Virus record (IMG/VR): IMGVR_UViG_3300021387_001774
Coordinates: 199,687-263,686 of that record
Direction: 5' to 3' (one strand)
DNA length: 64,000 bases
From: a virus
Taxonomy: Duplodnaviria; Caudoviricetes
Position 1 is the stretch's first letter, and each line of letters starts with the position of its first letter. Both the position numbers and the translations under genes were made by a program. The notes under the pieces were generated by a model. It was not told the origin of the DNA. It did not search any database and worked only from the letters and a program-made list of their open reading frames with translations. Shown here piece after piece: positions 1-64,000 of this stretch.

Positions 1-17
1 TTGGTAAATTCGATTTC

Positions 18-233
18 ATGGATCAAGTAGAAATATCATTAAATCTACAGAAATTTGAAGCCGAACTTGAAGCTCAAATGAATAGGGAATGTCATCTAAA
101 ATATTCGTTTGATAAAGAAAATAAACATGTTGATGTTAGAATTGAGATGGAAGGACTGAAATACCCAGTCAAGGTTAGGTATTTTAATAACAATGGATCT
201 ATACGTGTTATAGAACCTCAATTTAATGACTAA
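18..233 (+). CDS. hypothetical protein (may be 5'-truncated by the window edge)
   Basis: ORF track; no recognisable motif. Confidence 0.6.
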   Translation: MDQVEISLNLQKFEAELEAQMNRECHLKYSFDKENKHVDVRIEMEGLKYPVKVRYFNNNGSIRVIEPQFND

Positions 234-247
234 AATGGAGTTTATAT

Positions 248-976
248 ATGGAAAATAACAACTATGCTTCTAGATTTGGTAATACGAATCTTCTTACAGA
301 TGAAGAAAAATCTTCATACAGAGAATTTGCTCAAAAAGTTCATAAAATGAGCCATAAGGATATATTTCTCCTTAATAGTAATATGAGAGATACATTAACT
401 ACGGAACAGCAAGATATTGTAGCTTGGGAACTTAAATTAAGAGAACTCGAAATATATAAGAAAAAGAATATTAAACCTGAAGAAACTTTTGACACAATGA
501 ATGTAACTGGAAACGTTCCATTGGATTATGAACTATCTTATGCAGAATTACAGAATAGAGTAAATGCTGAAAAGAAAGCTATGATTGGTATGGATGATAA
601 ATTACTTGAAAGAAGTAAGAAAATTTTGGAAGAACACCCGGTAGTTATTTCTGCTAACAATTTACATAATGTACGTGGTGGTGGTGTAAATATGTTAGCT
701 AAAAGTTATATCGTAGAAGACGATAATGGTAAACGAATTTCTGTAGATAATCAAAAGATTCAAGAGCATTATCGTAAGATGTATATAAGACGTATGTCTG
801 AAGTTACAGGCATCGATTATACTCAATATGATTTAACTCCAGATGAAGAAAATATGGATTATCTTGATCCTCCAACAAATACTGATAATAATAAACCTAT
901 AAATACTCAAGAAGATTTTGTAGGAATGGAAGTTTCTTCTAATATTAATTTGAACGACTATGAAGATGACGATTAA
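248..976 (+). CDS. hypothetical protein
   Basis: 242 aa ORF with GGAG RBS; acidic C-terminus. Confidence 0.8.
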   Translation: MENNNYASRFGNTNLLTDEEKSSYREFAQKVHKMSHKDIFLLNSNMRDTLTTEQQDIVAWELKLRELEIYKKKNIKPEETFDTMNVTGNVPLDYELSYAELQNRVNAEKKAMIGMDDKLLERSKKILEEHPVVISANNLHNVRGGGVNMLAKSYIVEDDNGKRISVDNQKIQEHYRKMYIRRMSEVTGIDYTQYDLTPDEENMDYLDPPTNTDNNKPINTQEDFVGMEVSSNINLNDYEDDD

Positions 977-979
977 TTA

Positions 980-994
980 AATTATATATTATAT
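980..994 (+). promoter_or_regulatory. early-type phage promoter AATTATATATTATAT (representative of ~26 copies)
   Basis: Near-identical copies start at 980, 1611, 3493, 3905, 11324, 15815, 16174, 16568, 17745, 18691, 19422, 25219, 25420, 30616, 37944, 39572, 40262, 46371, 46977, 47902, 53621, 55033, 56295 and 57746, and on the minus strand at 13232 and 36870. Essentially all intergenic, usually just after a terminator. The TATATTAT core resembles phiKZ/AR9 early promoters. Confidence 0.85.
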
Positions 995-1012
995 ACTTGT
1001 GGAGGAACAAAT

Positions 1013-1579
1013 ATGAAAGAGTTCGAAATCAAAAATCCAATCAACGAAAATGATCAAGAATTTGATCTTTTCTGTGACGGTATGTATAAAGATTGTTATC
1101 AAGGTTTATTATATCTTGAAGATATCTTTGTAGGTGTAACATTCTATAATAATGGTAGATTTTTACCTTATACTTTTGTAATCCCAAAAGCTTCTACAGA
1201 AGTAGCTATTGAGAAAGACACAGGAATTATTCGTGCTACGTCTAATAGTTGGTTTAAATTTGATTTGCCGGATTTCCCAGAAATCAAATTTCAAATATAC
1301 GAAACGTTGTATAGATATTTCCAAAAAGCTTTCAAGCATTTTGTAAATGGTACAAATTCTGGTTACAACGAATCTAAAATTCAATGGAATTATGTAACAT
1401 TTGAACCTGTAAGGTTTAAATTGGAAAGTCGTTCTAATGTAACTATAGGATTTTTAAATAATGTAAAAGGTTACGTTAGTATAAACGATGATATTGTAAA
1501 GAAGTATGCTGAATCTAATTTGGAAGAACTCGATAAAGCTGTCGATAAAGTCCAATTAGATCTACCATTTGAAGATTAA
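1013..1579 (+). CDS. hypothetical early protein
   Basis: GGAGG RBS downstream of an early promoter. Confidence 0.8.
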   Translation: MKEFEIKNPINENDQEFDLFCDGMYKDCYQGLLYLEDIFVGVTFYNNGRFLPYTFVIPKASTEVAIEKDTGIIRATSNSWFKFDLPDFPEIKFQIYETLYRYFQKAFKHFVNGTNSGYNESKIQWNYVTFEPVRFKLESRSNVTIGFLNNVKGYVSINDDIVKKYAESNLEELDKAVDKVQLDLPFED

Positions 1580-1649
1580 TTAAAAAGAGGGCTATACGCC
1601 CTCTTTTTTTAATTATATATTATATAAAGGTTAGGAGGATTTAGGTATT

Positions 1650-1946
1650 ATGTTTAATTTAAAAGAGTTTTATGTTTATACTGTGAAAAAAGGTAAACTA
1701 AAGATGTACTATAATAAAGGTAATAAACCAATATCCTCGAAGAAAAGACAAAAATTAATTAATGATTTTTATGCAGATGTAAATGAATTAAACATGGAAA
1801 GAGAAAAATTTCTTAAAAGAAATCCAGAACTTGTTCAACTTCATAATGAACTAAAAAAAGAAGATAGAATAGCAATATGTCAATTTTTAGGAGTTATTGT
1901 AGCTTTAATTGTAGTTATTATATTACTTTTGAAATTAATATTTTAG
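1650..1946 (+). CDS. small protein with C-terminal transmembrane anchor
   Basis: AGGAGG RBS; hydrophobic IAICQFLGVIVALIVVIILLL. Confidence 0.8.
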   Translation: MFNLKEFYVYTVKKGKLKMYYNKGNKPISSKKRQKLINDFYADVNELNMEREKFLKRNPELVQLHNELKKEDRIAICQFLGVIVALIVVIILLLKLIF

Positions 1947-1999
1947 ATTATATATTTAAAGAAGAACGTTTTACGTTCTTCTATTTATTTTTTTCCGAC

Positions 2000-2011
2000 G
2001 ACAACCCTATA
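2000..2011 (+). promoter_or_regulatory. late-type promoter RACA-N6-TR (representative of ~18 copies)
   Basis: Copies on + at 2000, 3439, 8247, 20270, 25802, 31569, 36920, 38534, 43529, 44062, 48373, 58525 and 62169, and on - at 5591, 11318, 13095, 57718 and 62157. Mostly upstream of structural and RNAP genes. Matches the AR9 late consensus AACA-N6-TA/G. Confidence 0.75.
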
Positions 2012-2033
2012 TACTTAAGATGAGGTATCTATT

Positions 2034-3422
2034 ATGAAAATGATTAAAACAGTAGATAATAAGATAACCAAATATAAAGATGTTGATAAGATGCAACAAA
2101 TTTATTTAGAAAATGACGAAGTTAAATTTGTATCTACGGAATATGAAAATAAAGAAGTTCCATTAGATGATGTATGTAAATTGTATAATATTCTTATGGG
2201 AACAATAACCAAATATGATTCTCAATATAAACATGATGATACAAAAACGAAAGAATATATTATCAATGAGTTAAAGAATGAACGTCAAATGTTTATGCTT
2301 TATATGGATAATGATTCTGTTAAAGGTTTTGTTACATTTGGTAAAAATGGTAATGATATTAATGTAAATAAATTAGTTGTTGATGATAACTATAGAAAAC
2401 AAGGAATCGGTACATATATTCTCAAGTATGTAGAATATGTTGCAGATAATATGTATGAAAGTTCTAAGATTACTTTAAACGTAGCTGATAAAAATACTAC
2501 TGCTATAGATTTCTATAGAGATTATGGTTTTATGTCAGAAGATGAATCAAAAGAATCGTTTTGGTTTATTTCTGTAGAAGATTATAAGAATACAGGAAGC
2601 AAGAAATACATTTATAATAATAGAAAAGATGTAGGCGGAAGACGTAGATTCAAATGTTTAGATTGTGGACAACGTTTTCATGAATTTAATGACCTTGTAA
2701 AACATGCTTCCAAATATCATAAAGATTTAGTTGGTGATGAAGATATTTATAAATATCTTTATGAAAAAAGAAATCCTGGTCCATATATCTGTCCTATATG
2801 TAATAAAAATCCTAGACCTTGGGATCCTGTAAAACGTAAATATAAACGTATTTGTGATTCTCCAGAATGTGCTAAGAAAAGTAGAGAAGCTTTTAAAAAG
2901 AATATGAAAAAGGTTTATGGTACAGATAATCTTCTTAAAGATCCAGAACATCAAGCTAAAATGATGGCTAATAGACATATTTCTGGTAAGTTTAAATTCC
3001 CAGATGGTGTAGAAATTACTTATGTAGGGAATTATGAATTGGATTTTTTGAGATATCTTGTAGATAAATATAAATTTGATTCTACTGATATCATTGAATG
3101 TCCTAGAGAATTATATATTCAGTATTATGATATTTACACTGAAAAGGAACGTTGGTATATTCCAGATTTCTTCTTACCAAAATTTGATCTTGTTGTAGAA
3201 ATAAAAGATGGAAGCAAATATCCAAAGGATTCTAAACAGAAATCATTACTTAAAGATAAAGCAGTGATTAAAGAAGATAAGTTTAATTATATTAAAATCG
3301 TTGATAAGGACTATACAGATTTTGATAACTTTATTAATATGGTTATCGAGAATCATTATAGTGAAGAGAAGAGGGATACTAAACATATCTTTATGATTCC
3401 GGTACAAAAGTTTGCTTTATAA
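2034..3422 (+). CDS. GNAT acetyltransferase - C2H2/C4 zinc finger - PD-(D/E)xK (TnsA-like) nuclease fusion
   Basis: GNAT motif A LVVDDNYRKQGIGTYIL; CLDC...HASKYH; CPIC...CDSPEC; YIPDFFLPKFDLVVEIK. Confidence 0.75.
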   Translation: MKMIKTVDNKITKYKDVDKMQQIYLENDEVKFVSTEYENKEVPLDDVCKLYNILMGTITKYDSQYKHDDTKTKEYIINELKNERQMFMLYMDNDSVKGFVTFGKNGNDINVNKLVVDDNYRKQGIGTYILKYVEYVADNMYESSKITLNVADKNTTAIDFYRDYGFMSEDESKESFWFISVEDYKNTGSKKYIYNNRKDVGGRRRFKCLDCGQRFHEFNDLVKHASKYHKDLVGDEDIYKYLYEKRNPGPYICPICNKNPRPWDPVKRKYKRICDSPECAKKSREAFKKNMKKVYGTDNLLKDPEHQAKMMANRHISGKFKFPDGVEITYVGNYELDFLRYLVDKYKFDSTDIIECPRELYIQYYDIYTEKERWYIPDFFLPKFDLVVEIKDGSKYPKDSKQKSLLKDKAVIKEDKFNYIKIVDKDYTDFDNFINMVIENHYSEEKRDTKHIFMIPVQKFAL

Positions 3423-3582
3423 TTTTTTATATATAAAGAACAAATAGATGTATTTCTATTACAGTAGATAGTGTAAAAACTGAAAATTTTTTAGTTATAT
3501 ATTATATGACTGAATGTAGAGATACATCCAAAAACAAAGTAGCCAAAGCGCGCGCTACTAAATATTTCTTCAGGAGGGCCAT

Positions 3583-3747
3583 ATGGCTGACAATGAAAAG
3601 AAGGGATTTGTAAAGTCTGTAACAGACTCAGTTAAGGACGTGGTACCAAAGACCACAGGTGGAAAGGTTGCTGGCGGTGTATTCGCCGGATTGCTTTCTG
3701 TTGGATCCTTCTTTATTGGAAGGATTACAAAGAAATCAAAGAAGTAA
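3583..3747 (+). CDS. 54-aa small membrane protein (not in ORF track)
   Basis: AGGAGGG RBS at 3572; MADNEKKGFVKSVTDSVKDVVPKTTGGKVAGGVFAGLLSVGSFFIGRITKKSKK, a Gly-rich TM segment with a basic tail. Confidence 0.8.
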   Translation: MADNEKKGFVKSVTDSVKDVVPKTTGGKVAGGVFAGLLSVGSFFIGRITKKSKK

Positions 3748-3757
3748 TCTTTCTGGT

Positions 3758-3818
3758 AGCACTATAGTTTAAATGGTAAAACAGTTTATCTATGGGAGTT
3801 CAAATCTCCCTAGTGCTG
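3758..3818 (+). ncRNA. tRNA-like RNA lacking the anticodon arm
   Basis: Acceptor AGCACTA/TAGTGCT, D arm GTTT-AAATGGTA-AAAC, T arm GGGAG-TTCAAAT-CTCCC; only 11 nt between the D and T arms. Confidence 0.8.
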
Positions 3819-3890
3819 TATGAAAATCTTATTAACTAAAGATTTTCATAATTGACTCCTTGGGGACCCGGTAGTAACCGGGTCCCATTT
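3819..3890 (+). ncRNA. candidate antisense sRNA S1 (hairpin - anti-SD toehold - terminator)
   Basis: Hairpin TATGAAAATCTT/AAGATTTTCATA, single-stranded ATTGACTCCTT, terminator GGGACCCGG/CCGGGTCCC; 3840-3861 is complementary to 18754-18776. Confidence 0.65.
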
Positions 3891-3937
3891 TATATTTTTT
3901 TTCTAATTATATATTATATAAGTGGAGGATTTAAACT

Positions 3938-4831
3938 ATGAATTTAGGAACAGATTTTGAGGTCTTGAGTGAATATCCACTTTGGACATACGACGAACAT
4001 GATAAGCCAGTATTGATACAGAATACATACGATAATATCAATGTAATTCGTTATTGGCCTATGGGTAAAAAGAATCATCATTTTTATGATATCCCTATTG
4101 AAGAACCAATTACAGCATTTATGCCGTTTGGAACATTCTTCTTTAAAACACAAGAAGAATGTGCTAGATTTGGTAAATTAATCGATTCTCAAGAGGGTAA
4201 GCAGACAGTTCTAGAAAATTCGTATGAGTGTTCTAGAAAAAATAAACATATAGTTAAAATGAGTTGTAGAGATGATATACCTAATGGTATATATTCTACT
4301 AAAGTATTAGACGATATTATAAATGCTGATGAACTCTTTAACTTACGTTATGTAGATGAAGAGTGTAAAATAAAAGAAATTATGCAAGCTAATGACATCA
4401 TTAATAAATATGTAAGAGAATACATGAAGATGTTTACTTTTACAGAACGTCATGATTTACGATATGAGAGAGTTTTATTTGAATTATATAAAGAAGGAAA
4501 TAAACTATATATTAATCACGTTTTTATAAGTTGCGGTAGTTATTTTACAAATAATGATATTTTATTACATTCAAGGATAATGAATTATCCTATTTGTGTA
4601 GCACCAAATTGTGCTAAAACTGTACAAATAGTTTTGACAAATGGTGGTTTTAATGCATTGAGTATGCAAGAACGACAAATTTCTTTGAAAAATATTAAAG
4701 ATGCAAAAGCTAGAAAAGAAAGACATAAAAAATTAGCTAAAAATATTGCTAAGATGTGTGGAGAATATGCTTGGGAACATAAAGGTGAGATATTCATGAA
4801 ACTAAAGAGCTTAGTGTCTACAGTTGTATAA
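3938..4831 (+). CDS. hypothetical early protein
   Basis: GGAGG RBS, early promoter at 3905. Confidence 0.8.
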   Translation: MNLGTDFEVLSEYPLWTYDEHDKPVLIQNTYDNINVIRYWPMGKKNHHFYDIPIEEPITAFMPFGTFFFKTQEECARFGKLIDSQEGKQTVLENSYECSRKNKHIVKMSCRDDIPNGIYSTKVLDDIINADELFNLRYVDEECKIKEIMQANDIINKYVREYMKMFTFTERHDLRYERVLFELYKEGNKLYINHVFISCGSYFTNNDILLHSRIMNYPICVAPNCAKTVQIVLTNGGFNALSMQERQISLKNIKDAKARKERHKKLAKNIAKMCGEYAWEHKGEIFMKLKSLVSTVV

Positions 4832-4835
4832 AACT

Positions 4836-4869
4836 AGTGGGAGGATATAATTCCTCCCACTTATTTTTT
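4836..4869. terminator. bidirectional intrinsic terminator between convergent genes
   Basis: AGTGGGAGGA/TCCTCCCACT hairpin with a T tract. Confidence 0.75.
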
Positions 4870-5558
4870 TATTTAAGTCTAGAAATTACAGAAGTTAATG
4901 CTTTGTCCATATCATTTAACTTCGTAGACATATCGTTCACTTTTCCAAGGATATTATTGTCAGAGAATTGTGAATTGATTTGCTTAGCAGACGTTTCTAA
5001 TGAAATCATTGATAATAATGAATCATTAGCTTTATCTATAATAGCTCTAGATTTTTCTAGTTGGGATCCTACAGAATCTAATGAATTATCATAAATTTCT
5101 GTAAATTCAATAGATACTTTTTCTTTTTCTATATTATAAGCTTTATCTATAGCATTTTTTATAGTTTTTACAATATCATCTTTGTTAAATGTATCTGTAT
5201 TAGAAAGATTCTTTATTTTAAACTCCATCTTATATACGTGACTTTCATTTATAATCTCTGTTTTATCAAAATCAATAATATCGTCCCAAAGGATTAAATG
5301 ATCATTAGTAATTATCCATTCACCATTTTTGTTTTCAACTACAGCACAATCATAATAAATTTGATTTTTAAGATATTCTAGTGTATCTCCATCACCAACA
5401 TTATTAATGAATTTTTCATTAATAGCTACATTTTCTACCATAGAATTATATTGGGAAGCACGTTCATAATTAATATATCCCAATATTTTAACTTGTTTGT
5501 TTTCTATGTAATTGGATGTAGTAAATACAGAATAAAGCTTATTTATATTTAATTTCAT
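4869..5558 (-). CDS. hypothetical late (probably virion) protein with C-terminal coiled coil
   Basis: AGGAG RBS; late promoter 5591-5580. Confidence 0.8.
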   Translation of the reverse strand: MKLNINKLYSVFTTSNYIENKQVKILGYINYERASQYNSMVENVAINEKFINNVGDGDTLEYLKNQIYYDCAVVENKNGEWIITNDHLILWDDIIDFDKTEIINESHVYKMEFKIKNLSNTDTFNKDDIVKTIKNAIDKAYNIEKEKVSIEFTEIYDNSLDSVGSQLEKSRAIIDKANDSLLSMISLETSAKQINSQFSDNNILGKVNDMSTKLNDMDKALTSVISRLK

Positions 5559-5663
5559 ATAATTACTCCTATTATGGTATATTAGAATGTTTTTCTTATA
5601 AATATTAAAAATATTTAAAATAATAAAATATAATGAGTTTTATTTTTCGAAAAGGAGTCTTAT

Positions 5664-6197
5664 ATGAAAGAGATCGTTGATAATTTTACTATTCATTTTG
5701 GAAATATAAAATTTTTTGATGTGGCAGATGGTCCTGGAGTTAGAATAGCTTTGTATGTTTCTGGTTGTCCTCATGCTTGCGAGGGATGCCACAATAAAGA
5801 ATCTTGGGATTATAATTACGGTAAAAAGTTTACTAATGATGAAATGACTATAATTGTAGAAAATCTTAAAAAAGAATTTATTACTGGATTTTCTATACTT
5901 GGTGGAGAACCTCTTGATCCTAAGAATCGTTCAGATGTTTATTCTATTATAGAACTAATAAAAGAACAATTTCCTGATAAAAGTATTTGGGTATGGACCG
6001 GTTATACATGGGAAGAATTAATGGAAAAGAAAGCTATTCCACAAGACATTTTAAAACTTATAGATGTAATTGTAGATGGACGATTTATTCTTTCCCAAAG
6101 AGATATTACACTAAAATATAGAGGTTCACCAAATCAAAGAGTTATCGATGTACAGAAAACTCTAAAAAGTAATTCGATTACATATTATTGTGACTGA
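5664..6197 (+). CDS. nrdG: anaerobic ribonucleotide reductase activating protein (radical SAM)
   Basis: DGPGVR, GCPHACEGCHN (CxxxCxxC), LGGEPL, DGRF, RGSPNQR. Confidence 0.95.
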   Translation: MKEIVDNFTIHFGNIKFFDVADGPGVRIALYVSGCPHACEGCHNKESWDYNYGKKFTNDEMTIIVENLKKEFITGFSILGGEPLDPKNRSDVYSIIELIKEQFPDKSIWVWTGYTWEELMEKKAIPQDILKLIDVIVDGRFILSQRDITLKYRGSPNQRVIDVQKTLKSNSITYYCD

Positions 6198-6211
6198 AAA
6201 GGAACAAGAAT

Positions 6212-7285
6212 ATGAATATTTTATGTATTGGTGATATCCATTTTGGAAAATTGAATAATGATGATTATGTTTATGAATGTCTTAGAAAACATTTTATAGA
6301 ATACGCTAAGAAGAATAAAGTTGATCTTATAGTAATATGTGGAGATTCGTATGATTGTAGAGTAATGGTAGATTCTACAGCAAATATTAATTTTAATAAA
6401 TTTATATCTGATTGTATTTCTACCGGTGCTACAATTATAGTAATAGAAGGAACTGAATCACATGAAAGATATCAAATAAATGGATTACTTCATTATATAT
6501 CAGACAAATTCTTTATAGTTAATACTGTAACTAAGTTAAATATATTAGGTCTAAAATTACTTATTCTTCCAGAAGAATATGTTAGAGATCAATCATATTA
6601 TAAAGAATATCTTGATGATAAATATGACTTTATATTTGGTCATGGTATGAGTACTCATGTAGGTTTTGCTGGTAAAGTAAGCGATGAGATTATGAAATCA
6701 CCATATGTTTGGGATGCTAAAAAATTGGAACAGATTTGTAGATACTATACTGTGTTTGGTCATATACACACCCATTCTGAATACCATCATTTTATTTATA
6801 CTGGATCATTCTCTAGATTAAACTTTGGAGAAATGGAACCCAAAGGTTTTATTCACATTAAACTCGATAAGAAATGTACTTACGAATTTATTGAAAATAC
6901 AGATGCTCCGAGATTTACAGATATAATAGAATCTAAATTACCAAATGATACAGAAGCATTATTAAAACATCTACGTGGTTATCAAGAAAATAATGACTTT
7001 CTTAGAATTATTATAGATCAATCCGATGATAGTAAGTTCAATACGATAAAAGGATTTGTAATGAATCATAAAAATTGTTGTACTAAGAAAGTTATAAATA
7101 CATCAGAGAAGAAACTTGAAGAAATATCTGAGAATATAAAGGAGAAACAAAATTTATTAAACGATAAGATGAAAGATTATAATAATATGAATTTTGTACA
7201 AATTACACAGAAGATAGCAAAAGATGAATATCATGAAGATTTTTCTCAAGAAGAGATAAATACAATTCTAAACTACGTTGTATAA
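6212..7285 (+). CDS. sbcD: SbcD/Mre11-like metallophosphoesterase nuclease
   Basis: GDIHFG, GDSYD, GTESHE, FGHG, FGHIH, YTGS motifs. Confidence 0.85.
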   Translation: MNILCIGDIHFGKLNNDDYVYECLRKHFIEYAKKNKVDLIVICGDSYDCRVMVDSTANINFNKFISDCISTGATIIVIEGTESHERYQINGLLHYISDKFFIVNTVTKLNILGLKLLILPEEYVRDQSYYKEYLDDKYDFIFGHGMSTHVGFAGKVSDEIMKSPYVWDAKKLEQICRYYTVFGHIHTHSEYHHFIYTGSFSRLNFGEMEPKGFIHIKLDKKCTYEFIENTDAPRFTDIIESKLPNDTEALLKHLRGYQENNDFLRIIIDQSDDSKFNTIKGFVMNHKNCCTKKVINTSEKKLEEISENIKEKQNLLNDKMKDYNNMNFVQITQKIAKDEYHEDFSQEEINTILNYVV

Positions 7286-7300
7286 AGGAGAGTAGACGTA

Positions 7301-7750
7301 ATGACAGTGACTGAACTTAGGGTAACAATGGATGAATTGTTGGGTTTTAATGAGTTTTTAAAACGTAATGATTTTGGTGATAAAATTCTTTATAAAGCAA
7401 AATCACTTACTGATCAGCCATATATAGATATGACGTCATTGGCTAGGAGAATGTATAAATTTTGTTATCAGAGAATTTCAAATGAAACAATAGAAAAGAA
7501 AATTAATAAAGGTAAATATGAAACTTGGAACGAATTTATTGGTTCATACAGAATCATTTTAAAAGATAACAATCCTAGGGACTTCGATGGTGTTGATTTG
7601 CCTGGAGAAGAAAAAACTGAAGATGCGACTGATTTTGCAAAAATGCTTTTTATGTGTATATACGATTTCTGTTATAAACAAATAGTTAGTATTTCTAAAG
7701 ATATATATGGTAACTTTTTACACAATGTTGCTATTGAAACCAAAAAATAA
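7301..7750 (+). CDS. hypothetical protein
   Basis: AAGGAG RBS; same operon as nrdG/sbcD. Confidence 0.8.
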   Translation: MTVTELRVTMDELLGFNEFLKRNDFGDKILYKAKSLTDQPYIDMTSLARRMYKFCYQRISNETIEKKINKGKYETWNEFIGSYRIILKDNNPRDFDGVDLPGEEKTEDATDFAKMLFMCIYDFCYKQIVSISKDIYGNFLHNVAIETKK

Positions 7751-7799
7751 ATAAAATATATATAATATATGTGAATTAAATACGCCAAGGAGTTTTACC

Positions 7800-8231
7800 A
7801 TGACTAGAGAAGAACCAATGGATTTTGGTGGATCACCTATTGATATACAAGACTGTATCAGTGATGATCTTATTAGTAGGATTAAAGGATTGAATCCTGA
7901 TTTAGGTGTAGCAGGAAAAGATCCTTTATATGAACATTATGCACAGCACCGTGACGAAATTGAAAATGCTGAACTTATAATCATAGATGCTAATAGTCTT
8001 AATAGAAGTTCTATTATGAATCTTGATTTGTTCGGAGATATTTCTGGTATACAAGATCTACCGGCAGATTATTTCCAGTTGAGAGATGACACTCTTGAAT
8101 ATGGATTTGGTAGAGATGAATTTAGTGTAGACTGGAGTGATAATAGTAATGAAGGTTTCGGAGATGAATTTGGTGGATACACTGACTTTGGAGAAACTGA
8201 ATTTAGTCTAGAATCAGATGGTATTTATTAA
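7800..8231 (+). CDS. acidic hypothetical protein
   Basis: AAGGAG RBS. Confidence 0.75.
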   Translation: MTREEPMDFGGSPIDIQDCISDDLISRIKGLNPDLGVAGKDPLYEHYAQHRDEIENAELIIIDANSLNRSSIMNLDLFGDISGIQDLPADYFQLRDDTLEYGFGRDEFSVDWSDNSNEGFGDEFGGYTDFGETEFSLESDGIY

Positions 8232-8258
8232 AAGTTAAAAATACTGAACAAATAAATG

Positions 8259-8319
8259 TAGCAGAGGAAATACTTGTATCCAAAAATCCCATCCCACTCA
8301 TACTGTATGACCTCTGCTA
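8259..8319 (+). ncRNA. hairpin RNA with C-rich loop in the tRNA-Asn 5' leader
   Basis: TAGCAGAGG/CCTCTGCTA stem directly after late promoter 8247; loop AATCCCATCCCACTC. Confidence 0.45.
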
Positions 8320-8330
8320 TTTTTATAAAT

Positions 8331-8404
8331 GTCTCTTTAGCTCAGTTGGTTAGAGCTCCAGCCTGTTAAGCTGGATGTCGTAGGTTCGAGCCCTACAAGA
8401 GACG
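8331..8404 (+). tRNA. tRNA-Asn(GTT)
   Basis: Full cloverleaf GTCTCTT/AAGAGAC, CCAGC-CTGTTAA-GCTGG, GGTTCGAGCCC; no encoded CCA. Confidence 0.95.
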
Positions 8405-8488
8405 TTCTGCTAACAAATAACATTCATAGGCTGGTGTGTTTTTGTTCTCCTTTTTATGGTAGCTTGTTAAGCTACCATATTTTTTTTT
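8405..8488 (+). ncRNA. candidate anti-SD sRNA S2 in the tRNA-Asn trailer
   Basis: Weak hairpin, then TTGTTCTCCTTT, then terminator ATGGTAGC/GCTACCAT with a T tract. Confidence 0.45.
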
Positions 8489-8526
8489 GTTTTTATTCTA
8501 AATAAATTAATATATGAGGTTTTATT

Positions 8527-9882
8527 ATGCATAGACATTATGAATATTTTTTCGATATATTATTTACGATACCTGCTAGAAACATTTCTTTTAAACCTTA
8601 TTCAATGGTAGAATTTGTTAAAGAATGTAATTATCATAATAGTACCATTCCTTCATATAAACTTAAATGTAAAATAAAAGATAAGAATTTAAACGTTTTA
8701 CGTTTATATGATAAAGAAGTAATGGTAAATATAAAACAATATATGTATTATGGAGAAAAAAGAGAAAATTTAAGTGATTGTAAAATATTATTGGATCTAG
8801 ATTTTGCTTGTTACTTTGATAAGAATTCGTTACCTAATTATATGGCTTCTGCTAAAAAGGCTAGTCCTACAATAGGTGAGAAAGACGAATATTTACCAAA
8901 TACTCTTGGTGTAGAAACACCACACGAAATTCAATTTTTTCTTTTATTAAAAGATGATTTGAAAATGAAAACATTTATACATAATTATGTATTTGGTTCA
9001 GAAGAAATGCCTGCGTCAACTATAGATGCGGTAATGACTATAGTTGAACAGAATCCATATGTAAAAGAAGTACTTATAGATCCTCCAGATAATACGAATA
9101 AATATACAGATATTATAGTTGAACCAGCAGAACTAAAAGATGCTATTAAAAATATACAATATAAATATGGTATATATTCTAAAGGATTAGAATTATTTTT
9201 TGATAACGGAATGCTTTATATTTTAAATAAAATGGAAATAAATCATTCTAAACGAGAGAAAGAATTAAATGTTATTCAGATAAGAGCTAATGAAAGAACA
9301 GATATACCAAGTACAATAGATTATGCTCTAATTAATGAAGACGAAGGATATATAGGATATGAACGAAAAACAACAGTTTCTAAAATGGATTTTGAAGCAA
9401 TAGAAGGTATTTACTCTGGTGATAAATTTGTATTTAGCAATTATGGAACGGTTATAAATTCTATGTTTGGTGATAAAGGTAAAACAACATTTGTTTCACC
9501 ATTGAATAGCGTTGATAGACCTAGACCAGCTAGAGTAGATGTAGGAGTTAAAAAAATATTGGATTACGATATGCTAAATAATCCATTTAATATGAGTTCA
9601 TATATGTTCGAAAAGACACCGGGTGTACCTATAAGTTTAGCTATAACATCTATGAATCCTGAACATTTTACTCCTAATAAAATGGTTAAGATAGGTTTTG
9701 ATACATCCGAATCACAAAAGATGTATTCTGGTTTATATAATATACAATCTGCTTCTTTTGTTTATAGACAAACTCAATCTAATCCTGCAAAACGTTTTAA
9801 TGCTTTTGGACATGCTGTATTAGTATTGGGTAATAAACAAGAAGGATATGATAAAGATTATGAACCATTAAAAGAAAAATAA
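8527..9882 (+). CDS. hypothetical protein, possibly tail/baseplate hub-like
   Basis: 451 aa ORF with GAGG RBS; function is a guess. Confidence 0.7.
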   Translation: MHRHYEYFFDILFTIPARNISFKPYSMVEFVKECNYHNSTIPSYKLKCKIKDKNLNVLRLYDKEVMVNIKQYMYYGEKRENLSDCKILLDLDFACYFDKNSLPNYMASAKKASPTIGEKDEYLPNTLGVETPHEIQFFLLLKDDLKMKTFIHNYVFGSEEMPASTIDAVMTIVEQNPYVKEVLIDPPDNTNKYTDIIVEPAELKDAIKNIQYKYGIYSKGLELFFDNGMLYILNKMEINHSKREKELNVIQIRANERTDIPSTIDYALINEDEGYIGYERKTTVSKMDFEAIEGIYSGDKFVFSNYGTVINSMFGDKGKTTFVSPLNSVDRPRPARVDVGVKKILDYDMLNNPFNMSSYMFEKTPGVPISLAITSMNPEHFTPNKMVKIGFDTSESQKMYSGLYNIQSASFVYRQTQSNPAKRFNAFGHAVLVLGNKQEGYDKDYEPLKEK

Positions 9883-9920
9883 AATAAACAGGGAGATATT
9901 TCTCCCTGTTTATTTACTTA

Positions 9921-11258
9921 TTATAAAGGTTTAAAAATATTTAAAGTTGAACACAGAGAATAAGTCAAATTATCCACTGGATGCAAACTATTTACGGTAT
10001 TTTGATTATTAAACATATCAACAAATGGATTACCAGTTGATACATTAGCTTTCATAACTCTAGAATATTCTTTATTTCTAGCTTCACGTTCAGCAGACAA
10101 TTTTTTATAAAGTTTTGGCAAGAAATCTGGATTATTAATGATATATCTTTCGTAATCATTTCCTCCACATCTTACTTTATTTTCATTAGGAAGTTCTTCC
10201 CAATAAGGCAAATCTTCACGCAAAAGATTAGCCAAAGATTCAATGAATCTAGGTTGTTCATCGATCATTTCACCAAAACACATGGAGTTATAATGCCAGA
10301 AACCAAGAACATGACCAATCTCATGTATTAAGACTTTATGAATTACATTACCTTTAGTGTTTTTAAAATATTGTTCTCGAATTTTAACAATACTTCCATG
10401 ACCTAAACCTCTATAGATATTAGCTGGCCACCATCCACCTTGAGTAACAGCGGCACCAATCTTGTCACTATTTGGACAAGCACCAAGACTAAATGTGTTT
10501 CTAGTTTGTGGACCACCATAATGTGATGAACCAATTCCCCATACTTTTAATAAATGATTTAAATCTTCATCTTCAGTAAGGTCAATACACATGATTTCTT
10601 CTGGTGTATTCGTTGGGAAATTTTTATAATTATTTGTACCTGCGCCAGTATCATCTTTATATTCTGGTAAGATTCTAAATTTTTTACCAACAATTTTTTC
10701 GAAATTACGTAAAGTTTTTACCATTTCTTCAGATTGCATAGTGTATGCTAGATTAGTGATAGCCATTAAAATATTTTTAACGTCTTCTTTTGTTTGTCTT
10801 TTCTTTGCACCATATTCGCAATACATTGGAATAGTAACATTCCAACAAATGTTCATATTTAGAAGTTTTTTATATCGTTCATCTTCTACTTCTACACTCA
10901 TTTTGAATTCGTTATATTTATCCATAACTCCAGTCTTAATGATAATATTCTCCAAAGGTTCAATAGTTAATGTAAAAATTTTATGTTTACCTTCAGCAAG
11001 CACTGGATATTCAAAATATACATCAACTTCGAGTGTGTATAATGAATAATTCATCAATTCGATAGTATCTTTATATTCGCCATATTTAACTACTAATGGA
11101 TCTCTAAGTGGAATAACTTGACCAGAGTACCAATGATCTGTACTAGGATCCAACACATTTTTAGATGTTATTGAAGGTTTGATAAATTTGAAGGGGTTCT
11201 CATAAGTAGGAACAGATTCAGAAACCTCAACAACATCGTCATTAAAAATTTGACTCAT
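9921..11258 (-). CDS. zinc metallopeptidase (metzincin-type)
   Basis: HEIGHVLGFWH = HExxHxxGxxH followed by a Met (YNSM); late promoter at 11318. Confidence 0.8.
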   Translation of the reverse strand: MSQIFNDDVVEVSESVPTYENPFKFIKPSITSKNVLDPSTDHWYSGQVIPLRDPLVVKYGEYKDTIELMNYSLYTLEVDVYFEYPVLAEGKHKIFTLTIEPLENIIIKTGVMDKYNEFKMSVEVEDERYKKLLNMNICWNVTIPMYCEYGAKKRQTKEDVKNILMAITNLAYTMQSEEMVKTLRNFEKIVGKKFRILPEYKDDTGAGTNNYKNFPTNTPEEIMCIDLTEDEDLNHLLKVWGIGSSHYGGPQTRNTFSLGACPNSDKIGAAVTQGGWWPANIYRGLGHGSIVKIREQYFKNTKGNVIHKVLIHEIGHVLGFWHYNSMCFGEMIDEQPRFIESLANLLREDLPYWEELPNENKVRCGGNDYERYIINNPDFLPKLYKKLSAEREARNKEYSRVMKANVSTGNPFVDMFNNQNTVNSLHPVDNLTYSLCSTLNIFKPL

Positions 11259-11385
11259 ATTACTCTCCGATAAAAAAGAATTAGAAAGATCATAACGACC
11301 TTTCTATATTTTAATGTTATTTAAATTACATATTATATTCGTGGATAGTAGAAATACTATACTAAATAATATAAGGAAGGAAGAA

Positions 11386-11652
11386 ATGGTATTTTACAAT
11401 TCATTGACCGGATATGTAAACGTTAAGGATCTTTCAAAAGATGTTTTTGAAAGTATTATGAAAAAGATTGGATGTGAATATTCTATCCATAAAGAAGATG
11501 GGGAAGAATACTATAAATTCACATACAAGCGTACAAACAATTTTTCAATGTCTAATGGAACTGCAGCTAAATTAGATTTTAGTGGAGTTACAATGGAAGA
11601 TGTTGATTTAGTCGCCAATCAATTAACTGAAACTGTTGATAATTTGGTTTAA
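11386..11652 (+). CDS. hypothetical early protein (start reassigned to ATG 11386)
   Basis: AAGGAAGG RBS before ATG 11386; the ORF-track start overlaps the promoter. Confidence 0.75.
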   Translation: MVFYNSLTGYVNVKDLSKDVFESIMKKIGCEYSIHKEDGEEYYKFTYKRTNNFSMSNGTAAKLDFSGVTMEDVDLVANQLTETVDNLV

Positions 11653-11665
11653 GAGGGTAGATAGA

Positions 11666-11839
11666 ATGAATGATAAAGTTAATTTCGATTCTGTCTATAT
11701 TGATGATTACGTCAATGCGAAAGAGCCTGATAAAAAGGAATTCGCAATGATACGTGCTAGGTTTTATGTAAAAGATAAATATGGGGTCGTTGTAGAAGAT
11801 CCTATAAAATATCTTATTGCTATAAGATCTGGTAAATAA
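11666..11839 (+). CDS. small hypothetical protein
   Basis: GAGGG RBS before ATG 11666. Confidence 0.65.
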   Translation: MNDKVNFDSVYIDDYVNAKEPDKKEFAMIRARFYVKDKYGVVVEDPIKYLIAIRSGK

Positions 11840-11879
11840 AATAAATAGGGGAGAATTAATTCTCCCCTATTTATTTTTT

Positions 11880-13082
11880 TTAATTCATTGTTGCTACAGT
11901 TATTGATTTTTTTGCTCTAGTTATACCAGTATATAACCAGCGGAAATATATGTGTGATGGTATTCTGTCTTCGACTACTAGTAATACATTATCGGCTTCT
12001 GATCCTTGATATTTATGTACAGAAGCAGCATATCCATAGTCAATCATACATATATCACCTAATGTTTCATCATCTATATTTTCATTATATAGCTCTTCTA
12101 TAAATGCTTCTTTAGCTGGATTCTTTTGATACTGCTCAAATATTTGACAGAAGCATTTAGGTTTCAATGATAATTCAGGATTAGTATTATCTAAGAAATC
12201 TGGAGTGAAATTTAGATCGACTAATTCTAAATCATTATAATCTGTAATCTTTGCATCTTGATTTACAATACCAAACATTCCATTTATAATATAAATAGGA
12301 ATATCTTGGTAATCAATCATGTAATTATAATTATTCATTAAACACATAATTCGTTCACCTTTTACTGGATAAACACTTGTATATCCTTTAAGTTGACGAA
12401 TATATAAATTTAATTTTCTTCTCATAGCATTTGAAAAACAAAGTACTATGTCGTAATCTAATATTTTTTCACCAATTTCTTCAAAATGTACCACTTTACT
12501 AGCATTATAAGTTCCATATTCCAATTGTTGACAACTTCTAGCTATACTAGCTAATTGTAATATACCACTAGAGTCATCTTGTCTCATAGGTTTTGATAAG
12601 AATACATCTGAATATTTTTCAGGTTCTGCAATCAAAAAATTAATTTTTCCGAGACAAGGTAACTGAAACCAGTCACCTAAACAAATAGTCGGAACTCCAA
12701 ACGATAATATATCTTGTAGCATTTTTTCTGTAACCATAGAAACTTCATCTATAACTATAAGTTTTATATTTGGATTAATATGTTTTTTGAGATTAAACCC
12801 AAATGAAGTTCTCGTTTTGAATACAGAATAAAATGTTTTATGCACTGTGTTAGCTGGATTACCTTTCATTCTTAGAACTAAAGCTGCTTTACCAGTTAAT
12901 GTACAGAAAATTACATCTTGATTATTTAATCCTAGCATTTTAATAATGATACTAAGTACAGTTGATTTACCAGTTCCTGCTAAACCAAATATAGTAAAAT
13001 ATGGTTTAAATACAGAATCAGTAAAATACCATTGTACACATTTCTTCACAGCGTCTAACTGTTGATCATTTAAAGTAATCAT
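11880..13082 (-). CDS. SF1B helicase (Dda/RecD-like)
   Basis: GLAGTGKST Walker A, DEVSM, GDWFQL, HKYQGSE, YTGITRAK. Confidence 0.9.
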   Translation of the reverse strand: MITLNDQQLDAVKKCVQWYFTDSVFKPYFTIFGLAGTGKSTVLSIIIKMLGLNNQDVIFCTLTGKAALVLRMKGNPANTVHKTFYSVFKTRTSFGFNLKKHINPNIKLIVIDEVSMVTEKMLQDILSFGVPTICLGDWFQLPCLGKINFLIAEPEKYSDVFLSKPMRQDDSSGILQLASIARSCQQLEYGTYNASKVVHFEEIGEKILDYDIVLCFSNAMRRKLNLYIRQLKGYTSVYPVKGERIMCLMNNYNYMIDYQDIPIYIINGMFGIVNQDAKITDYNDLELVDLNFTPDFLDNTNPELSLKPKCFCQIFEQYQKNPAKEAFIEELYNENIDDETLGDICMIDYGYAASVHKYQGSEADNVLLVVEDRIPSHIYFRWLYTGITRAKKSITVATMN

Positions 13083-13100
13083 ATATTGTTGTGTTTCTGG

Positions 13101-13216
13101 AAAAAAATAAAAAGGAGGAGATCGCTAACTGGGTGGGAAGAAATGCGACCTCCTCCTAACATAAGGAAGAAAAATGGGGAAAGCTATTAGAGAATGGACA
13201 CTCTATAGCTTCCATG
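13101..13216 (-). ncRNA. candidate antisense sRNA S3
   Basis: Own early-type promoter (13232-13218), 5' hairpin, single-stranded CCATTTTTCTTCCTTATGTT, terminator AGGAGGAG/CTCCTCCT with a T tract; no ORF. Confidence 0.7.
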
Positions 13217-13290
13217 TAAATAATATATAATTATAAATTCTTTTATTTTTATTCTAAAATATATCTATATAATGTTTTAGGAGTTTAATT

Positions 13291-13815
13291 ATGTCTAATA
13301 AAAAAGAAAAAGATGTAGAAATGACTAATTATCAGGAATATTTTAAACCTGAATTAGATGCACTTGATAACCAATATAATAAGAATGAAAAATTGTATGA
13401 TGAAGTGCATAAAAGTCTTGAGAAAAAGCTCGATACACTAGAAGGTAAATCTATGTTTGGTTCTGGTTCACCACATCGTGATGTAGCAGAACTTGGTAAA
13501 GTGCTTAATGATATTCGTGGTAATCAGGTTCAAACTATTAAAGAAAGGACCAATGTAAAGAAGACTATTAAAGATTTTGAATTACGTGAACGTAATCTTA
13601 ATACTGCTACTACTGAAACAGAAGCACTTCAGGAAGTTATGAAGAAAGTAGTAACAAGTATTCAATATAGTAATCCTACAGCTGTTTTACCTACTGCTAG
13701 TGAAAAAGCTAATAATGATGGCATAGAAAAACTTAAAGATCTTGATCCTCAAAAGTTAGGTTTGAATGAGAATGATCTAAAGATGATTGACCGTTTTAAG
13801 AAAGCAAATTCTTAA
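13291..13815 (+). CDS. coiled-coil hypothetical protein
   Basis: AGGAG RBS. Confidence 0.8.
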   Translation: MSNKKEKDVEMTNYQEYFKPELDALDNQYNKNEKLYDEVHKSLEKKLDTLEGKSMFGSGSPHRDVAELGKVLNDIRGNQVQTIKERTNVKKTIKDFELRERNLNTATTETEALQEVMKKVVTSIQYSNPTAVLPTASEKANNDGIEKLKDLDPQKLGLNENDLKMIDRFKKANS

Positions 13816-13824
13816 GGAGTAATA

Positions 13825-15816
13825 ATGAATCTTCTTAAAGATACACCGTGTACATTCCGTTATGGTTTGTATCATACATCAGATCATAAAGTTCTTATAG
13901 TGTTTCTAAAATCTAAAGAAGAAATTAATGATTATTCTAGTACTATTCTAGAAACACTCTATGAAAATGCTATATTTCTTAATTATAAAATAAATAAGAA
14001 CGAAACCGTTAAAGTTACATGTAGTGATAATCAAGTAACTATGAAACAATTCGATTCAGATATTAACAATTATTGTAAAAAATATGGTAATACTACAGAT
14101 GAAATACGTGTAATAAATGCAACACCAGAGCATAAATTGCTTTTTGGTATTGATGTATTTACTACTATAGTAAATAATACAAAGAATCTGTATATGGAAC
14201 TTGGTGAAAGTGGTTTTCATGTTAGTTCTTCAGAGTTTAATACGCTTGATACGTTTACTATTCAAACAGGTAAGTTATATCCAGAATCAACAGTTAATCT
14301 TTATGTAAAGAAAATATCTGTTATGAATCTAGAAATAACTGTAGCTAATAAAGATGAAGATATTCATGCTTTTAACTTTATTATTTCTTCGTTTGCAAAT
14401 ATAATTTATCTCAAACTCTATTCTACTATTACTACAATTATTACTGCTGGTTCTAAAGAAGGCGAAAATATTTCTAATGCAAAACTTATTTCTAACTATA
14501 TTGAATTTTATGGTGAAGAAAAAGTAGAAGATAATAATAAAGAACGATTAGGAATATTTGGATTCAAGAGTGCATTAATTGGTGAGATTCAAGTAAATGA
14601 AGAAGTTGTTGTAGGTAATATTCTTAAAGTTGATAAATTAGTTTCATTTACTTTAAATAGATTTCATAGAAAGATTAATTCTATGTCTAATGGATATGGG
14701 GTTTGTATATATAGAGTAGCTAATGTAAATCTTTCTGATTTATCATATGAGATAACTAAAGATTCCGATATTCCTAAGGATGTATCTATTGTACATTTCC
14801 TTAAAGATACAGATAGTGGTTTCCATAAAAAGATATTTTTATACAATTCTTCTATTAAAAATGCGACCGATAATAATATTACGTTACTTTCATTAGAAGA
14901 AACAACTGTAGAAAATGTTTATATTTCTGATTGTGAAATTGGTAATGGAGTAACATTTATAAAGAAACACGACGATACTGAAATATTAAAATTAACATTT
15001 AATAATATTACTATGGATGTTATAGAAGATATCTTGTTTAATAATGTAGATAAACTCTATTTTACAAATTGCATATTTACTACTCTTGGTACTATAAGTG
15101 TAACTAGCGAATTTATAAGTATCAACGGAGGAATGTGGAAGTTTAAGAAGTGTGAACTTGGAAATAGTAACTTTATTTCACATAATGTAAATATACAGAA
15201 TGTTGAATTCCATGGAGACATCTTTAATGTATTAAATGATAGAGCAAATTCTCTAGATGGAAAATTTTTCGATAATGATAGTAAAATAGATGTAGAAAAA
15301 ATAACTGTTGATGGATATCAGACATCTTTAGCTGGTACCGTGTTATATAGCAAATCGTTTGTATGTGGTTGTGATAAAACACTTACTTTAACTCGTGCAA
15401 CTATAGATATAAAAGAATCCTCAGAAATTACAGCAAATTGTTCATTGTCTGGTACTCTTATGGCTATTAGTGATGATCCAGAATACAAACTAAACATTAA
15501 AGTAGAAGATAAAGAGAAGTTCTTATCTAATAATACCTTAGATATTATAAGTATTGGTGGAGAATCACCAATTATTAAATGTATTACAAATAATACATTA
15601 AAGGTGAAACTTATAAATGATAGTAATGATATTTTCTATATTGATTATCTTAGTGATTATAATTCTGATCAGAACTCTAGAATAACTTTTGTACCATTAT
15701 TTGATAATCCTATAGATTACAAAGTTATCACAGATACTGAAAAACTTGTTCAGATAAATAAAATGGAATCCTCCAAAGAAAATAGCGATATAGTTTTTGA
15801 AGTAATCAAAAAATAA
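13825..15816 (+). CDS. hypothetical protein with beta-helix-like C-terminal half
   Basis: 663 aa; I/N/F/T-rich alternating strands. Confidence 0.75.
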   Translation: MNLLKDTPCTFRYGLYHTSDHKVLIVFLKSKEEINDYSSTILETLYENAIFLNYKINKNETVKVTCSDNQVTMKQFDSDINNYCKKYGNTTDEIRVINATPEHKLLFGIDVFTTIVNNTKNLYMELGESGFHVSSSEFNTLDTFTIQTGKLYPESTVNLYVKKISVMNLEITVANKDEDIHAFNFIISSFANIIYLKLYSTITTIITAGSKEGENISNAKLISNYIEFYGEEKVEDNNKERLGIFGFKSALIGEIQVNEEVVVGNILKVDKLVSFTLNRFHRKINSMSNGYGVCIYRVANVNLSDLSYEITKDSDIPKDVSIVHFLKDTDSGFHKKIFLYNSSIKNATDNNITLLSLEETTVENVYISDCEIGNGVTFIKKHDDTEILKLTFNNITMDVIEDILFNNVDKLYFTNCIFTTLGTISVTSEFISINGGMWKFKKCELGNSNFISHNVNIQNVEFHGDIFNVLNDRANSLDGKFFDNDSKIDVEKITVDGYQTSLAGTVLYSKSFVCGCDKTLTLTRATIDIKESSEITANCSLSGTLMAISDDPEYKLNIKVEDKEKFLSNNTLDIISIGGESPIIKCITNNTLKVKLINDSNDIFYIDYLSDYNSDQNSRITFVPLFDNPIDYKVITDTEKLVQINKMESSKENSDIVFEVIKK

Positions 15817-15845
15817 TTATATATTATTTATTTGGAGGTCAAGTT

Positions 15846-16112
15846 ATGGAAACATATGTATTTTCAACTGATGAAAAACAAGCTAAACCAAACAGTATTA
15901 TTCTTAAAAGGTACAAAATACCCTTTCTAAGAATAGAGAAAGAGTACAAAGTAGATGAGAATGGAAAGAAACACAAAACAAGAACCGAAGTATCAATGTG
16001 TGAAGACAAAGATATGGGAAAATCGGCAGCAATAGTCATTGTATCAAGTATAGGATTTTCTACACTGTGTACAGGACTTGCAAAACTTGTAAATGCTTTT
16101 AAGAAAAATTAA
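15846..16112 (+). CDS. small early protein with C-terminal hydrophobic helix
   Basis: GGAGG RBS; AAIVIVSSIGFSTLCTGLA. Confidence 0.75.
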   Translation: METYVFSTDEKQAKPNSIILKRYKIPFLRIEKEYKVDENGKKHKTRTEVSMCEDKDMGKSAAIVIVSSIGFSTLCTGLAKLVNAFKKN

Positions 16113-16261
16113 TTAATAAGAGTGGTCCTAACGACCACTCTTATTTTTTTTTACTGTTCAAACTATACCATCTAATTATATATTATATTAATGAGGTAAA
16201 GATTAGGGAGGGTACACCACACCCTCCCTAAAATTGTGTTATCTCAAAGGAGGTAATCAGT

Positions 16262-16408
16262 ATGCTTTTTAAATACTATTATTCGTTCCTAGACGAAGAT
16301 GGTAACCTGAAAGCTGATCATACTTATCTTAGTAGAGATGAGTTCATCAGAATTACAGGTGGAATAGATCCTGTTGAAGCTGGTGCCGAAGTTTACCGAA
16401 GGCATTAA
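16262..16408 (+). CDS. 48-aa small protein (not in ORF track)
   Basis: AAAGGAGGT RBS; MLFKYYYSFLDEDGNLKADHTYLSRDEFIRITGGIDPVEAGAEVYRRH. Confidence 0.7.
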   Translation: MLFKYYYSFLDEDGNLKADHTYLSRDEFIRITGGIDPVEAGAEVYRRH

Positions 16409-16599
16409 ATTTCAACAGGATCAAGTTCTTTGAGATAATATACTATAATGTATAATATTAAATAGAAAAATATTCTTTATAATGAAGCTTCGTTGAAAAC
16501 ATTATAAAGAATGACAGGTCAACTAACAGTACCTGTTTTTTATTTTTTCTGTTCAACGTGCAAGTATAATTATATATTATATGTATGGGAGGTGTTAAG

Positions 16600-16845
16600 A
16601 TGAATAGTCTGGATCTACTTTGTCTTAACGTTGTTGCCCCTGTTAAAAAGATTGAACAAAGTGGGTTGTTCAATAATAAATATAGGGGAACAGGGATTGA
16701 CTTTCAGAAGATGATAGAAGAAGAATCTAAAAAGTCTTCTGGAAGAAAAGAAGAGGTTCGTTCAAGTACCTCAAATCAAAACTTGGATTATGCCTATATT
16801 GCCATGGCTTCTTTCTTGGTAAAGAAAGATGACAAGAAAATATAG
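16600..16845 (+). CDS. small early protein
   Basis: GGGAGG RBS before ATG 16600. Confidence 0.7.
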   Translation: MNSLDLLCLNVVAPVKKIEQSGLFNNKYRGTGIDFQKMIEEESKKSSGRKEEVRSSTSNQNLDYAYIAMASFLVKKDDKKI

Positions 16846-16901
16846 GCAAAATAAAAAGAAGTATCCAGGATAGATACTTCTTTTTTTAAGGGAGAACAGT
16901 T

Positions 16902-17303
16902 ATGAAAAAGAAATTATTTATATTCTTTTTATTTATTTTATTTTTTGTTATTAATTCTGGTGCATTAGGTAATGAGATTGTTAAGACAGAAGTGAAAAAT
17001 GGTCTTTATAAATATAATAGAGATATTAATATAGAATGGATTTATTATAAAGACTATAATGAAGTTTTATGTTTTTCATACATGGAAATGACTGAAGAAA
17101 TCGATAAAGATAATCATCATAAATATGGAGATGAACTCGAATCTGCAACATACATTTTTGTTTCATATTATAAGAATTATTTTTATAGTTCTAAACACTA
17201 TAAATCTTATAAATTTTTAAAGAAGAATTTACATTATAATGTGATACTAAAAGATGGAAAAAGCTATATTATTATGGAAATGAGATTCATATTAAAACAA
17301 TAA
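16902..17303 (+). CDS. exported protein with Sec signal peptide
   Basis: MKKKLFIFFLFILFFVINSGALG. Confidence 0.75.
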   Translation: MKKKLFIFFLFILFFVINSGALGNEIVKTEVKNGLYKYNRDINIEWIYYKDYNEVLCFSYMEMTEEIDKDNHHKYGDELESATYIFVSYYKNYFYSSKHYKSYKFLKKNLHYNVILKDGKSYIIMEMRFILKQ

Positions 17304-17313
17304 AAATATTTTT

Positions 17314-17387
17314 GAGCCTATAGCTCAGTTGGTTAGAGCTGCAGACTCATAATCTGTAGGTCCTTGGTTCAAGTCCAAGTAGGCTCA
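17314..17387 (+). tRNA. tRNA-Ile2/Met(CAT), Ile2 more likely
   Basis: Cloverleaf GAGCCTA/TAGGCTC, GCAGA-CTCATAA-TCTGT; acceptor and D arm resemble tRNA-Ile. Confidence 0.9.
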
Positions 17388-17648
17388 TTTGGTAATAGGA
17401 ATGAAGATAGAAAGGTTGTTACACAAGAAATCTTTTTATTGAGATATGTCTTTGAGTGTACAATAGGGGATATATCGAGATAAAATAATATTTTCATTCA
17501 TTAACTATTGCCGTTAGATAATAATAAACAACTCAAGTGTATTAAAACTGAGACAATGATAGATAATCGGCCGTAAAAAATCTTGTTTTCTAAACTCTTT
17601 ATTATCATCAGATAAATAAAGAGCTAGTTTTAATGAGTTGTTAATTTT

Positions 17649-17713
17649 CGTCTTATAGCTCAGTGGTAGAGCGGTGGACGCATAATCCGTTGGTCCGAAT
17701 CCAAGTAAGACTC
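17649..17713 (+). pseudogene. degenerate tRNA(CAT)
   Basis: D arm and anticodon arm present, but G at position 33, 1-72 mismatch and the 5' half of the T arm deleted (GGTC^CGAATCCAAG). Confidence 0.75.
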
Positions 17714-17782
17714 ATATTTTAAGTATTTAAACTAAATATAATATAATTATATATTATATTAGTGAATAAAGAAATTTATTTT

Positions 17783-17863
17783 GGGGAAGTGGTGGAATGC
17801 AGACACATGAGCCTTAAGAGCTTACGCCGTATTGGCATACGGGTTCGAGTCCCGTCTTCCCTA
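17783..17863 (+). tRNA. tRNA-Leu(TAA)
   Basis: GGGGAAG/CTTCCCT, TGAGC-CTTAAGA-GCTTA, long variable arm, GGTTCGAGTCC. Confidence 0.92.
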
Positions 17864-17986
17864 AGGCAGAAAACATAAGTCTATCGTGAAAAGGGATTAA
17901 GTTCCCCTATGATAGATGGTCGAACTAGGATGGAATATCCTCAGGAAGAGAGTTTTGCACGTATTAGATCTTCCAACTTTGTTTAA

Positions 17987-18134
17987 GGTATAGCAAAACG
18001 GCTAGTCATTGATACGTATCATTAGGTGATAGGACTTCTTAAGCGTAGTTCAAACCATTATAGTTGAAACTTATTGCTGGGAAGACTTAATGATATTAGT
18101 ACTTTGATTGTGAGTTCGATCCTCACCTATACCA
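17987..18134 (+). ncRNA. 148-nt tRNA-like RNA with a long rod replacing the D/anticodon arms
   Basis: Acceptor GGTATAG/CTATACC-A, T arm GTGAG-TTCGATC-CTCAC, internal helices TATCATTAGG/CTTAATGATA and CTTCTTAAGC/GCTGGGAAG. Confidence 0.65.
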
Positions 18135-18137
18135 ATC

Positions 18138-18390
18138 GGTGGTTTATAACAAAGTGGCTAAAAAGTATGCCCACCATCAAGCTTCTTTCTTCATTGTATA
18201 CTGGGGAGAAAAGAAGTATAAATATCCTACCACGCATGCGTGATCGCTTATACTGCTGTAGCCATGAGAAAGTCGCTAGTATAAGACGGAAGAGTAGGTA
18301 CTTTTACAAATGAACAGTCCCTTTGCCTGTTTCGAGAACGACGGCATTTGTAGAAGTAATGGTTTATAGCTGGTTATGAAATAGGCACTT
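18138..18390 (+). ncRNA. multibranched structured RNA within the tRNA cluster
   Basis: Helices TTTATAAC/GTTATGAA, CCTAC/GTAGG, CTTATACT/AGTATAAG, TACTTTTACAAATG/CATTTGTAGAAGTA; raised GC. Confidence 0.55.
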
Positions 18391-18391
18391 T

Positions 18392-18464
18392 GGACTTTTA
18401 GCTCAGTTGGTAGAGCAACGCCCTTTTAAGGCGTGGGTCGCGGGTTCAAATCCCGCAAAGTTCA
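18392..18464 (+). tRNA. tRNA-Lys(TTT)
   Basis: GGACTTT/AAAGTTC, ACGCC-CTTTTAA-GGCGT, GGTTCAAATCC. Confidence 0.95.
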
Positions 18465-18471
18465 TTTTTAT

Positions 18472-18544
18472 TCGGATGTCGTCAAGTGGTAAGACAATGG
18501 CTTTTGGTGCCATCATTCCGCAGGTTCGAATCCTGCCATCCGAA
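18472..18544 (+). tRNA. tRNA-Gln(TTG)
   Basis: TCGGATG/CATCCGA, ATGGC-TTTTGGT-GCCAT, GGTTCGAATCC. Confidence 0.92.
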
Positions 18545-18765
18545 AGAGTATATAGGTGAAGGGCAACAACCTGTATACTTATATGATTAGAGCCAACTTG
18601 GTAGAGGCTTTAGTTGTATGTACCTCTTATATTGAAGAGTGGGTTTCGCCGCCCACTCTTCTTTTTTTATACTGTTAGAGAGAGAGTGTCAATTATATAT
18701 TATATTAATAGTAAGGAATGGAAATTGGTTCCATATCCGAAAGAGATTTCATTAAGGAGTCAATT

Positions 18766-19353
18766 ATGGAAAATCTCAGAGAAATTAATGATGACATTAT
18801 GCTTTATGTCATTAAAAGATCAAGCAGTTCACATGAAGAATATACGGGGATTCCACTCCCCGTATATTTTGTAGATCTACGTGATCTTTACAAAAATGCT
18901 ATTGAGGTCGGCATTTTTGATTATATAGCTGACCTCACGGCTGGATCGTCAGCATTCTGTTTCAGATACGGAATAGTTTGCGATGAACGGATCAAGAATA
19001 ATTCTGAATTGGCCTTTATTCTTCATCATGAGGCAGGTCATATCTTAAATGGAGACATTTATGAACCTTCTGATGATGATGAAAAGGAGTATGCTGCAGA
19101 TCGTCATGCTTATGATGTGACACACCATATTCCTGATTTTAGTAAGATGATCATTGATTATGCGATTCATTGTTTCGATGAATTCACTGATCAAGAGATC
19201 AATGAAATAACTTCAGGGAATTTCAGCGGCCTTGAAGATTATAGAATGACTGCTGAAAAGATGCTTTCTGAGAGCGAATGTGGAGAAGCTTTGACTCTTA
19301 GAAAATTAAAACTGCAAGAGTACATAAACTCTAAAAACGAGTTTAATTATTAG
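18766..19353 (+). CDS. HExxH zinc metallopeptidase (ImmA/IrrE-like); start reassigned to ATG 18766
   Basis: LHHEAGH...EKEYAADRHA; AAGGAG RBS at 18754. Confidence 0.75.
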   Translation: MENLREINDDIMLYVIKRSSSSHEEYTGIPLPVYFVDLRDLYKNAIEVGIFDYIADLTAGSSAFCFRYGIVCDERIKNNSELAFILHHEAGHILNGDIYEPSDDDEKEYAADRHAYDVTHHIPDFSKMIIDYAIHCFDEFTDQEINEITSGNFSGLEDYRMTAEKMLSESECGEALTLRKLKLQEYINSKNEFNY

Positions 19354-19481
19354 TAGTCCTGAATTAATTAAATCGTGGGGGGTGAAATGCTCCCACGATT
19401 TAATTTTTTTAATATTTTTTTAATTATATATTATATTAATGTAAAAGGATCGTTGATCCTTAAATATTTTAACCAAAAAGT

Positions 19482-19552
19482 ACCTGAGTAGGAGAAATGA
19501 AAGGGTCGCCTAGAGAAAGGTCTACTATGTTATAGGGATAATCACAAAGGAG
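19482..19552 (+). promoter_or_regulatory. conserved structured 5' leader RNA, copy A
   Basis: ACCT-GAGTAGGAGAAATGAAA-GGGT, hairpin, CTA, hairpin, GGATAA; other copies at 30656, 46426, 47032 and 57801. Confidence 0.8.
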
Positions 19553-19557
19553 CAATT

Positions 19558-20163
19558 ATGAAATATACTGCTAAGACAAACGGAAAGATTACTTATGATG
19601 TTAAGGCAACAGACAATGCTACAGGCGTCATTACTAATCTTTGGAAAAAGATCTCAGGCATTATTTCAAATTCAAAAGAAGACACCAGTACCCAAAAGGT
19701 TGAAAAACCTGAAGGGGGGTTGATCGCTGGTGGTGTTTTCGAATGGAATGTCGAAGCAAATCTCGATATTACAGTCGAAGAAATGGCTGAGTTATTTAAG
19801 ATCAGCAAGGAGAATGATCTCCATGCCTGGGATCTTCTCAAAACCGCCGGAAAAGATCTCGTAAAGGGATCAAGAGTCCTTCTCAACGAATTCAAGGCAC
19901 AGGGTCCAGAATGGATGGACGCTGTGCACTCCATGGACCTCATATCTGAGGATCAGGAAAAGGAGCGTGAGCTCCATAAGTTCAGAAATGAACGTGAGCT
20001 CGATGCCGAGATTAAGAAGGCTGGCTGGACTCGTAAAGGTTCATTCTGGTATGAAAATGAGACAGAGGGTCGTAAAACCTCAGTCCATTTCAACGGCTTC
20101 AAGAAGGACAAAAAGGATGAACCTCACAAGGGTTCATTCGACAACCTCAACGACGAGGAGTAG
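19558..20163 (+). CDS. hypothetical early cassette protein
   Basis: AAGGAG RBS; GC higher than flanking genes. Confidence 0.85.
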   Translation: MKYTAKTNGKITYDVKATDNATGVITNLWKKISGIISNSKEDTSTQKVEKPEGGLIAGGVFEWNVEANLDITVEEMAELFKISKENDLHAWDLLKTAGKDLVKGSRVLLNEFKAQGPEWMDAVHSMDLISEDQEKERELHKFRNERELDAEIKKAGWTRKGSFWYENETEGRKTSVHFNGFKKDKKDEPHKGSFDNLNDEE

Positions 20164-20300
20164 GATTTCTCCCTCTGTAAAAAGAGGGAGTTAGACTAAA
20201 AAACGGAGGAAGAGGTAGAGAGATTTACATCTCTCTACCTCTATTTTTTTTCTTTTATACTTAAAGAAAGACAATTCTATATACGAAAAGGTACTATTTT

Positions 20301-21008
20301 ATGCGTAAACTAAATGAATTAACAACAAACAAGATGGTAAATTTAGTATCTAAAGAAACCAAAAATGGCAATGTAATTATATCTATGGAAGATTCTAAGT
20401 ATTACTATTTACCATTTGATAAATCGTATTTGGATCTTAGTGATCCTAAAATACGTACTTCTTTTATAAAACATGTAGAGAAAATTGTTAGAACTAGTAA
20501 ATTATATAAGAAATATATTAATTATCTTAAAACTGATATTGGATTAACACATTGTGCAGTATTTGGTAATATTGATGCTAAAAAAGGAGATAAGACTAAA
20601 ATAGAAATGCATCATGGACCAGTATTTACACTTTATGATTATGTAAGTATTGTTCTTGAGAAATATATTACTGAGAAAAAAGATATTAATACATTTGATA
20701 TTGCTGATGAAGTATTAGATCTTCATAAAAGAAAATTAGTACAAACAGTAATGTTATCACAATCTGTACATAAATCAATGGATAATAAAAAATTAGCACC
20801 ATTTATTTCATTAGATATGACATTTGGTGATTTATTTGGTTTTATAAAAGAATATGGAAGATATTTCTCTCCGCAACACAGAGCTGATCTTAAAATATAT
20901 CTTAATAAACATATTACTAATTCTAATATGGATTTGAATATGTTTAAACCAATATTTACAAAATACAATATTAAATTTGTAGATAAACGATTAGGAGAAC
21001 CAACATGA
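20301..21008 (+). CDS. late protein with degenerate HNH-like motif
   Basis: CAVFG...IEMHHGP...LSQSVH; late promoter at 20270. Confidence 0.65.
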   Translation: MRKLNELTTNKMVNLVSKETKNGNVIISMEDSKYYYLPFDKSYLDLSDPKIRTSFIKHVEKIVRTSKLYKKYINYLKTDIGLTHCAVFGNIDAKKGDKTKIEMHHGPVFTLYDYVSIVLEKYITEKKDINTFDIADEVLDLHKRKLVQTVMLSQSVHKSMDNKKLAPFISLDMTFGDLFGFIKEYGRYFSPQHRADLKIYLNKHITNSNMDLNMFKPIFTKYNIKFVDKRLGEPT

Positions 21009-24000
21009 GTTTTGAATCAGTATATCGAAGTAGACAAGGTGTTGGAGAAATAACAAAGATATCAGATTTTATAGGTTCATTAGTTATAAAAAATCAATAC
21101 GAAGCAAACAAAGCTGAGACATCTGAATCATTATACGAATACATAAAGTATCATGGAGCTTATACTAAAACAGATGACTTTACAGATTATGCTCTAGAAG
21201 ATAGACGTTTGTATAAAGATTTTGCTTATGGTTATCTTAGAACTATAAATAAATCTTATGCTTTCGATAAATCTATTCTTAATACTATTACTGAGTTTAG
21301 AATAGATACTCTTAATAAACGACTTGATATAAAAGATCCTCTTATAACAGATTATCTTACAGCTTTACGTTTAGCTAGAATATATATGTATGACGAAAAG
21401 AATCTATATTATCGTCAATTTCTTGGTAAACCTTCTCCATTATCTGAACCTATTTGGGTAATAAATAAAGATGTTGGTATTGATGGATTTACTAAAGTTG
21501 AAGATCTGTCTTCTCCACCAATTCCCACATATATTTATTATTCAAAAGATCCAAACAGTGTAGAGAATAATTTTATTCTTTTAGGTCAGTTATCTTCATG
21601 GACCAAAATCGATGAAGAAACTGGTAATGAAGTTCCTATAGCAGATGAATTTTATTTTTTGAATTATATAAAGATAGAAGAAATATCAGATAAAGATACG
21701 ACACCATTAACGTATAACTTCTATATTTTACAAAATCATATAGCAGAAATTATTAAAGATCATCCAGATGAATATTATCTTAGATTTATTGGATCAGGAT
21801 TTACACCTTTCTATCTTAGATCTCTAGAGAATTATTCTATCATTAAATATGATAATACTGTATTATCTAATACAGAGCTTTTTTATTTCTTTAAAGCTTA
21901 TGATAAAGCAAAGAAACAAGTTGTTTTGGATTACATAAATGGTTTTGATTCTAAACAACCATTATACAATTTATTGATGATACAGAATCTTTTGTATTAT
22001 ACTGTAATAAATTATTCTAATTCATATATAGAACGTTATTCAGTAGGCATTTATACAAAAGAAAATTGTGATGATATTTTATCATCTTATGGATATGATT
22101 CACTTATAAATGTTTCTGACCTTTCTATTAAACAGAGAATTGTTAGAAATCTTAATGAATTGATATCTAATAAAGGTAACAACTATATTCTTGAAATTAT
22201 TCTTAATAAAATACTACAGGATCCAAATGTAGAACTTAAACGTTATTATCTTGAAAAGAAATATAGAGTAAAAGATACTGATGCATCTATTGATATCGAT
22301 ACAACAAAAGGATTAGAGAATTCTATTTCGTTAGTATTCCGTGAAGTTCCCGCTTTGTCTATTCAAGATTCACATTCTTCAGCAGATAAATATAGGGATT
22401 ATGATCAGTTTGTTGATAATGATGATATGTGGGGTGGAATAACCTCTAATGATTCAAACGATGTCAAAATAACTAAGAAAGAATATATAAAGAAGAAATT
22501 GATTTCAAGTAACTTTAGTTCTATATTAACTAAATATATAACTCTTACAAGAACTATTGATATTCAAGAATCTCAACGTTCTTTGAGAGATATGATTTAT
22601 ATGATGCTCAAATATATAAATGAGTATTATTCTGATGAATTCTTTAAACTAAAAATAAATTTTGATAAATACAGTGTTACACCTGCTGGGTTATTTGCTG
22701 CATTATGTTGGACACAACAAATGAAGAACTCTAAGAATCTTATTAGTGATTCTGGTTTGGAAGCAGAAGATGTGGTACAAAACAATCGTTTTGACGATGC
22801 TGATGTAATCTGTTATGATGAATGTGTTATAACTAGTTCTGTAGTTTTCCGTAAGATGGGGTTACTTTCTGTTGATATAAACAATATTGAAAATAATATG
22901 ATTATAATTAACGGAAAACCTGTTAAAGTTATGGATATATCTCCAGAGATTGCATCATGGAAAGTTATAGATTTTATAAAAGAAAACCCAGATCTTTTTG
23001 TAGAATTATTAAAAGATATAGATATTGATGGTACAACTATTCCTACAGCCAGATTCACAGATGTTAAACTGATGGATGGTGTTGTTAGCGAAAAAGGTAT
23101 ACTTACTATGGAAGAAGCTCCAAAAGATGGATTTAAACATCTTGTTGATTATAATGAACAAATTGATGACTTCCTAGTACATTTCCGTTATTATGAGAAT
23201 GGTGAACAACTTGGTGAAATTACCGCTAAGACAACCTTCGCTGAATTAGTAATGGATTATAAAAATCAATATCCTAATCTTATAGATAAGATAACAAAGA
23301 AATTACAAAAGTCTTATGACTTCAGAGAATTCCAAGCTTGGCAATATATGCTCCAGCAGTCTAGGACTAATAACTCTATAGGATTCATATTTAAAGGTTA
23401 TCACAGATTTACAGATTTCTTAGATTATGTGGAATCGAATGGTCTTATAGATTATTTAAACACAGTTATTCCAGTAAGAAATGGTAGATATAAACTATCC
23501 GATGTTATATTTGCTCAAAATGAAATAAATACAGCATTTAAAACGTGGGTTACAGATTCATTCTCAACATTAGTCTACACAGGATCAATGAATGATGACG
23601 GTACAGTAAATACAGCAAGTGATAGTTCATTCGTTAATGATATGAAACTTTTATTTGATGAATTTTTATCTGTATTTTCTCAGTTGTATTCTGTTGATTA
23701 TGATTATTCGTTTGGTGGTGGGGCTGAAACCGGTGGTCTATATTTACAGTTATTCTACAATCCAATCTCGACATTAATAAAAGATAGTTATCGTGATAAG
23801 ATAGGTATTTATGGTGGACTGAAATCTAATTCAGAAGATAATTTTGAAGATAAGATTGAACTCAAACATACGTATACTACAGAAAAAACTGATAGTTTCT
23901 ACGACAACATTAATAATAATGTTGAAATAGATGAGGATGATAATGTAATTCTCGACGATCAGTTTAAATATGAAGCTTCTACTCATATGGGAGAATCATT

Positions 24001-24139
24001 CTATGATAAGATTGGAGTAACTGAAAAAACAAATATTCATGCTGCGGATTATATCGAAGACTCGATGAAATTACGTGGTATTCTTACAATAACTACATCT
24101 TCAGGAGAAAAGAAGGTATATTATGAAAAAGATAATTAA
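21005..24139 (+). CDS. large virion structural protein (baseplate wedge-like)
   Basis: 1044 aa in a late operon, next to a baseplate-like gene; function inferred. Confidence 0.6.
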   Translation: MSFESVYRSRQGVGEITKISDFIGSLVIKNQYEANKAETSESLYEYIKYHGAYTKTDDFTDYALEDRRLYKDFAYGYLRTINKSYAFDKSILNTITEFRIDTLNKRLDIKDPLITDYLTALRLARIYMYDEKNLYYRQFLGKPSPLSEPIWVINKDVGIDGFTKVEDLSSPPIPTYIYYSKDPNSVENNFILLGQLSSWTKIDEETGNEVPIADEFYFLNYIKIEEISDKDTTPLTYNFYILQNHIAEIIKDHPDEYYLRFIGSGFTPFYLRSLENYSIIKYDNTVLSNTELFYFFKAYDKAKKQVVLDYINGFDSKQPLYNLLMIQNLLYYTVINYSNSYIERYSVGIYTKENCDDILSSYGYDSLINVSDLSIKQRIVRNLNELISNKGNNYILEIILNKILQDPNVELKRYYLEKKYRVKDTDASIDIDTTKGLENSISLVFREVPALSIQDSHSSADKYRDYDQFVDNDDMWGGITSNDSNDVKITKKEYIKKKLISSNFSSILTKYITLTRTIDIQESQRSLRDMIYMMLKYINEYYSDEFFKLKINFDKYSVTPAGLFAALCWTQQMKNSKNLISDSGLEAEDVVQNNRFDDADVICYDECVITSSVVFRKMGLLSVDINNIENNMIIINGKPVKVMDISPEIASWKVIDFIKENPDLFVELLKDIDIDGTTIPTARFTDVKLMDGVVSEKGILTMEEAPKDGFKHLVDYNEQIDDFLVHFRYYENGEQLGEITAKTTFAELVMDYKNQYPNLIDKITKKLQKSYDFREFQAWQYMLQQSRTNNSIGFIFKGYHRFTDFLDYVESNGLIDYLNTVIPVRNGRYKLSDVIFAQNEINTAFKTWVTDSFSTLVYTGSMNDDGTVNTASDSSFVNDMKLLFDEFLSVFSQLYSVDYDYSFGGGAETGGLYLQLFYNPISTLIKDSYRDKIGIYGGLKSNSEDNFEDKIELKHTYTTEKTDSFYDNINNNVEIDEDDNVILDDQFKYEASTHMGESFYDKIGVTEKTNIHAADYIEDSMKLRGILTITTSSGEKKVYYEKDN

Positions 24140-25157
24140 TTTGTCTGACGGTATTGTTACCAGAGATTCGATAAAAATCGATGAACATAAGACAGGTTTC
24201 AATACAGAAATTCTTATAACTGCAAAGAACTGTCGTCATGATGGTTCCATTGAACAACAAGTTCTTCATAATCAAACTGTTTTGCCAGGAAGAACGCAAC
24301 TTCTAGAAAGTGTTTTCCCCGTTAGACCAAATATTGAAGATCAACATATCTTCATTAATGATAATGTTCTTGGAGCTTTTGATCCAAATACTGGTGCAGA
24401 TCCAGTTAATGTAGAAAAGATCGAAGGTCTTTCACAGAATTTCGATAGTTCAAAACTTCCTAGAAACAATATGAGTTTGTTTAGAAGAAGAAAGGTTGCT
24501 TATTGGTGTGCTGGTGACGGTGCTATCAATAGAACAGTTCTTAGTCAAGCATATCCTCCACATTCTACAAACGCTAGATTGTATCACATGATTCCATTTA
24601 TCGTTGTAGATGATAAGAGTTTGATTAATAAGAATATTTATAAAGGAATTGTTCATTATAGTAACAATCATCCTCTTGCTGGTAAATGGGGAGCATATTT
24701 CAAGAAGATTGAATTCAACAGTCTTGATGGAATTAATATGCTTGTTGATAAAGTACCATATTCACCATCATGGGGAGATACGGCTACAGATCTTAATGCA
24801 GAAACTCCAGGATATGTCAATAAGTTTAAGGGTGATAAAACACAACTAAACTATATTGATCTTAAAATGGATGTTAACTCTACAGAATTTAAAGAATGGT
24901 TCCAACGTATGGATGGTACAATTGCTAATGCTACTATTAGTGAAATTGGACTTATCACAGGTTTGGATGCATATCTTATGGAATCTGGTAATCTTGGATG
25001 TGTTGAAGATTTGAATCCTGATGATCCATCTTATACTCAGAATGCTCAAAATTCTGAAGTATTTGATGCTGAGCTTTTCTCTCATCTCACATTTGATCCA
25101 TATCCAGTATCTAGAGAGAATAATACTTTGACATTCAATTATAGAATTTATTCTTAA
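24123..25157 (+). CDS. baseplate/tail-fibre attachment-like structural protein
   Basis: YWCAGDG...ISEIGLITG...FSHLTF...LTFNYRIY pattern typical of tail-collar/baseplate domains. Confidence 0.6.
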   Translation: MKKIINLSDGIVTRDSIKIDEHKTGFNTEILITAKNCRHDGSIEQQVLHNQTVLPGRTQLLESVFPVRPNIEDQHIFINDNVLGAFDPNTGADPVNVEKIEGLSQNFDSSKLPRNNMSLFRRRKVAYWCAGDGAINRTVLSQAYPPHSTNARLYHMIPFIVVDDKSLINKNIYKGIVHYSNNHPLAGKWGAYFKKIEFNSLDGINMLVDKVPYSPSWGDTATDLNAETPGYVNKFKGDKTQLNYIDLKMDVNSTEFKEWFQRMDGTIANATISEIGLITGLDAYLMESGNLGCVEDLNPDDPSYTQNAQNSEVFDAELFSHLTFDPYPVSRENNTLTFNYRIYS

Positions 25158-25481
25158 TTAAACTTTAAGATAGAGTAGAAATACTCTATCTTAAAATTTC
25201 TGTTCAAACCCCATGTCTAATTATATATTATATTAATGAACACATATATAAAACATCTGTTTCATAAGCCTAAATGTGTTCAAGGGGGTGAATTAATATG
25301 GATACAGATGTAGAGATTGACATCGAAGGTTATATTGAATCTAATCTATAAAGATTGATTCGACCTTCGATGAGAAATTTTATTAAAGAAAGGGATCAAA
25401 TGATCCCTTTCTTTTTTTTAATTATATATTATATTAGTGAGTGGGAAAACAAAGAAATATATCCTACTAAGGGAGAAATTT

Positions 25482-25730
25482 ATGTTAAAGTTGAGAACGA
25501 TCTTAAAGTACACGTATGGAATTCCTTATACGTATAACTATGATCTAGGTTCGAGAGAATGGGTTCGAGAAGATGGATTGGTCACATTTACAACTTCGGT
25601 AATAGTTCAATTAATAAATGAACGTCGTTTGAAGGTTGTAGAGCAAAACTTTAAAACTCATCTTATAAAAGACGGAGAATCTTTAATCGAAGCCATTCAA
25701 ATGTCTAGATTATGTAATAAGATCGCTTAA
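25482..25730 (+). CDS. small early protein (start ATG 25482)
   Basis: AAGGGAG RBS. Confidence 0.7.
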   Translation: MLKLRTILKYTYGIPYTYNYDLGSREWVREDGLVTFTTSVIVQLINERRLKVVEQNFKTHLIKDGESLIEAIQMSRLCNKIA

Positions 25731-25833
25731 TATCACTACAGCTTTTAAAGAAAGTGGATTAGTTCCACTTTCTTTTTTTTTTAATTTAATCCTTAACCGA
25801 AAACATCATAATATACAAACATTGAGGTAAATT

Positions 25834-27525
25834 ATGGCTGCTAACAAAAGTATGTTACTTGATTTATACGATATTGAAAGAGATATCGCATTACACGGAT
25901 GGAAAGAAGTAACCACTGCCCAATATTTTATACCTAATACAAAAGAAATACATCCTAATGGATTATTTTCTAAAGAAATATTTGGAGAGCCTGGTACTGA
26001 AGATAGAGAGAAAATGTGGGGCTATATTAGTTTAAATGAAACTTTTATGAATCCTCAAGCTTATTATGTATTATCTAGACTTAAGAAAAATATTGCTGAA
26101 GATATGAAGACTGGTATGAATAGATATTATGTTGATTCTACTGGTGAAATAACTAAGTTACCTAAAGGTCAGACTGTTCCAGAAAGTGCTAAGTATAAAG
26201 TAATTGGCTCTGGTTTTGATTGGCTTAAAGATGCTTGGCCTCATATTTCTTGGAAGATTACTAAGGATATGACTAAGACTGCTAAGGTACGTAGAAAGTT
26301 CTTAAAGACTTTCCCTATCTCAGCAATATTTTGGAATAAATTTCCTATAATGCCTGCGTTTTATAGAGACGTTGATTACAATTCAAACAAACAGAACGTA
26401 ATAAATAAACAATATATTAAACTCATCCATATTGCACAGATTATCAAAACTACTGATAATCTTATGTTTAGTGATGATTATGATACACCACTTAAATCTA
26501 TTTCGTATTCAAAATGTCAAGATCTTATGAATGAGATATCTAAATTCTTTTTTGATATGTTAGGTGGTGCAAATGGTTTTATCAATAAACATGTTGCTGG
26601 TAAACAAACTGATTATGGTGCACGTCTTGTTATCTCTACATGTACTTCAAACTATGAAACAGTGAACGATATGGAAACAGATTTCTTTACTAGTGCTGTA
26701 CCATTATCTGTAGCTATAAACATTTTTGCACCATTCATGATTTATAATGTAAAACAATGGGTGCAAGGTTTTGTATCTGGACGACGTTTTTTAAGTTGTT
26801 ATGATTTTAAAACTAAAGAATATGTTTCTAAAGAAATGGCTCCATCGTATATGGATGAATTTACATCAGATAATATTCGTAAAATGATGGACTTATATAA
26901 AAAGAATAAGAAGTATAGAGTAGAGCCTATGACTTTAAAAGGTGCAGATGGTGAAAGAATTCCTATACAAGCTTTAATTAAAGTTGAGCCAAGTACAAAT
27001 AAAATCAATGTATCTATACTCGATAATAATGTTAAAATAGATATGGAAAATACAACAATACGCAATTTAACACATTGTGAATTTTTCCACATAATTGCTA
27101 CACAGTGTCTTAATGATAAATGTATAGATATTTGTCGTTATCCTGTTGATGATTATTATCACGTTTATCCATCTAAAATGAATATAATACCTTCTAATAA
27201 ATATACGAAAGTATTTTTTAATGGTGTAGAAGTAAAAAGATACCCTATTCTCAAATATGAAACTGAAGAAGAAATTGAACACATGTTTGTAGATACTTTA
27301 AAAATGTTCTCTATTTATCCTGCATCTCTTGGTGGAGATTTTGATGGAGACCAAGTATCTGTACAAGGAATTTTCTCTGATGAAGCTAATGCTGAAGCTA
27401 TTAAACAAATGAATAGTGTATCACACTTTGTTGGTTTGGATGGTTCAGTTATGCGAACATTACCACTTGGTGTTAGACATGGATTACATTGTTTAACATA
27501 CAAAAATAGAAAAACTGGAGTATAA
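25834..27525 (+). CDS. rpoC: phage RNA polymerase beta' subunit, N-terminal/catalytic part (probably virion RNAP)
   Basis: GLFSKEIFG...WGYISL, GKQTDYGARLVI, RYP, catalytic GGDFDGDQ; late promoter at 25802. Confidence 0.9.
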   Translation: MAANKSMLLDLYDIERDIALHGWKEVTTAQYFIPNTKEIHPNGLFSKEIFGEPGTEDREKMWGYISLNETFMNPQAYYVLSRLKKNIAEDMKTGMNRYYVDSTGEITKLPKGQTVPESAKYKVIGSGFDWLKDAWPHISWKITKDMTKTAKVRRKFLKTFPISAIFWNKFPIMPAFYRDVDYNSNKQNVINKQYIKLIHIAQIIKTTDNLMFSDDYDTPLKSISYSKCQDLMNEISKFFFDMLGGANGFINKHVAGKQTDYGARLVISTCTSNYETVNDMETDFFTSAVPLSVAINIFAPFMIYNVKQWVQGFVSGRRFLSCYDFKTKEYVSKEMAPSYMDEFTSDNIRKMMDLYKKNKKYRVEPMTLKGADGERIPIQALIKVEPSTNKINVSILDNNVKIDMENTTIRNLTHCEFFHIIATQCLNDKCIDICRYPVDDYYHVYPSKMNIIPSNKYTKVFFNGVEVKRYPILKYETEEEIEHMFVDTLKMFSIYPASLGGDFDGDQVSVQGIFSDEANAEAIKQMNSVSHFVGLDGSVMRTLPLGVRHGLHCLTYKNRKTGV

Positions 27526-27528
27526 TGT

Positions 27529-30500
27529 ATGGACAAAAAGAAATCAAATAACGATGATCCATTGAATAACGAAACAAATAACATTATTTATGCGGATCAT
27601 TATGGACTAACTCCACAATTTGTAAAACAGAATAAAGATAAAATAGAAGATATAGAGAAACGTGTTAAAAAGTCATTACAGATTGATGAATCTTCTGATG
27701 ATACTAAAGCGTTGTATAACACAATGGGTACTATGCAGAAGATTATTCAAAAGACATATATTTCCGATTCTTTTGATAATAATCTTAATATAACACCCAA
27801 ATCTCCATATAGTTCATTTACTACTAGAGATGGTATGCGAATGGTTTATGGAGATGCTGAAAACTACGAAGATAATCTTCTTTTTAGTTATCATTCTTCT
27901 CTATTCTCCAATTATAGAAATCTTGTTTCAGAATATAGAAATATCTCACGTCTTATTAATGAAGTTGATAGATGTGCAGATATGAAATCTAGAGATATTT
28001 TAGCTATCAATGAAATTACAAAGAAAGCTATTACAAACGTTTATCAACCTGAATCTTTAGATAAGAATAAAAACTTACCACAGAATTTAATAAATGATCC
28101 AGTAAATAAAGCGTTACAGGAAGAAATCCTTGATAGATATGAGATTGAAGATAAATTGCCTAGATATATTAAACTTTCTCTCATCGAAGGAGCAAGACCT
28201 GTAGCAATTTTTCCATTTAAAGATATTCTCGATATGGCTAATTATAATATCGAGTTATATCGTAAGAATTATGGAGATTTTAATCTTAATGAACAGAAAG
28301 CTGAAAGATCTGGAGAAAATTATCAAGAATTCTTGAGCTCTTATTGCAAAAGATCTCATAAGATTATTCCTTCTCAATTCTATGATAATTTTAATACTTT
28401 TGGTTCCGAAGATTTACATAGTACTAAAGAAGAAGCGTATAGAGCTAAACGTGATGCAATTATAAACAAATATGTTTCTACAGAAGAATTTAGAGAATAT
28501 GTAGATAGAGGTCGTGAAGATGTACATTCTACTTTAGATAAGAAAGAACATGAACGTCTTGTTGAAATCTATGGTAAGAATGCTATGAATACTTCAGATC
28601 TTATCGATGATACAAAGAAAGAATTTGAAGAACTTCATGCTAAAGTAAAAGTTGATGGTTCGTTATCTGAGCATTTTAAAGAACAAATTTTTAATGCTAT
28701 AAAGAAACTTGATGATAATATTGAGTTTTATGATGAAGGTGAATCATCGATGGCTTTTGCTATAAATAACTTTAGAAGGTTAATGCAATTCACTGCATAT
28801 AAAGAAGATCCACAAATGGGTCTTATTGCATATGGTGCAGTACAACAACCATCTGAAAAACAAAAAGCTAAGAATCCATTCTATGATCAAGATAATCCCG
28901 ATTATAAAAAAGGTATAGCTAAATCAAAGAAACCTAAATCGATTCTTGATGAGTTTGATGATTTTGATCAAAACTCTAAATCAGTCATGGACGATTGTCT
29001 TATTAAAGAATATGATGCTGAAGATGTTATTCCAGTAATTGTATCAGGAAAACATGTAGGTTATTATGTAATCGAAATGTCTCCATATACTGGAAACGTA
29101 GAATCTATAAATAAAAGAAACTGTAACTTTACAGATATGTTCTTGAATCTCGGTATGAATAATGATGTACCATTATCACCGTCTCCAGCTGTATCAGGTT
29201 CATTCTCATCTGGTGTAACATCTATGCCTCTTGGTGGAACTGGGCCAGCATCAGAAATTGGTGGTTTAGGTGTAGTTGGTGCAGGTTCTACTGCATTAGC
29301 TGGTGGAATGGATATATCTGGATTTGAAACAGGTCTTATTGGTGAAGATGCTCTAAGAAGAAATAACATTATGAAAAAAATTATCTTTAATGTACTTAAA
29401 GATAAGCTTAATCGTAAAGATATTGGTGATGACGAATCATTTACTGATACAATTATGGCTCTTATTAGAGATGGTGCAATTATACAAAATAAAGTAAAGA
29501 TTGTTTATATTCCTGAAAAATACATGTGTTATTTCACTCCAGGATTAGACGGAAATGGTATTCCTCAATCATTCTTAAAGAATTGTTTGTTTACTTGTTA
29601 TGAAAAGATTCTTATCAATATGAATAACGTAATGACAAGAATTACAAGAACAACAACTAGAGATATGATTAAGGTAAATGTTGGTAAAGCAAAGAATATG
29701 GGTGCTTCTATTAGATCTATTGAAAATGCTTTAACGACTAGACGACTTAATGTCGAATCACCATTTACATCACTTTCTAGAGTTCTTAAAGCTGCATCAT
29801 TATCAGAAACTATCGTTGTTCCTGTATTTGATGGAGAAACTTTATTTGAATATGAAGATCTTTCTACACATAATGAACCACAAACACAAGACGACTATGA
29901 AGAAAAACTTTCTAATCAGATTGTTACTGCTCTTAAATGTCCAGTAACTATAACGAATCCATATCAAGAAGAAGATTTTGCTTCTCTTGCGGCATCTAGA
30001 AATGCAGAATATAGATTTGATATTATTAGACATCAAAAAATATATACGAAAACAATCGAAAAGATGATCAAGCTTTTATTTGTTGGTTCAGGATTATATG
30101 ACAAACTAAAGAAAAGCGGTATAAAAAATATTAGTCTTAAAAATATTCATGTTAACTTAGCTCCACCTGAATCGCTCAATATGCAACATGCTAATGAGTT
30201 ATTTAGTACTGTTTCATCTTATGTTGAGAATATTATTGGTGTTATTATTAATCCTGATGATTCTTCAGAAACAACCAATATGCAAAGATGGTTGTTTAAG
30301 CAGAAATTGTATCAGAGATTTATGCCAGGTATCGATTTCGAAACTTTCCTTAATGATGCTAATGATCTTCTTGATGAGGCTAGAGTTAAGACAGTTAGAC
30401 AGAAACAAGACGATAGTATTAATAATGAACTTGTTAATACAACATTTGAACCTGTACAACTGGACGATGAAGGAAACCCAATCACTAGAGACGATTCCAA

Positions 30501-30561
30501 CAAGGATGTTGGTATGGGTAATGGTGATGGTGGTTCTAACGACGATAGTTTTAGTTGGTAA
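27529..30561 (+). CDS. probable portal protein
   Basis: 1010 aa; ALKCPVTITNPYQEEDFASLAASRNAEY...Q pattern resembles T4 gp20/phiKZ-type portals; late operon. Confidence 0.6.
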   Translation: MDKKKSNNDDPLNNETNNIIYADHYGLTPQFVKQNKDKIEDIEKRVKKSLQIDESSDDTKALYNTMGTMQKIIQKTYISDSFDNNLNITPKSPYSSFTTRDGMRMVYGDAENYEDNLLFSYHSSLFSNYRNLVSEYRNISRLINEVDRCADMKSRDILAINEITKKAITNVYQPESLDKNKNLPQNLINDPVNKALQEEILDRYEIEDKLPRYIKLSLIEGARPVAIFPFKDILDMANYNIELYRKNYGDFNLNEQKAERSGENYQEFLSSYCKRSHKIIPSQFYDNFNTFGSEDLHSTKEEAYRAKRDAIINKYVSTEEFREYVDRGREDVHSTLDKKEHERLVEIYGKNAMNTSDLIDDTKKEFEELHAKVKVDGSLSEHFKEQIFNAIKKLDDNIEFYDEGESSMAFAINNFRRLMQFTAYKEDPQMGLIAYGAVQQPSEKQKAKNPFYDQDNPDYKKGIAKSKKPKSILDEFDDFDQNSKSVMDDCLIKEYDAEDVIPVIVSGKHVGYYVIEMSPYTGNVESINKRNCNFTDMFLNLGMNNDVPLSPSPAVSGSFSSGVTSMPLGGTGPASEIGGLGVVGAGSTALAGGMDISGFETGLIGEDALRRNNIMKKIIFNVLKDKLNRKDIGDDESFTDTIMALIRDGAIIQNKVKIVYIPEKYMCYFTPGLDGNGIPQSFLKNCLFTCYEKILINMNNVMTRITRTTTRDMIKVNVGKAKNMGASIRSIENALTTRRLNVESPFTSLSRVLKAASLSETIVVPVFDGETLFEYEDLSTHNEPQTQDDYEEKLSNQIVTALKCPVTITNPYQEEDFASLAASRNAEYRFDIIRHQKIYTKTIEKMIKLLFVGSGLYDKLKKSGIKNISLKNIHVNLAPPESLNMQHANELFSTVSSYVENIIGVIINPDDSSETTNMQRWLFKQKLYQRFMPGIDFETFLNDANDLLDEARVKTVRQKQDDSINNELVNTTFEPVQLDDEGNPITRDDSNKDVGMGNGDGGSNDDSFSW

Positions 30562-30655
30562 TATTATAATAGTAAGAGGGATTTACTCCCTCTTACTTAT
30601 ATTAAAACTGTTCAAGATTATATATTATATTAATAGAATAAACTGAAAAAGAAGT

Positions 30656-30716
30656 ACCTGAGTAGGAGAAATGAAAGGGTCACCTAATGAATAGGTCTAC
30701 TATGCTATAGGGATAA
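30656..30716 (+). promoter_or_regulatory. conserved structured 5' leader RNA, copy B
   Basis: Nearly identical to copy A, with a compensated P2 (ACCTA/TAGGT). Confidence 0.8.
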
Positions 30717-30738
30717 ATTCATAACATAGGAGGAAAAT

Positions 30739-31485
30739 ATGGACGAAATGATTATTAGATGGAACAATGGAAAAATCAATTATGATGAATCTATTGGCGG
30801 AACATTCAAGATTGAATTGATTGCCAATACGTTTAAATTTAAACGTATTTCGGGATCAGCAATTCCAACTGATCAGTTGATTGGGTTCCTATGGTTCTGG
30901 CCTGGTCTTGAAAAGGCCAGAGAAAAGGCCAAGAATCTGCGGAGAATAAATCCGTGGAAAGTCAGTCGTAGAGATGGAATGTCGGGTTGTTCCGACTGGT
31001 ATATCCAGTTTTTGGATAGGCTCGGGTTCGTTAGAAAAACCAAGACCATCATCCATTCATCAATGAATGGAAAACAAAATGAGGACATAGATGTCTGGGT
31101 TAAAGACCTCTATGATGTTCTGTGGTGGATGAAGAAGGAAGGATGTTTTCCTTCTTCATTTGAAGGAGGACCTGATCCTGATTGTTTCGCATTTCTTGAT
31201 ATAACCGATGAGGTTATATCAAGACGAAAAGAATTCAACGAAGGTTCACTCGAACCTGAATGTGGGTTTGGATACGAGGAAGCGCTGATCGATGAAGATC
31301 TTCTTTATAAAGATCACTTAAATGACTATTCTAACTACACTCCTACTACTGAGGAGAAGGAGGAAGAGGTTGACGATAATGGGATCCGCCCCGTCGTTCC
31401 CGTCTCTTCTAACTATCGAGGAAAAGATGGGATCCGCCCCGTCGTTCCCGTCTCTTCTAAAGAGGATGAAGACGAATTTGTTTGA
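30739..31485 (+). CDS. hypothetical early cassette protein, acidic C-terminus with duplicated GIRPVVPVSS
   Basis: AGGAGG RBS; Trp-rich. Confidence 0.85.
   Translation: MDEMIIRWNNGKINYDESIGGTFKIELIANTFKFKRISGSAIPTDQLIGFLWFWPGLEKAREKAKNLRRINPWKVSRRDGMSGCSDWYIQFLDRLGFVRKTKTIIHSSMNGKQNEDIDVWVKDLYDVLWWMKKEGCFPSSFEGGPDPDCFAFLDITDEVISRRKEFNEGSLEPECGFGYEEALIDEDLLYKDHLNDYSNYTPTTEEKEEEVDDNGIRPVVPVSSNYRGKDGIRPVVPVSSKEDEDEFV
31379..31460 (+). repeat. 34-bp GC-rich direct repeat x2 (period 48)
   Basis: ATGGGATCCGCCCCGTCGTTCCCGTCTCTTCTAA at 31379 and 31427. Confidence 0.95.
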
Positions 31486-31501
31486 TTCCTAATCTTCTTA
31501 A

Positions 31502-31558
31502 ACAGTAAAACATCCTTATGGAGGTTTTCTGTACCGTATTTCTACGGTTTCTTTTTTT
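31502..31558 (+). terminator. conserved 3' double-hairpin trailer, copy 1
   Basis: ACAG-T-AAAAC...GTTTT-CTGT + ACCGTA/TACGGT + T tract; also at 46921 and 58459. Confidence 0.8.
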
Positions 31559-31602
31559 CTATAAAAATGACAACCCTATATACTAATTAATGAGGATTTG
31601 TT

Positions 31603-34600
31603 ATGAATGATATATTAACTGATGCGGTTAAACCGTTTAAATTGATACGTCCTAAAACAAATAAGGGTGAACCACATCCTCTTATTACATATACTAAACA
31701 ATTATCAGGAAACATTTTTTTTAATGTCGGATCTTCTACAGACGATATAAAGAATGGTCTTATGAATCTTTTTGGACCAAATGGAGCACAGAAATCTTTT
31801 AAGAGATATTATTATCCAAAAAAGATTGTATGGAAACCTTCACTTTATGTACAACCTAGAGAAGTAACGGTATTAAATCCAAAAGAAAAGACAGAATTTG
31901 TTATGAAAAATATTCCTAGGTTTAATGGTATGGTTAGAGATAGAGTAATAGATAATAGAAATCTTATTGTAGATTTTTCAGATCTTATCGCTAAAGCTGT
32001 ACCAACTGAAAGAATGTTTATGCAAAAACCTGATGTTCTTCAGTATGTAGAAAAGATTTATCCAGAAATTATTTGTTATGCTTTATTTAAGAATGATAAA
32101 CATGATACAAGTAAAGATATTGATGTAGAAGAGGGAACGGAAGCATTTACAGAAAAGGTATTTCAGTCTTCTTCAGTTATATCTATGGGTAAAACTGCTA
32201 TAGGTCTTGAACAAGCTGGATTTGATAAATTTATTATTTCTATTCCTTATACACTAAAAGCTACACGTTTCTTAACTCCTCAGTTCTTAAAAGGTTCTCT
32301 TCCTATACAACGTAACATGAAGATCAATCCAGATCTTATTTATCAATTATCTTTGATAAAGTTTGTTTATGAATGTTATGCTGCATACAATGGAGGAGCT
32401 TCTAGTTCTGAATTTGTTAAAGAAGTTATTAGACGTAATGTAGTATTCCATTTCTATTGTGAAACTGGTGTAGGTTTTACTATAAATTTAAGAGAACTTA
32501 AATCTTATCTCAGATATAATACAGATAGATTCCTTAAACTTTTTATAAATAGACTTAAAGTATTAACTATGTGTAATACTGGTGCTCTTAAAACTTCAGA
32601 TATCGATGAAATCGATAAAGATGAAGTTAATGAAGAGATAGAAGGATACTATAAGAAATCTTCTGATATTCTTGATGAAGAAAATAGTAATACTATAAAG
32701 TCTAAACTTAAAAAGACTTTTAAATCTATTCTTAAACATGATGATGTTTTAAAAACTATAGCTGATGCAAAAAATAAGAATGGGGAAGATGAAGTAATAG
32801 AATTCCCAGAAGAAGTACAAGATACTTCACATAAGATGGCTCATGGTATTGCTATAAAGAGTAAAGCAAAATATGATAAAGATTCTATGAATAAACTGGC
32901 AGATATTGAGAAACAGTTTAGTAATAAAAATACAACAATTGTTTCTCATGATAAAGAAGAAGCATCCGATATTACTCTTACAGATTCAGATTTTGATGAA
33001 ATTCTTAATAGTAACGATGGTGAAACTGAACAAGTTGATGAAACGGAAATCGATGATGAAAATCTCGTCGAAGAATCAAATAATACAGATGAATCAGATT
33101 TTTCTTTTGATGATGAAGATAAAGAATTTGATGAGATGTACGAATTTGATGAGACAGAAACTACGGATGATGACATAGAGGAAGAACCAGAATATGTAGA
33201 AATAAAACAACCTAAAACTGGTCCTATTAAACTAGAAAAAGTAGAAAATAAAGAAGTTTATAGAACACCTGCCGAACAGAAACGTTTGAATAATCTTAAA
33301 GAGAAATATAAATCTGTAGAGCTTAATGGTAAAAAGATTGAAGATATTATTGGTGATTCTTCTAAAATCGAATTAACTAAAAGTTCAGAGACTATCACAG
33401 ATAAACCAAAGACTAAAGATCAAGATACTATGAATATGAATCTTATGGATTTTCAACGTTCATATATTGAGAATAATTATCAATCCGATATAATTAATGC
33501 TGTACGTTCTCTTTCTATTAATAAAGAGAATCCTCTTTATATTACTGGTGCAAAAGTAAATGATTCTTCAGATCAGTTTAACGATCGTTATTCTTATGAG
33601 TTTACTCTAGAGGATGAGAATAAAAAGAAACATACGCTCAAGTTTGATATTCCAAAGATTGACGAAACTGGTAAGATGAAAATCAATGGTACAGAATATT
33701 ATCTTAAAAATCAGTTGATTAGAAAACCAATTGTTAAGATTGGTCCAGATAAAGTTTATGTAACTACTCAACTTAACTCTTTCCAAGTAATGCGTACTGG
33801 AATTATGCTAAATCGTGGTTCTGAAGTTATTCGAAAACTCTTTGGATTATATTTAGACGGTAAAGAAAATGTTATTGTAGAACGTGGTGATTGTGAATTG
33901 GATAATGCACCATATCTTACTACGCTCGAATATGATGTACTTGCTAAATCTTACTTTATGATTAAAATCAATAATGAAAAGAGTAAGTATGGTGAATATG
34001 TAGAGATATTCTTCTCACAGAAAGCTATTCGTGAACGTATAGAAAAGCATAGTATTAATACTGGATATAAAGATAATGTACTTCCAGATAATATCTTACC
34101 AATCGCTATTAACTATACGACAAAAACCCTTGTTACCATAGATATAAATCAAAATAATAGTGTTAATAGTACTATTATAGCATTATTGAATGAATATCTT
34201 AAAGATCCTCACTTATTGGAATTCGTTAAGAGTGTAAAGACTCCTAAGAAACGTCTTTCTACTAAAATAGAAATTCAGTCATTTACTGTACCTCTTATAG
34301 CTTTCTTGAATTATCTATTTGGATGGGATAGAGTTTCTAGTTATTTCAAAGAAAATGAAATAGAATTCTCTGATAAACTTATTAAGAATACTAATAAAAT
34401 GAGTATAAAGTTTTATGATGGGTATCTGTATTATAATCAGTATCCTATTCGTGGAGCTTTGTTCTTAAATGGTCTTACAGAAATAGATACAGAGAATTAT
34501 AAGTACGAAGATCTTAATAATCAAGGTCTATACATAAATTATACATATAATCGTTTTAAAACAAGAAACGTTGTTAAAGGTTGGATAACTGCTAAAGAGA

Positions 34601-36450
34601 ATATGCTCGATCTTAAGACATTACAGATTCTTGAAGCTCTTAAACTTCCTACAGATTTCTTGGAAATATTCTTGTATTGTAATGATCTTCTTGTGGATAA
34701 TCAATGTCCATCTGAATCAGATATTAGTAATTATAGACTTCGTTCTAATGAAATTGTATCTGAATGTTTATTTAAAGTACTTAATGATCATTATAACGTA
34801 TATAAGAAACGTTCTGGAAAGACAAATAAAATGTCTATTCCACCAGATGCAGTAATTTCTAAAGTACGTCAAACTGAAATTCTAGAAACATATAACTCTA
34901 TTTCTCCTGTAGGTGAAATTCGTGACTTTGGTATGACTACATTTAAAGGACCAGGTGGAACAAAAGTTGATCAAGCATTTACTCTTGGTAAGCGTGCTTT
35001 CGATAGTTCTTATTATGGTATCTTTGGTATGTCTACCCCAGATAACTCTAATGCTGGTGTTCAGAAAGAATTAACATTGAATCCGAATATTCAGAATACT
35101 TTAGGATTCTGTGCACCTATAGATAGAAATTCTAGGTCTATTACCAATCTTGCTCCAATTGGTGAAGCTATTATGCCATTCGTTACAGACTATGATGATC
35201 CTTCTCGTATTGCGTTTGCATCTATTCAGTCTAATCACGTTGGTGGTATGATGAATGCTTCATTACCTGTTGTAAGAACTGGTATAGAAAAGACTATTAA
35301 ATATCAAACAAGTGAATCGTTCGCTAAAGTAGCTAAAAAGAATGGTGTTATTTCTAGTATAGATGAAGTAGAAAAGAAAGTATATATAACTTATAAAGAT
35401 GGAACCAAAGATATAATAGATTATAAGAATGCGATGATGAAAAACTCTGATGCATTTAACCAAGCTGAGTATGAATGTTTCGTAAAGGTTGGTCAAAAAG
35501 TAGGTCCTAGAGATCTAATAGCTGGAGATGCAAGATTCTTCAAGAAAGATCCAATTACCAAAGAAATTATTTATACACAAGCTGTAAATGGTTTAGTAGC
35601 TATTACTGAAGGCTCTTATACAGAAGATGACTCTAGTTTGTTGTCTGCATCATTTGCTGATAAATTGGTTATAGACTTTACTAAACGTAAACAAATATCA
35701 CTAAAAGCTTCCGATACACTTATTGAATATAAAACTGTAGGTGAAAAAGTAAGTCTTGGTGATCCAATTATAGTATTTGATGAATCTGGTGCTTTCGAAG
35801 AAGAGCAAGATGATGAAGAAGATTCGATGTATAAGATGTTGTTTGATAATCTTGATAAAGAAACTTTGGCTCAAATGATTCACCAAACGCCAAAAGCTCC
35901 AATATCTGGTACTATTTCCGATATGAAAGTTTATTGGACAGTTCCTGTGAATAAATTGAGTAAGACTCTTGGTAATTTTGTCAAAGCATATATAAAGAAA
36001 ATAACTAAAGAAATAGTTGAAGAAGAAACATTTACAGGTAAACCATCACCTAAACGTAAACTTATTGATGTGACTAATGTTACAGCTGGTAGAGATCGTG
36101 TTAATGGATGTGAGGTTGATCCTGATGGTGCAGTAGTTATAGAATACTTTATTTCTCATGGAGATACAATGTCTGCTGGCGATAAAGTTTCATTAAACTC
36201 AGCACTTAAAACAGTTACTTCAACAGTAGTACCTAAAGGTCTAGAACCTTATAGCGAATCTGGTAAACGTATTGATGGTATATTTAGTTTGATCTCTGTA
36301 GATGCTCGTATGATTAATTCTGTTTGGTACACAGGTTGGTTAGGAAAGATTTTGTATGACTATTCAAAACGTTTTGCAAAGGAATTCTTAACAGAAATCG
36401 GTGCTGATATACCAAAAAATCCAAGAGATGTAACGGTTGTAAAAAAATAA
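31603..36450 (+). CDS. rpoB: phage RNA polymerase beta subunit (N-terminal/main part) with long N-terminal extension and acidic linker
   Basis: KINGTEY, STPDNSNAG, PFVTDYDDPSR, YTEDDS, GDKVS...K, RMINS; late promoter at 31569. Confidence 0.9.
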   Translation: MNDILTDAVKPFKLIRPKTNKGEPHPLITYTKQLSGNIFFNVGSSTDDIKNGLMNLFGPNGAQKSFKRYYYPKKIVWKPSLYVQPREVTVLNPKEKTEFVMKNIPRFNGMVRDRVIDNRNLIVDFSDLIAKAVPTERMFMQKPDVLQYVEKIYPEIICYALFKNDKHDTSKDIDVEEGTEAFTEKVFQSSSVISMGKTAIGLEQAGFDKFIISIPYTLKATRFLTPQFLKGSLPIQRNMKINPDLIYQLSLIKFVYECYAAYNGGASSSEFVKEVIRRNVVFHFYCETGVGFTINLRELKSYLRYNTDRFLKLFINRLKVLTMCNTGALKTSDIDEIDKDEVNEEIEGYYKKSSDILDEENSNTIKSKLKKTFKSILKHDDVLKTIADAKNKNGEDEVIEFPEEVQDTSHKMAHGIAIKSKAKYDKDSMNKLADIEKQFSNKNTTIVSHDKEEASDITLTDSDFDEILNSNDGETEQVDETEIDDENLVEESNNTDESDFSFDDEDKEFDEMYEFDETETTDDDIEEEPEYVEIKQPKTGPIKLEKVENKEVYRTPAEQKRLNNLKEKYKSVELNGKKIEDIIGDSSKIELTKSSETITDKPKTKDQDTMNMNLMDFQRSYIENNYQSDIINAVRSLSINKENPLYITGAKVNDSSDQFNDRYSYEFTLEDENKKKHTLKFDIPKIDETGKMKINGTEYYLKNQLIRKPIVKIGPDKVYVTTQLNSFQVMRTGIMLNRGSEVIRKLFGLYLDGKENVIVERGDCELDNAPYLTTLEYDVLAKSYFMIKINNEKSKYGEYVEIFFSQKAIRERIEKHSINTGYKDNVLPDNILPIAINYTTKTLVTIDINQNNSVNSTIIALLNEYLKDPHLLEFVKSVKTPKKRLSTKIEIQSFTVPLIAFLNYLFGWDRVSSYFKENEIEFSDKLIKNTNKMSIKFYDGYLYYNQYPIRGALFLNGLTEIDTENYKYEDLNNQGLYINYTYNRFKTRNVVKGWITAKENMLDLKTLQILEALKLPTDFLEIFLYCNDLLVDNQCPSESDISNYRLRSNEIVSECLFKVLNDHYNVYKKRSGKTNKMSIPPDAVISKVRQTEILETYNSISPVGEIRDFGMTTFKGPGGTKVDQAFTLGKRAFDSSYYGIFGMSTPDNSNAGVQKELTLNPNIQNTLGFCAPIDRNSRSITNLAPIGEAIMPFVTDYDDPSRIAFASIQSNHVGGMMNASLPVVRTGIEKTIKYQTSESFAKVAKKNGVISSIDEVEKKVYITYKDGTKDIIDYKNAMMKNSDAFNQAEYECFVKVGQKVGPRDLIAGDARFFKKDPITKEIIYTQAVNGLVAITEGSYTEDDSSLLSASFADKLVIDFTKRKQISLKASDTLIEYKTVGEKVSLGDPIIVFDESGAFEEEQDDEEDSMYKMLFDNLDKETLAQMIHQTPKAPISGTISDMKVYWTVPVNKLSKTLGNFVKAYIKKITKEIVEEETFTGKPSPKRKLIDVTNVTAGRDRVNGCEVDPDGAVVIEYFISHGDTMSAGDKVSLNSALKTVTSTVVPKGLEPYSESGKRIDGIFSLISVDARMINSVWYTGWLGKILYDYSKRFAKEFLTEIGADIPKNPRDVTVVKK

Positions 36451-36486
36451 AAAAAAACTAGTGGGTCTATACCCACTAGTTTTTAT

Positions 36487-36804
36487 CTACGCTTCTTCCC
36501 AAACAGAGTAGTCACGTTCACCATCATCAACATACGAAGAATTACTGTTATTAACAGAATCTTTTTCATTTGGATATTTAATCTTATATTTATTGTATTC
36601 AGTTAAACCATAACATATTGAATCTAATATTGATTTAGAAACGTTAGAAATCGTTTCTAGTTTATTTTCAATAATTTTTGTAATTTTTTCTTCATCTTTG
36701 GTTATAAAATCTAAAGTTGATTTTACATCTTCTTTAGATATTTCTGATCCATCAGAATTCAATATCTCGATAATGTGACCATGTTCATCTCTAGTTATTT
36801 TCAT
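36487..36804 (-). CDS. hypothetical early protein
   Basis: GGAG RBS; early promoter 36870-36856 on the minus strand. Confidence 0.75.
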   Translation of the reverse strand: MKITRDEHGHIIEILNSDGSEISKEDVKSTLDFITKDEEKITKIIENKLETISNVSKSILDSICYGLTEYNKYKIKYPNEKDSVNNSNSSYVDDGERDYSVWEEA

Positions 36805-37098
36805 AGTATAACTCCATAAAATATAAATAGTAGAGTTATTTCTAACTCTCCATTTATATAATATGTAAATAAAAAAAGAGCGGTAGGCTTATCCTACCGC
36901 TTATTTGTTTTATAATTAAAACAAATCATTAAATCATAGAGTGATTATAAATTCCTGGGAGGGGAAAACAAGATGGCTATTTCACATGTTTAACAAAAAG
37001 AAACTTGTGTAACGATTCCACTCTAAAAATCGTAGGGCCTAACCATCTATATTTATATATTCACATATTTATATAAAATTAAATTTATAGGAGATATT

Positions 37099-37575
37099 AT
37101 GGATGAAGAATTCAAAATTTCGAAAAAGCTTATTATTGCTTGCTGTGTTACTATTGTTCTTTGTATCGGGTCTTTCTGCGCAGGCAGATACATCCGATTT
37201 GGAAGAATTTCAGGAACTAGCCAGCAGCTTATCGACGGAATCGTACTTAGCAGAGAAACAGCAGATAAACTCGCTAATGAGCTTAATATTGCAGGAGCTT
37301 CGCTCAAGTCCTCAGAAAACTATGGACAAACAATCCTTGAAGGAATTGGAGAATTACGAAAAGCTAGTGAAGTCGGCAGATTATGCTCAGATGCCATTAA
37401 GCTCTCAATTGAAAGAGATGCGGAAAACAATGAAAATCTACTCCAAGCTAGAGGAGACTATTTCGAATCAGTCGACTATGCTATCGAGTTGGCAGCTCAA
37501 CGTGCTGAATTATATGAGCAAATTGTTCGAACATATGAACAGGCTGTCTCAGATAATGGAAAAAATAGTTACTAG
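37099..37575 (+). CDS. N-terminal TM + coiled-coil protein (i-spanin/Rz-like)
   Basis: KKLIIACCVTIVLCIGSFCAGRY then a helical periplasmic-type domain; AGGAG RBS. Confidence 0.65.
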   Translation: MDEEFKISKKLIIACCVTIVLCIGSFCAGRYIRFGRISGTSQQLIDGIVLSRETADKLANELNIAGASLKSSENYGQTILEGIGELRKASEVGRLCSDAIKLSIERDAENNENLLQARGDYFESVDYAIELAAQRAELYEQIVRTYEQAVSDNGKNSY

Positions 37576-37909
37576 TCAAAATCAGGACATGGGTCTAGCT
37601 ATTGATGAACTAAATAAGGCTTTATCTGATGCTGAATTTCTAAAAACGCATTTAAACACTATGGAGATTTTAGCTAGAAATCAAGCAGAAGAAATAGCAG
37701 CACTAAATAAACGATATAAAGGTTTAAAGAGAGTTAGAATCGGAAGTCTTTGTGTTGGTGGTGCTGGTTTAGTTATAGGTCTTACTGGTTATTTTGTAGA
37801 GAAAAACAGTAGTTCTGAAGATTTAGGTAAAATGATGATGATTGGTGGTGCTACAGCTTTGGGTTGTAGTGCAGCAACATTTGGACTAAGTTTTAGTATT
37901 CCGTTTTAA
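37103..37909 (+). CDS. overprinted exported coiled-coil protein with C-terminal hydrophobic hairpin
   Basis: Signal peptide MKNSKFRKSLLLLAVLLLFFVSGLSAQA; two C-terminal Gly-rich hydrophobic helices ending FSIPF. Confidence 0.7.
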   Translation: MKNSKFRKSLLLLAVLLLFFVSGLSAQADTSDLEEFQELASSLSTESYLAEKQQINSLMSLILQELRSSPQKTMDKQSLKELENYEKLVKSADYAQMPLSSQLKEMRKTMKIYSKLEETISNQSTMLSSWQLNVLNYMSKLFEHMNRLSQIMEKIVTSQNQDMGLAIDELNKALSDAEFLKTHLNTMEILARNQAEEIAALNKRYKGLKRVRIGSLCVGGAGLVIGLTGYFVEKNSSSEDLGKMMMIGGATALGCSAATFGLSFSIPF

Positions 37910-38041
37910 AATAAAGATGGGGTATATTTACCCCATCTTTTTTATTTATATATTATATTAATGAAAGATTCGTTGTATCTTATTATAATAATTATTGAAG
38001 TAGAGATGATACTACTATAAACATAAGGAAGGAATTGGAAT

Positions 38042-38479
38042 ATGACTAAAGAAGAAAAGAAAGAATGTATGAAGAAGTATCGTGAAACTCATAAAGAACA
38101 GATCAAAGCTCAGAATAAGAGGTATTATGATACTCATAAAGATAAAAGCAAAAAATATTATAAAAATAATAAAGATAAAATTATTGAACAGACTAAGAAA
38201 CGCTATGAATCTACTAAAGAACTAGTTTTAAAATTTAATAAATATCGACGATATTTTTATAAGAAATTTTATAGGTTTATTACTTTAAAGAATTATATTA
38301 TTATAATGAAACTAGAAGATGAATCATTAAAACGTTCTATTATGGCTAAGTTAGGTCATGGCATCATAGATCAAGATGAAGCAGTAGCATTATCAGGTAT
38401 GATATTTACAAAAGATGATCTGAAAGAAATGAATGAGTGGCTTTATAATGTCTGTAGATGTAAAAGTAATTTATCTTGA
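38042..38479 (+). CDS. basic K/Y-repeat protein, paralog of 56392..56886
   Basis: KKYRETHK-type repeats; shared C-terminus NY.IIMKL.D.SLKRSIM.KLG.G.I..DEAV.LSGM. Confidence 0.85.
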   Translation: MTKEEKKECMKKYRETHKEQIKAQNKRYYDTHKDKSKKYYKNNKDKIIEQTKKRYESTKELVLKFNKYRRYFYKKFYRFITLKNYIIIMKLEDESLKRSIMAKLGHGIIDQDEAVALSGMIFTKDDLKEMNEWLYNVCRCKSNLS

Positions 38480-38565
38480 TCTATAAATAAAGGTAGTCTT
38501 TAGACTACCTTTATTTTTTTATTCTATATTGAAGACAAACCTATATATTTTATAGGAGAATTACT

Positions 38566-39504
38566 ATGGTTAATAATTATATTGCTAAAGAAGATATGCT
38601 TATAGTAAGTGATGATGATCTTACTTCTTCTAATGGAAAAATTACTAAAACTGTTATGAATGGTGTAAGTGATTGTGCAAGTCTTATTAATGCTATCGAA
38701 AATTACAATGATACTAATAAACTTGGTCTAGGAAAACGTGTCAATTATGCAGTTTCTACAGGAATAACATACATTTCTGTATTAAGAGCTTATCCTGTAG
38801 GTGCTTCACATATGTGTATTATTGGATGGGATAGTAATGGTAAATCTGTTGCCACATTTGATGTTAATAATACACAAACTAATCTTATGACAAGTTTGTC
38901 TACACATTTGATTCCAAATGATAAGATTCATGATGTTGTATTAGGTTCTTGTGATCCTGATAAACTTACAGATATTATTAATACATTTAAAACTAAAGAT
39001 GATATTGATGAGAGAACATTGCTCGATATTCTTGAAAGACTTTATCAAGATATTACTGATTATATTACTTCTAATAACTATAGAGGTGCTATTGAGATCT
39101 TTAATTATACTATGAAATCCAATAACCTCAATGATTATGATTATCATCACAAACGTAGAGCATATAATAAATATGTCGATGTTTATGTTAAATATATTAC
39201 TATTCTTAAAGATATCGTTATGGAATACAATGAATGGTCAAAAACAAAAGATCATGATCTTGCTGTATTTAAGAAAGTAAGATTAGTTGATTTTGTTGAA
39301 ACTGAAGATGATATCGATACGCTTGTTAGAAATAAACATGAATACGAATATGGTACATCTGTTTATGATATGCAGTATGACAGTTGGAAAGCAGAAGTTC
39401 TTCAGAAGACATTTACTGTAGACGAAGTAGAGACTTTCAAACAATGTATCGATTATGAACATATGAGTTTTGATCCAGCTGGTAATCCTATCTGGAAAAA
39501 CTAA
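38566..39504 (+). CDS. hypothetical late protein
   Basis: AGGAG RBS; late promoter at 38534. Confidence 0.8.
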   Translation: MVNNYIAKEDMLIVSDDDLTSSNGKITKTVMNGVSDCASLINAIENYNDTNKLGLGKRVNYAVSTGITYISVLRAYPVGASHMCIIGWDSNGKSVATFDVNNTQTNLMTSLSTHLIPNDKIHDVVLGSCDPDKLTDIINTFKTKDDIDERTLLDILERLYQDITDYITSNNYRGAIEIFNYTMKSNNLNDYDYHHKRRAYNKYVDVYVKYITILKDIVMEYNEWSKTKDHDLAVFKKVRLVDFVETEDDIDTLVRNKHEYEYGTSVYDMQYDSWKAEVLQKTFTVDEVETFKQCIDYEHMSFDPAGNPIWKN

Positions 39505-39637
39505 ATATTATATAAAAGTTACTGGGATTTGTTCCCAGTAACTTTATATTAAACTTGTTGAAGAAATAATCAAATATATATTATATTTATGAAAGATACG
39601 TTGTATCTTATTGAATATATGAAGAGGAGTAATCAAT

Positions 39638-39877
39638 ATGAATAAAACCGAAACTGATCCGTACTATGAAGAAAAATTGAAAAACTCTATTGAAAATTTT
39701 AAAAAATGGTGCTTAAACAACCCAACATGTATTGGAAAAGGTTGTTGTCAAGATTGTACACATTTGATCGATCCTAAACGATATGGAGAATGTTCTGGTC
39801 CTCCATTAGATAGGAACGAATTGTGTGAACCAGGTTATCAACAATTTAAGGAGAAAAATAATGAAGAAGGAAAATAA
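39638..39877 (+). CDS. small Cys-rich early protein
   Basis: GAGGAG RBS; 7 Cys. Confidence 0.7.
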   Translation: MNKTETDPYYEEKLKNSIENFKKWCLNNPTCIGKGCCQDCTHLIDPKRYGECSGPPLDRNELCEPGYQQFKEKNNEEGK

Positions 39878-40208
39878 AGAAATATTAGAACGGATAAAAC
39901 TTGTTATTAAACAATACGATAAAATGGGGGTAACACTTGATTCATTTTTAATTGGTGGTAGAGAAACCGATTATTTTGATGAAAAAGAAAAAGAATTGAA
40001 AATCCCATCTGTAGAATCAATTTACTGTTCAGGTTATATTGATTCTGAAAGTGTTGGACATTTACATCCACAAATATTAATGAGTAAATTTCAATTATAT
40101 AATGAATCTGTTAATAGTCTTATAAATGGAGCACTTGGTAAAGAAAATAATGAATTTTCTAAATCTACATTTTTAAGAACTACTGGGATTAAACGTATCG
40201 ACGATTAA
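39861..40208 (+). CDS. hypothetical protein (start ATG 39861)
   Basis: AAGGAG RBS. Confidence 0.75.
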   Translation: MKKENKEILERIKLVIKQYDKMGVTLDSFLIGGRETDYFDEKEKELKIPSVESIYCSGYIDSESVGHLHPQILMSKFQLYNESVNSLINGALGKENNEFSKSTFLRTTGIKRIDD

Positions 40209-40316
40209 TTGAAAGAATAGAAGGGTGCTGCCATCCACCCTTCTTTTTTTATTTTTTTCTTAAATATATATTATAAGAAAGATACTTACAATAAAATATC
40301 TATAAAGGAGTAAATT

Positions 40317-40541
40317 ATGGCAGTTGTTAGAATTAATAAAGCTGGTAAAAGAATCCATCATCGTAATCCTTCGGGATTCATAAATAAAATAAGGTATTTG
40401 TTATGCGAATCAAAAAGAGATATTGGTAAACTACGATATATTGTTAAATATGAAATAGATTATACTAATTGTGGTAAAGCGACTTGGGATCATGCATATT
40501 CGATGGCTTTGAAACTAATAATTAATGGAGATACTTTATAA
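40317..40541 (+). CDS. small hypothetical protein
   Basis: AAGGAG RBS. Confidence 0.75.
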   Translation: MAVVRINKAGKRIHHRNPSGFINKIRYLLCESKRDIGKLRYIVKYEIDYTNCGKATWDHAYSMALKLIINGDTL

Positions 40542-40551
40542 GGAGTTATAT

Positions 40552-42963
40552 ATGTCAGATAGAGTTGAAGATAAAAAGAAATTATATCTTGATGATGCCA
40601 TTAAACATCTAGATGATATAGAACACATTCGTTTACGTGTTTCTATGTATCTTGGTACTATTGGTACATTAGGATTGTATAAATTGGATTGTGAACCTAT
40701 TCAGAATGCTTTGGATGAAGCTATGGAAGGTTTCGGTACAAAAGTTAAAGTAACATTAGACTCTAATCAAAATCTTATGGTTGTGGAAGATTGGGGTCGT
40801 GGTATTCCTGTTACTAAAATGAAAGCGGTATTTACTGAATCTCATACCGGTGGTAAATTCAATAATGATACTTATAAATTTCATGCTGGTGCTAACGGAA
40901 CAGGTAATGCAGTTTTAGCAGCACTTTCTAATTGGTTAAAAGTTGAAGTATATCGTGAAGGTTATGAATATGAAGGAGAAAAAGTTCCTGCTAAACATGG
41001 AATTATTGTACTTGAACGAGGTGTTTTGAAAGAAGAGTTTTATGAGGATCTTCCTAAAGGAATTCCTTCTGGAAAACATAGAGGTACAACTGTTTCATAC
41101 ATAACGGATGATTCCGTATTGAAAACTACTGAACATGATGTTAAAAGACTTTGTGATCAATTTAATAACTTATCATATTCTAATAATGGAATTGAATTCA
41201 TATTTGATCATGATGGTACTGTTGATAGGTTTTATCACACTGGTGGTATCGAAGAACAGATTAAAGATTTTATTCATGCTAAGAAAATCCATCCAATTAT
41301 TCCAACAGTTACTTTTTATAAAGATGAACCACATTTTGACTTTAATGTAATATTTACATATGGAACAAAGAACTCTGGTGATTCTAACGTTGTTTCTTAT
41401 GTTAATGGTAATACAACTCCATTACATGGATATCATGTAGGATCTGTAAGAGCTGGAGCATCATTAGCGTTAACAGATTATGCAAAAGAAAATCAAGATC
41501 TTATTCCTAAGTCTTTTAAAGATAATCTTTCTGGTACACTTATTAGTGATAACTTAGTTATTGTAATTGGTGTTAGACATGAAGATCCATTGTTTGATGG
41601 ACAGACGAAAGACAGTTTTAAATCCCCAGATGTACAAGAACCAATAAAACAAACTACACGACGTGTATTTGGTAAGTGGCTTAGAGATAATCCACAACAT
41701 GCAAAGAAACTTATCAATCTTATGATTGATTATGCTAAGTATGAAGAAGAAAGAAAGAAACTTAAGAAAAATCTTATAGAAACTAAAGCTACGAAAAGCG
41801 TTTTTGCAGCTAATGGTATAGATCCTAATAAGTATACTACTTGTAGAAGTAATAATCCTGAAGAACGTGAACTATTTATTGTTGAAGGAGAATCTGCTGG
41901 TGGTTCTGTAGCATTGGCTCAAGATCGTCAATTCCAAGCATTATATATGCTTACTGGTAAGATTCTCAATGTTATAAAGGCTAGTCCAAATAATCTTAGT
42001 AAAGTAATTCTGGATCTTGTACAAGCTCTTGGTATGGGACTTCCTAATGCTGGACCTGTAAATTATAAGAACTTACAATATCATAAAATTATTATTCTGA
42101 CTGATGCTGATGATGATGGTGCACATATTGCCACACTTCTATTAGCATTCTTCTGGAGATTTTATCCAAAGATTATCGAAGAAGGAAAGGTATTTATTGC
42201 TAATCCTCCAATTAAGAAATTAACAATGTCTGATGGTAAGTATTTCTATATTCATACTGATGCTGATTATAACAGACTTATGAGAAAGTTTAATGCTGAA
42301 TTATTTGATCTCGTCAGTATAAAGACTAATAAAGTTCTTAGTAAGTCTTTGTTTGAAGAGTTTATTTATCATTGTACTAATTATGATATTCTTATTAATA
42401 ACCATTGTAAATCTCTTGCAATGGAACCAGATCTTCTAGAACATATTGTAGTAAATATTAATACTCTTATGGAATGTGATGAAAATATGAGTTCTAAAGC
42501 AAATATGGAATTCTATAAGAAAACAGGATATAGAGTAACAAGAAGCGATAATATTTATTTCACATTTGATAAAGGTGTTACCCACTTTAATCTAAAAATG
42601 GATAAAGGGTTCATGGATCATCATTTCTCTATTATTAGAGAAAAGCTTGAAGAGATTATGATTTATGGTGTATATCTTAGAGGAAAGAAATCTGGAAAAG
42701 AATATCGTGGAACGATATATTATTTAATGAGTATCATGAATTCTATACTAGGACAGAAAATCGAAATAAACAGGTTTAAGGGTCTTGGTGAAATGGAATA
42801 TTATGAACTTAGTGAAACAGCAGTAAATCCTGCAACTAGAAGATTAACTAGAGTAAACATGGAAGATGCTAGCAAAGCTGAAAAAGCTATGAATTTATTT
42901 ATGAGTGATCAGAATATTAAATTCAAGCGATTTTACTATGCTGGGAAAGTAGATTTTGACTAA
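40552..42963 (+). CDS. gyrB: type IIA topoisomerase subunit B (GyrB/ParE-like)
   Basis: EPIQNALDE, DWGRGIP, HTGGKF, GANGTG, VEGESA, DADDDG, RFKGLGEM; AAGGAG before ATG 40552. Confidence 0.93.
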   Translation: MSDRVEDKKKLYLDDAIKHLDDIEHIRLRVSMYLGTIGTLGLYKLDCEPIQNALDEAMEGFGTKVKVTLDSNQNLMVVEDWGRGIPVTKMKAVFTESHTGGKFNNDTYKFHAGANGTGNAVLAALSNWLKVEVYREGYEYEGEKVPAKHGIIVLERGVLKEEFYEDLPKGIPSGKHRGTTVSYITDDSVLKTTEHDVKRLCDQFNNLSYSNNGIEFIFDHDGTVDRFYHTGGIEEQIKDFIHAKKIHPIIPTVTFYKDEPHFDFNVIFTYGTKNSGDSNVVSYVNGNTTPLHGYHVGSVRAGASLALTDYAKENQDLIPKSFKDNLSGTLISDNLVIVIGVRHEDPLFDGQTKDSFKSPDVQEPIKQTTRRVFGKWLRDNPQHAKKLINLMIDYAKYEEERKKLKKNLIETKATKSVFAANGIDPNKYTTCRSNNPEERELFIVEGESAGGSVALAQDRQFQALYMLTGKILNVIKASPNNLSKVILDLVQALGMGLPNAGPVNYKNLQYHKIIILTDADDDGAHIATLLLAFFWRFYPKIIEEGKVFIANPPIKKLTMSDGKYFYIHTDADYNRLMRKFNAELFDLVSIKTNKVLSKSLFEEFIYHCTNYDILINNHCKSLAMEPDLLEHIVVNINTLMECDENMSSKANMEFYKKTGYRVTRSDNIYFTFDKGVTHFNLKMDKGFMDHHFSIIREKLEEIMIYGVYLRGKKSGKEYRGTIYYLMSIMNSILGQKIEINRFKGLGEMEYYELSETAVNPATRRLTRVNMEDASKAEKAMNLFMSDQNIKFKRFYYAGKVDFD

Positions 42964-42978
42964 AAGGAGAGTCGGAGA

Positions 42979-43518
42979 ATGAGTATATTAGCTATAGCTA
43001 CAGAGTTTAATCGTTTGGTTAAATCTAAATCTGGACCTATCTCTGATGATTATAACGTTCAATTGAATGTGGAATTATTTAGAGATACTGTGTCCAATAT
43101 TTTTAATAACGAAATGTTAAAACTTAAGATAGAAGTTCTTACAGAATATTCTGTTGATAGTAAAGAGTTTGTTGATTATATTAAAACCAAGATAATCAAT
43201 TTAGATTATTCATTTTTACCATCTGGTATTAATAGAGAAGACACATTATGTATTTGCTCAGCCACATTAAAAAATGACTATAAAATCATTGGTACCTTTG
43301 TTTGTCAAAAAGGTAAATATGTTAAGAAAACTATGGAAAATAGAGCGTTTGATGATGTGCTGGATAAACTAAAAACTTTAGAACGATATTATCTTATGAA
43401 TAAACTGTTTGAAGTAAACGATAAAATAAATAACTTAAGAATGGTCAAAATGGATATTGAAAGAAATTTAATTAATCTAATCAAAAACAATAAAGTTATT
43501 ATTCCAATAGTTTTCTAA
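42979..43518 (+). CDS. hypothetical protein
   Basis: AAGGAG/GGAG RBS. Confidence 0.75.
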   Translation: MSILAIATEFNRLVKSKSGPISDDYNVQLNVELFRDTVSNIFNNEMLKLKIEVLTEYSVDSKEFVDYIKTKIINLDYSFLPSGINREDTLCICSATLKNDYKIIGTFVCQKGKYVKKTMENRAFDDVLDKLKTLERYYLMNKLFEVNDKINNLRMVKMDIERNLINLIKNNKVIIPIVF

Positions 43519-43539
43519 ATTTTATTATAACATATAAAT

Positions 43540-43726
43540 ATACTTGTATGTACACGAATTGAATTTTGAAATTTTTGATTAAAGAAATTTGCCTTTTTGT
43601 AGGAAGTGTTATGAACATAGTATAACCCACTAGTTTATAACGCGGGTCGTATCAATGGGTTAGATACGATAACATAACCTCGTGACTACATATTTCCCTT
43701 AGTCACGAGGTTATTATTTTTTTTTT
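43540..43726 (+). ncRNA. candidate late sRNA S4 (pseudoknot-capable, anti-SD terminator loop)
   Basis: Late promoter at 43529; TCGTATC/GATACGA hairpin whose loop TGGGTTA can pair with upstream TAACCCA; 14-bp terminator stem with loop ACATATTTCCCTT. Confidence 0.55.
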
Positions 43727-43793
43727 GAATCAATGTATGGTTTTCTAGTTTTTACCGCATTGATTAGAAAAATTTAAAACGATATATTTTTAT

Positions 43794-43904
43794 GCCTGCG
43801 TTTTGTCATTTTCGGTAATGGTTGATAGAAATGTTTGAAAGACACCTTATAAAGGTGAATCGAATGAGCAGTCTATCATAGAGGTTCAAAACCTTTCGTG
43901 GGCG
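43794..43904 (+). ncRNA. 111-nt tRNA-like RNA with extended anticodon arm
   Basis: Acceptor GCCTGCG/CGTGGGC, D-like hairpin TCATT/AATGG, TGATAGA/TCTATCA enclosing CACCTT/AAGGTG, T arm AGAGG-TTCAAAA-CCTTT. Confidence 0.65.
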
Positions 43905-44052
43905 TTTGACAATTCAGACTGTCATGTCCCCTTATTGGCGGGTGTTTTTCATGCTTTCCTCCTTATTCATGTTAAACATTAGGGATACGGTGCTCCTGAA
44001 TGGTTACTTGCTCGTACTGATGTACTGCTGTCGTTGACAGCAGTACTTTTTT
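43905..44052 (+). ncRNA. candidate antisense sRNA S5 in the tRNA-like trailer
   Basis: Hairpin TGTTT..CATG/CATG..AAACA presenting loop CTTTCCTCCTTATT; terminator GTACTGCTGTC/GACAGCAGTAC. Confidence 0.6.
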
Positions 44053-44093
44053 ATTACAAAAAACATTACTATATATTTATTTAATATATAAGG

Positions 44094-44546
44094 ATGAAGA
44101 TTATGTTTGGTTATGAATCTTTATATAGACCCATGACTGTAAAACTAAAACCTAAAGATTCATATTCAACTATAAAGAAATTCCATAATAAATATAAAAA
44201 ATATAATAATTTTATATTTTTGACTAAGTCTTATGAAGATCTTTATAATCTTCATCAAGATCGATATTTATTACAATTAACAGATGGAATATCATATGAA
44301 TCGTTTATGTTTAATATTGTAAAAGACAATTATGGGTATTGTATTTATGATAATAAAGAAATAAGACGATTTAGAAATAAAAATAATGCTCTTAAATATA
44401 AAATAAGTAAATCTTTTTTAAAAACATTTGATAAATATACTAATTCTGTAGAAGTTTTTTGTTTCAAATATAATGGTACAGAGCATGATGAATTTGAGTT
44501 TATAAATAATTCTTATTACAATGGAAGGAGAGTAAAGATAAAATGA
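44094..44546 (+). CDS. hypothetical late protein
   Basis: Late promoter at 44062; N-terminal GYE motif. Confidence 0.7.
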   Translation: MKIMFGYESLYRPMTVKLKPKDSYSTIKKFHNKYKKYNNFIFLTKSYEDLYNLHQDRYLLQLTDGISYESFMFNIVKDNYGYCIYDNKEIRRFRNKNNALKYKISKSFLKTFDKYTNSVEVFCFKYNGTEHDEFEFINNSYYNGRRVKIK

Positions 44547-44737
44547 AAGAAATTAGAAAATATCAATCTTATTCTCCTTGTATGGAGAGATTATCAGATG
44601 TAGAATCTGAAGAAGTGGGAGTTTATGCTTGTTCACAAGGAATGTTCGAAGCACCAAATCAAAATTCAAATATTATTGGTGGTTACATTCTGAACGAAGA
44701 AGATAATAAAAAAGAAGAGGTAGATGAAGATGAGTGA
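44543..44737 (+). CDS. small acidic protein
   Basis: AAGGAG RBS. Confidence 0.65.
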   Translation: MKEIRKYQSYSPCMERLSDVESEEVGVYACSQGMFEAPNQNSNIIGGYILNEEDNKKEEVDEDE

Positions 44738-45578
44738 TACTATGTCATACGAATCATTATATAACGAATTGAGTACAGAAGAAGTTATACCTAATCAGTA
44801 TTTTTTCTTTATGAGACTATATAATGCAGTTTATAAATCTAAATTAAATCCTACTGCTACACTTGATAAAGCGATCAAATTTGTTGATCAAAAAACTAAT
44901 GATCCAGTAGGTCATTTCAATCACGCTGCTTGTTCATATAAATTAACTGATGATTTTACAGGATTAACTACTAACAGTAAAGGTGAACCATATGCAGTAA
45001 AAATAGAATCTTGTGAAGTTACAGATTATAATAGATATATGAAATCTACAGATATTACTAAATCTGAATTTGCAGTATATGCTTTACCAGTAACTAAAGA
45101 AGAATGGGAAAATATTAGGCATTTTCTTGATCTCGAAATTAGAGATCCAAAAATTAGATATGGTACTCTTTCATTAGTTGGTTTCGCTGTAGATAAGATT
45201 GGTAAAAAACTTGCACGTAATACAGTGTATGGTAAAGAAGATATCCCTCTTCAATTTTCAAAACAAAATGATCAACTTCAATATAATGATGAAGAAATGA
45301 TTGGTAAAAAAGATAGCCTTGTTTGTTCATCATTTGTTGGATATGTTTTAAATAAGTTTACTAGTTATAAAAATACTTTTGATAGAACTGCTACAAACTT
45401 TCATCTTTTGGCTCCTTCTGATCTTACTAGGATTCCTGGAGCTAAGTATGTTTGTTCTGGTTATTTTAAAGACTATAATAAATCTGTAGCTGCTGCAGTT
45501 AAAAATAAACCGTATGATTTATTTTATACACCATTTTTAAGCGAGGTTAGAACTGGATGCTCCCCGATGAAAAAATAA
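44724..45578 (+). CDS. permuted papain-like (NlpC/P60, YiiX-type) amidase/peptidase
   Basis: His motif FNHAAC precedes Cys motif LVCSSFVGYVL; downstream LAPSDL. Confidence 0.7.
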   Translation: MKMSDTMSYESLYNELSTEEVIPNQYFFFMRLYNAVYKSKLNPTATLDKAIKFVDQKTNDPVGHFNHAACSYKLTDDFTGLTTNSKGEPYAVKIESCEVTDYNRYMKSTDITKSEFAVYALPVTKEEWENIRHFLDLEIRDPKIRYGTLSLVGFAVDKIGKKLARNTVYGKEDIPLQFSKQNDQLQYNDEEMIGKKDSLVCSSFVGYVLNKFTSYKNTFDRTATNFHLLAPSDLTRIPGAKYVCSGYFKDYNKSVAAAVKNKPYDLFYTPFLSEVRTGCSPMKK

Positions 45579-46312
45579 AAGCTATACGTAAAAAATATGA
45601 AACTCAATTGTATGCTCTTATGGATGATATGGATCCATCAGGATATAATACAGAACTATACAAAGAAACTTTTTCCAAAATGAGTAACAAAGATTTTATT
45701 CAAATGTGTAAAAATATGATTGCTAATGATGATCAAAATTTCTCATTTGAAATAAAGCAATTAGAAAAACCAAAAGATGGTGGTATTTCTCTAGATAAAA
45801 TAAAGAATATTGCCAAGAAATATAATATAAAACTTGTTGAGTATATGTTTATGCCATTTAGAAATCCTAATGGTGAGCCTATGTGTACTTATACAAGAGT
45901 ACCTATAGTTTATGCACCAATACGACGTTTCTTTCAGCAGATGCTTCAACACAAGAACTCTATTTCAAATAACAATACAAAGATTAATCCTATTACTGGA
46001 CAGGTAACTTCTGAAGATAAAACTGCTTCTACAACAAATATTCAGACTTATGCATTAACTATCACTAATAGAAAAAATGCTCTTAAAGAATATTTAGGAC
46101 CTCGTTCTGATGATAATGTTGCTAAACAAGAAATGTTAACTCAGATAGAGAATACGGGTAGATTTAGACTAGAAGATACAAATATTCAGACTCATAATAA
46201 ACGTTCTATAAAAACTTCTGAAGTATTTGCTAAAGCTGCTGGAGTTATTATGGAATTCGCTGGAAATGATTATAAGATTAATCTTGATGAACTAGAAGTT
46301 GAACATGAATAA
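45557..46312 (+). CDS. phage RNA polymerase beta subunit, C-terminal fragment
   Basis: QQMLQHK...NPITGQV...ALKEYLGPRSDD aligns with the beta C-terminal conserved blocks missing from 31603..36450. Confidence 0.7.
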   Translation: MLPDEKIKAIRKKYETQLYALMDDMDPSGYNTELYKETFSKMSNKDFIQMCKNMIANDDQNFSFEIKQLEKPKDGGISLDKIKNIAKKYNIKLVEYMFMPFRNPNGEPMCTYTRVPIVYAPIRRFFQQMLQHKNSISNNNTKINPITGQVTSEDKTASTTNIQTYALTITNRKNALKEYLGPRSDDNVAKQEMLTQIENTGRFRLEDTNIQTHNKRSIKTSEVFAKAAGVIMEFAGNDYKINLDELEVEHE

Positions 46313-46406
46313 AAGAATACTGGGTATTTATTACCCAGTATTCTATAACTACTGTTAAACCCCACTATCTAATTATATATTATATTAATGAAGTAAGTCG
46401 TATGAC

Positions 46407-46501
46407 TGAAACATAATAATTATAAGAGGGATAATAAGAGAAATAAAACCCCACCTCAGAGAAGAGGTCTACCGAAAGGAGATATAAACACAAGGGAAGA
46501 A
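46407..46501 (+). repeat. 95-bp perfect repeat with 57782..57876 (structured leader copy D)
   Basis: Direct sequence identity. Confidence 0.95.
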
Positions 46502-46505
46502 AATT

Positions 46506-46910
46506 ATGAAGAAAATTGAAGATGGAATCCATGACGTATCAAACTACATGTTGGCTAATCGCCAGATATTCACTGTAGAAGAAATGGAAGAGTTGAGGAA
46601 TCAATTTCTCAATATAAAGCCAGGTTATTATGTTAAACTGTGGGTTTTCAATGATGAACTATGTATACAGGTAGCCGGCGATTTTATTCTGTTAACGAAG
46701 GTCGATAAGACCGACGCAATCTTCAATCATATGGATTTAGGATTTAAAATCCGATCCATACATGGAGATTCTCTGTACGGAGAAATCGTGGATGTCTCAA
46801 AAGATATCTACGATACTAACGGTTCCCGGGTAACGCCTAAGGATTGGTTATATAGCCTCGATCATAATAGCATAAATTATGATCGAGCTTTAACTGGCCA
46901 TCGTCTTTAA
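46506..46910 (+). CDS. hypothetical early cassette protein
   Basis: Between leader D and trailer copy 2. Confidence 0.8.
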   Translation: MKKIEDGIHDVSNYMLANRQIFTVEEMEELRNQFLNIKPGYYVKLWVFNDELCIQVAGDFILLTKVDKTDAIFNHMDLGFKIRSIHGDSLYGEIVDVSKDIYDTNGSRVTPKDWLYSLDHNSINYDRALTGHRL

Positions 46911-46920
46911 TCTCCAATAA

Positions 46921-46976
46921 ACAGTAAAACTCTTTATAGAGTTTTCTGTACCGGATTGCTACGGTTTCTTTTTTTT
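46921..46976 (+). terminator. conserved 3' double-hairpin trailer, copy 2
   Basis: ACAG-T-AAAAC-TCT-TTAT-AGA-GTTTT-CTGT + ACCG/CGGT + T tract. Confidence 0.8.
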
Positions 46977-47031
46977 AATTATATATTATATTAATGAGTA
47001 AGATCGTATGATCTGAAAAATAAAATATTAA

Positions 47032-47104
47032 AACCTAAGTAGGAGAAATGAAAGGGTTGCTTCGGAGATGAAGCCTACCAGAAATGGGGATAAAGCACAA
47101 GGAG
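47032..47104 (+). promoter_or_regulatory. conserved structured 5' leader RNA, copy C
   Basis: AACCT...GGGTT, GCTTC/GAAGC, CTA, CCA-GAAA-TGG, GGATAA. Confidence 0.8.
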
Positions 47105-47111
47105 TTATATT

Positions 47112-47846
47112 ATGACTAAAGAAGAAAAGGGTATTTCGAAAGACGCAGAGTTTTCAAAACATTTTTTAACAGTATTTTCAAGTGTTATACATGCATTTAA
47201 AACTCTTCCAAAAGATGTTAAAGAAAAAATTGAAAAATCCGTCGATGAATGTTTGGTAACGTGTTCTCCTTATTCATTAACATATTTTGCTAATACATTA
47301 AAAAGATGGCAAACAAAAGATATTGTCGAAAATGAAAAGAAGGAAACGGAAACAACTGAAGATAAAACTATAACAACTTTGGCAGACTTTATTAATGAAA
47401 AGAATGAAAAGTGTATAGAATTAGGAACACCAAGGGGCGGTAATTATGAACCTTCGGATATTAAAGCCTATCGAACTCTTGCTTTAATATTGATTGACAA
47501 AGATTGTTGGTGTGATGGGTGGAAGAGAGATGCAGATTCAATGGTGCTCATTTTATCTGAAAAAGGTACACAAATGATGAGAGAATGCGTCGAGATTCTT
47601 GGAAGCGAATCATTAGAATCAAATCCATTTATTATTGATCCAGTTATTTCTTCAAGAACTTATATACAAATTAAAGGATTTTATAAAACAAACATGAAAA
47701 TTGTATTGGGTCGAAGAAATATTTCTATTGATACTGAGAAAGAATTACAGTTCATAATTGATAGACTTTGCATGTTAGGAAATACATCTAAGGAACAAAT
47801 AGTGGATTCGATTAATGACTTGAAGTCACGCTTCAACAGTTTCTAA
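47112..47846 (+). CDS. hypothetical early cassette protein
   Basis: AAGGAG RBS. Confidence 0.8.
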   Translation: MTKEEKGISKDAEFSKHFLTVFSSVIHAFKTLPKDVKEKIEKSVDECLVTCSPYSLTYFANTLKRWQTKDIVENEKKETETTEDKTITTLADFINEKNEKCIELGTPRGGNYEPSDIKAYRTLALILIDKDCWCDGWKRDADSMVLILSEKGTQMMRECVEILGSESLESNPFIIDPVISSRTYIQIKGFYKTNMKIVLGRRNISIDTEKELQFIIDRLCMLGNTSKEQIVDSINDLKSRFNSF

Positions 47847-47972
47847 AAATTCTAATTAAAAGAAAGGGCTTCGTCCCTTTCTTTTTTATAATTATTTTTA
47901 CAATTATATATTATATTAATGTAAAACCTTAGAGTTTTACAAATCTTAATTTAAGGGTGGGTAAAAGGAGAA

Positions 47973-48308
47973 ATGGTGACATTCGTTTTTAGCCATAAGA
48001 GTCAATCTGACGCGATCTCAAGTGCAGAGTATTTGCACAAAGCCATGCAGGGCGACAAAGCATATGTTAACGGTGACATATGTATTTGTGTTTCCACAAT
48101 TGATGGAAAAACAAAGAAGCCAACCTGCGAAGACGGCAATTTGGATTATGCCTTTAACGGAAAGGTATTACATCATTGTGTTCTTCTGGATGTGGGCACA
48201 ATTGATAATCCAGTAGAACCAATTGTAATGGTTCTAGACCATCCATTGGACGATAAGTATAACAGTACTTACGTTCATAAGACTTATGGTCTTGATGAGA
48301 TCGACTAA
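47973..48308 (+). CDS. hypothetical early protein
   Basis: AAGGAG RBS; early promoter at 47902. Confidence 0.8.
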   Translation: MVTFVFSHKSQSDAISSAEYLHKAMQGDKAYVNGDICICVSTIDGKTKKPTCEDGNLDYAFNGKVLHHCVLLDVGTIDNPVEPIVMVLDHPLDDKYNSTYVHKTYGLDEID

Positions 48309-48412
48309 CACACCAATTTTAAAGCCTAGCGAAATTGCTAGGCTTTATTTTTTTGTTTAAAAGGTATCGGAAAACATATTTATATACCTTATCTTTTAAT
48401 ATGGAGTAAAAT

Positions 48413-50851
48413 ATGGCATTAAAGAACCATTTGACTACAAAAAATACAAAAGATAACCATCACGAACTAACAGCCTTTTTCTATATAAAAGGTTCTAAAG
48501 ATTATCCAGTAGGACAATCTATTTCTGAACCTTTTGGATATGATGTAAAAGAAACTGATGGTGAATCTTCGATTAATAGTGAAAGACCTATTTTCGGTTC
48601 TTCAATCAGGGATCTTTATATAAACTATCCTGATTTACTAGAAGTCACAAATAATTATAGTGGTTATGAAGATACAGATAACTTAATTAGAAGTAATCAA
48701 ACTATTTCACTTAATGGTACTAGACCAAGATTGGATAGAGATGAAGAATACATTAGTACTCTTCTTATTAAGAATGCATCTTCTGATGAAGCATATAAAA
48801 CAATTTATCCCAACTATGAAGCTAGTTCTAAAGAAGAACTTATTGAAAATCTTAATGGTGAAACAACTAAAGTAGATTATTTGATTAATCCTTCTGCTAA
48901 AAAGTTTAATTATCGTACTTGTGTATTCTGGCAGAAGATTTTTACATTACTTGAATATATCAAGAAATATGAATCTCACATTTATGCTGATGAACAGGGT
49001 AATATTCCTATGCCTGGATTCTTTGATGATAATAGTACTTATTGGTACAGAAATCCTCAACAGGCTATTAACAAGGTATCTTCATTACCTACATTAGCAA
49101 AATATATTGCACTATTTATTCCGCATGTTATGCCAAGTAATAGTGCTACACAAAATATTGCTGATCTTGTACCTAAGAGACATCTTTTTAATCCTGTACG
49201 TACACGTATTATTGCTGGTGATGGAGAAGAAATTTCTACATATAAACTAGACGATAATTATAAATACGGAGAAGATGAGAACTTTAAAAAAGAATTTTCT
49301 ACAGATGTTTATCTTGATCAATTGTGGAATAAACTAGACGCCAATGCTAATGATGATGGTAAAGAAATGATGTTTGATGGTCTTGATATTCGTATTACGG
49401 ACCTTTATAATATTTCTTGTTCATTCTCAGAGCATACTGGTCGTCTTACAAAGATTAGATTTGAATTAGGTTATAAACATCTTACTGACGTTGAAGGTCA
49501 GAACTTTACAGAAGAAGAAGATAATTATGAAACCTGGGCATTCAATATTTATTTTGATCCAGATGCTTTCATAGATAGTGATACAACTACTGAACAATTC
49601 CCAGTATGGACATATAATGATCTTGACTTCGATAATGAATTTAGAGGTCAAGAATATCAGTATGACTATACAAATCCTCTGTTCAATAAGTTTGATAATG
49701 ACTATGCAAACATTCTTGTTCCTAATACAGAACCAGATGGAACACCAATATTGAATTCTATTCATGGTAAGTTTGTTGCTACAGCAGCTGAAATTGAATC
49801 TCAGATGTTGAAAGCTGTTCTTGATAAAACAAAGTCTGGTGGATATACTAACTATACAATTTATCCAGTTAAACGTATTTCTCCGTATATTGGAGACGAT
49901 GGTGAGGTTGTATGGGATCCTTCTAACGCTATCGATCAGAAGTTCTATATCTTCTATAAGAACGTTCCTCCAACATCAGAACAGTGTAATACAGCTGTAT
50001 ACAATTATCTTCTTACCTTACATAGTGATACAAATAATTGTCATGGTGAACACAGAAATCCTGATACAAATAAAGTAGAGTTTATTGGTCACGATCCAGA
50101 AAATATTGCTGAGACAATTAACTTCTTAGCAAATATGTATCCTACATTGTTTGAAGCTACAGAGATTTATATTATCCCTGCAGATAAAAAACATTGTTCA
50201 AATGGTAATAATGTAGATTTGGCAGATTATAGTGATCCTCAAACATACTTTAGCGGAACTACACCAAAACGTATTAGAGAATCTATTGTAAATACAAAGA
50301 AAGAATTTGAACAATTCTCATTTACACAGACTGGTGAACCACAGAATTCTAGTTCTACTACTCTTAAATATTATCCAGTTGAAGTATTTAAGATTGGTTC
50401 TATTGAAGGTTCAGATAATGGTTCTACATCATTTAAGTTTGACTTCCCTTGGTATGCTGTAAATAAGGGTGGTAACTTAGCTGATAATTGTCTTACTACG
50501 CTCGAAGGTTTCCACGATTATAAACAAAAGATGTTTGCTAATAGTCAAGATCCTACAAGTATGGCAGATATATTCCAGATCATTATGATTCTTCTTACTA
50601 GAAATATGTTTACTGGTCCAAGTAGTATTAATATGCATGATCCTATGAAATCGCGTTATGGTAATATTCTTGGTATTCCTATTACGTATAGTATAGATAA
50701 TGAAAAGGATACAACTGTTTCTGATAAGTATTATAATAAAGCAACATTTGTTATTAATGCTGTTAAGTTTATAGTATATGCTCAGAATGGTAAAGACTTT
50801 GGTTCAACTACTGGACGTTCTATTAATATTACTAGTATAGGAAGTATTTAA
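48413..50851 (+). CDS. large late (virion structural) protein
   Basis: 812 aa; late promoter at 48373. Confidence 0.75.
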   Translation: MALKNHLTTKNTKDNHHELTAFFYIKGSKDYPVGQSISEPFGYDVKETDGESSINSERPIFGSSIRDLYINYPDLLEVTNNYSGYEDTDNLIRSNQTISLNGTRPRLDRDEEYISTLLIKNASSDEAYKTIYPNYEASSKEELIENLNGETTKVDYLINPSAKKFNYRTCVFWQKIFTLLEYIKKYESHIYADEQGNIPMPGFFDDNSTYWYRNPQQAINKVSSLPTLAKYIALFIPHVMPSNSATQNIADLVPKRHLFNPVRTRIIAGDGEEISTYKLDDNYKYGEDENFKKEFSTDVYLDQLWNKLDANANDDGKEMMFDGLDIRITDLYNISCSFSEHTGRLTKIRFELGYKHLTDVEGQNFTEEEDNYETWAFNIYFDPDAFIDSDTTTEQFPVWTYNDLDFDNEFRGQEYQYDYTNPLFNKFDNDYANILVPNTEPDGTPILNSIHGKFVATAAEIESQMLKAVLDKTKSGGYTNYTIYPVKRISPYIGDDGEVVWDPSNAIDQKFYIFYKNVPPTSEQCNTAVYNYLLTLHSDTNNCHGEHRNPDTNKVEFIGHDPENIAETINFLANMYPTLFEATEIYIIPADKKHCSNGNNVDLADYSDPQTYFSGTTPKRIRESIVNTKKEFEQFSFTQTGEPQNSSSTTLKYYPVEVFKIGSIEGSDNGSTSFKFDFPWYAVNKGGNLADNCLTTLEGFHDYKQKMFANSQDPTSMADIFQIIMILLTRNMFTGPSSINMHDPMKSRYGNILGIPITYSIDNEKDTTVSDKYYNKATFVINAVKFIVYAQNGKDFGSTTGRSINITSIGSI

Positions 50852-50865
50852 TAGAGGTGTAATAT

Positions 50866-51660
50866 ATGATAAAGAATATAGAATATTCTAAACCATACAA
50901 ATTACAACTGTTACCATTATATGGTGCAAAAGATTATAATTGTTTTGTTATAGGTGAAACAAATATTGATAATGTTGCAAACAACCAAGATCAATATAAC
51001 ATTTATGAAACTTATTTCGCTCCTTTAGGATATGGATTAGGCTCATATTATGCAGCTATAACAGAAAAAACAAAAATTTTTATTTGTAATGAAATAACTT
51101 CATTTGAACCATTAACTGTTGAAAGAGATAAGAAAATATTTATTCCCGAATCTCTAATCAATAAAAATGAATCATATGAATATGTAGAATGTGGAAATAT
51201 TTCTTTTACTATTTATCCTGTTATCAAGTTATTTGATTCTATAGATAGTCAAGAAAAGTTTCTAAATGAACTTAAAAATAAAATGCGAAAGAAGCTTGGA
51301 GAGCTTATTGAATTTAGTATTCTTAGTAATGAAATCGAATCATATGTAGAACCAATGTATCTTACTCGTGAAGAAATCACGGATATAGAAAATAGACGTT
51401 CTGCTATGTATAAGAAACATATTGACACTCAAGAATCACTAATTAAGTTTAAGGATGTCAAAGATCATCAATATAATGAATTGATATCTAAACTTAAACA
51501 CAGTATAGATGATAATATTCGTAAGAGCGATGATCTTGCTACAACGAAACTTAATCTAGAACGTGTTATTCAAGAATATGAAGCTATCATAAGAGATCTA
51601 ACTAATCAACAGCTTAGATCCCCAGCTCCTAAACCTGCAGAACCTGAAGAAGGTGAATAA
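50866..51660 (+). CDS. late protein with C-terminal coiled coil
   Basis: GAGGTG RBS; same operon. Confidence 0.75.
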   Translation: MIKNIEYSKPYKLQLLPLYGAKDYNCFVIGETNIDNVANNQDQYNIYETYFAPLGYGLGSYYAAITEKTKIFICNEITSFEPLTVERDKKIFIPESLINKNESYEYVECGNISFTIYPVIKLFDSIDSQEKFLNELKNKMRKKLGELIEFSILSNEIESYVEPMYLTREEITDIENRRSAMYKKHIDTQESLIKFKDVKDHQYNELISKLKHSIDDNIRKSDDLATTKLNLERVIQEYEAIIRDLTNQQLRSPAPKPAEPEEGE

Positions 51661-51745
51661 TAACTAAACAGAGGGTAGAAATACCCTCTGTTTAATATAT
51701 TAAAATACTAAGAATATAACCATATACTTATTTAAGGAGATAAGA

Positions 51746-53605
51746 ATGTCTGAAAATATTGAAGAAAAGAAAGAAACTACAGACGTTACTGTTATTGAAC
51801 TTCCTGTTCCAGAAACAGAAAAGGATTCCTCTGTAGAAGAAGTTGATAAAACTATTAATGAAGCTACAGCTAAAGAAACTTTTGACATTAAACCTACTCT
51901 ATCTGCAGATTCAGAGCAAGTAAAGAAAGTAACAGAAGAGCAAAAAGAATATTTGTTAAAGAGAGCCAAAGAAGCAAATATTGATGTAGACAAGTTGGAG
52001 TATGAAGAAGATGGTGTTACTCCTAAAGTTACAGATGAAATGCTCGAACTCTTTGCTATTTATTCTAATGGTATTTTTGATAAAGAGTTCTTCCAGATTT
52101 ATATAGATCAAGCTAAATCTATTATCGATCAGTATAAAGACTTCAAGTCTATGGTTGATAGAGGTCTTACTGATGAAGACGATATGGAATACTATTCCGG
52201 TTTGGCAAAGGGATATGAAGAAGCTCGTCTTATCATTGGTCTTGTACAGACTGAATACACTAAGATGTGTAAAGATTTCGAAGAGAATAAAATCTTTGAA
52301 AATCAGTCTAAAGCTATTACTCTTTCTCTTCTGAGAGATTATTTCGTTAATGAATTTAGACTAGTAGATTCATGGTTGCATCCAATCCATATAGATCCAA
52401 GTCCAAAAGAACTTGCTGAATTCGATAGAACTAAAGAACTGGAAGATAGTATTAGAAAGAGAATGTTTGTTGCACCTATATTTAAAGAGTATGCTCATAA
52501 AATGCTTATTAGGTGTAAAGCTGATAATTCTTTGAATTCTTTTGAAAAGAAGTTCACCGATTCAAACTTTGAATCACTTATTTATGGTTTGAATTCATAT
52601 ATTAAGAATAGTGGTGAGACTCATGATATTGATCTTAAGACAATCATTACTAGAGATATGAATAATATGAACTTCGTTAAAGCAATTTTAACTACGATGT
52701 TCATTTATAATAACGATGAATTTATTAAGGATATCAATGTAAGTGAAGAATCTTTGAATACTCTTAAGAAGAAGATGAATCCAAACGATGTCTATACAAA
52801 GACTGAAGAGAATATTTTCACTGAGTTATATAAGAACTTCTCTACAATTAAGCAATACTTTACTGATAAAACATTTATTACGAGGTTATTTATTATCGTA
52901 AGTAAAAATGTTACTTCAGATAAGATCTTTAAGATTGTCGGTATTGATCTTAATGAATCATATGAAAAGTTTATTATTAAGTTCTCAGAAAAACTTCCAG
53001 ATATTACTGGTACAAGTATTATAAGATGGGGTCAGTATTATTCATATCTTAAAAAGTATGAATTCTATCATTCTGTAAAACTCCTTAAAGAATATATTGA
53101 AGGAGAAGAAAAGAATGAAAAGACTGGAGAAACGTTACTTATTGATTGTATTAGTACCTATCTTGTAGAGTATCTTAATATGATTTATGGTAAGTTGCTT
53201 TCTGATCTCGATATATTTGTAAAAGAAAACGTATATTCTGCACCAATGAGACAGACTATGTTTGCCATGCTTACAAACAATATTCTTATGCAACATGAAC
53301 TTGGTTTCAAGTGTGATTTCAATCCTGAAACTGAATCATCTGGAGATGGTTTGTATGAACTTGCTCAGAAAGTATTTGGTGAACAGTATAAGTTTATCAT
53401 TGTTGATAAAGAAAAGGATATTCTTCTTAAAGAAGTAAATCTTACAGAAACAAGAAAACATTATTTCGAAGCAGTTAACGAACTTATGGAGTTGATGTTA
53501 TTCAGTTGTGACTGTTTGATGAAAGGTGATTACGATAATGGTTGTGAAAAGACGTTTAGTAATACTAAAACTAAGAAAAATAAAAAGAAACACAATCGTA
53601 AGTAA
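51746..53605 (+). CDS. hypothetical protein, acidic N-terminus and basic C-terminal tail
   Basis: AAGGAG RBS; 619 aa. Confidence 0.8.
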   Translation: MSENIEEKKETTDVTVIELPVPETEKDSSVEEVDKTINEATAKETFDIKPTLSADSEQVKKVTEEQKEYLLKRAKEANIDVDKLEYEEDGVTPKVTDEMLELFAIYSNGIFDKEFFQIYIDQAKSIIDQYKDFKSMVDRGLTDEDDMEYYSGLAKGYEEARLIIGLVQTEYTKMCKDFEENKIFENQSKAITLSLLRDYFVNEFRLVDSWLHPIHIDPSPKELAEFDRTKELEDSIRKRMFVAPIFKEYAHKMLIRCKADNSLNSFEKKFTDSNFESLIYGLNSYIKNSGETHDIDLKTIITRDMNNMNFVKAILTTMFIYNNDEFIKDINVSEESLNTLKKKMNPNDVYTKTEENIFTELYKNFSTIKQYFTDKTFITRLFIIVSKNVTSDKIFKIVGIDLNESYEKFIIKFSEKLPDITGTSIIRWGQYYSYLKKYEFYHSVKLLKEYIEGEEKNEKTGETLLIDCISTYLVEYLNMIYGKLLSDLDIFVKENVYSAPMRQTMFAMLTNNILMQHELGFKCDFNPETESSGDGLYELAQKVFGEQYKFIIVDKEKDILLKEVNLTETRKHYFEAVNELMELMLFSCDCLMKGDYDNGCEKTFSNTKTKKNKKKHNRK

Positions 53606-53687
53606 ATTATAATTTTTATTAATTATATATTATATTAATGGCTAAGACAATTTGTTTTAGCCATATTAAACCATCAGGAGGCCAATC

Positions 53688-54947
53688 ATGGCAAAGAAAG
53701 AGGTTGCAGAAGCTAAGGCAGCGGAAACATCTGCAAAAAAGGAAAAGGGACCTTCAGCATTCGTTAAATTCGATATGAATCGTCCTAAAACGATCAACGT
53801 CACAAAGGATCGCTTTGTGACAACTGTCTTGTACAAAGAGCTCAACATCATGTTCGAAGCTCAGGTCAAGACAATTGATCTGGCGGGCACAAAGGATGCG
53901 ATCATTAAATCAGTGAATCGTATCATTAAGCTCATGAGGTGTGAAGGAGTACAAAGGTACTATTCAACCGATGAGCTCAAAGCCGACAAGCCTAATTACA
54001 TCATGTCGGTCTTGGTACCATATTTTGGAAGACAAGAATTGGTAATCAAGAACATCATGAATATGCTTAAACAGCTATCTGATGAGGGCGACGTATTATG
54101 TAAAGGTTTCATCAAAAATGTTGCTCTGATCAGTGTAGACACAACTAAAGAGCAGAAAAATGTGTTCATCAAGGGATTTGTTTCCGCATCCCACGAAACG
54201 ATCACTAAGAAAAGGTTTATCGATGGTAATCCTAAGATTAGTAAGATCGAAAAGAACAACATTCGGGGTCAGACATTCCTCTCTAATTCAGTTTGGAATT
54301 CGGACGAATCCTATAAGGATATTGGGAACTATAACAGGTTCTCTATGATCCTTAACAGAATTTCCATCTATGATCCATACGATGGAAAGGTGTTCACAAA
54401 TTCTGTTCCTTTCAAGAAGTCTTTTAAGACTATCGCATATCAGATCGTTAATAACGAATCTGATAATACGTATAAATTGATTAGGAACGAATGTACGATT
54501 TCTCTCTGTCTTAAAGATAGGGAAGATAGTACAAGTGAACGCGTGAAAAAAGATGCGATTGGTGTTTATGTTGAAAACAACGAGACATCTATGAACATCA
54601 ATGATTTCAGGGATATCTTCTATCAGGACAAGAAATTCTTGTTGACAAACAATGAATATCTTAGAATCGATGAGACCGCTGTTGAAATCGATATGTTTAA
54701 GAACGATATGGATTTCATCAACGAAGACATCTTTAAGAGTCTTGAGAAAGAAGATGTTGCTGTAGAAGAAAAACCAAAGACTAAGAAGAAAGAAACAAAA
54801 AAGAAGATGGAGAAGAAAACTGAGGAACCAACATTCAATGAAGTGGGTTCCCTTGCAGATATCGAGGATGTCAATATCGATATTGATAATCAGGTATTAG
54901 CAAGTGATGATCAGACTGAACAGGAACAGCCTGAAACATCAGAATAA
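53688..54947 (+). CDS. hypothetical early protein with K/E-rich and acidic tail
   Basis: AGGAGG RBS; early promoter at 53621; C-ending codons. Confidence 0.85.
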   Translation: MAKKEVAEAKAAETSAKKEKGPSAFVKFDMNRPKTINVTKDRFVTTVLYKELNIMFEAQVKTIDLAGTKDAIIKSVNRIIKLMRCEGVQRYYSTDELKADKPNYIMSVLVPYFGRQELVIKNIMNMLKQLSDEGDVLCKGFIKNVALISVDTTKEQKNVFIKGFVSASHETITKKRFIDGNPKISKIEKNNIRGQTFLSNSVWNSDESYKDIGNYNRFSMILNRISIYDPYDGKVFTNSVPFKKSFKTIAYQIVNNESDNTYKLIRNECTISLCLKDREDSTSERVKKDAIGVYVENNETSMNINDFRDIFYQDKKFLLTNNEYLRIDETAVEIDMFKNDMDFINEDIFKSLEKEDVAVEEKPKTKKKETKKKMEKKTEEPTFNEVGSLADIEDVNIDIDNQVLASDDQTEQEQPETSE

Positions 54948-55077
54948 CTAACTGATGGTTAAAACATGGAGAGGGGGTAAAACCTCTCTCTATGTTTTTT
55001 TTTTATTTTTTTTTTCTATTAGAGAAAGTTTTATTTATATATTATATAAATGATACAATACATATAGGAGGAAAAAT

Positions 55078-56256
55078 ATGAAGTTGTATGATAATGTTAA
55101 GATCAATGTAGCCATGATACCTACATTGAAAAAGAAGGTTTCAAAGTCAAAGATCGATGATACAAAAACGATCAATGACTTTGGGGTGATTAATAATCTC
55201 TTATACGGTAAGATCATTACACACTCTGGTCAGTTCCATGCGGACGAAATCATGTGTGTTGCACTGATCTTGTTAATAAGAGACACCATCAAGTTTAAGC
55301 AAACCGGTGGTGATATGATTCACTCTGATCTTTATAGGTGGAACTATGAAAAGATCAGAGATACGGTTATACGTCGTCCGCAAGGATTGAATCCAGATGA
55401 TCCAAAAGACGTCAAATTGTATAGAGACTGTTTGGTGATTGATATCGAAAATGGTCATTTCGATCATCACCATAAAAACCAGGCAGAAGCACCTCGTATT
55501 GAAAAAGGTGATTCCGAGACAGATAGAGTTGCTTCAATCGGAGTATTGTGGCAATACCTTGGTCATTTGTTTGATATCGAAAGAGATGAAACTGTCTCTA
55601 AAGATGTTCCTGATATAAATGTCTATGATAGAATGTGGGAGAATTTCTTCCTCCCTATTTCTCTACTGGACGTTTATGGACCAAACAAATTTACAAGTCC
55701 AGTCTCTCAGATAATCAGTAACATTAATGGTTATACTGAGTTTGACTTCGACTTTGTGATTCCGGAATCAATGAACCCAGATCCGGAATACATGAAGTTC
55801 ATCGAAGCTGTTCTCTTAGCATATAAGATCCTTAGAGGACAGTTGATCAAGGAACAAAATTTTATTATTGCATTATATGGAATGGGATCTAACCCTTATA
55901 TCAAGATGAACTCTGGTGATGTTCCTAATGTTACAATTGACCAGGTACCAGAGGGAACAAAAGAACCAAAAGTAAATATCGAATCACTTAAATATATTCT
56001 TATTGACGGAGCTGATAAGCCATTAGTTCTGATTAATAAGAATCCAAGTGATCGTGATGGTTCATTTAGAATGATCTGTGTGGATTCAGAGTACGCTCAT
56101 TTTGATAAAAAGCTACTTGATAAACCTGCTAAAGGACAGATCTTCTTACATCCCGCGTTGTTTATGATCACATTTGATTCTTTGGAGAATATTGATGACT
56201 TTATGAGTCATTTGAGTTTCGATGAAGAATCTCATACGATCTGTTATATGCAGTAA
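55078..56256 (+). CDS. MYG1 (UPF0160)-family DHH-like exonuclease
   Basis: ITHSGQFHADE, DIENGHFDHH, FLHPALF. Confidence 0.85.
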   Translation: MKLYDNVKINVAMIPTLKKKVSKSKIDDTKTINDFGVINNLLYGKIITHSGQFHADEIMCVALILLIRDTIKFKQTGGDMIHSDLYRWNYEKIRDTVIRRPQGLNPDDPKDVKLYRDCLVIDIENGHFDHHHKNQAEAPRIEKGDSETDRVASIGVLWQYLGHLFDIERDETVSKDVPDINVYDRMWENFFLPISLLDVYGPNKFTSPVSQIISNINGYTEFDFDFVIPESMNPDPEYMKFIEAVLLAYKILRGQLIKEQNFIIALYGMGSNPYIKMNSGDVPNVTIDQVPEGTKEPKVNIESLKYILIDGADKPLVLINKNPSDRDGSFRMICVDSEYAHFDKKLLDKPAKGQIFLHPALFMITFDSLENIDDFMSHLSFDEESHTICYMQ

Positions 56257-56391
56257 CTAATGAAAAGAAGAGGCGTTAACGCCTCTTCTTTTTTAATTAT
56301 ATATTATATTAATGAGTACATTGTACTTATTATTAATATTATTAATCGAAGTAGAGATGATACTACTATAAACATAAGGAAGAAATGAAAA

Positions 56392-56886
56392 ATGGCAGAG
56401 AAGAAAAGAGAGTACATGAAGAAATATTATGATGATCACAAAAATGATCTCAAAGATTATCATAAAAAATATCGTGAAGCTCATAAAGATAAAGTGAATG
56501 AATATAGGATGAAATCTTATAGAAAGAATAGAGATAAAGAGAAAGAAAGATTTAAAAAATATAATGAAAAGAATAATGCTAAAATTCTTGAAAGAAAAAG
56601 GGAATATCGTAAAAATAATCATGAAATAGTAATGTTGGGTAATAGAATTTGTAAATATTATTCTCGCGATTTTTACCGTTATATTTCCCTAGAAAATTAT
56701 TTAACTATAATGAAACTAGGAGATTATTCATTAAAACGTTCTATTATGATTAAGTTAGGTAAAGGAACTATACTAGAAGATGAAGCTGTAATTTTATCTG
56801 GTATGGTATGGACCGAAGAAGATCAGAAACAATTAAATGAATATTTGAAAAGAAGTAAAAATAAAAGACCTTCTTCTAAACCTTGA
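56392..56886 (+). CDS. basic K/Y-repeat protein, paralog of 38042..38479
   Basis: Shared C-terminal block, leader and terminator. Confidence 0.85.
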   Translation: MAEKKREYMKKYYDDHKNDLKDYHKKYREAHKDKVNEYRMKSYRKNRDKEKERFKKYNEKNNAKILERKREYRKNNHEIVMLGNRICKYYSRDFYRYISLENYLTIMKLGDYSLKRSIMIKLGKGTILEDEAVILSGMVWTEEDQKQLNEYLKRSKNKRPSSKP

Positions 56887-56926
56887 TTAAATAAAGGTAG
56901 GATTATATCCTACCTTTATTTTTTTT

Positions 56927-57676
56927 TTATCCTTTTCGTTGATATAGACATTGTACTGCAAATGTTGAAGAATCTTTATAATAATCTTTTTCAAACATTT
57001 CTTCTAGTTCTTGTATTTTATTTTCTGCATCTTTAAAATCATCAAGTTTAGTATCTATTTCAATACCACCAAATACTTGTGATCCACTATCGTGTTGTTT
57101 TCGGATATAGAGATAATACTTTACTAATGCAACAAAATATTGTTGAAAGTATATCTCCATATTTTTTGGTATAGTAGAAAGAGTTCTATAAGCTTTCATA
57201 GTAACATTAAAGTTTCTATGTACTTGCTGTGGTGGATTTACTATTAATAAGTTTGGTTCTCTAAACGTTATTTGATAATATGAACGGTTATGAGGGAAAT
57301 TTGATTTAGCATTTAAGAATATAGAGTTTAACATGAAGTTTCCTCCAGTTAAAACATCAGTAGTATCATTTCCACCTATTTGATAATCTTCTATATCTAT
57401 CCAAGTAAATTTTTCTCTAGAATCTAATCCAGGAATATCAAATGAATCAGGAATTCTATAAGTAGAGAAATTATATACTCTACCACTATAATCTTGATAA
57501 GGTATAGCATCTTTTTCTGTTATACGTATATCACAAAGCATCCAATACCAATTCGAGAACCTTTTCAACGCTTCATCATACAAAATTTCATTTATAAAGT
57601 CTTCTGAAACTAAAGCAAATTGTGCAGGAGACATTTCTCTTTTAAGTTTTCTAATTAATTCTGATCTAGAAATCAT
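56927..57676 (-). CDS. late protein, possibly neck/head-tail adaptor
   Basis: AGGAG RBS; late promoter at 57718; function is a guess. Confidence 0.65.
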   Translation of the reverse strand: MISRSELIRKLKREMSPAQFALVSEDFINEILYDEALKRFSNWYWMLCDIRITEKDAIPYQDYSGRVYNFSTYRIPDSFDIPGLDSREKFTWIDIEDYQIGGNDTTDVLTGGNFMLNSIFLNAKSNFPHNRSYYQITFREPNLLIVNPPQQVHRNFNVTMKAYRTLSTIPKNMEIYFQQYFVALVKYYLYIRKQHDSGSQVFGGIEIDTKLDDFKDAENKIQELEEMFEKDYYKDSSTFAVQCLYQRKG

Positions 57677-57781
57677 AAATGTTTCTCCTAAGAAATATAT
57701 AAGATATATAGAATTGTTTCGAGGTACTGTTCAAACCCCCCGATTGATTATATATTATATTAATGAAGTAACCTGTATAGG

Positions 57782-57876
57782 TGAAACATAATAATTATAA
57801 GAGGGATAATAAGAGAAATAAAACCCCACCTCAGAGAAGAGGTCTACCGAAAGGAGATATAAACACAAGGGAAGAA
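57782..57876 (+). repeat. structured leader copy E (identical to 46407..46501)
   Basis: Direct sequence identity. Confidence 0.95.
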
Positions 57877-57878
57877 CT

Positions 57879-58448
57879 ATGGAAAAATTTAGATATGACC
57901 TTGGTGGTACAGAGTTTAGCGGAAAGGCAGAGAGATGGTTTACTGCTTTGAATAAAGCGGCAAACTCAACCTGTCGTTATGAAGAATGGAACAGTGATCA
58001 GTGGGGTAGGCCTTTCGGCCACCACGCAGAACTGGTGGCAAATTCTAAAGAAGACCTTGAAAAAGGTCTTAAAATTCTGGAATCATCCGGCAGATTCGAA
58101 AGGATCCCCGGGGATCCAAGAACTTTAGCTAGGTGGATTGCACCATCTAGAGGTAAAACACCATTCGCATATAATATGCGAAAGCAAGACCTGGCGAATC
58201 AGGTTAAGAAAAAGTTGAACCTAAATGATCGGCAATGGGCCGATCTTGCAAATGGGAAACCAGTATTTATTGGGGAGCAGATACTTCTCAATCAGTCATG
58301 GTTTTATGGCTATGGCCCAGATGGTGATGGGCCACACAAATGTGTGGTGTTCATATCATCTTGGCCTACGCAAAGGTTAGTTCTACAAAGAACTGACGAA
58401 AGAGGGTTTCTGGACGACAGTGTCCAGAAACGATGGGGTATCAAGTAA
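57879..58448 (+). CDS. hypothetical early cassette protein
   Basis: GC-rich relative to the genome; between leader E and trailer copy 3. Confidence 0.85.
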   Translation: MEKFRYDLGGTEFSGKAERWFTALNKAANSTCRYEEWNSDQWGRPFGHHAELVANSKEDLEKGLKILESSGRFERIPGDPRTLARWIAPSRGKTPFAYNMRKQDLANQVKKKLNLNDRQWADLANGKPVFIGEQILLNQSWFYGYGPDGDGPHKCVVFISSWPTQRLVLQRTDERGFLDDSVQKRWGIK

Positions 58449-58458
58449 CTATTAAAAA

Positions 58459-58514
58459 ACAGTAAAACTCCATAAGGGGTTTTCTGTACCGTATTATTAC
58501 GGTTTCTTTTTTTT
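58459..58514 (+). terminator. conserved 3' double-hairpin trailer, copy 3
   Basis: ACAG-T-AAAAC-TCC-ATAA-GGG-GTTTT-CTGT + ACCGTA/TACGGT + T tract. Confidence 0.8.
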
Positions 58515-58558
58515 CTATAAAAATGACAAACCTATATACTTATAATGAGGTTATATTA

Positions 58559-59347
58559 ATGAACGCGTTAACAAAAGAACTTTTTAATAAATATTTTAAA
58601 ATAACTGATAGCGGTGAAGTTATCTTTACAGGAAATAAATTGATTATTCAATTACCTGAACAGTTTTTGAACGATGGTATTACAGAAATAAATCAAACTA
58701 CTATTAAAACGCTTGGAATATTTGAAGGTCTCATTTTTGATGATACTGAGGAAGAAGATCTTACTAAATTTAATCATAGATTTATAACTAAACTTCCAGC
58801 TATTTTATTTATGAAACCTTCTCATATTAATAAAAGTATACAAACTAGTGAAGATATAGAGACTGAAACATTAGTTAAAGAAACTTATTATAATTTCGTT
58901 TTCTTAACTGGAGATACATTTATAGTCTCTACATCTCTTGTAAAAGACTTTAAAGTTGTAGATAGTTTTATTAAAATGATGTTACAAGGTAAAATTCCTA
59001 AAGATATCAGATATGATGAAATATCGGCTTTGTGGTCTAAATGTGCATTCTTGAATGGTTCTGGTTCTATGGGTTCTGATTTCGTTACTCTTTCTACTAT
59101 TGTTTCTAATCTAGTTAGAGATCCACAAGATTTTTCTAAACCATTCAGATTAAAAGCTGAAGAATATTATAAAAAAGGTATTTATAATGGTAAGATGATT
59201 CGTTACATGGATATTCCACGTTATATTTCTAACTTTACTGCTGTTACAGGTTCTGATCCTAGACATTCTATTACAGTAGCAATGGAACGTATTTATGGTG
59301 AAGGTCAAGCTGATACATTATCACCAGTAGAAGAAAACATTATGTAA
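58559..59347 (+). CDS. phage RNA polymerase beta' C-terminal fragment (start ATG 58559)
   Basis: LSTIVSNLVRD ~ HIEVIVRQMLR; SNFTAVTG...ADTLSPVEENIM ~ SFISAASF...DELRGLKENVI; late promoter at 58525. Confidence 0.65.
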   Translation: MNALTKELFNKYFKITDSGEVIFTGNKLIIQLPEQFLNDGITEINQTTIKTLGIFEGLIFDDTEEEDLTKFNHRFITKLPAILFMKPSHINKSIQTSEDIETETLVKETYYNFVFLTGDTFIVSTSLVKDFKVVDSFIKMMLQGKIPKDIRYDEISALWSKCAFLNGSGSMGSDFVTLSTIVSNLVRDPQDFSKPFRLKAEEYYKKGIYNGKMIRYMDIPRYISNFTAVTGSDPRHSITVAMERIYGEGQADTLSPVEENIM

Positions 59348-59358
59348 GGAGAAACTAA

Positions 59359-60069
59359 ATGGGTCTTAAAGATTTTGAAGAATTTTCTTCTACAGAAATT
59401 GATGAAGGTGTTTCTAGAATGGATAATCTAGTAAACAGTAAAAATTCTTCATCAAACAAATTTATTTATTATTATATACAAGATTGCTTAAAAGGTACTC
59501 CAGGAGAAGCAGTAAATAGACATTGTTTTAAATTTACTAGACTTAGAGATGAAGTTTATTTTATAACTTGTTATTTAGTTAGACCAGATAATTTATATCC
59601 AATACATCAGTTTAATTTTGTAGTAAATGATAAATCTTTCTGGAATAGATTTTCTATTTATTTGAAAGATGATCCAAATACTCCATTAGTTAAAAGTAAA
59701 CAATATACTTGCTTAGATGTATTAAAAATGATTACTAATGGTAATATAGTCGATAAATGCACTATAAATTTATTTCAATATGAAATAGATAAACTTCAAG
59801 AAATTATAGATGATGCAGTTGGTACTAATAAAGATAAATTACTTAAATATAATATGGTAAATAATGCTTCTTGTAAAATAATAGGATATAGGCATTTTAA
59901 TAAACGTGTATGGTATGAACTATTGTCACAAACCATAAAAGATCCAAAATCTGAAGGTGGTATTGGAGAAATATATAGTGAATTTGGTTCATATAAAGAA
60001 AAAGATAGCGAAATGTATTATGATCCTAATGATCCAGATTATAAAGATATTTCTTTTTTATACTTATAA
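59359..60069 (+). CDS. hypothetical late protein
   Basis: AAGGAG RBS; N-terminal STE motif. Confidence 0.75.
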   Translation: MGLKDFEEFSSTEIDEGVSRMDNLVNSKNSSSNKFIYYYIQDCLKGTPGEAVNRHCFKFTRLRDEVYFITCYLVRPDNLYPIHQFNFVVNDKSFWNRFSIYLKDDPNTPLVKSKQYTCLDVLKMITNGNIVDKCTINLFQYEIDKLQEIIDDAVGTNKDKLLKYNMVNNASCKIIGYRHFNKRVWYELLSQTIKDPKSEGGIGEIYSEFGSYKEKDSEMYYDPNDPDYKDISFLYL

Positions 60070-60111
60070 AATATAAGAGTGGGATATTGTATCCCACTCT
60101 ATTTAATTTAT

Positions 60112-62097
60112 TTAGATTTTTTCATAATATGTTACATCGGACTTGAACTTATAGACAGTTTCAGGATCACCAGGAACTGTAGAATGCTCATAGTATGTTA
60201 CATCAGGTTTGAAAGATCTTGAATTTTCATCACCGAGAGTATAATCGTCGTCAGTAGTTACTCTGTAACCACCAGCCTCTTCTACATAATAAGTTTTACT
60301 TTCATCATAATCTACATCTTCTGTTTGTGTATAAACATCTTCTTCTTTAGATTCTTCAGTAGAATCGAAATCGGTCGCCCATTCGGCTGCTCTATAAGCG
60401 TTATCACCATCAGCTACATAATATGTTTTTGATTTTACAGGTTCACTGTCTTCGGTTTCTTTATATTGTGCTCCATCAGTATCTTCTACAACATCATCAG
60501 AGTTTTCCTTTTTAGTTTCAGAATATTTCTCCAAAGAATATGTGAATGTGATAGAATCCTCATTAACTCTTTCAAGGCCAATTCCAACAGCGTTGAGTTT
60601 AGTTGTCAAATCGCCATTGAGAAGAGGCTTGTTATAACGCTTCATTCTAATGATCTTAGAAACTATATCTCTAACATTCTTACATACTTTAACAATAGCT
60701 GCTAAAGCCTGTGTGTGTGTATCAGTAGTTTCACTATCATCTCCATCATCTTCAGGTGGCTCAAGATCATCATAATTTGGAATATCTTGGGATTCGAGTT
60801 CAGAAATATAACGAGTGAGTTTATCGTTATTTACAATAACTCTACCAGTAACACTATTTTCATCTACAGTGATACCAGATTTTTCCAAAATGATACTAAA
60901 ATCAGACATATTTGTAGATCTATTTTCTACAAACACATTAATGATTCCGTTTTTAATAGATGTAACAATAGCATCTACATCAAATTCTTCTACTTGATTG
61001 GTAACAATAGCAAGAATAGGATAGTCATTAGCTTTAGTCTTAATAGCAGTTTCAACAGCAGTTTTTTCACCTTCAAATACTAGATAACTCTCAGATGATT
61101 TAACTACTGTAACAGGAATTCCATCAATTACAAAGTCAGCATCATTAAGGGTTTCCATACAAATTTTTGCAAGATCCTTAAGTTCAACATCACGGGTTTC
61201 GCCAAAGAACAATGTAATTACAGCTTTTCCAGCATCAGTTGTTGAATATTTAACCGAATTAGGATTATTTTTGACGAAATTTTTAATCGCAGTGTTCATA
61301 CTATTTTTTAATGTAGTATACTCTGGATTAGAAGTTAATATAGCCATATATTTCTCCTTACGAATTATAGGGTTATTACCATTAATAGGTATATTGATTT
61401 GTTTATCATTAATGACATCAATCATCTCTGGATCGATGACAAAATCGTCAACTACTGTATCTGGAGATTCACCATTAAGAGTTTTAATGGCTCTTTCCAT
61501 ATAAACAACAGCTTCACTTATTTTTTCTATTGATCTATATATACAATCTTTAAGTTCGTATATATCATCAGTTATAATCGTTAATAATTTAGTTTTTTGC
61601 TCAGTAGTATTTTTGATAATACCGGATTCTACACATTCATTAACGAACACATTTTTTGAATCAGTAGTTAAATTATTTTCAAAATTATTTAATGTATTTT
61701 TAACATTTGTATAAGTTTCTTTAAATTGTGTTCTAGCATTCTTTATCATATTTAAAGAATAAACTAATGTTTCTTTAGATTCATTACTTGGTTCTGAGTT
61801 TAATATTTCATCTACACTATTTTTTGTAGATTCTATTTCACCTTTTATATATTGTTCAGCTAATAAGCCAGTTCTTAGATAAATTATAAGATTTACCAAA
61901 AAATTCGGTTTAGAAACTTCTTCATCATTCCATGCTCCACATATTTGTTCTACTACTGAAGCATATTGATTTGAAATAAATTCCATACCATCTCTTTCTA
62001 ATGCTCCACTTATATCACTATCTGGTGGATAAATTAATGGTGATGATTGGTCTACTTTTGAGAAATCAATAAAACTATATTTACTTACATCTAACAT
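60112..62097 (-). CDS. acidic late protein with C-terminal TED...KTYY / FKxDVTYYE repeats
   Basis: AGGAGG upstream; late promoter at 62157; internal in-frame RBS+ATG at 61347. Confidence 0.8.
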   Translation of the reverse strand: MLDVSKYSFIDFSKVDQSSPLIYPPDSDISGALERDGMEFISNQYASVVEQICGAWNDEEVSKPNFLVNLIIYLRTGLLAEQYIKGEIESTKNSVDEILNSEPSNESKETLVYSLNMIKNARTQFKETYTNVKNTLNNFENNLTTDSKNVFVNECVESGIIKNTTEQKTKLLTIITDDIYELKDCIYRSIEKISEAVVYMERAIKTLNGESPDTVVDDFVIDPEMIDVINDKQINIPINGNNPIIRKEKYMAILTSNPEYTTLKNSMNTAIKNFVKNNPNSVKYSTTDAGKAVITLFFGETRDVELKDLAKICMETLNDADFVIDGIPVTVVKSSESYLVFEGEKTAVETAIKTKANDYPILAIVTNQVEEFDVDAIVTSIKNGIINVFVENRSTNMSDFSIILEKSGITVDENSVTGRVIVNNDKLTRYISELESQDIPNYDDLEPPEDDGDDSETTDTHTQALAAIVKVCKNVRDIVSKIIRMKRYNKPLLNGDLTTKLNAVGIGLERVNEDSITFTYSLEKYSETKKENSDDVVEDTDGAQYKETEDSEPVKSKTYYVADGDNAYRAAEWATDFDSTEESKEEDVYTQTEDVDYDESKTYYVEEAGGYRVTTDDDYTLGDENSRSFKPDVTYYEHSTVPGDPETVYKFKSDVTYYEKI

Positions 62098-62201
62098 TTT
62101 TAGCTTTTAGAACCTCCTAAAGAGTTAAAATATTTTTAAAAAATATATTTCTTTGTCCTTCTAACAAAAACAATATTATATACGTAAATAGGAGATTTTA
62201 T

Positions 62202-63653
62202 ATGCCTATTAAATACAAAAATAGTGGAAATGACCTTATAAATAACGTTCCATTTGTAGAAAAACTAAAAGAGAGTGAATCATATAGTAAAATGGATGAC
62301 ATGATGTCGGAAATAACTTCCGAACGTCTAAAAATGAAAGCATCTTCTATGATAAATATGGTAGGAGTATTGACTCCTGTTCTATATTATCAAGCTGTAC
62401 ATGATTCAACTAATAACTACAATACTGATTCAACAGGACCTTCAGATATAGCATTTGATGTAAAGAAATTTATAGAAATCAAGAATTTCAGAATCAAATT
62501 ATCTGGAGAAACTAATTTAGAAAACGAAAACGAAGAAGATGAGCAATCATATATAAGTACAGGATCTTTTATAGTACTTCCAAGAACTATTCAACCTTCT
62601 CCAGGTGATATGTTTATGATGGAGTATTATGGTAGAAACATGTGCTATCAAGTTACTACTGTAAATACTGTTACTTATGAAAATGATTCTGGTTTTGAAT
62701 GCGAATATACGCTTTATAAAGCCGATTATAAGATACCTAGTGGGCAAATAGCTGCTAGACGAATTTATAGACATGAATTAATTGGTACTACTTATAGAGC
62801 TGTATTTGATGAATATGAAGTAGAGCTTATAAATAAATTTGAAAAACTTTATAAGCATATGGAAACTGTATTCAATAACCTCTTTTATGACAAAGAAATT
62901 GATGGTTATATATGTAAAAACTACGATATAGAACGCAATAAAAGTCAAGAATTGGACAATTATAATATAAATACGTTAGGTAAACGATATGGTGTATTTA
63001 GAGCAAACACAAGTGATGACTCTAGATCTCACCAAGTAATTCCAAGAGAAGTTACTACTCAATACAAGATTTATGATAACCTTTTGAATATATTCATGGG
63101 TAAAAATCATGTATTTAGAGACTTCAATGGATTGTTATTAGCTATAGAGCCCAAGATGGGTATTGATAATGTGAATTATAGACGTTCTGTTTTTGGTTGC
63201 GTGGAAACTCAATCTATTTCTAATTACAGGAATACTTTTGTTTTACCAGTGAAAATTGAACGCTTAACTCCAGAAATCAATGCTTATTTCGTAGGAAAAT
63301 TCAATGTAATTCATGATGATGAAGTAAGTTCATTTCCTGAGTTATTTGATTTCTTCCCGAAATCTTTGATAGAAAAGATCAAGAATGGAAAGAATCAAGA
63401 TATGAACCTTAAATTCGGCGGAATTGTTTATAATTCTATTGAAAGTGTTCTTATTGATACAATTGTAAGATATATCTATAAACGTACTGATGACTTTGTA
63501 GATAGATTCTTATATTTGTTTGATAATACAGATAATCTATATGAGCATAACATCTCATATGCTAATATTTATTATCTCTTTCCTATTATTGGTTATATCA
63601 TAGAGCGTAAGCTTGAAGAGATGTATACTAGTAACTCGTTACTTAATACGTAA
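62202..63653 (+). CDS. virion structural protein (head completion/neck-like)
   Basis: GSFIVLPRTIQPSPGDMF...YQVTTV beta-barrel pattern; late promoter at 62169. Confidence 0.6.
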   Translation: MPIKYKNSGNDLINNVPFVEKLKESESYSKMDDMMSEITSERLKMKASSMINMVGVLTPVLYYQAVHDSTNNYNTDSTGPSDIAFDVKKFIEIKNFRIKLSGETNLENENEEDEQSYISTGSFIVLPRTIQPSPGDMFMMEYYGRNMCYQVTTVNTVTYENDSGFECEYTLYKADYKIPSGQIAARRIYRHELIGTTYRAVFDEYEVELINKFEKLYKHMETVFNNLFYDKEIDGYICKNYDIERNKSQELDNYNINTLGKRYGVFRANTSDDSRSHQVIPREVTTQYKIYDNLLNIFMGKNHVFRDFNGLLLAIEPKMGIDNVNYRRSVFGCVETQSISNYRNTFVLPVKIERLTPEINAYFVGKFNVIHDDEVSSFPELFDFFPKSLIEKIKNGKNQDMNLKFGGIVYNSIESVLIDTIVRYIYKRTDDFVDRFLYLFDNTDNLYEHNISYANIYYLFPIIGYIIERKLEEMYTSNSLLNT

Positions 63654-63686
63654 TTATTTATTTTTACACACATAGGAGTATAAACT

Positions 63687-64000
63687 ATGGCAAGACGTAA
63701 TCCTTGGTTTTCATTTGAATCAGATAATGATGAGATTGATCTTGAACAAGATGTAACTGGTACTGTTACAGAACTAGATGAAACAGCTGTAGATGAAGCT
63801 GGTGAAGATTCTGAAACTGTAGATGTTACACCTGATACTAATGAAACATCTCATAATGAAGTAGCATCTGCTGGTGGTGTAGCTACTGGTAACAATGCTG
63901 ATCAGTTAGAGATGGATCCTGTAGCTGCTACTGAATCATATATTCGTAGAGTATTTGGATTATCTAGAGAAGATATGGAAGAAGCTACAGATCAGATAGA
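63687..64000 (+). CDS. acidic head protein, 3'-truncated by the window edge
   Basis: AGGAG RBS; MARRNPWFSFESDNDE...AATESY...GLSRED, with several S/A-x-E motifs. Confidence 0.75.
   Translation, partial: MARRNPWFSFESDNDEIDLEQDVTGTVTELDETAVDEAGEDSETVDVTPDTNETSHNEVASAGGVATGNNADQLEMDPVAATESYIRRVFGLSREDMEEATDQI

Follow-up and report, generated by a model that had tools for sequence, protein, structure and literature searches.

Small genes in a repeated early regulatory frame of an AR9-like jumbo phage are probably exchanged as self-contained units

An uncultured AR9-like jumbo phage carries small, mutually unrelated genes in a repeated regulatory frame. These are probably self-contained early 'moron' units that are shuffled via recombination between the repeated frames, which would make them a jumbo-phage analogue of the promoter-early stem-loop (PeSL) cassettes. 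Each unit would be a self-contained early transcription unit, set between conserved late genes and made of five parts: a promoter predicted to be used by the virion RNA polymerase (RNAP) that the phage injects, in this clade often with CTGTT 17 nt upstream; a short 5' hairpin, usually present; a leader RNA of about 90 nt that has purine-rich loops and three helices showing covariation; a small cargo gene of foreign (GC-rich) composition; and a sequence-conserved pair of stacked hairpins with a T-run, which would insulate the next gene. Since the non-coding parts are repeated genome-wide and are common to related phages, they could act as portable homology, and recombination (or copy-choice) in the promoters, leaders and terminators would delete, insert or replace the genes between them. 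The exchange appears to be homology-driven.

The genome is 263,686 bp in length and is estimated to be 94% complete. Among cultured phages it is closest to AR9/PBS1, LPJP1 and Staphylococcus jumbo phages, at about 30% amino acid identity, rather than to T4-type myoviruses, the hosts of PeSLs; the virion RNAP beta gene at 31603-36450 is the basis for assigning the phage. The window, the 64,000-nt stretch that was analysed, corresponds to positions 199,687 to 263,686, and coordinates refer to it unless given as genome positions. This genome and all relatives compared with it are metagenome assemblies or contigs.

The initial annotation had placed three units at 30607-31558 (U3), 46351-46976 (U4) and 57726-58514 (U5), each with the order ACTGTT, early promoter, structured leader, unrelated ORF and double hairpin. 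All three were found at these positions and in this order (Table 1). Two further double-hairpin units, U1 and U2, lie elsewhere in the genome, and the hairpin units are dispersed across 185 kb with no array. The flanks of U3, U4 and U5 are conserved-gene neighbourhoods of virion and RNAP genes. Late-promoter-like motifs precede two of these genes, and the one before the RNAP beta gene fits the late AACA-(6N)-TA motif of AR9 with one mismatch.

Table 1. Features of the framed early units and their surroundings in the window
Feature	Position	Strand	Remarks
Further F1-leader unit	19425..20163	+	Promoter 19425-19440, leader 19476-19560, ORF 19558-20163
U3 upstream ACTGTT element	30607..30612	+	6 nt from promoter core vs 17 nt elsewhere
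U3 predicted early promoter core	30619..30634	+	Exact match; predicted start A at 30635
U3 structured leader, F1 family 'A' subtype	30650..30741	+	Model R2, 77 bits, E 8e-18
U3 cargo ORF, 248 aa, GC 41.5%	30739..31485	+	
U3 putative double-hairpin terminator and T-run	31496..31558	+	Model R1, 72 bits; alignment A1
Late-promoter-like motif before virion RNAP beta gene	31569..31583	+	Repeat families D12/D17
'Empty' site, single promoter kept	39505..39590	+	Comparison with L054
U4 upstream ACTGTT element	46351..46356	+	17 nt from promoter core
U4 predicted early promoter core	46374..46389	+	Predicted start G at 46390
U4 short 5' hairpin after predicted start	46396-46407	+	
U4 structured leader, F1 family 'DE' subtype	46422..46508	+	R2, 97 bits; covariation
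U4 cargo ORF, 134 aa, GC 37.5%	46506..46910	+	
U4 putative double-hairpin terminator	46915..46976	+	Fold, alignment, model R1; T-run abuts promoter 46980-46995
Early unit directly after U4	46980..47885	+	Promoter, F1 'A' leader 47027-47114, ORF 47112-47846, canonical terminator 47858-47885
U5 upstream ACTGTT element	57726..57731	+	17 nt from promoter core
U5 predicted early promoter core	57749..57764	+	Predicted start G at 57765
U5 short 5' hairpin just before leader	57771-57782	+	
U5 structured leader, F1 'DE' subtype	57797..57881	+	R2, 96 bits
U5 cargo ORF, 189 aa, GC 44.2%	57879..58448	+	
U5 putative double-hairpin terminator	58453..58514	+	R1, 88.6 bits
Late-promoter-like motif before virion structural gene 58523-59347	58525..58539	+	Repeat families

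The 16-nt promoter core occurs in 13 exact copies in the window and in 24 copies when up to two mismatches are allowed, against 2.3 expected; there are about 40 copies genome-wide. The promoter core of the units is identical to the experimentally mapped early consensus of AR9, AAATATATATTAT-(6N)-G+1, a phage in which transcription starts 6 nt downstream of the early consensus, about 40 early promoters are dispersed over the genome and late genes carry the AACA-(6N)-TA motif (PMC5312081). The presence of TATATATTAT-(6N)-G at the unit starts, in a phage with a virion multisubunit RNAP, suggests early units of the AR9 type. Sigma-70-like sites show no excess over shuffled sequence, arguing against host sigma-70 promoters of the PeSL kind. 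Promoter activity of the core, like terminator activity of the 3' hairpins, is predicted here from sequence.

Upstream of the promoter core, CTGTT is found at a distance of 16-18 nt at 12 promoters of the genome, compared to none for the reversed control pattern. ACTGTT had been taken as the shared left end of the cassettes but behaves instead as a promoter-upstream element at a fixed distance of 17 nt, and it also occurs at this distance from eight promoters without a double hairpin. The 6-nt spacer of U3 is an exception; the homologous frames in the relatives L152 and L120 have 17 nt. Double hairpins without ACTGTT are present in units of L002, L003, L005, L083 and a 276-kb relative. CTGTT and the hairpin co-occur above chance (10 cases with both, 8 and 9 with one alone and 97 with neither), but as the copies are interrelated, these counts are not independent. 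The inverted repeat described between ACTGTT and AACAGT is seen in U3 (10/11 bp) but is reduced to 7 bp in U4 and U5.

Leaders of the F1 family are present in seven copies in the 264-kb genome (covariance model R2), one of them in a unit (19425..20163) whose ORF has a GC content of 43.8% and which ends in an ordinary terminator with no double hairpin. The leader is an RNA of about 90 nt with three covarying helices and invariant purine-rich loops: 88.7% of the cells in the alignment are paired (shuffles: 70%), and both sides change in 7 of 12 pairs. No Rfam family other than tRNAs was detected at the gathering threshold, leaving leader and hairpin unmatched, and an E-value scan of 46340-47130 gave chance-level matches only; a covarying three-helix leader RNA absent from Rfam is new here. 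It is absent from the 276-kb relative. The reported identity of the U4 and U5 leaders extends over exactly 95 nt (46407-46501 and 57782-57876). The 5' hairpin and leader of U5 form a chimera, in which the 5' hairpin corresponds to the copy at genome position 73486 (U1) and the rest to the copy at 90039 (U2); the informative sites match U1 at 7/7 positions in the 5' part and U2 at 9/9 in the remainder (pattern 1111111/222222222). A small RNA at 13101-13213 on the minus strand has a complement of about 15 nt to the ribosome site of another leader family, F2.

The double hairpin folds as initially described (-17.2 kcal/mol, z -4.15), and covariance model R1 finds exactly five copies in the 263,686-bp genome (E 1e-9 to 1e-17); it goes undetected in a simple terminator scan. 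Covariation of the inner stem is borne out by three inner pairs that differ and yet remain paired, while the outer stems are invariant. The bulged T, described as conserved, is present in U3, U4 and U5, but the copies at genome position 73996 and in the 276-kb relative, the latter found independently, are fully paired. The exact sequence of hairpin 1 is conserved in phages whose proteins are merely 30-65% identical, far exceeding the conservation of the surrounding DNA. Such conservation goes beyond what a terminator requires and is a point against the shuffling reading. In AR9 and Listeria phage LPJP1 both the double hairpin and the CTGTT element are missing. At 46976/46980 and at genome position 90520 the T-run of the 3' element lies directly against the following early promoter, and many other terminator-promoter composites make up the repeat families D1-D3.

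The cargo ORFs of the five hairpin units have no detectable pairwise similarity, and no cargo matches a Pfam or PHROG family. Cargo in the F1 frame is markedly GC-rich, a feature that is new here: its GC content ranges from 0.31 to 0.485, compared to 0.245-0.304 for F2-frame cargo and 0.296 +/- 0.038 for long ORFs, and GC-rich F1 cargo is likewise seen in the relatives. The U3 cargo belongs to a family of 78 clusters and its AF2 model (pLDDT 86) shows no fold match in the PDB; that of U5 has six homologs with 59-83% identity, all metagenomic and none with a Pfam domain, and its AF2 model (pLDDT 71) has no PDB match either. A role of the cargo in host takeover or counter-defence is plausible.

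At the U2, U3 and U4 sites, syntenic loci of related phages show ORF swaps between fixed flanks, and the stretch 39505-39575 is an empty site that is occupied in a relative. The ORFs are not fixed at these loci, and unrelated ORFs occupy the U3 and U4 sites in near-identical relatives. At the U3 site of L152 the flanks are 94-99% identical in nucleotide sequence, but the frame holds an unrelated 78-aa ORF and a different leader subtype, and the exchanged segment has its left limit at CTGTT, as in one other case. L132 carries an unrelated 157-aa ORF in the frame of U4 and lacks the unit at 47905-48308. L054 has a complete extra cassette (ACTGTT, promoter, 195-aa ORF and double hairpin) at 39505-39575, where our genome has a single promoter and no hairpin remnant. 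At the U2 site, L066 keeps the promoter and hairpin but has a different leader and ORF between them, and in L001 and L087 the 274-aa ORF of the unit following U2 is replaced by a 130-aa ORF with the same leader and terminator. In L078 a cassette is inserted between convergent genes, from ACTGTT through the T-run after the hairpin. Breakpoints vary by case (promoter/promoter, leader/terminator, CTGTT/T-run, terminator/T-run) and there is no single crossover site. Homologous cargo can also diverge within near-identical frames: U3 and L120 have leaders with 96% nucleotide identity and ORFs with 41% amino acid identity, while the ORFs of U2 and L001 are 72% identical between flanks of 96-98% nucleotide identity.

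The initial annotation had proposed an exchange system that is either analogous to PeSLs or site-specific. Swaps in relatives, the occupied and empty site and the chimeric leader support the first half of this proposal; the second does not agree with the variable breakpoints, the separate occurrence of ACTGTT and hairpin, the lack of target-site duplication and the absence of the tested recombinase families, and excision as a circle would not result from inverted ends of 6-7 bp. Its remark that no recombinase is visible in the window holds genome-wide as far as the five Pfam families searched are concerned: no integrase, resolvase, Y1-HUH transposase or reverse transcriptase is detectable, with no match to PF00589 (tyrosine recombinase), which all control genomes match, or to PF01797 (Y1 HUH transposase); the RecA family also has no Pfam match in the genome. 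This last result counts against shuffling by recombination too, as do the co-occurrence of CTGTT and hairpin, the two exchanged segments with a left limit at CTGTT, the negative terminator scan and the metagenomic origin of all relatives. IS200/IS605-type or other HUH elements were rejected for want of a PF01797 match and because the conserved hairpin is at the 3' end only, and TIR transposons or MITEs (TIR of at least 10 bp with target duplication) because two of three units have a 7-bp repeat and neither the L054 nor the L078 insertion shows a duplicated target. A dedicated mobile-cassette system, with ACTGTT and the AACAGT hairpin as ends (DNA or folded single strand) for a putative recombinase or transposase moving promoter-ORF-hairpin units, is accordingly very unlikely. 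The co-occurrence of the two motifs, the extent of the L078 insertion, the CTGTT limit of the U3/L152 exchange, the inverted repeat of U3 and a hairpin 1 that is conserved in sequence and bulged in most copies would suit such a system. It is weakened already by the other swaps, which break inside the leader or at the promoter, and further by the hairpin-less promoters with ACTGTT, the hairpin units without it, the short repeats of U4 and U5, the two copies without the bulge and the empty site that retains its promoter.

An explanation at the RNA level would be that a phage factor (protein or small RNA) binds leader and hairpin 1 and co-regulates the stability or translation of early mRNAs, the conservation reflecting purifying selection and the cargo differences being mainly fast in-place divergence and unrelated indels. 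Leader covariation with invariant loops, the conservation of hairpin 1, the rapid divergence of cargo in U3 versus L120 and U2 versus L001 and the small RNA complementary to the F2 leader are all consistent with such a regulon. However, same-site cargo is unrelated rather than merely diverged, entire units are present or absent between relatives, the U5 leader is chimeric and the GC-rich cargo is left unexplained, so that we regard this account as unlikely, although it is compatible with shuffling and not exclusive of it. It is quite unlikely that hairpin 1, perhaps with CTGTT, is the recognition site of a putative phage factor and the frame a device for the import and expression of foreign genes, a reading that would explain why the hairpin is conserved across distant phages, why CTGTT and hairpin travel together in this clade and why GC-rich cargo is in this frame and not in the F2 frame. 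Assembly errors deserve consideration, since this genome and its relatives are all metagenome assemblies and frame repeats of 60-150 bp, with up to 95 nt of exact identity, could make assemblers join cassettes to wrong flanks. Such errors are extremely unlikely to account for the pattern: this genome contains no equivalent of the foreign cargo ORFs of the relatives, and vice versa, so that these are not merely misplaced; arrangements recur in independent assemblies (L001 and L087; L066, L078 and L125); and indels such as that of L054 require no repeat-crossing join on one side.

Orphan early genes are abundant in jumbo phages with their own RNA polymerases and probably decide host takeover and counter-defence, but their gain and exchange are little documented. 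Here the exchange is directly visible, as relatives whose flanking genes are 94-99% identical differ exactly at the framed foreign genes. Shuffling by repeated frames would extend the modular exchange of PeSL type to a phage not using the host polymerase. It also offers a practical way to locate accessory early genes in phages of this type, namely to search between this promoter and this hairpin, and adds two new candidate RNA elements, the three-helix leader and the double hairpin with its conserved sequence. Engineering of these phages could also draw on the frame as an off-the-shelf expression cassette.

Integron cassettes are moved by the IntI recombinase at attC hairpins with extrahelical bases, and share with our units an unrelated ORF that has an imperfect, bulged hairpin behind it. 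They were rejected because no IntI-type tyrosine recombinase is detectable in the genome, the units here carry promoters of their own whereas integron cassettes are promoterless, dispersal replaces an array next to attI, copies without the bulge exist and breakpoints vary instead of falling at one core site. Morons (Juhala/Hendrix), known from lambdoid and other tailed phages, are single genes that bring a promoter and a terminator of their own, are inserted between two genes lying side by side in relatives and differ from their neighbours in base composition. Our units resemble them in all these respects, but here a single kit of promoter, leader and terminator recurs from unit to unit, and the cargo would be early genes of a lytic jumbo phage as opposed to prophage-expressed genes. 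The early units of AR9 are alike in consensus, start distance, number of dispersed promoters and late motif (PMC5312081), and differ in having neither the CTGTT element nor the double hairpin. The closest likeness is to PeSLs, the regulatory cassettes of T4-type phages (Arbiol et al. 2010, PMC2839356; Comeau et al. 2014, PMC4122927). In both, a repeated strong early promoter and stem-loop/terminator composite (about 100 bp) precedes small orphan genes in variable stretches flanked by conserved genes, the motifs carry their own transcription signals, and the indels and replacements that distinguish close relatives have their ends in them. PeSLs are also associated with mini-circles that arise when flanking motifs recombine. 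In contrast to PeSLs, which use host sigma-70, the promoter here is predicted to serve the phage-encoded virion multisubunit RNAP, and the frame of this AR9-like jumbo phage adds a covarying leader RNA of about 90 nt, a sequence-conserved two-hairpin 3' end and GC-rich cargo.

The source record of the window is a single virus record of 263,686 bp, with a G+C content of 29.5% and an estimated completeness of 94%, of which the window comprises bases 199687-263686. For the ORF at 31603-36450 there are matches to phage RNA polymerase beta families, and the best tblastn matches of its product, at about 30% identity, are found in Listeria phage LPJP1, Bacillus phages AR9/PBS1 and Staphylococcus jumbo phages. 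The annotation of its AR9 counterpart reads virion RNAP beta subunit. A nucleotide search of phage records with window 30000-48000 detected no close relative in the collection. These matches and the lack of a close relative identify the source as an uncultured, AR9-like jumbo phage that encodes multisubunit polymerases of its own. Three ORFs of the genome are each exactly 812 aa long (window 40525-42963 and 48413-50851, genome 188866-191304); they are possibly paralogs, with the homologs of relatives matching different ones among them.

The three units of the window proposed in the initial annotation to share a frame around interchangeable ORFs (U3, U4 and U5; see the table) are all built as described, from ACTGTT, an early promoter, a leader, an ORF and a 3' double hairpin. 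The 16-nt early promoter core is present in 13 exact copies in the window and in 24 copies at two or fewer mismatches, against 2.3 expected, and about 40 copies occur on both strands of the genome. It is identical to the AR9 early consensus mapped by experiment, AAATATATATTAT-(6N)-G+1 (PMC5312081), and therefore transcription is predicted to start at the G directly after the core (A in U3). The motif behind the U3 and U5 hairpins equals the AR9 late consensus, AACA-(6N)-TA (PMC5312081), with one mismatch, and stands ahead of the virion RNAP beta gene at the U3 site and of a virion structural gene at the U5 site. An antisense late promoter within ACTGTT or the hairpin was also considered and rejected for its spacing, judged by eye only.

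ACTGTT had been taken as the end of the units and as an inverted copy of AACAGT. The inverted match extends over 10/11 bp in U3 but over only 7 bp in U4 and U5, and the role as an end did not stand: the genome has 12 promoters with CTGTT placed 16-18 nt ahead of the core (a reversed control pattern gave 0), and eight of these head units without a double hairpin at their end. The spacer in U3 is only 6 nt long, while the homologous frames in the related contigs L152 and L120 keep the usual 17 nt, which means that U3 carries a deletion at this position. The element could not be found in a 276-kb relative, AR9 or LPJP1, and it is absent from the double-hairpin units of distant relatives (L002, L003, L005, L083 and the second copy of the 276-kb record). 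Among 124 distinct promoters of the genome and its relatives, 10 have both CTGTT and the hairpin, 8 CTGTT only, 9 the hairpin only and 97 neither; as the copies share descent, the small Fisher P should not be taken as a probability of function. Thus the two elements often travel together in this clade, yet are separable. We read CTGTT as a probable clade-specific upstream promoter element rather than a recombination end. An integron-like core site was rejected as well, as GTTAAAC at some left ends fits GTTRRRY while GTTCAAA at others fails, and the hairpin arms do not fit an inverse core.

As had been noted, U4 and U5 have exactly 95 nt of identical leader sequence, and the two leader types distinguished initially (that of U4 and U5 and that of U3) align with each other. 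Their common core consists of three short helices, conserved purine-rich loops and a ribosome site at the end. With a covariance model of this family (F1), the genome yields 7 copies and all DNA examined, relatives included, yields 13. In the 13 copies 88.7% of the cells are paired, compared to 70% in shuffles and 29-66% in slid controls, and at 7 of the 12 pairs both sides have changed with pairing preserved. Because the copies share ancestry and were aligned by fitting to the model, this gives good but not final support for a single structured RNA family. Parts beyond the F1 frame are also repeated among the early units throughout the genome (in the window at 37963, 56314 and others): an F2 leader family with nine copies, an F3 leader with three copies, a few types of 5' hairpin directly behind the start site, and terminator families. 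On the minus strand at 13101-13232, a non-coding unit behind an early-type promoter has a CU-rich stretch of about 15 nt complementary to the ribosome-site region common to F2 leaders, such as those ahead of 38042 and 56392. Paired with F1 leaders, the small RNA at 13101-13213(-) gave duplex energies within the shuffle range, and only an 8-nt match was seen by eye.

The 3' element was confirmed as two adjacent hairpins (-17.2 kcal/mol, z -4.15), and the genome contains exactly five matches to its covariance model, three of them inside the window and two at genome 73996 and 90459. A pattern scan of metagenomes proved too loose, and filtering left only 12 matches, in 10 of the retrieved loci, as true double hairpins. 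Across 13 distinct copies there is no variation in the outer stems (ACAG/CTGT and AAAAC/GTTTT) or at the start of hairpin 2, an invariance partly imposed by the search patterns used to collect them. The covarying inner stem claimed earlier is borne out by three inner pairs of hairpin 1, which vary yet stay paired; the bulged T is less general, as two copies found by the model alone keep the same stems but are fully paired without it. Nucleotide conservation of the element extends to phages whose conserved proteins share only 25-65% identity with those of this phage, which is more than a plain terminator needs. Only four pairs make up hairpin 2, and a simple scan for terminators flagged ordinary ones nearby but not the double hairpin; a terminator role is therefore suggested by position only. 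An Rfam search with leader and hairpin gave no match.

The ORFs were rightly described as unrelated: the five cargo ORFs, including those of two units elsewhere in the genome (U1 and U2), have no pairwise similarity. Pfam gave no match to them and PHROGs matched neighbouring conserved genes only. ORFs in double-hairpin frames have a G+C content of 37-48% (third position 0.39-0.47). Six of the seven units with an F1 leader reach at least 37.5%, above F2-frame cargo (24.5-30.4%) and long ORFs (29.6 +/- 3.8%), and relatives have the same split (33-45.5% for the F1 frame vs 23.5-29.4% for the F2 frame). In composition F1-frame cargo is therefore foreign, as morons are expected to be. The five tRNA genes of the window (Met, Leu-UAA, Lys-UUU, Gln-UUG and Asn, at 17313-18545 and 8330-8405), most of them among early promoters, read codons that end in A/U, which contrasts with the GC-rich F1-frame cargo.

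For the U5 ORF and the ORF at 19558, homologs were found in metagenomic contigs only, some of jumbo-phage size, none with a Pfam domain. The U3 family comprises 78 clusters at 50% identity (E<=1e-3), likewise with no Pfam domain, and has G39, R69, H106 and S108 as invariant residues. The AF2 model of the U3 protein has a pLDDT of 86, with residues 1-170 mostly above 95. Against the PDB it had no significant match (Foldseek E>=0.024; best VIA-align Z 3.2 over 48,161 chains), the U5 and U3 models together gave nothing better than a Foldseek E of 0.017, and a protein atlas held nothing usable for the U3 ORF. The U3 cargo may represent an undescribed fold. Neither the U3 nor the U5 family has a second copy in the genome. 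Within nearly unchanged frames, divergence of homologous cargo is fast: between U3 and L120 the leader is 96% identical in nucleotides and the ORF 41% in amino acids. In the U3 ORF (31381-31460) a 32-nt stretch recurs in frame 48 nt further on, giving the peptide GIRPVVPVSS twice; the L120 homolog has one copy.

Comparison of syntenic loci, proposed initially as a check, revealed replaced cargo at the U3, U4 and U2 sites. The close relatives used are metagenome and IMG/VR contigs, all of them metagenome assemblies.

Window units and site comparisons with related contigs (L-numbers); plain coordinates are window positions
Site	Position	Relative	Observation
U3 unit	30607-31558		cargo ORF 30739-31485 (248 aa)
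U4 unit	46351-46976		cargo ORF 46506-46910 (134 aa)
U5 unit	57726-58514		cargo ORF 57879-58448 (189 aa)
U3 site, flanks		L152	93.6% nt in upstream virion gene; 98.7% nt from late promoter into RNAP gene
U3 site, interior		L152	CTGTT-17-promoter, other leader subtype, unrelated 78-aa ORF, double hairpin
U3 site, breakpoints		L152	identity lost just behind CTGTT, regained in T-run after hairpin 2
U4 site		L132	downstream 812-aa gene 92.4% nt; unrelated 157-aa ORF in same frame
U4 site, following units	47905-48308 (third unit)	L132	next unit a homolog at 37% identity; third unit missing
Promoter site	39505-39575	L054	neighbour gene 99% aa; complete cassette (ACTGTT, promoter, 195-aa ORF, double hairpin), then second promoter
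U2 site	genome 90023	L066	CTGTT, promoter, hairpin kept; leader and ORF exchanged for small-protein unit like window 16193
Unit after U2		L001, L087 (independent assemblies)	274-aa ORF replaced by unrelated 130-aa ORF; same F2 leader and terminator
Between two convergent genes		L078	inserted cassette and double hairpin; upstream terminator also exchanged; no target duplication
After hairpin	L066:6921-6962	L066	late-promoter fragment like 31560-31583 fused to 3' half of common terminator

Where L054 holds a cassette, window 39505-39575 has a single promoter and no hairpin remnant, the outcome that promoter-to-promoter recombination would be expected to leave. The fusion in L066 looks like a recombination scar. 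No relatives were found in viral contigs for the U5 ORF, the 58523 gene or the N-terminus of the 31603 gene, and the U5 ORF was not found in four related records either; of the three window units, the site comparisons cover U3 and U4. The unit of promoter 16177 (16148-16400; 48-aa ORF, GC-rich leader hairpin) is a homolog of the small-protein cassettes of L066, L078 and L125; the double hairpin is present on those and missing from the window unit.

Exchange has left a trace within the genome as well. The U5 leader agrees with U1 at 7/7 informative sites in the 5' hairpin and with U2 at 9/9 further downstream, the two tracts being separated by 52 nt of identity. Such a pattern is the signature left when copies 17 to 184 kb apart undergo exchange or gene conversion. 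The initial annotation had left the choice between a PeSL-like process (after the promoter-early stem-loops of T4-type phages) and a site-specific capture system. The latter is the less likely, as it lacks its expected marks: judged from the limits of exchange in each relative, breakpoints fall in promoters, leaders, terminators or T-runs and vary case by case, with no fixed crossover site. The remark that no recombinase is visible in the window holds for the whole genome, where a six-frame search with Pfam models for tyrosine integrase, serine resolvase, Y1 HUH transposase, reverse transcriptase and RecA gave no match while controls matched; this argues against known site-specific systems. 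The recombination proteins could be host enzymes or divergent phage proteins. The PeSL-like alternative agrees with the exchanges in relatives, and the units are probably insulated early expression units inserted between late genes.

The repeated non-coding kit probably serves both as a functional frame and as a substrate of recombination. In this it resembles the PeSL of T4-type phages, where a repeated regulatory frame likewise doubles as recombination substrate. It differs from PeSL in its phage-polymerase promoter, its long covarying leader, its sequence-conserved double hairpin, its GC-rich cargo and the different group of phages in which it occurs.

Follow-up and report, generated by a model that had tools for sequence, protein, structure and literature searches.

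The window (the whole 64-kb stretch of DNA that was analysed) was the final part of a 263.7-kb virus record with a GC content of about 30%. The record contained multisubunit RNA-polymerase genes, and its closest named relatives, LPJP1, AR9/PBS1 and phiR1-37, were distant, with about 30% identity; the source is an AR9/phiKZ-like jumbo phage. The AR9-type promoter consensus is TATATTAT for early genes and AACA-N6-TA for late genes (PMC5312081), and both types of motif were found to be in use in this genome. A segment of about 8.1 kb, absent from the assembly of this genome (G000) and present in L196:11800-19947, was found to close the genome into a circle; it contained nine genes, among them a paralog of the gene that the end of the window truncates. 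The small RNA described here, S5, was present inside a gene-free gap of 575 nucleotides (43518 to 44094), and the GC content climbed to 45% across 43850-44050. The features of the locus, and the gene starts elsewhere in the window that were compared with it, were as follows.

43529..43540, + strand: AR9-type late promoter motif AACA-N6-TA, which drives S4 and may read through to the tRNA mimic and S5
43776..43791, + strand: conserved 16-nt element directly 5' of the tRNA mimic, a candidate promoter or processing signal
43794..43904, + strand: tRNA mimic with acceptor stem, D-like arm, long middle arm and T arm
43905..44052, + strand: S5 small RNA, the trailer of the mimic, about 150 nt, fold z = -2.7
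43923..43936, + strand: variable CCCC motif; it most likely forms a cis helix with 43981-43987, as its 5' strand
43932..43952, - strand: unconserved MKNTRQ mini-ORF that mirrors the anti-RBS
43942..43979, + strand: hairpin A, with a 5' arm of anti-AUG and U-run (anti-AUG AAA AA) and a CAUG/CAUG closing stem
43954..43967, + strand: exposed anti-SD loop (predicted fold) with a conserved loop core, the main seed
43989..44005, + strand: CUCCUG and its surroundings, a second anti-SD segment and candidate seed B
44022..44052, + strand: intrinsic terminator with an 11-bp stem and a U-tract
30728..30743, + strand: RBS of gene 30739, a plausible class-level target
53669..53690, + strand: RBS of early gene 53688 (419 aa), a candidate seed B target
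55066..55083, + strand: RBS of the MYG1-like gene, a plausible class-level target

Homologs were located via neighbouring genes, and S5 was found to be kept in four relatives (L009, L010, L011, and L059). L059 came from the same sequencing run as L183 and L194 (SRR32214349), and that these three belong to the same phage is an assumption. The late motif at 43529..43540 was retained in all four relatives. The 16-nt element at 43776..43791 was near-invariant in five homologs and similar in L065, L067, L068, and L008, with a single copy per genome; it may be the true start signal of the S5 unit, and it may represent a third promoter class. In S4 (window 43655-43770), a weak Rfam match to LhrC was found (31 bits against a cutoff of 110), which is probably due to the S4 terminator and its CU-rich loop.

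The preliminary description had placed S5 directly behind a tRNA mimic, and this was supported by comparison and by the fold of the mimic (z = -3.1). The middle arm of the mimic was devoid of a decoding loop, and the CCA was not encoded. As a true tRNA, 43794-43904 received no ARAGORN call and an Rfam tRNA score of 18.7 bits, below the cutoff of 29, so neither program reported a tRNA with a 7-nt anticodon loop. The middle arm varied in length and sequence and was replaced in relatives, whereas the acceptor stem and the T arm were kept, with a G-C, A-U or G-U nucleotide pair at the first acceptor position. The conserved acceptor stem and T arm, with compensatory change, are as expected of a tRNA-like processing handle. 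In L059, S5 was present and the mimic was lost, so the mimic is not obligatory.

S5 is very likely a genuine RNA gene. The orientation of the terminator U-tract fixed its strand as +. The conserved non-coding unit comprises the mimic, a hairpin whose anti-SD loop is predicted to be exposed, a further anti-SD stretch and a covarying terminator. The Rfam scan over S5 (43905-44052) returned no family, and BLASTN against GenBank phages gave chance matches only. The 16-mer at 43948-43963, which had been described as a hairpin loop displaying both anti-SD and anti-ATG, was located correctly, and the anti-SD (43954-43967) lay in the loop. The anti-AUG, however, was placed by folding in the closing stem, which is formed by the CAUG at 43950-43953 and another CAUG at 43968-43971 (unpaired probability 0-0.4). 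The predicted cost of opening the anti-SD loop was 1.5 kcal/mol here and 0.3 in L059. Read in reverse complement, the motif is simply a strong SD followed by a spacer and ATG. The second anti-SD that had been proposed upstream, the CCCC motif beginning at 43923, was present, but it was variable among near-identical relatives and was predicted to pair in cis with 43981-43987, and for both reasons it is unconvincing as a seed. Seed 2, if any, may be the conserved CUCCUG at 43993-43998, which was retained in L011, L059, and L065/67/68 and was absent from the preliminary description. The idea of a guide RNA with several seeds thus stood as far as a plus-strand non-coding RNA with a conserved anti-SD loop was concerned, but not for CCCC as one of the seeds.

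The degree of conservation differed along the unit. In L011, 43938-44052 was identical at 114 of 115 positions, with 71/111 for the mimic and 26/39 for the 5' part. In L059, whose neighbour genes share about 80% DNA identity, the loop, the 5' arm, the CUCCUG and the terminator all survived. Four pairs of the L059 terminator were altered on both sides of the stem (compensatory changes), and in its hairpin A the 5' arm with the anti-AUG and the U-run was preserved, whereas the 3' arm was changed. The loop core was preserved in L009, L011, and L059, and in L010 it was found on a different stem, still exposed, behind a tRNA mimic of other sequence. At the syntenic position of the distant relatives G001, G002, and G004, no recognisable S5 was found.

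Related arrangements were observed behind other tRNA-like genes. At syntenic positions, L065 (2823-3250) and L067 (7717-8150) contained a tRNA mimic with a 4-base 'anticodon' call, a tRNA-Asn and a 250-nt trailer, in which an anti-RBS, CUCCUG and a 16S-tail-like motif were followed by a terminator. The anti-RBS of this trailer covaried with the start of an own 395-400-aa gene, and the length of its U-run tracked the A-run of one own gene (U6/A6 vs U5/A5); the cognate pairs reached -19.3/-19.1 and the crossed pairs -17.7/-15.4, in two genomes only. The trailers of a tRNA-Gln (L008:9686-9800) and a tRNA-Ser (G004:206230-206270) also contained an anti-SD with an upstream CAU, and no exact target of the G004 anti-SD was found in its own genome.

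The gene starts were taken from a simple caller (230 starts), and since some of these were wrong, the guides were re-scanned against all SD-bearing ATGs (373 starts). The highest ranks for the full loop and arm were found in the RNA-polymerase beta-subunit gene (C1:165732), followed by C1:126370, and the best loop match in this genome was within the null (p = 0.12). The mean pairing with loop and arm was -14.2 in early-promoter genes and -11.0 in late genes (p = 1e-4). However, early genes outperformed late ones with the plain 16S anti-SD as well (p = 9e-4), and the early bias can thus not be ascribed to S5 specifically. The three best partners of the CUCCUG segment, the PhuZ tubulin gene, 53688, and 3583, were all early; the best single match of this seed B had p = 0.24 and the third-best energy p of about 0.02, and the L059 version formed 10 bp with its own 53688 ortholog. 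The GGCC in the 53688 RBS, conserved at 23-45% protein identity, was considered as conservation of an sRNA target and rejected, as a cis GCCA/UGGC hairpin suffices to explain it. Such a hairpin over the start codon was found in seven genes of four genomes, which weakens the case for seed B.

The strongest pairing was found in L183, where the RBS and AUG of a 123-aa gene paired with S5 43946-43965 over 20 nucleotides with one bulge, at -27.3 against a best of -22.4 across 671 other starts. The two features making this match were each seen in 1 of 626 starts in the clade, which makes a generic match unlikely, although the pairing was picked out post hoc. In the ortholog of this gene here (C1:108757), the RBS had diverged and ranked 130 of 230. 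C1:108757 lies directly upstream of C1:108242, an early gene. A second tRNA mimic, S1 (window 3758-3891; C1:108240), was followed by a 15-nt exact antisense of the RBS and ATG of C1:108242. The 8 kb missing from the assembly contained no good target site for S5.

Our preferred reading, to which we assign a probability of about 0.5, is that S5 is a trans-acting antisense sRNA that represses the early mRNAs of the phage as a class. From structure and conservation, S5 would be made on the + strand together with the tRNA mimic and end at the terminator, and host tRNA-processing nucleases would probably cleave at the mimic and set the 5' end of S5 near 43905. The unpaired UUCCUCCUU loop would nucleate on strong GGAGGAA SD sites. 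By analogy with LhrC, the weak CAUG/CAUG stem would then open, the 5' arm would zip over the AUG and the first codons, and the loading of 30S would be blocked, which would stop initiation. The targets would be a class of messages, mainly the early genes of the phage itself, which have the strongest SDs, and the early-to-late switch would thereby be aided. Gene 30739 and MYG1 would be possible members of this class with nothing special about them, and CUCCUG may act as a second seed for early genes of the UCAGGAG type (PhuZ tubulin, 53688, and 3583). The class-level reading is favoured by the loop, which is conserved and predicted to be exposed although its flanks change, and also by the covarying terminator, the unconserved mini-ORF, the stronger pairing of early-promoter genes, the L183 match, the cognate preference in L065/L067, the exact match of S1 and the like mechanism of LhrC. 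Several findings count against it: no single target in this genome beat the null, the ortholog of the L183 gene has a diverged RBS, the early bias is shared by the 16S anti-SD, L059 keeps S5 without the mimic, the loop of L010 was present without an anti-AUG, and the S4 terminator intervenes between the late motif at 43529 and S5, so that the late timing of S5 is unproven. Comparative evidence points to a real RNA gene, whereas its specific targets are unproven.

The same RNA and mechanism could instead have host mRNAs as the relevant targets, in a shut-off or in the tuning of particular genes. The loop was strongly conserved though this genome has no near-perfect own target, the GC before the AUG was rare in the clade (1/626), and the mirror image of loop and arm was found as an exact gene start in unrelated phage contigs with 34-48% GC, which makes it a typical strong Bacillota-style start. 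The exact 18-mer returned unrelated gene starts only in an IMG/VR search, and the flank pattern gave 112 matches and was too unspecific. On the other side, S1, the sister unit, has an exact match to a phage gene, and the sole near-perfect match found for S5 was also a phage gene, that of L183. Host targets are unlikely in our view, although they keep some weight.

The preliminary description had aimed S5 specifically at gene 30739 and MYG1, with CCCC as the second seed. The pairings themselves were reproduced. The 16-mer paired with 30728-30743 without gaps at 15 of 16 positions, including two G-U, the only 15/16 match among the 230 called starts, and with the MYG1 start (55066-55083) through 9+6 bp separated by a 2x1 internal loop (-17.1 vs -18.1 kcal/mol). 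An early promoter motif was present at both genes, similar RBSs were found in the close relative L197, and by duplex energy of the 16-mer the two genes ranked 3 and 8 of 230. With the full loop and arm, however, they ranked only 12 and 21 of 373, and with the variable, cis-paired CCCC motif 138 and 93. As controls, 73 guides were made by reverse-complementing ordinary RBSs of the GGAGG type taken from four genomes; 11 of them (15%) had a match in this genome with one mismatch or none, which gives p of about 0.15 for the 15/16 match. The pairing is thus a generic RBS match, and an RNA directed specifically at these two genes is improbable.

There is likewise only a small chance that the loop does not serve mRNA pairing at all, and that S5 is a structural RNA or a decoy for a protein or the ribosome that mimics the 16S 3' end. 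The conserved loop core CCUCCUU, which equals the 16S tail, would fit such a decoy, as would the L010 loop without its anti-AUG and the fact that no specific target was significant here. This reading does not agree with the conservation of the anti-AUG and the U-run 5' of the loop in L059, where the 3' arm was altered, nor with the near-perfect RBS and AUG match in L183 and the cognate preference in L065/L067.

Still less probable is a target inside a coding region, namely codons 7-12 of a 325-aa gene (C1:46461), through an exact 18-nt match of 43962-43979. This was the only exact match longer than 12 nucleotides in the genome, and 11 of 3000 shuffles reached 18 (p of about 0.004). The match, at C1:46479, looked decisive but failed the covariation test: in the SRR32214349 homolog of S5 the 5' half of this guide sequence was preserved, but the orthologous gene was without a matching site. 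As the L059/L183 pair lacks the site, the match is probably due to chance; in addition, the site occupies nucleotides 19-36 of the coding region, and a stem takes up half of the guide sequence. The gene (C1:46461-47438) encodes a conserved orphan with a 5' nuclease-like fold, a model pLDDT of 88 and weak likeness to T4 RNase H and T5 flap endonuclease (best E 5e-4); a palindromic AT element lies between it and the divergently oriented DNA polymerase operon.

It is extremely improbable that the motifs serve as genuine RBSs for mini-ORFs on the minus strand (MKNTRQ, the product that was named in advance as refuting the guide RNA, and MTV). Despite a textbook SD and ATG on that strand, neither start, frame nor length was conserved (6 aa here, 16 aa in L011, MKK or 2 aa in L059 with an SD-ATG spacing down to 4 nucleotides, and a missing start codon in L010). 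The U-tract of the terminator is oriented for the + strand, and the minus strand contained no AR9-type early or late promoter motif within 350 nucleotides.

The class-level reading resembles several known systems. In the streptococcal csRNAs, which depend on CiaRH, an anti-SD is followed by an anti-AUG (CAU), and a block of translation initiation is predicted (PMC3091779). S5 also carries an anti-SD with an anti-start codon, a terminator and related copies in the genome. However, in csRNAs the seeds are carried by the unpaired linker that joins two stem-loops, whereas folding placed the anti-AUG of S5 in a hairpin stem, and the csRNAs are chromosomal genes driven by CiaR, whereas S5 is encoded by a phage, behind a tRNA mimic. 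The Rfam csRNA model gave no match to S5 at the gathering score or at E<=10. In LhrC, a C-rich loop binds the SD, and in the final duplex the stem has opened, so that the mRNA is paired with the loop and with the stem's 5' side; RNAIII and RsaE of S. aureus are also UCCC-loop sRNAs (PMC4132741). S5 shares with these RNAs several CU-rich sites in one molecule, a predicted C-rich motif in a hairpin loop (opening cost 0.3-1.5 kcal/mol) and a predicted pairing of first the loop and then the 5' arm. They use UCCC, whereas the seed of S5 is UCCUCCUU in a phage-borne RNA with a tRNA-like handle, and the Rfam LhrC model gave no match over 43905-44052. The likenesses suggest that S5 may work like a csRNA or LhrC, but it was not filed under either because their model and architecture tests failed.

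The mimic and its trailer have other counterparts. Upstream of S5, a non-decoding cloverleaf is placed so that cleavage of the RNase P/Z type would define the end of the neighbouring RNA. MALAT1 mascRNA and RNAs derived from tRNA trailers have such tRNA-like processing handles. The differences are the phage setting, the released product, which for S5 would be an antisense regulator, and L059, in which S5 was found without the mimic. The C4 antisense RNA of P1/P7 is processed from a precursor, is cloverleaf-like, and acts in trans on the own mRNA of the phage. The S5 unit is likewise phage-encoded, has a cloverleaf-like mimic, and would be processed from a precursor and act in trans. C4 works through specific a'/b' loops in the immunity region of temperate phages, whereas S5 has a generic anti-SD loop in a jumbo phage of lytic type, and no Rfam C4 match to S5 was found. 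In the literature, which was covered incompletely, no tRNA-mimic-linked anti-RBS RNA was found described in jumbo phages.

The shut-down of early genes in phiKZ/AR9-like phages is usually ascribed to the two RNA polymerases alone, and in phiKZ no sRNA could be confirmed (PMC8244752). A conserved anti-RBS RNA behind a fake tRNA, if true, would be an additional switch, one that acts on translation and does without any phage protein. We tentatively consider a wider possibility, which we would sooner doubt than believe, that a post-transcriptional timing layer exists across the clade, in which several sRNAs with one or two anti-RBS seeds each would be cut from late transcripts via fake tRNAs. S5 would be its broad member, acting against early messages with strong SDs (RNA-polymerase beta subunit, PhuZ tubulin) and possibly against host messages, and the guides would evolve in step with the RBSs of accessory genes as these are shuffled.

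A few other observations were made at the gene starts. The product of 53688 (window 53688-54947) was found to be an early orphan of 419 aa whose tail is acidic and which evolves fast (68% identity in relatives that otherwise share 97%, as judged from contigs of matching length); a fold search of this protein gave nothing at E<=0.001 and weak ferredoxin-like (PII-type) matches only. A recurrent GCC(A)..(U)GGC hairpin was present just past the SD over the start codon in Met-Ala genes and was conserved at 23% protein identity. It was found in the window at 3570-3590 and 53674-53695, in G001 at 103723 and in G004 at 107412, 132009, 181049, and 248323, and it is possibly a cis-acting tuner of translation. 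In L011 (4730-7900), an array of small accessory genes upstream of gyrB was found to differ between close relatives, and the starts of two of these genes paired with S5 at -20 to -21 kcal/mol.
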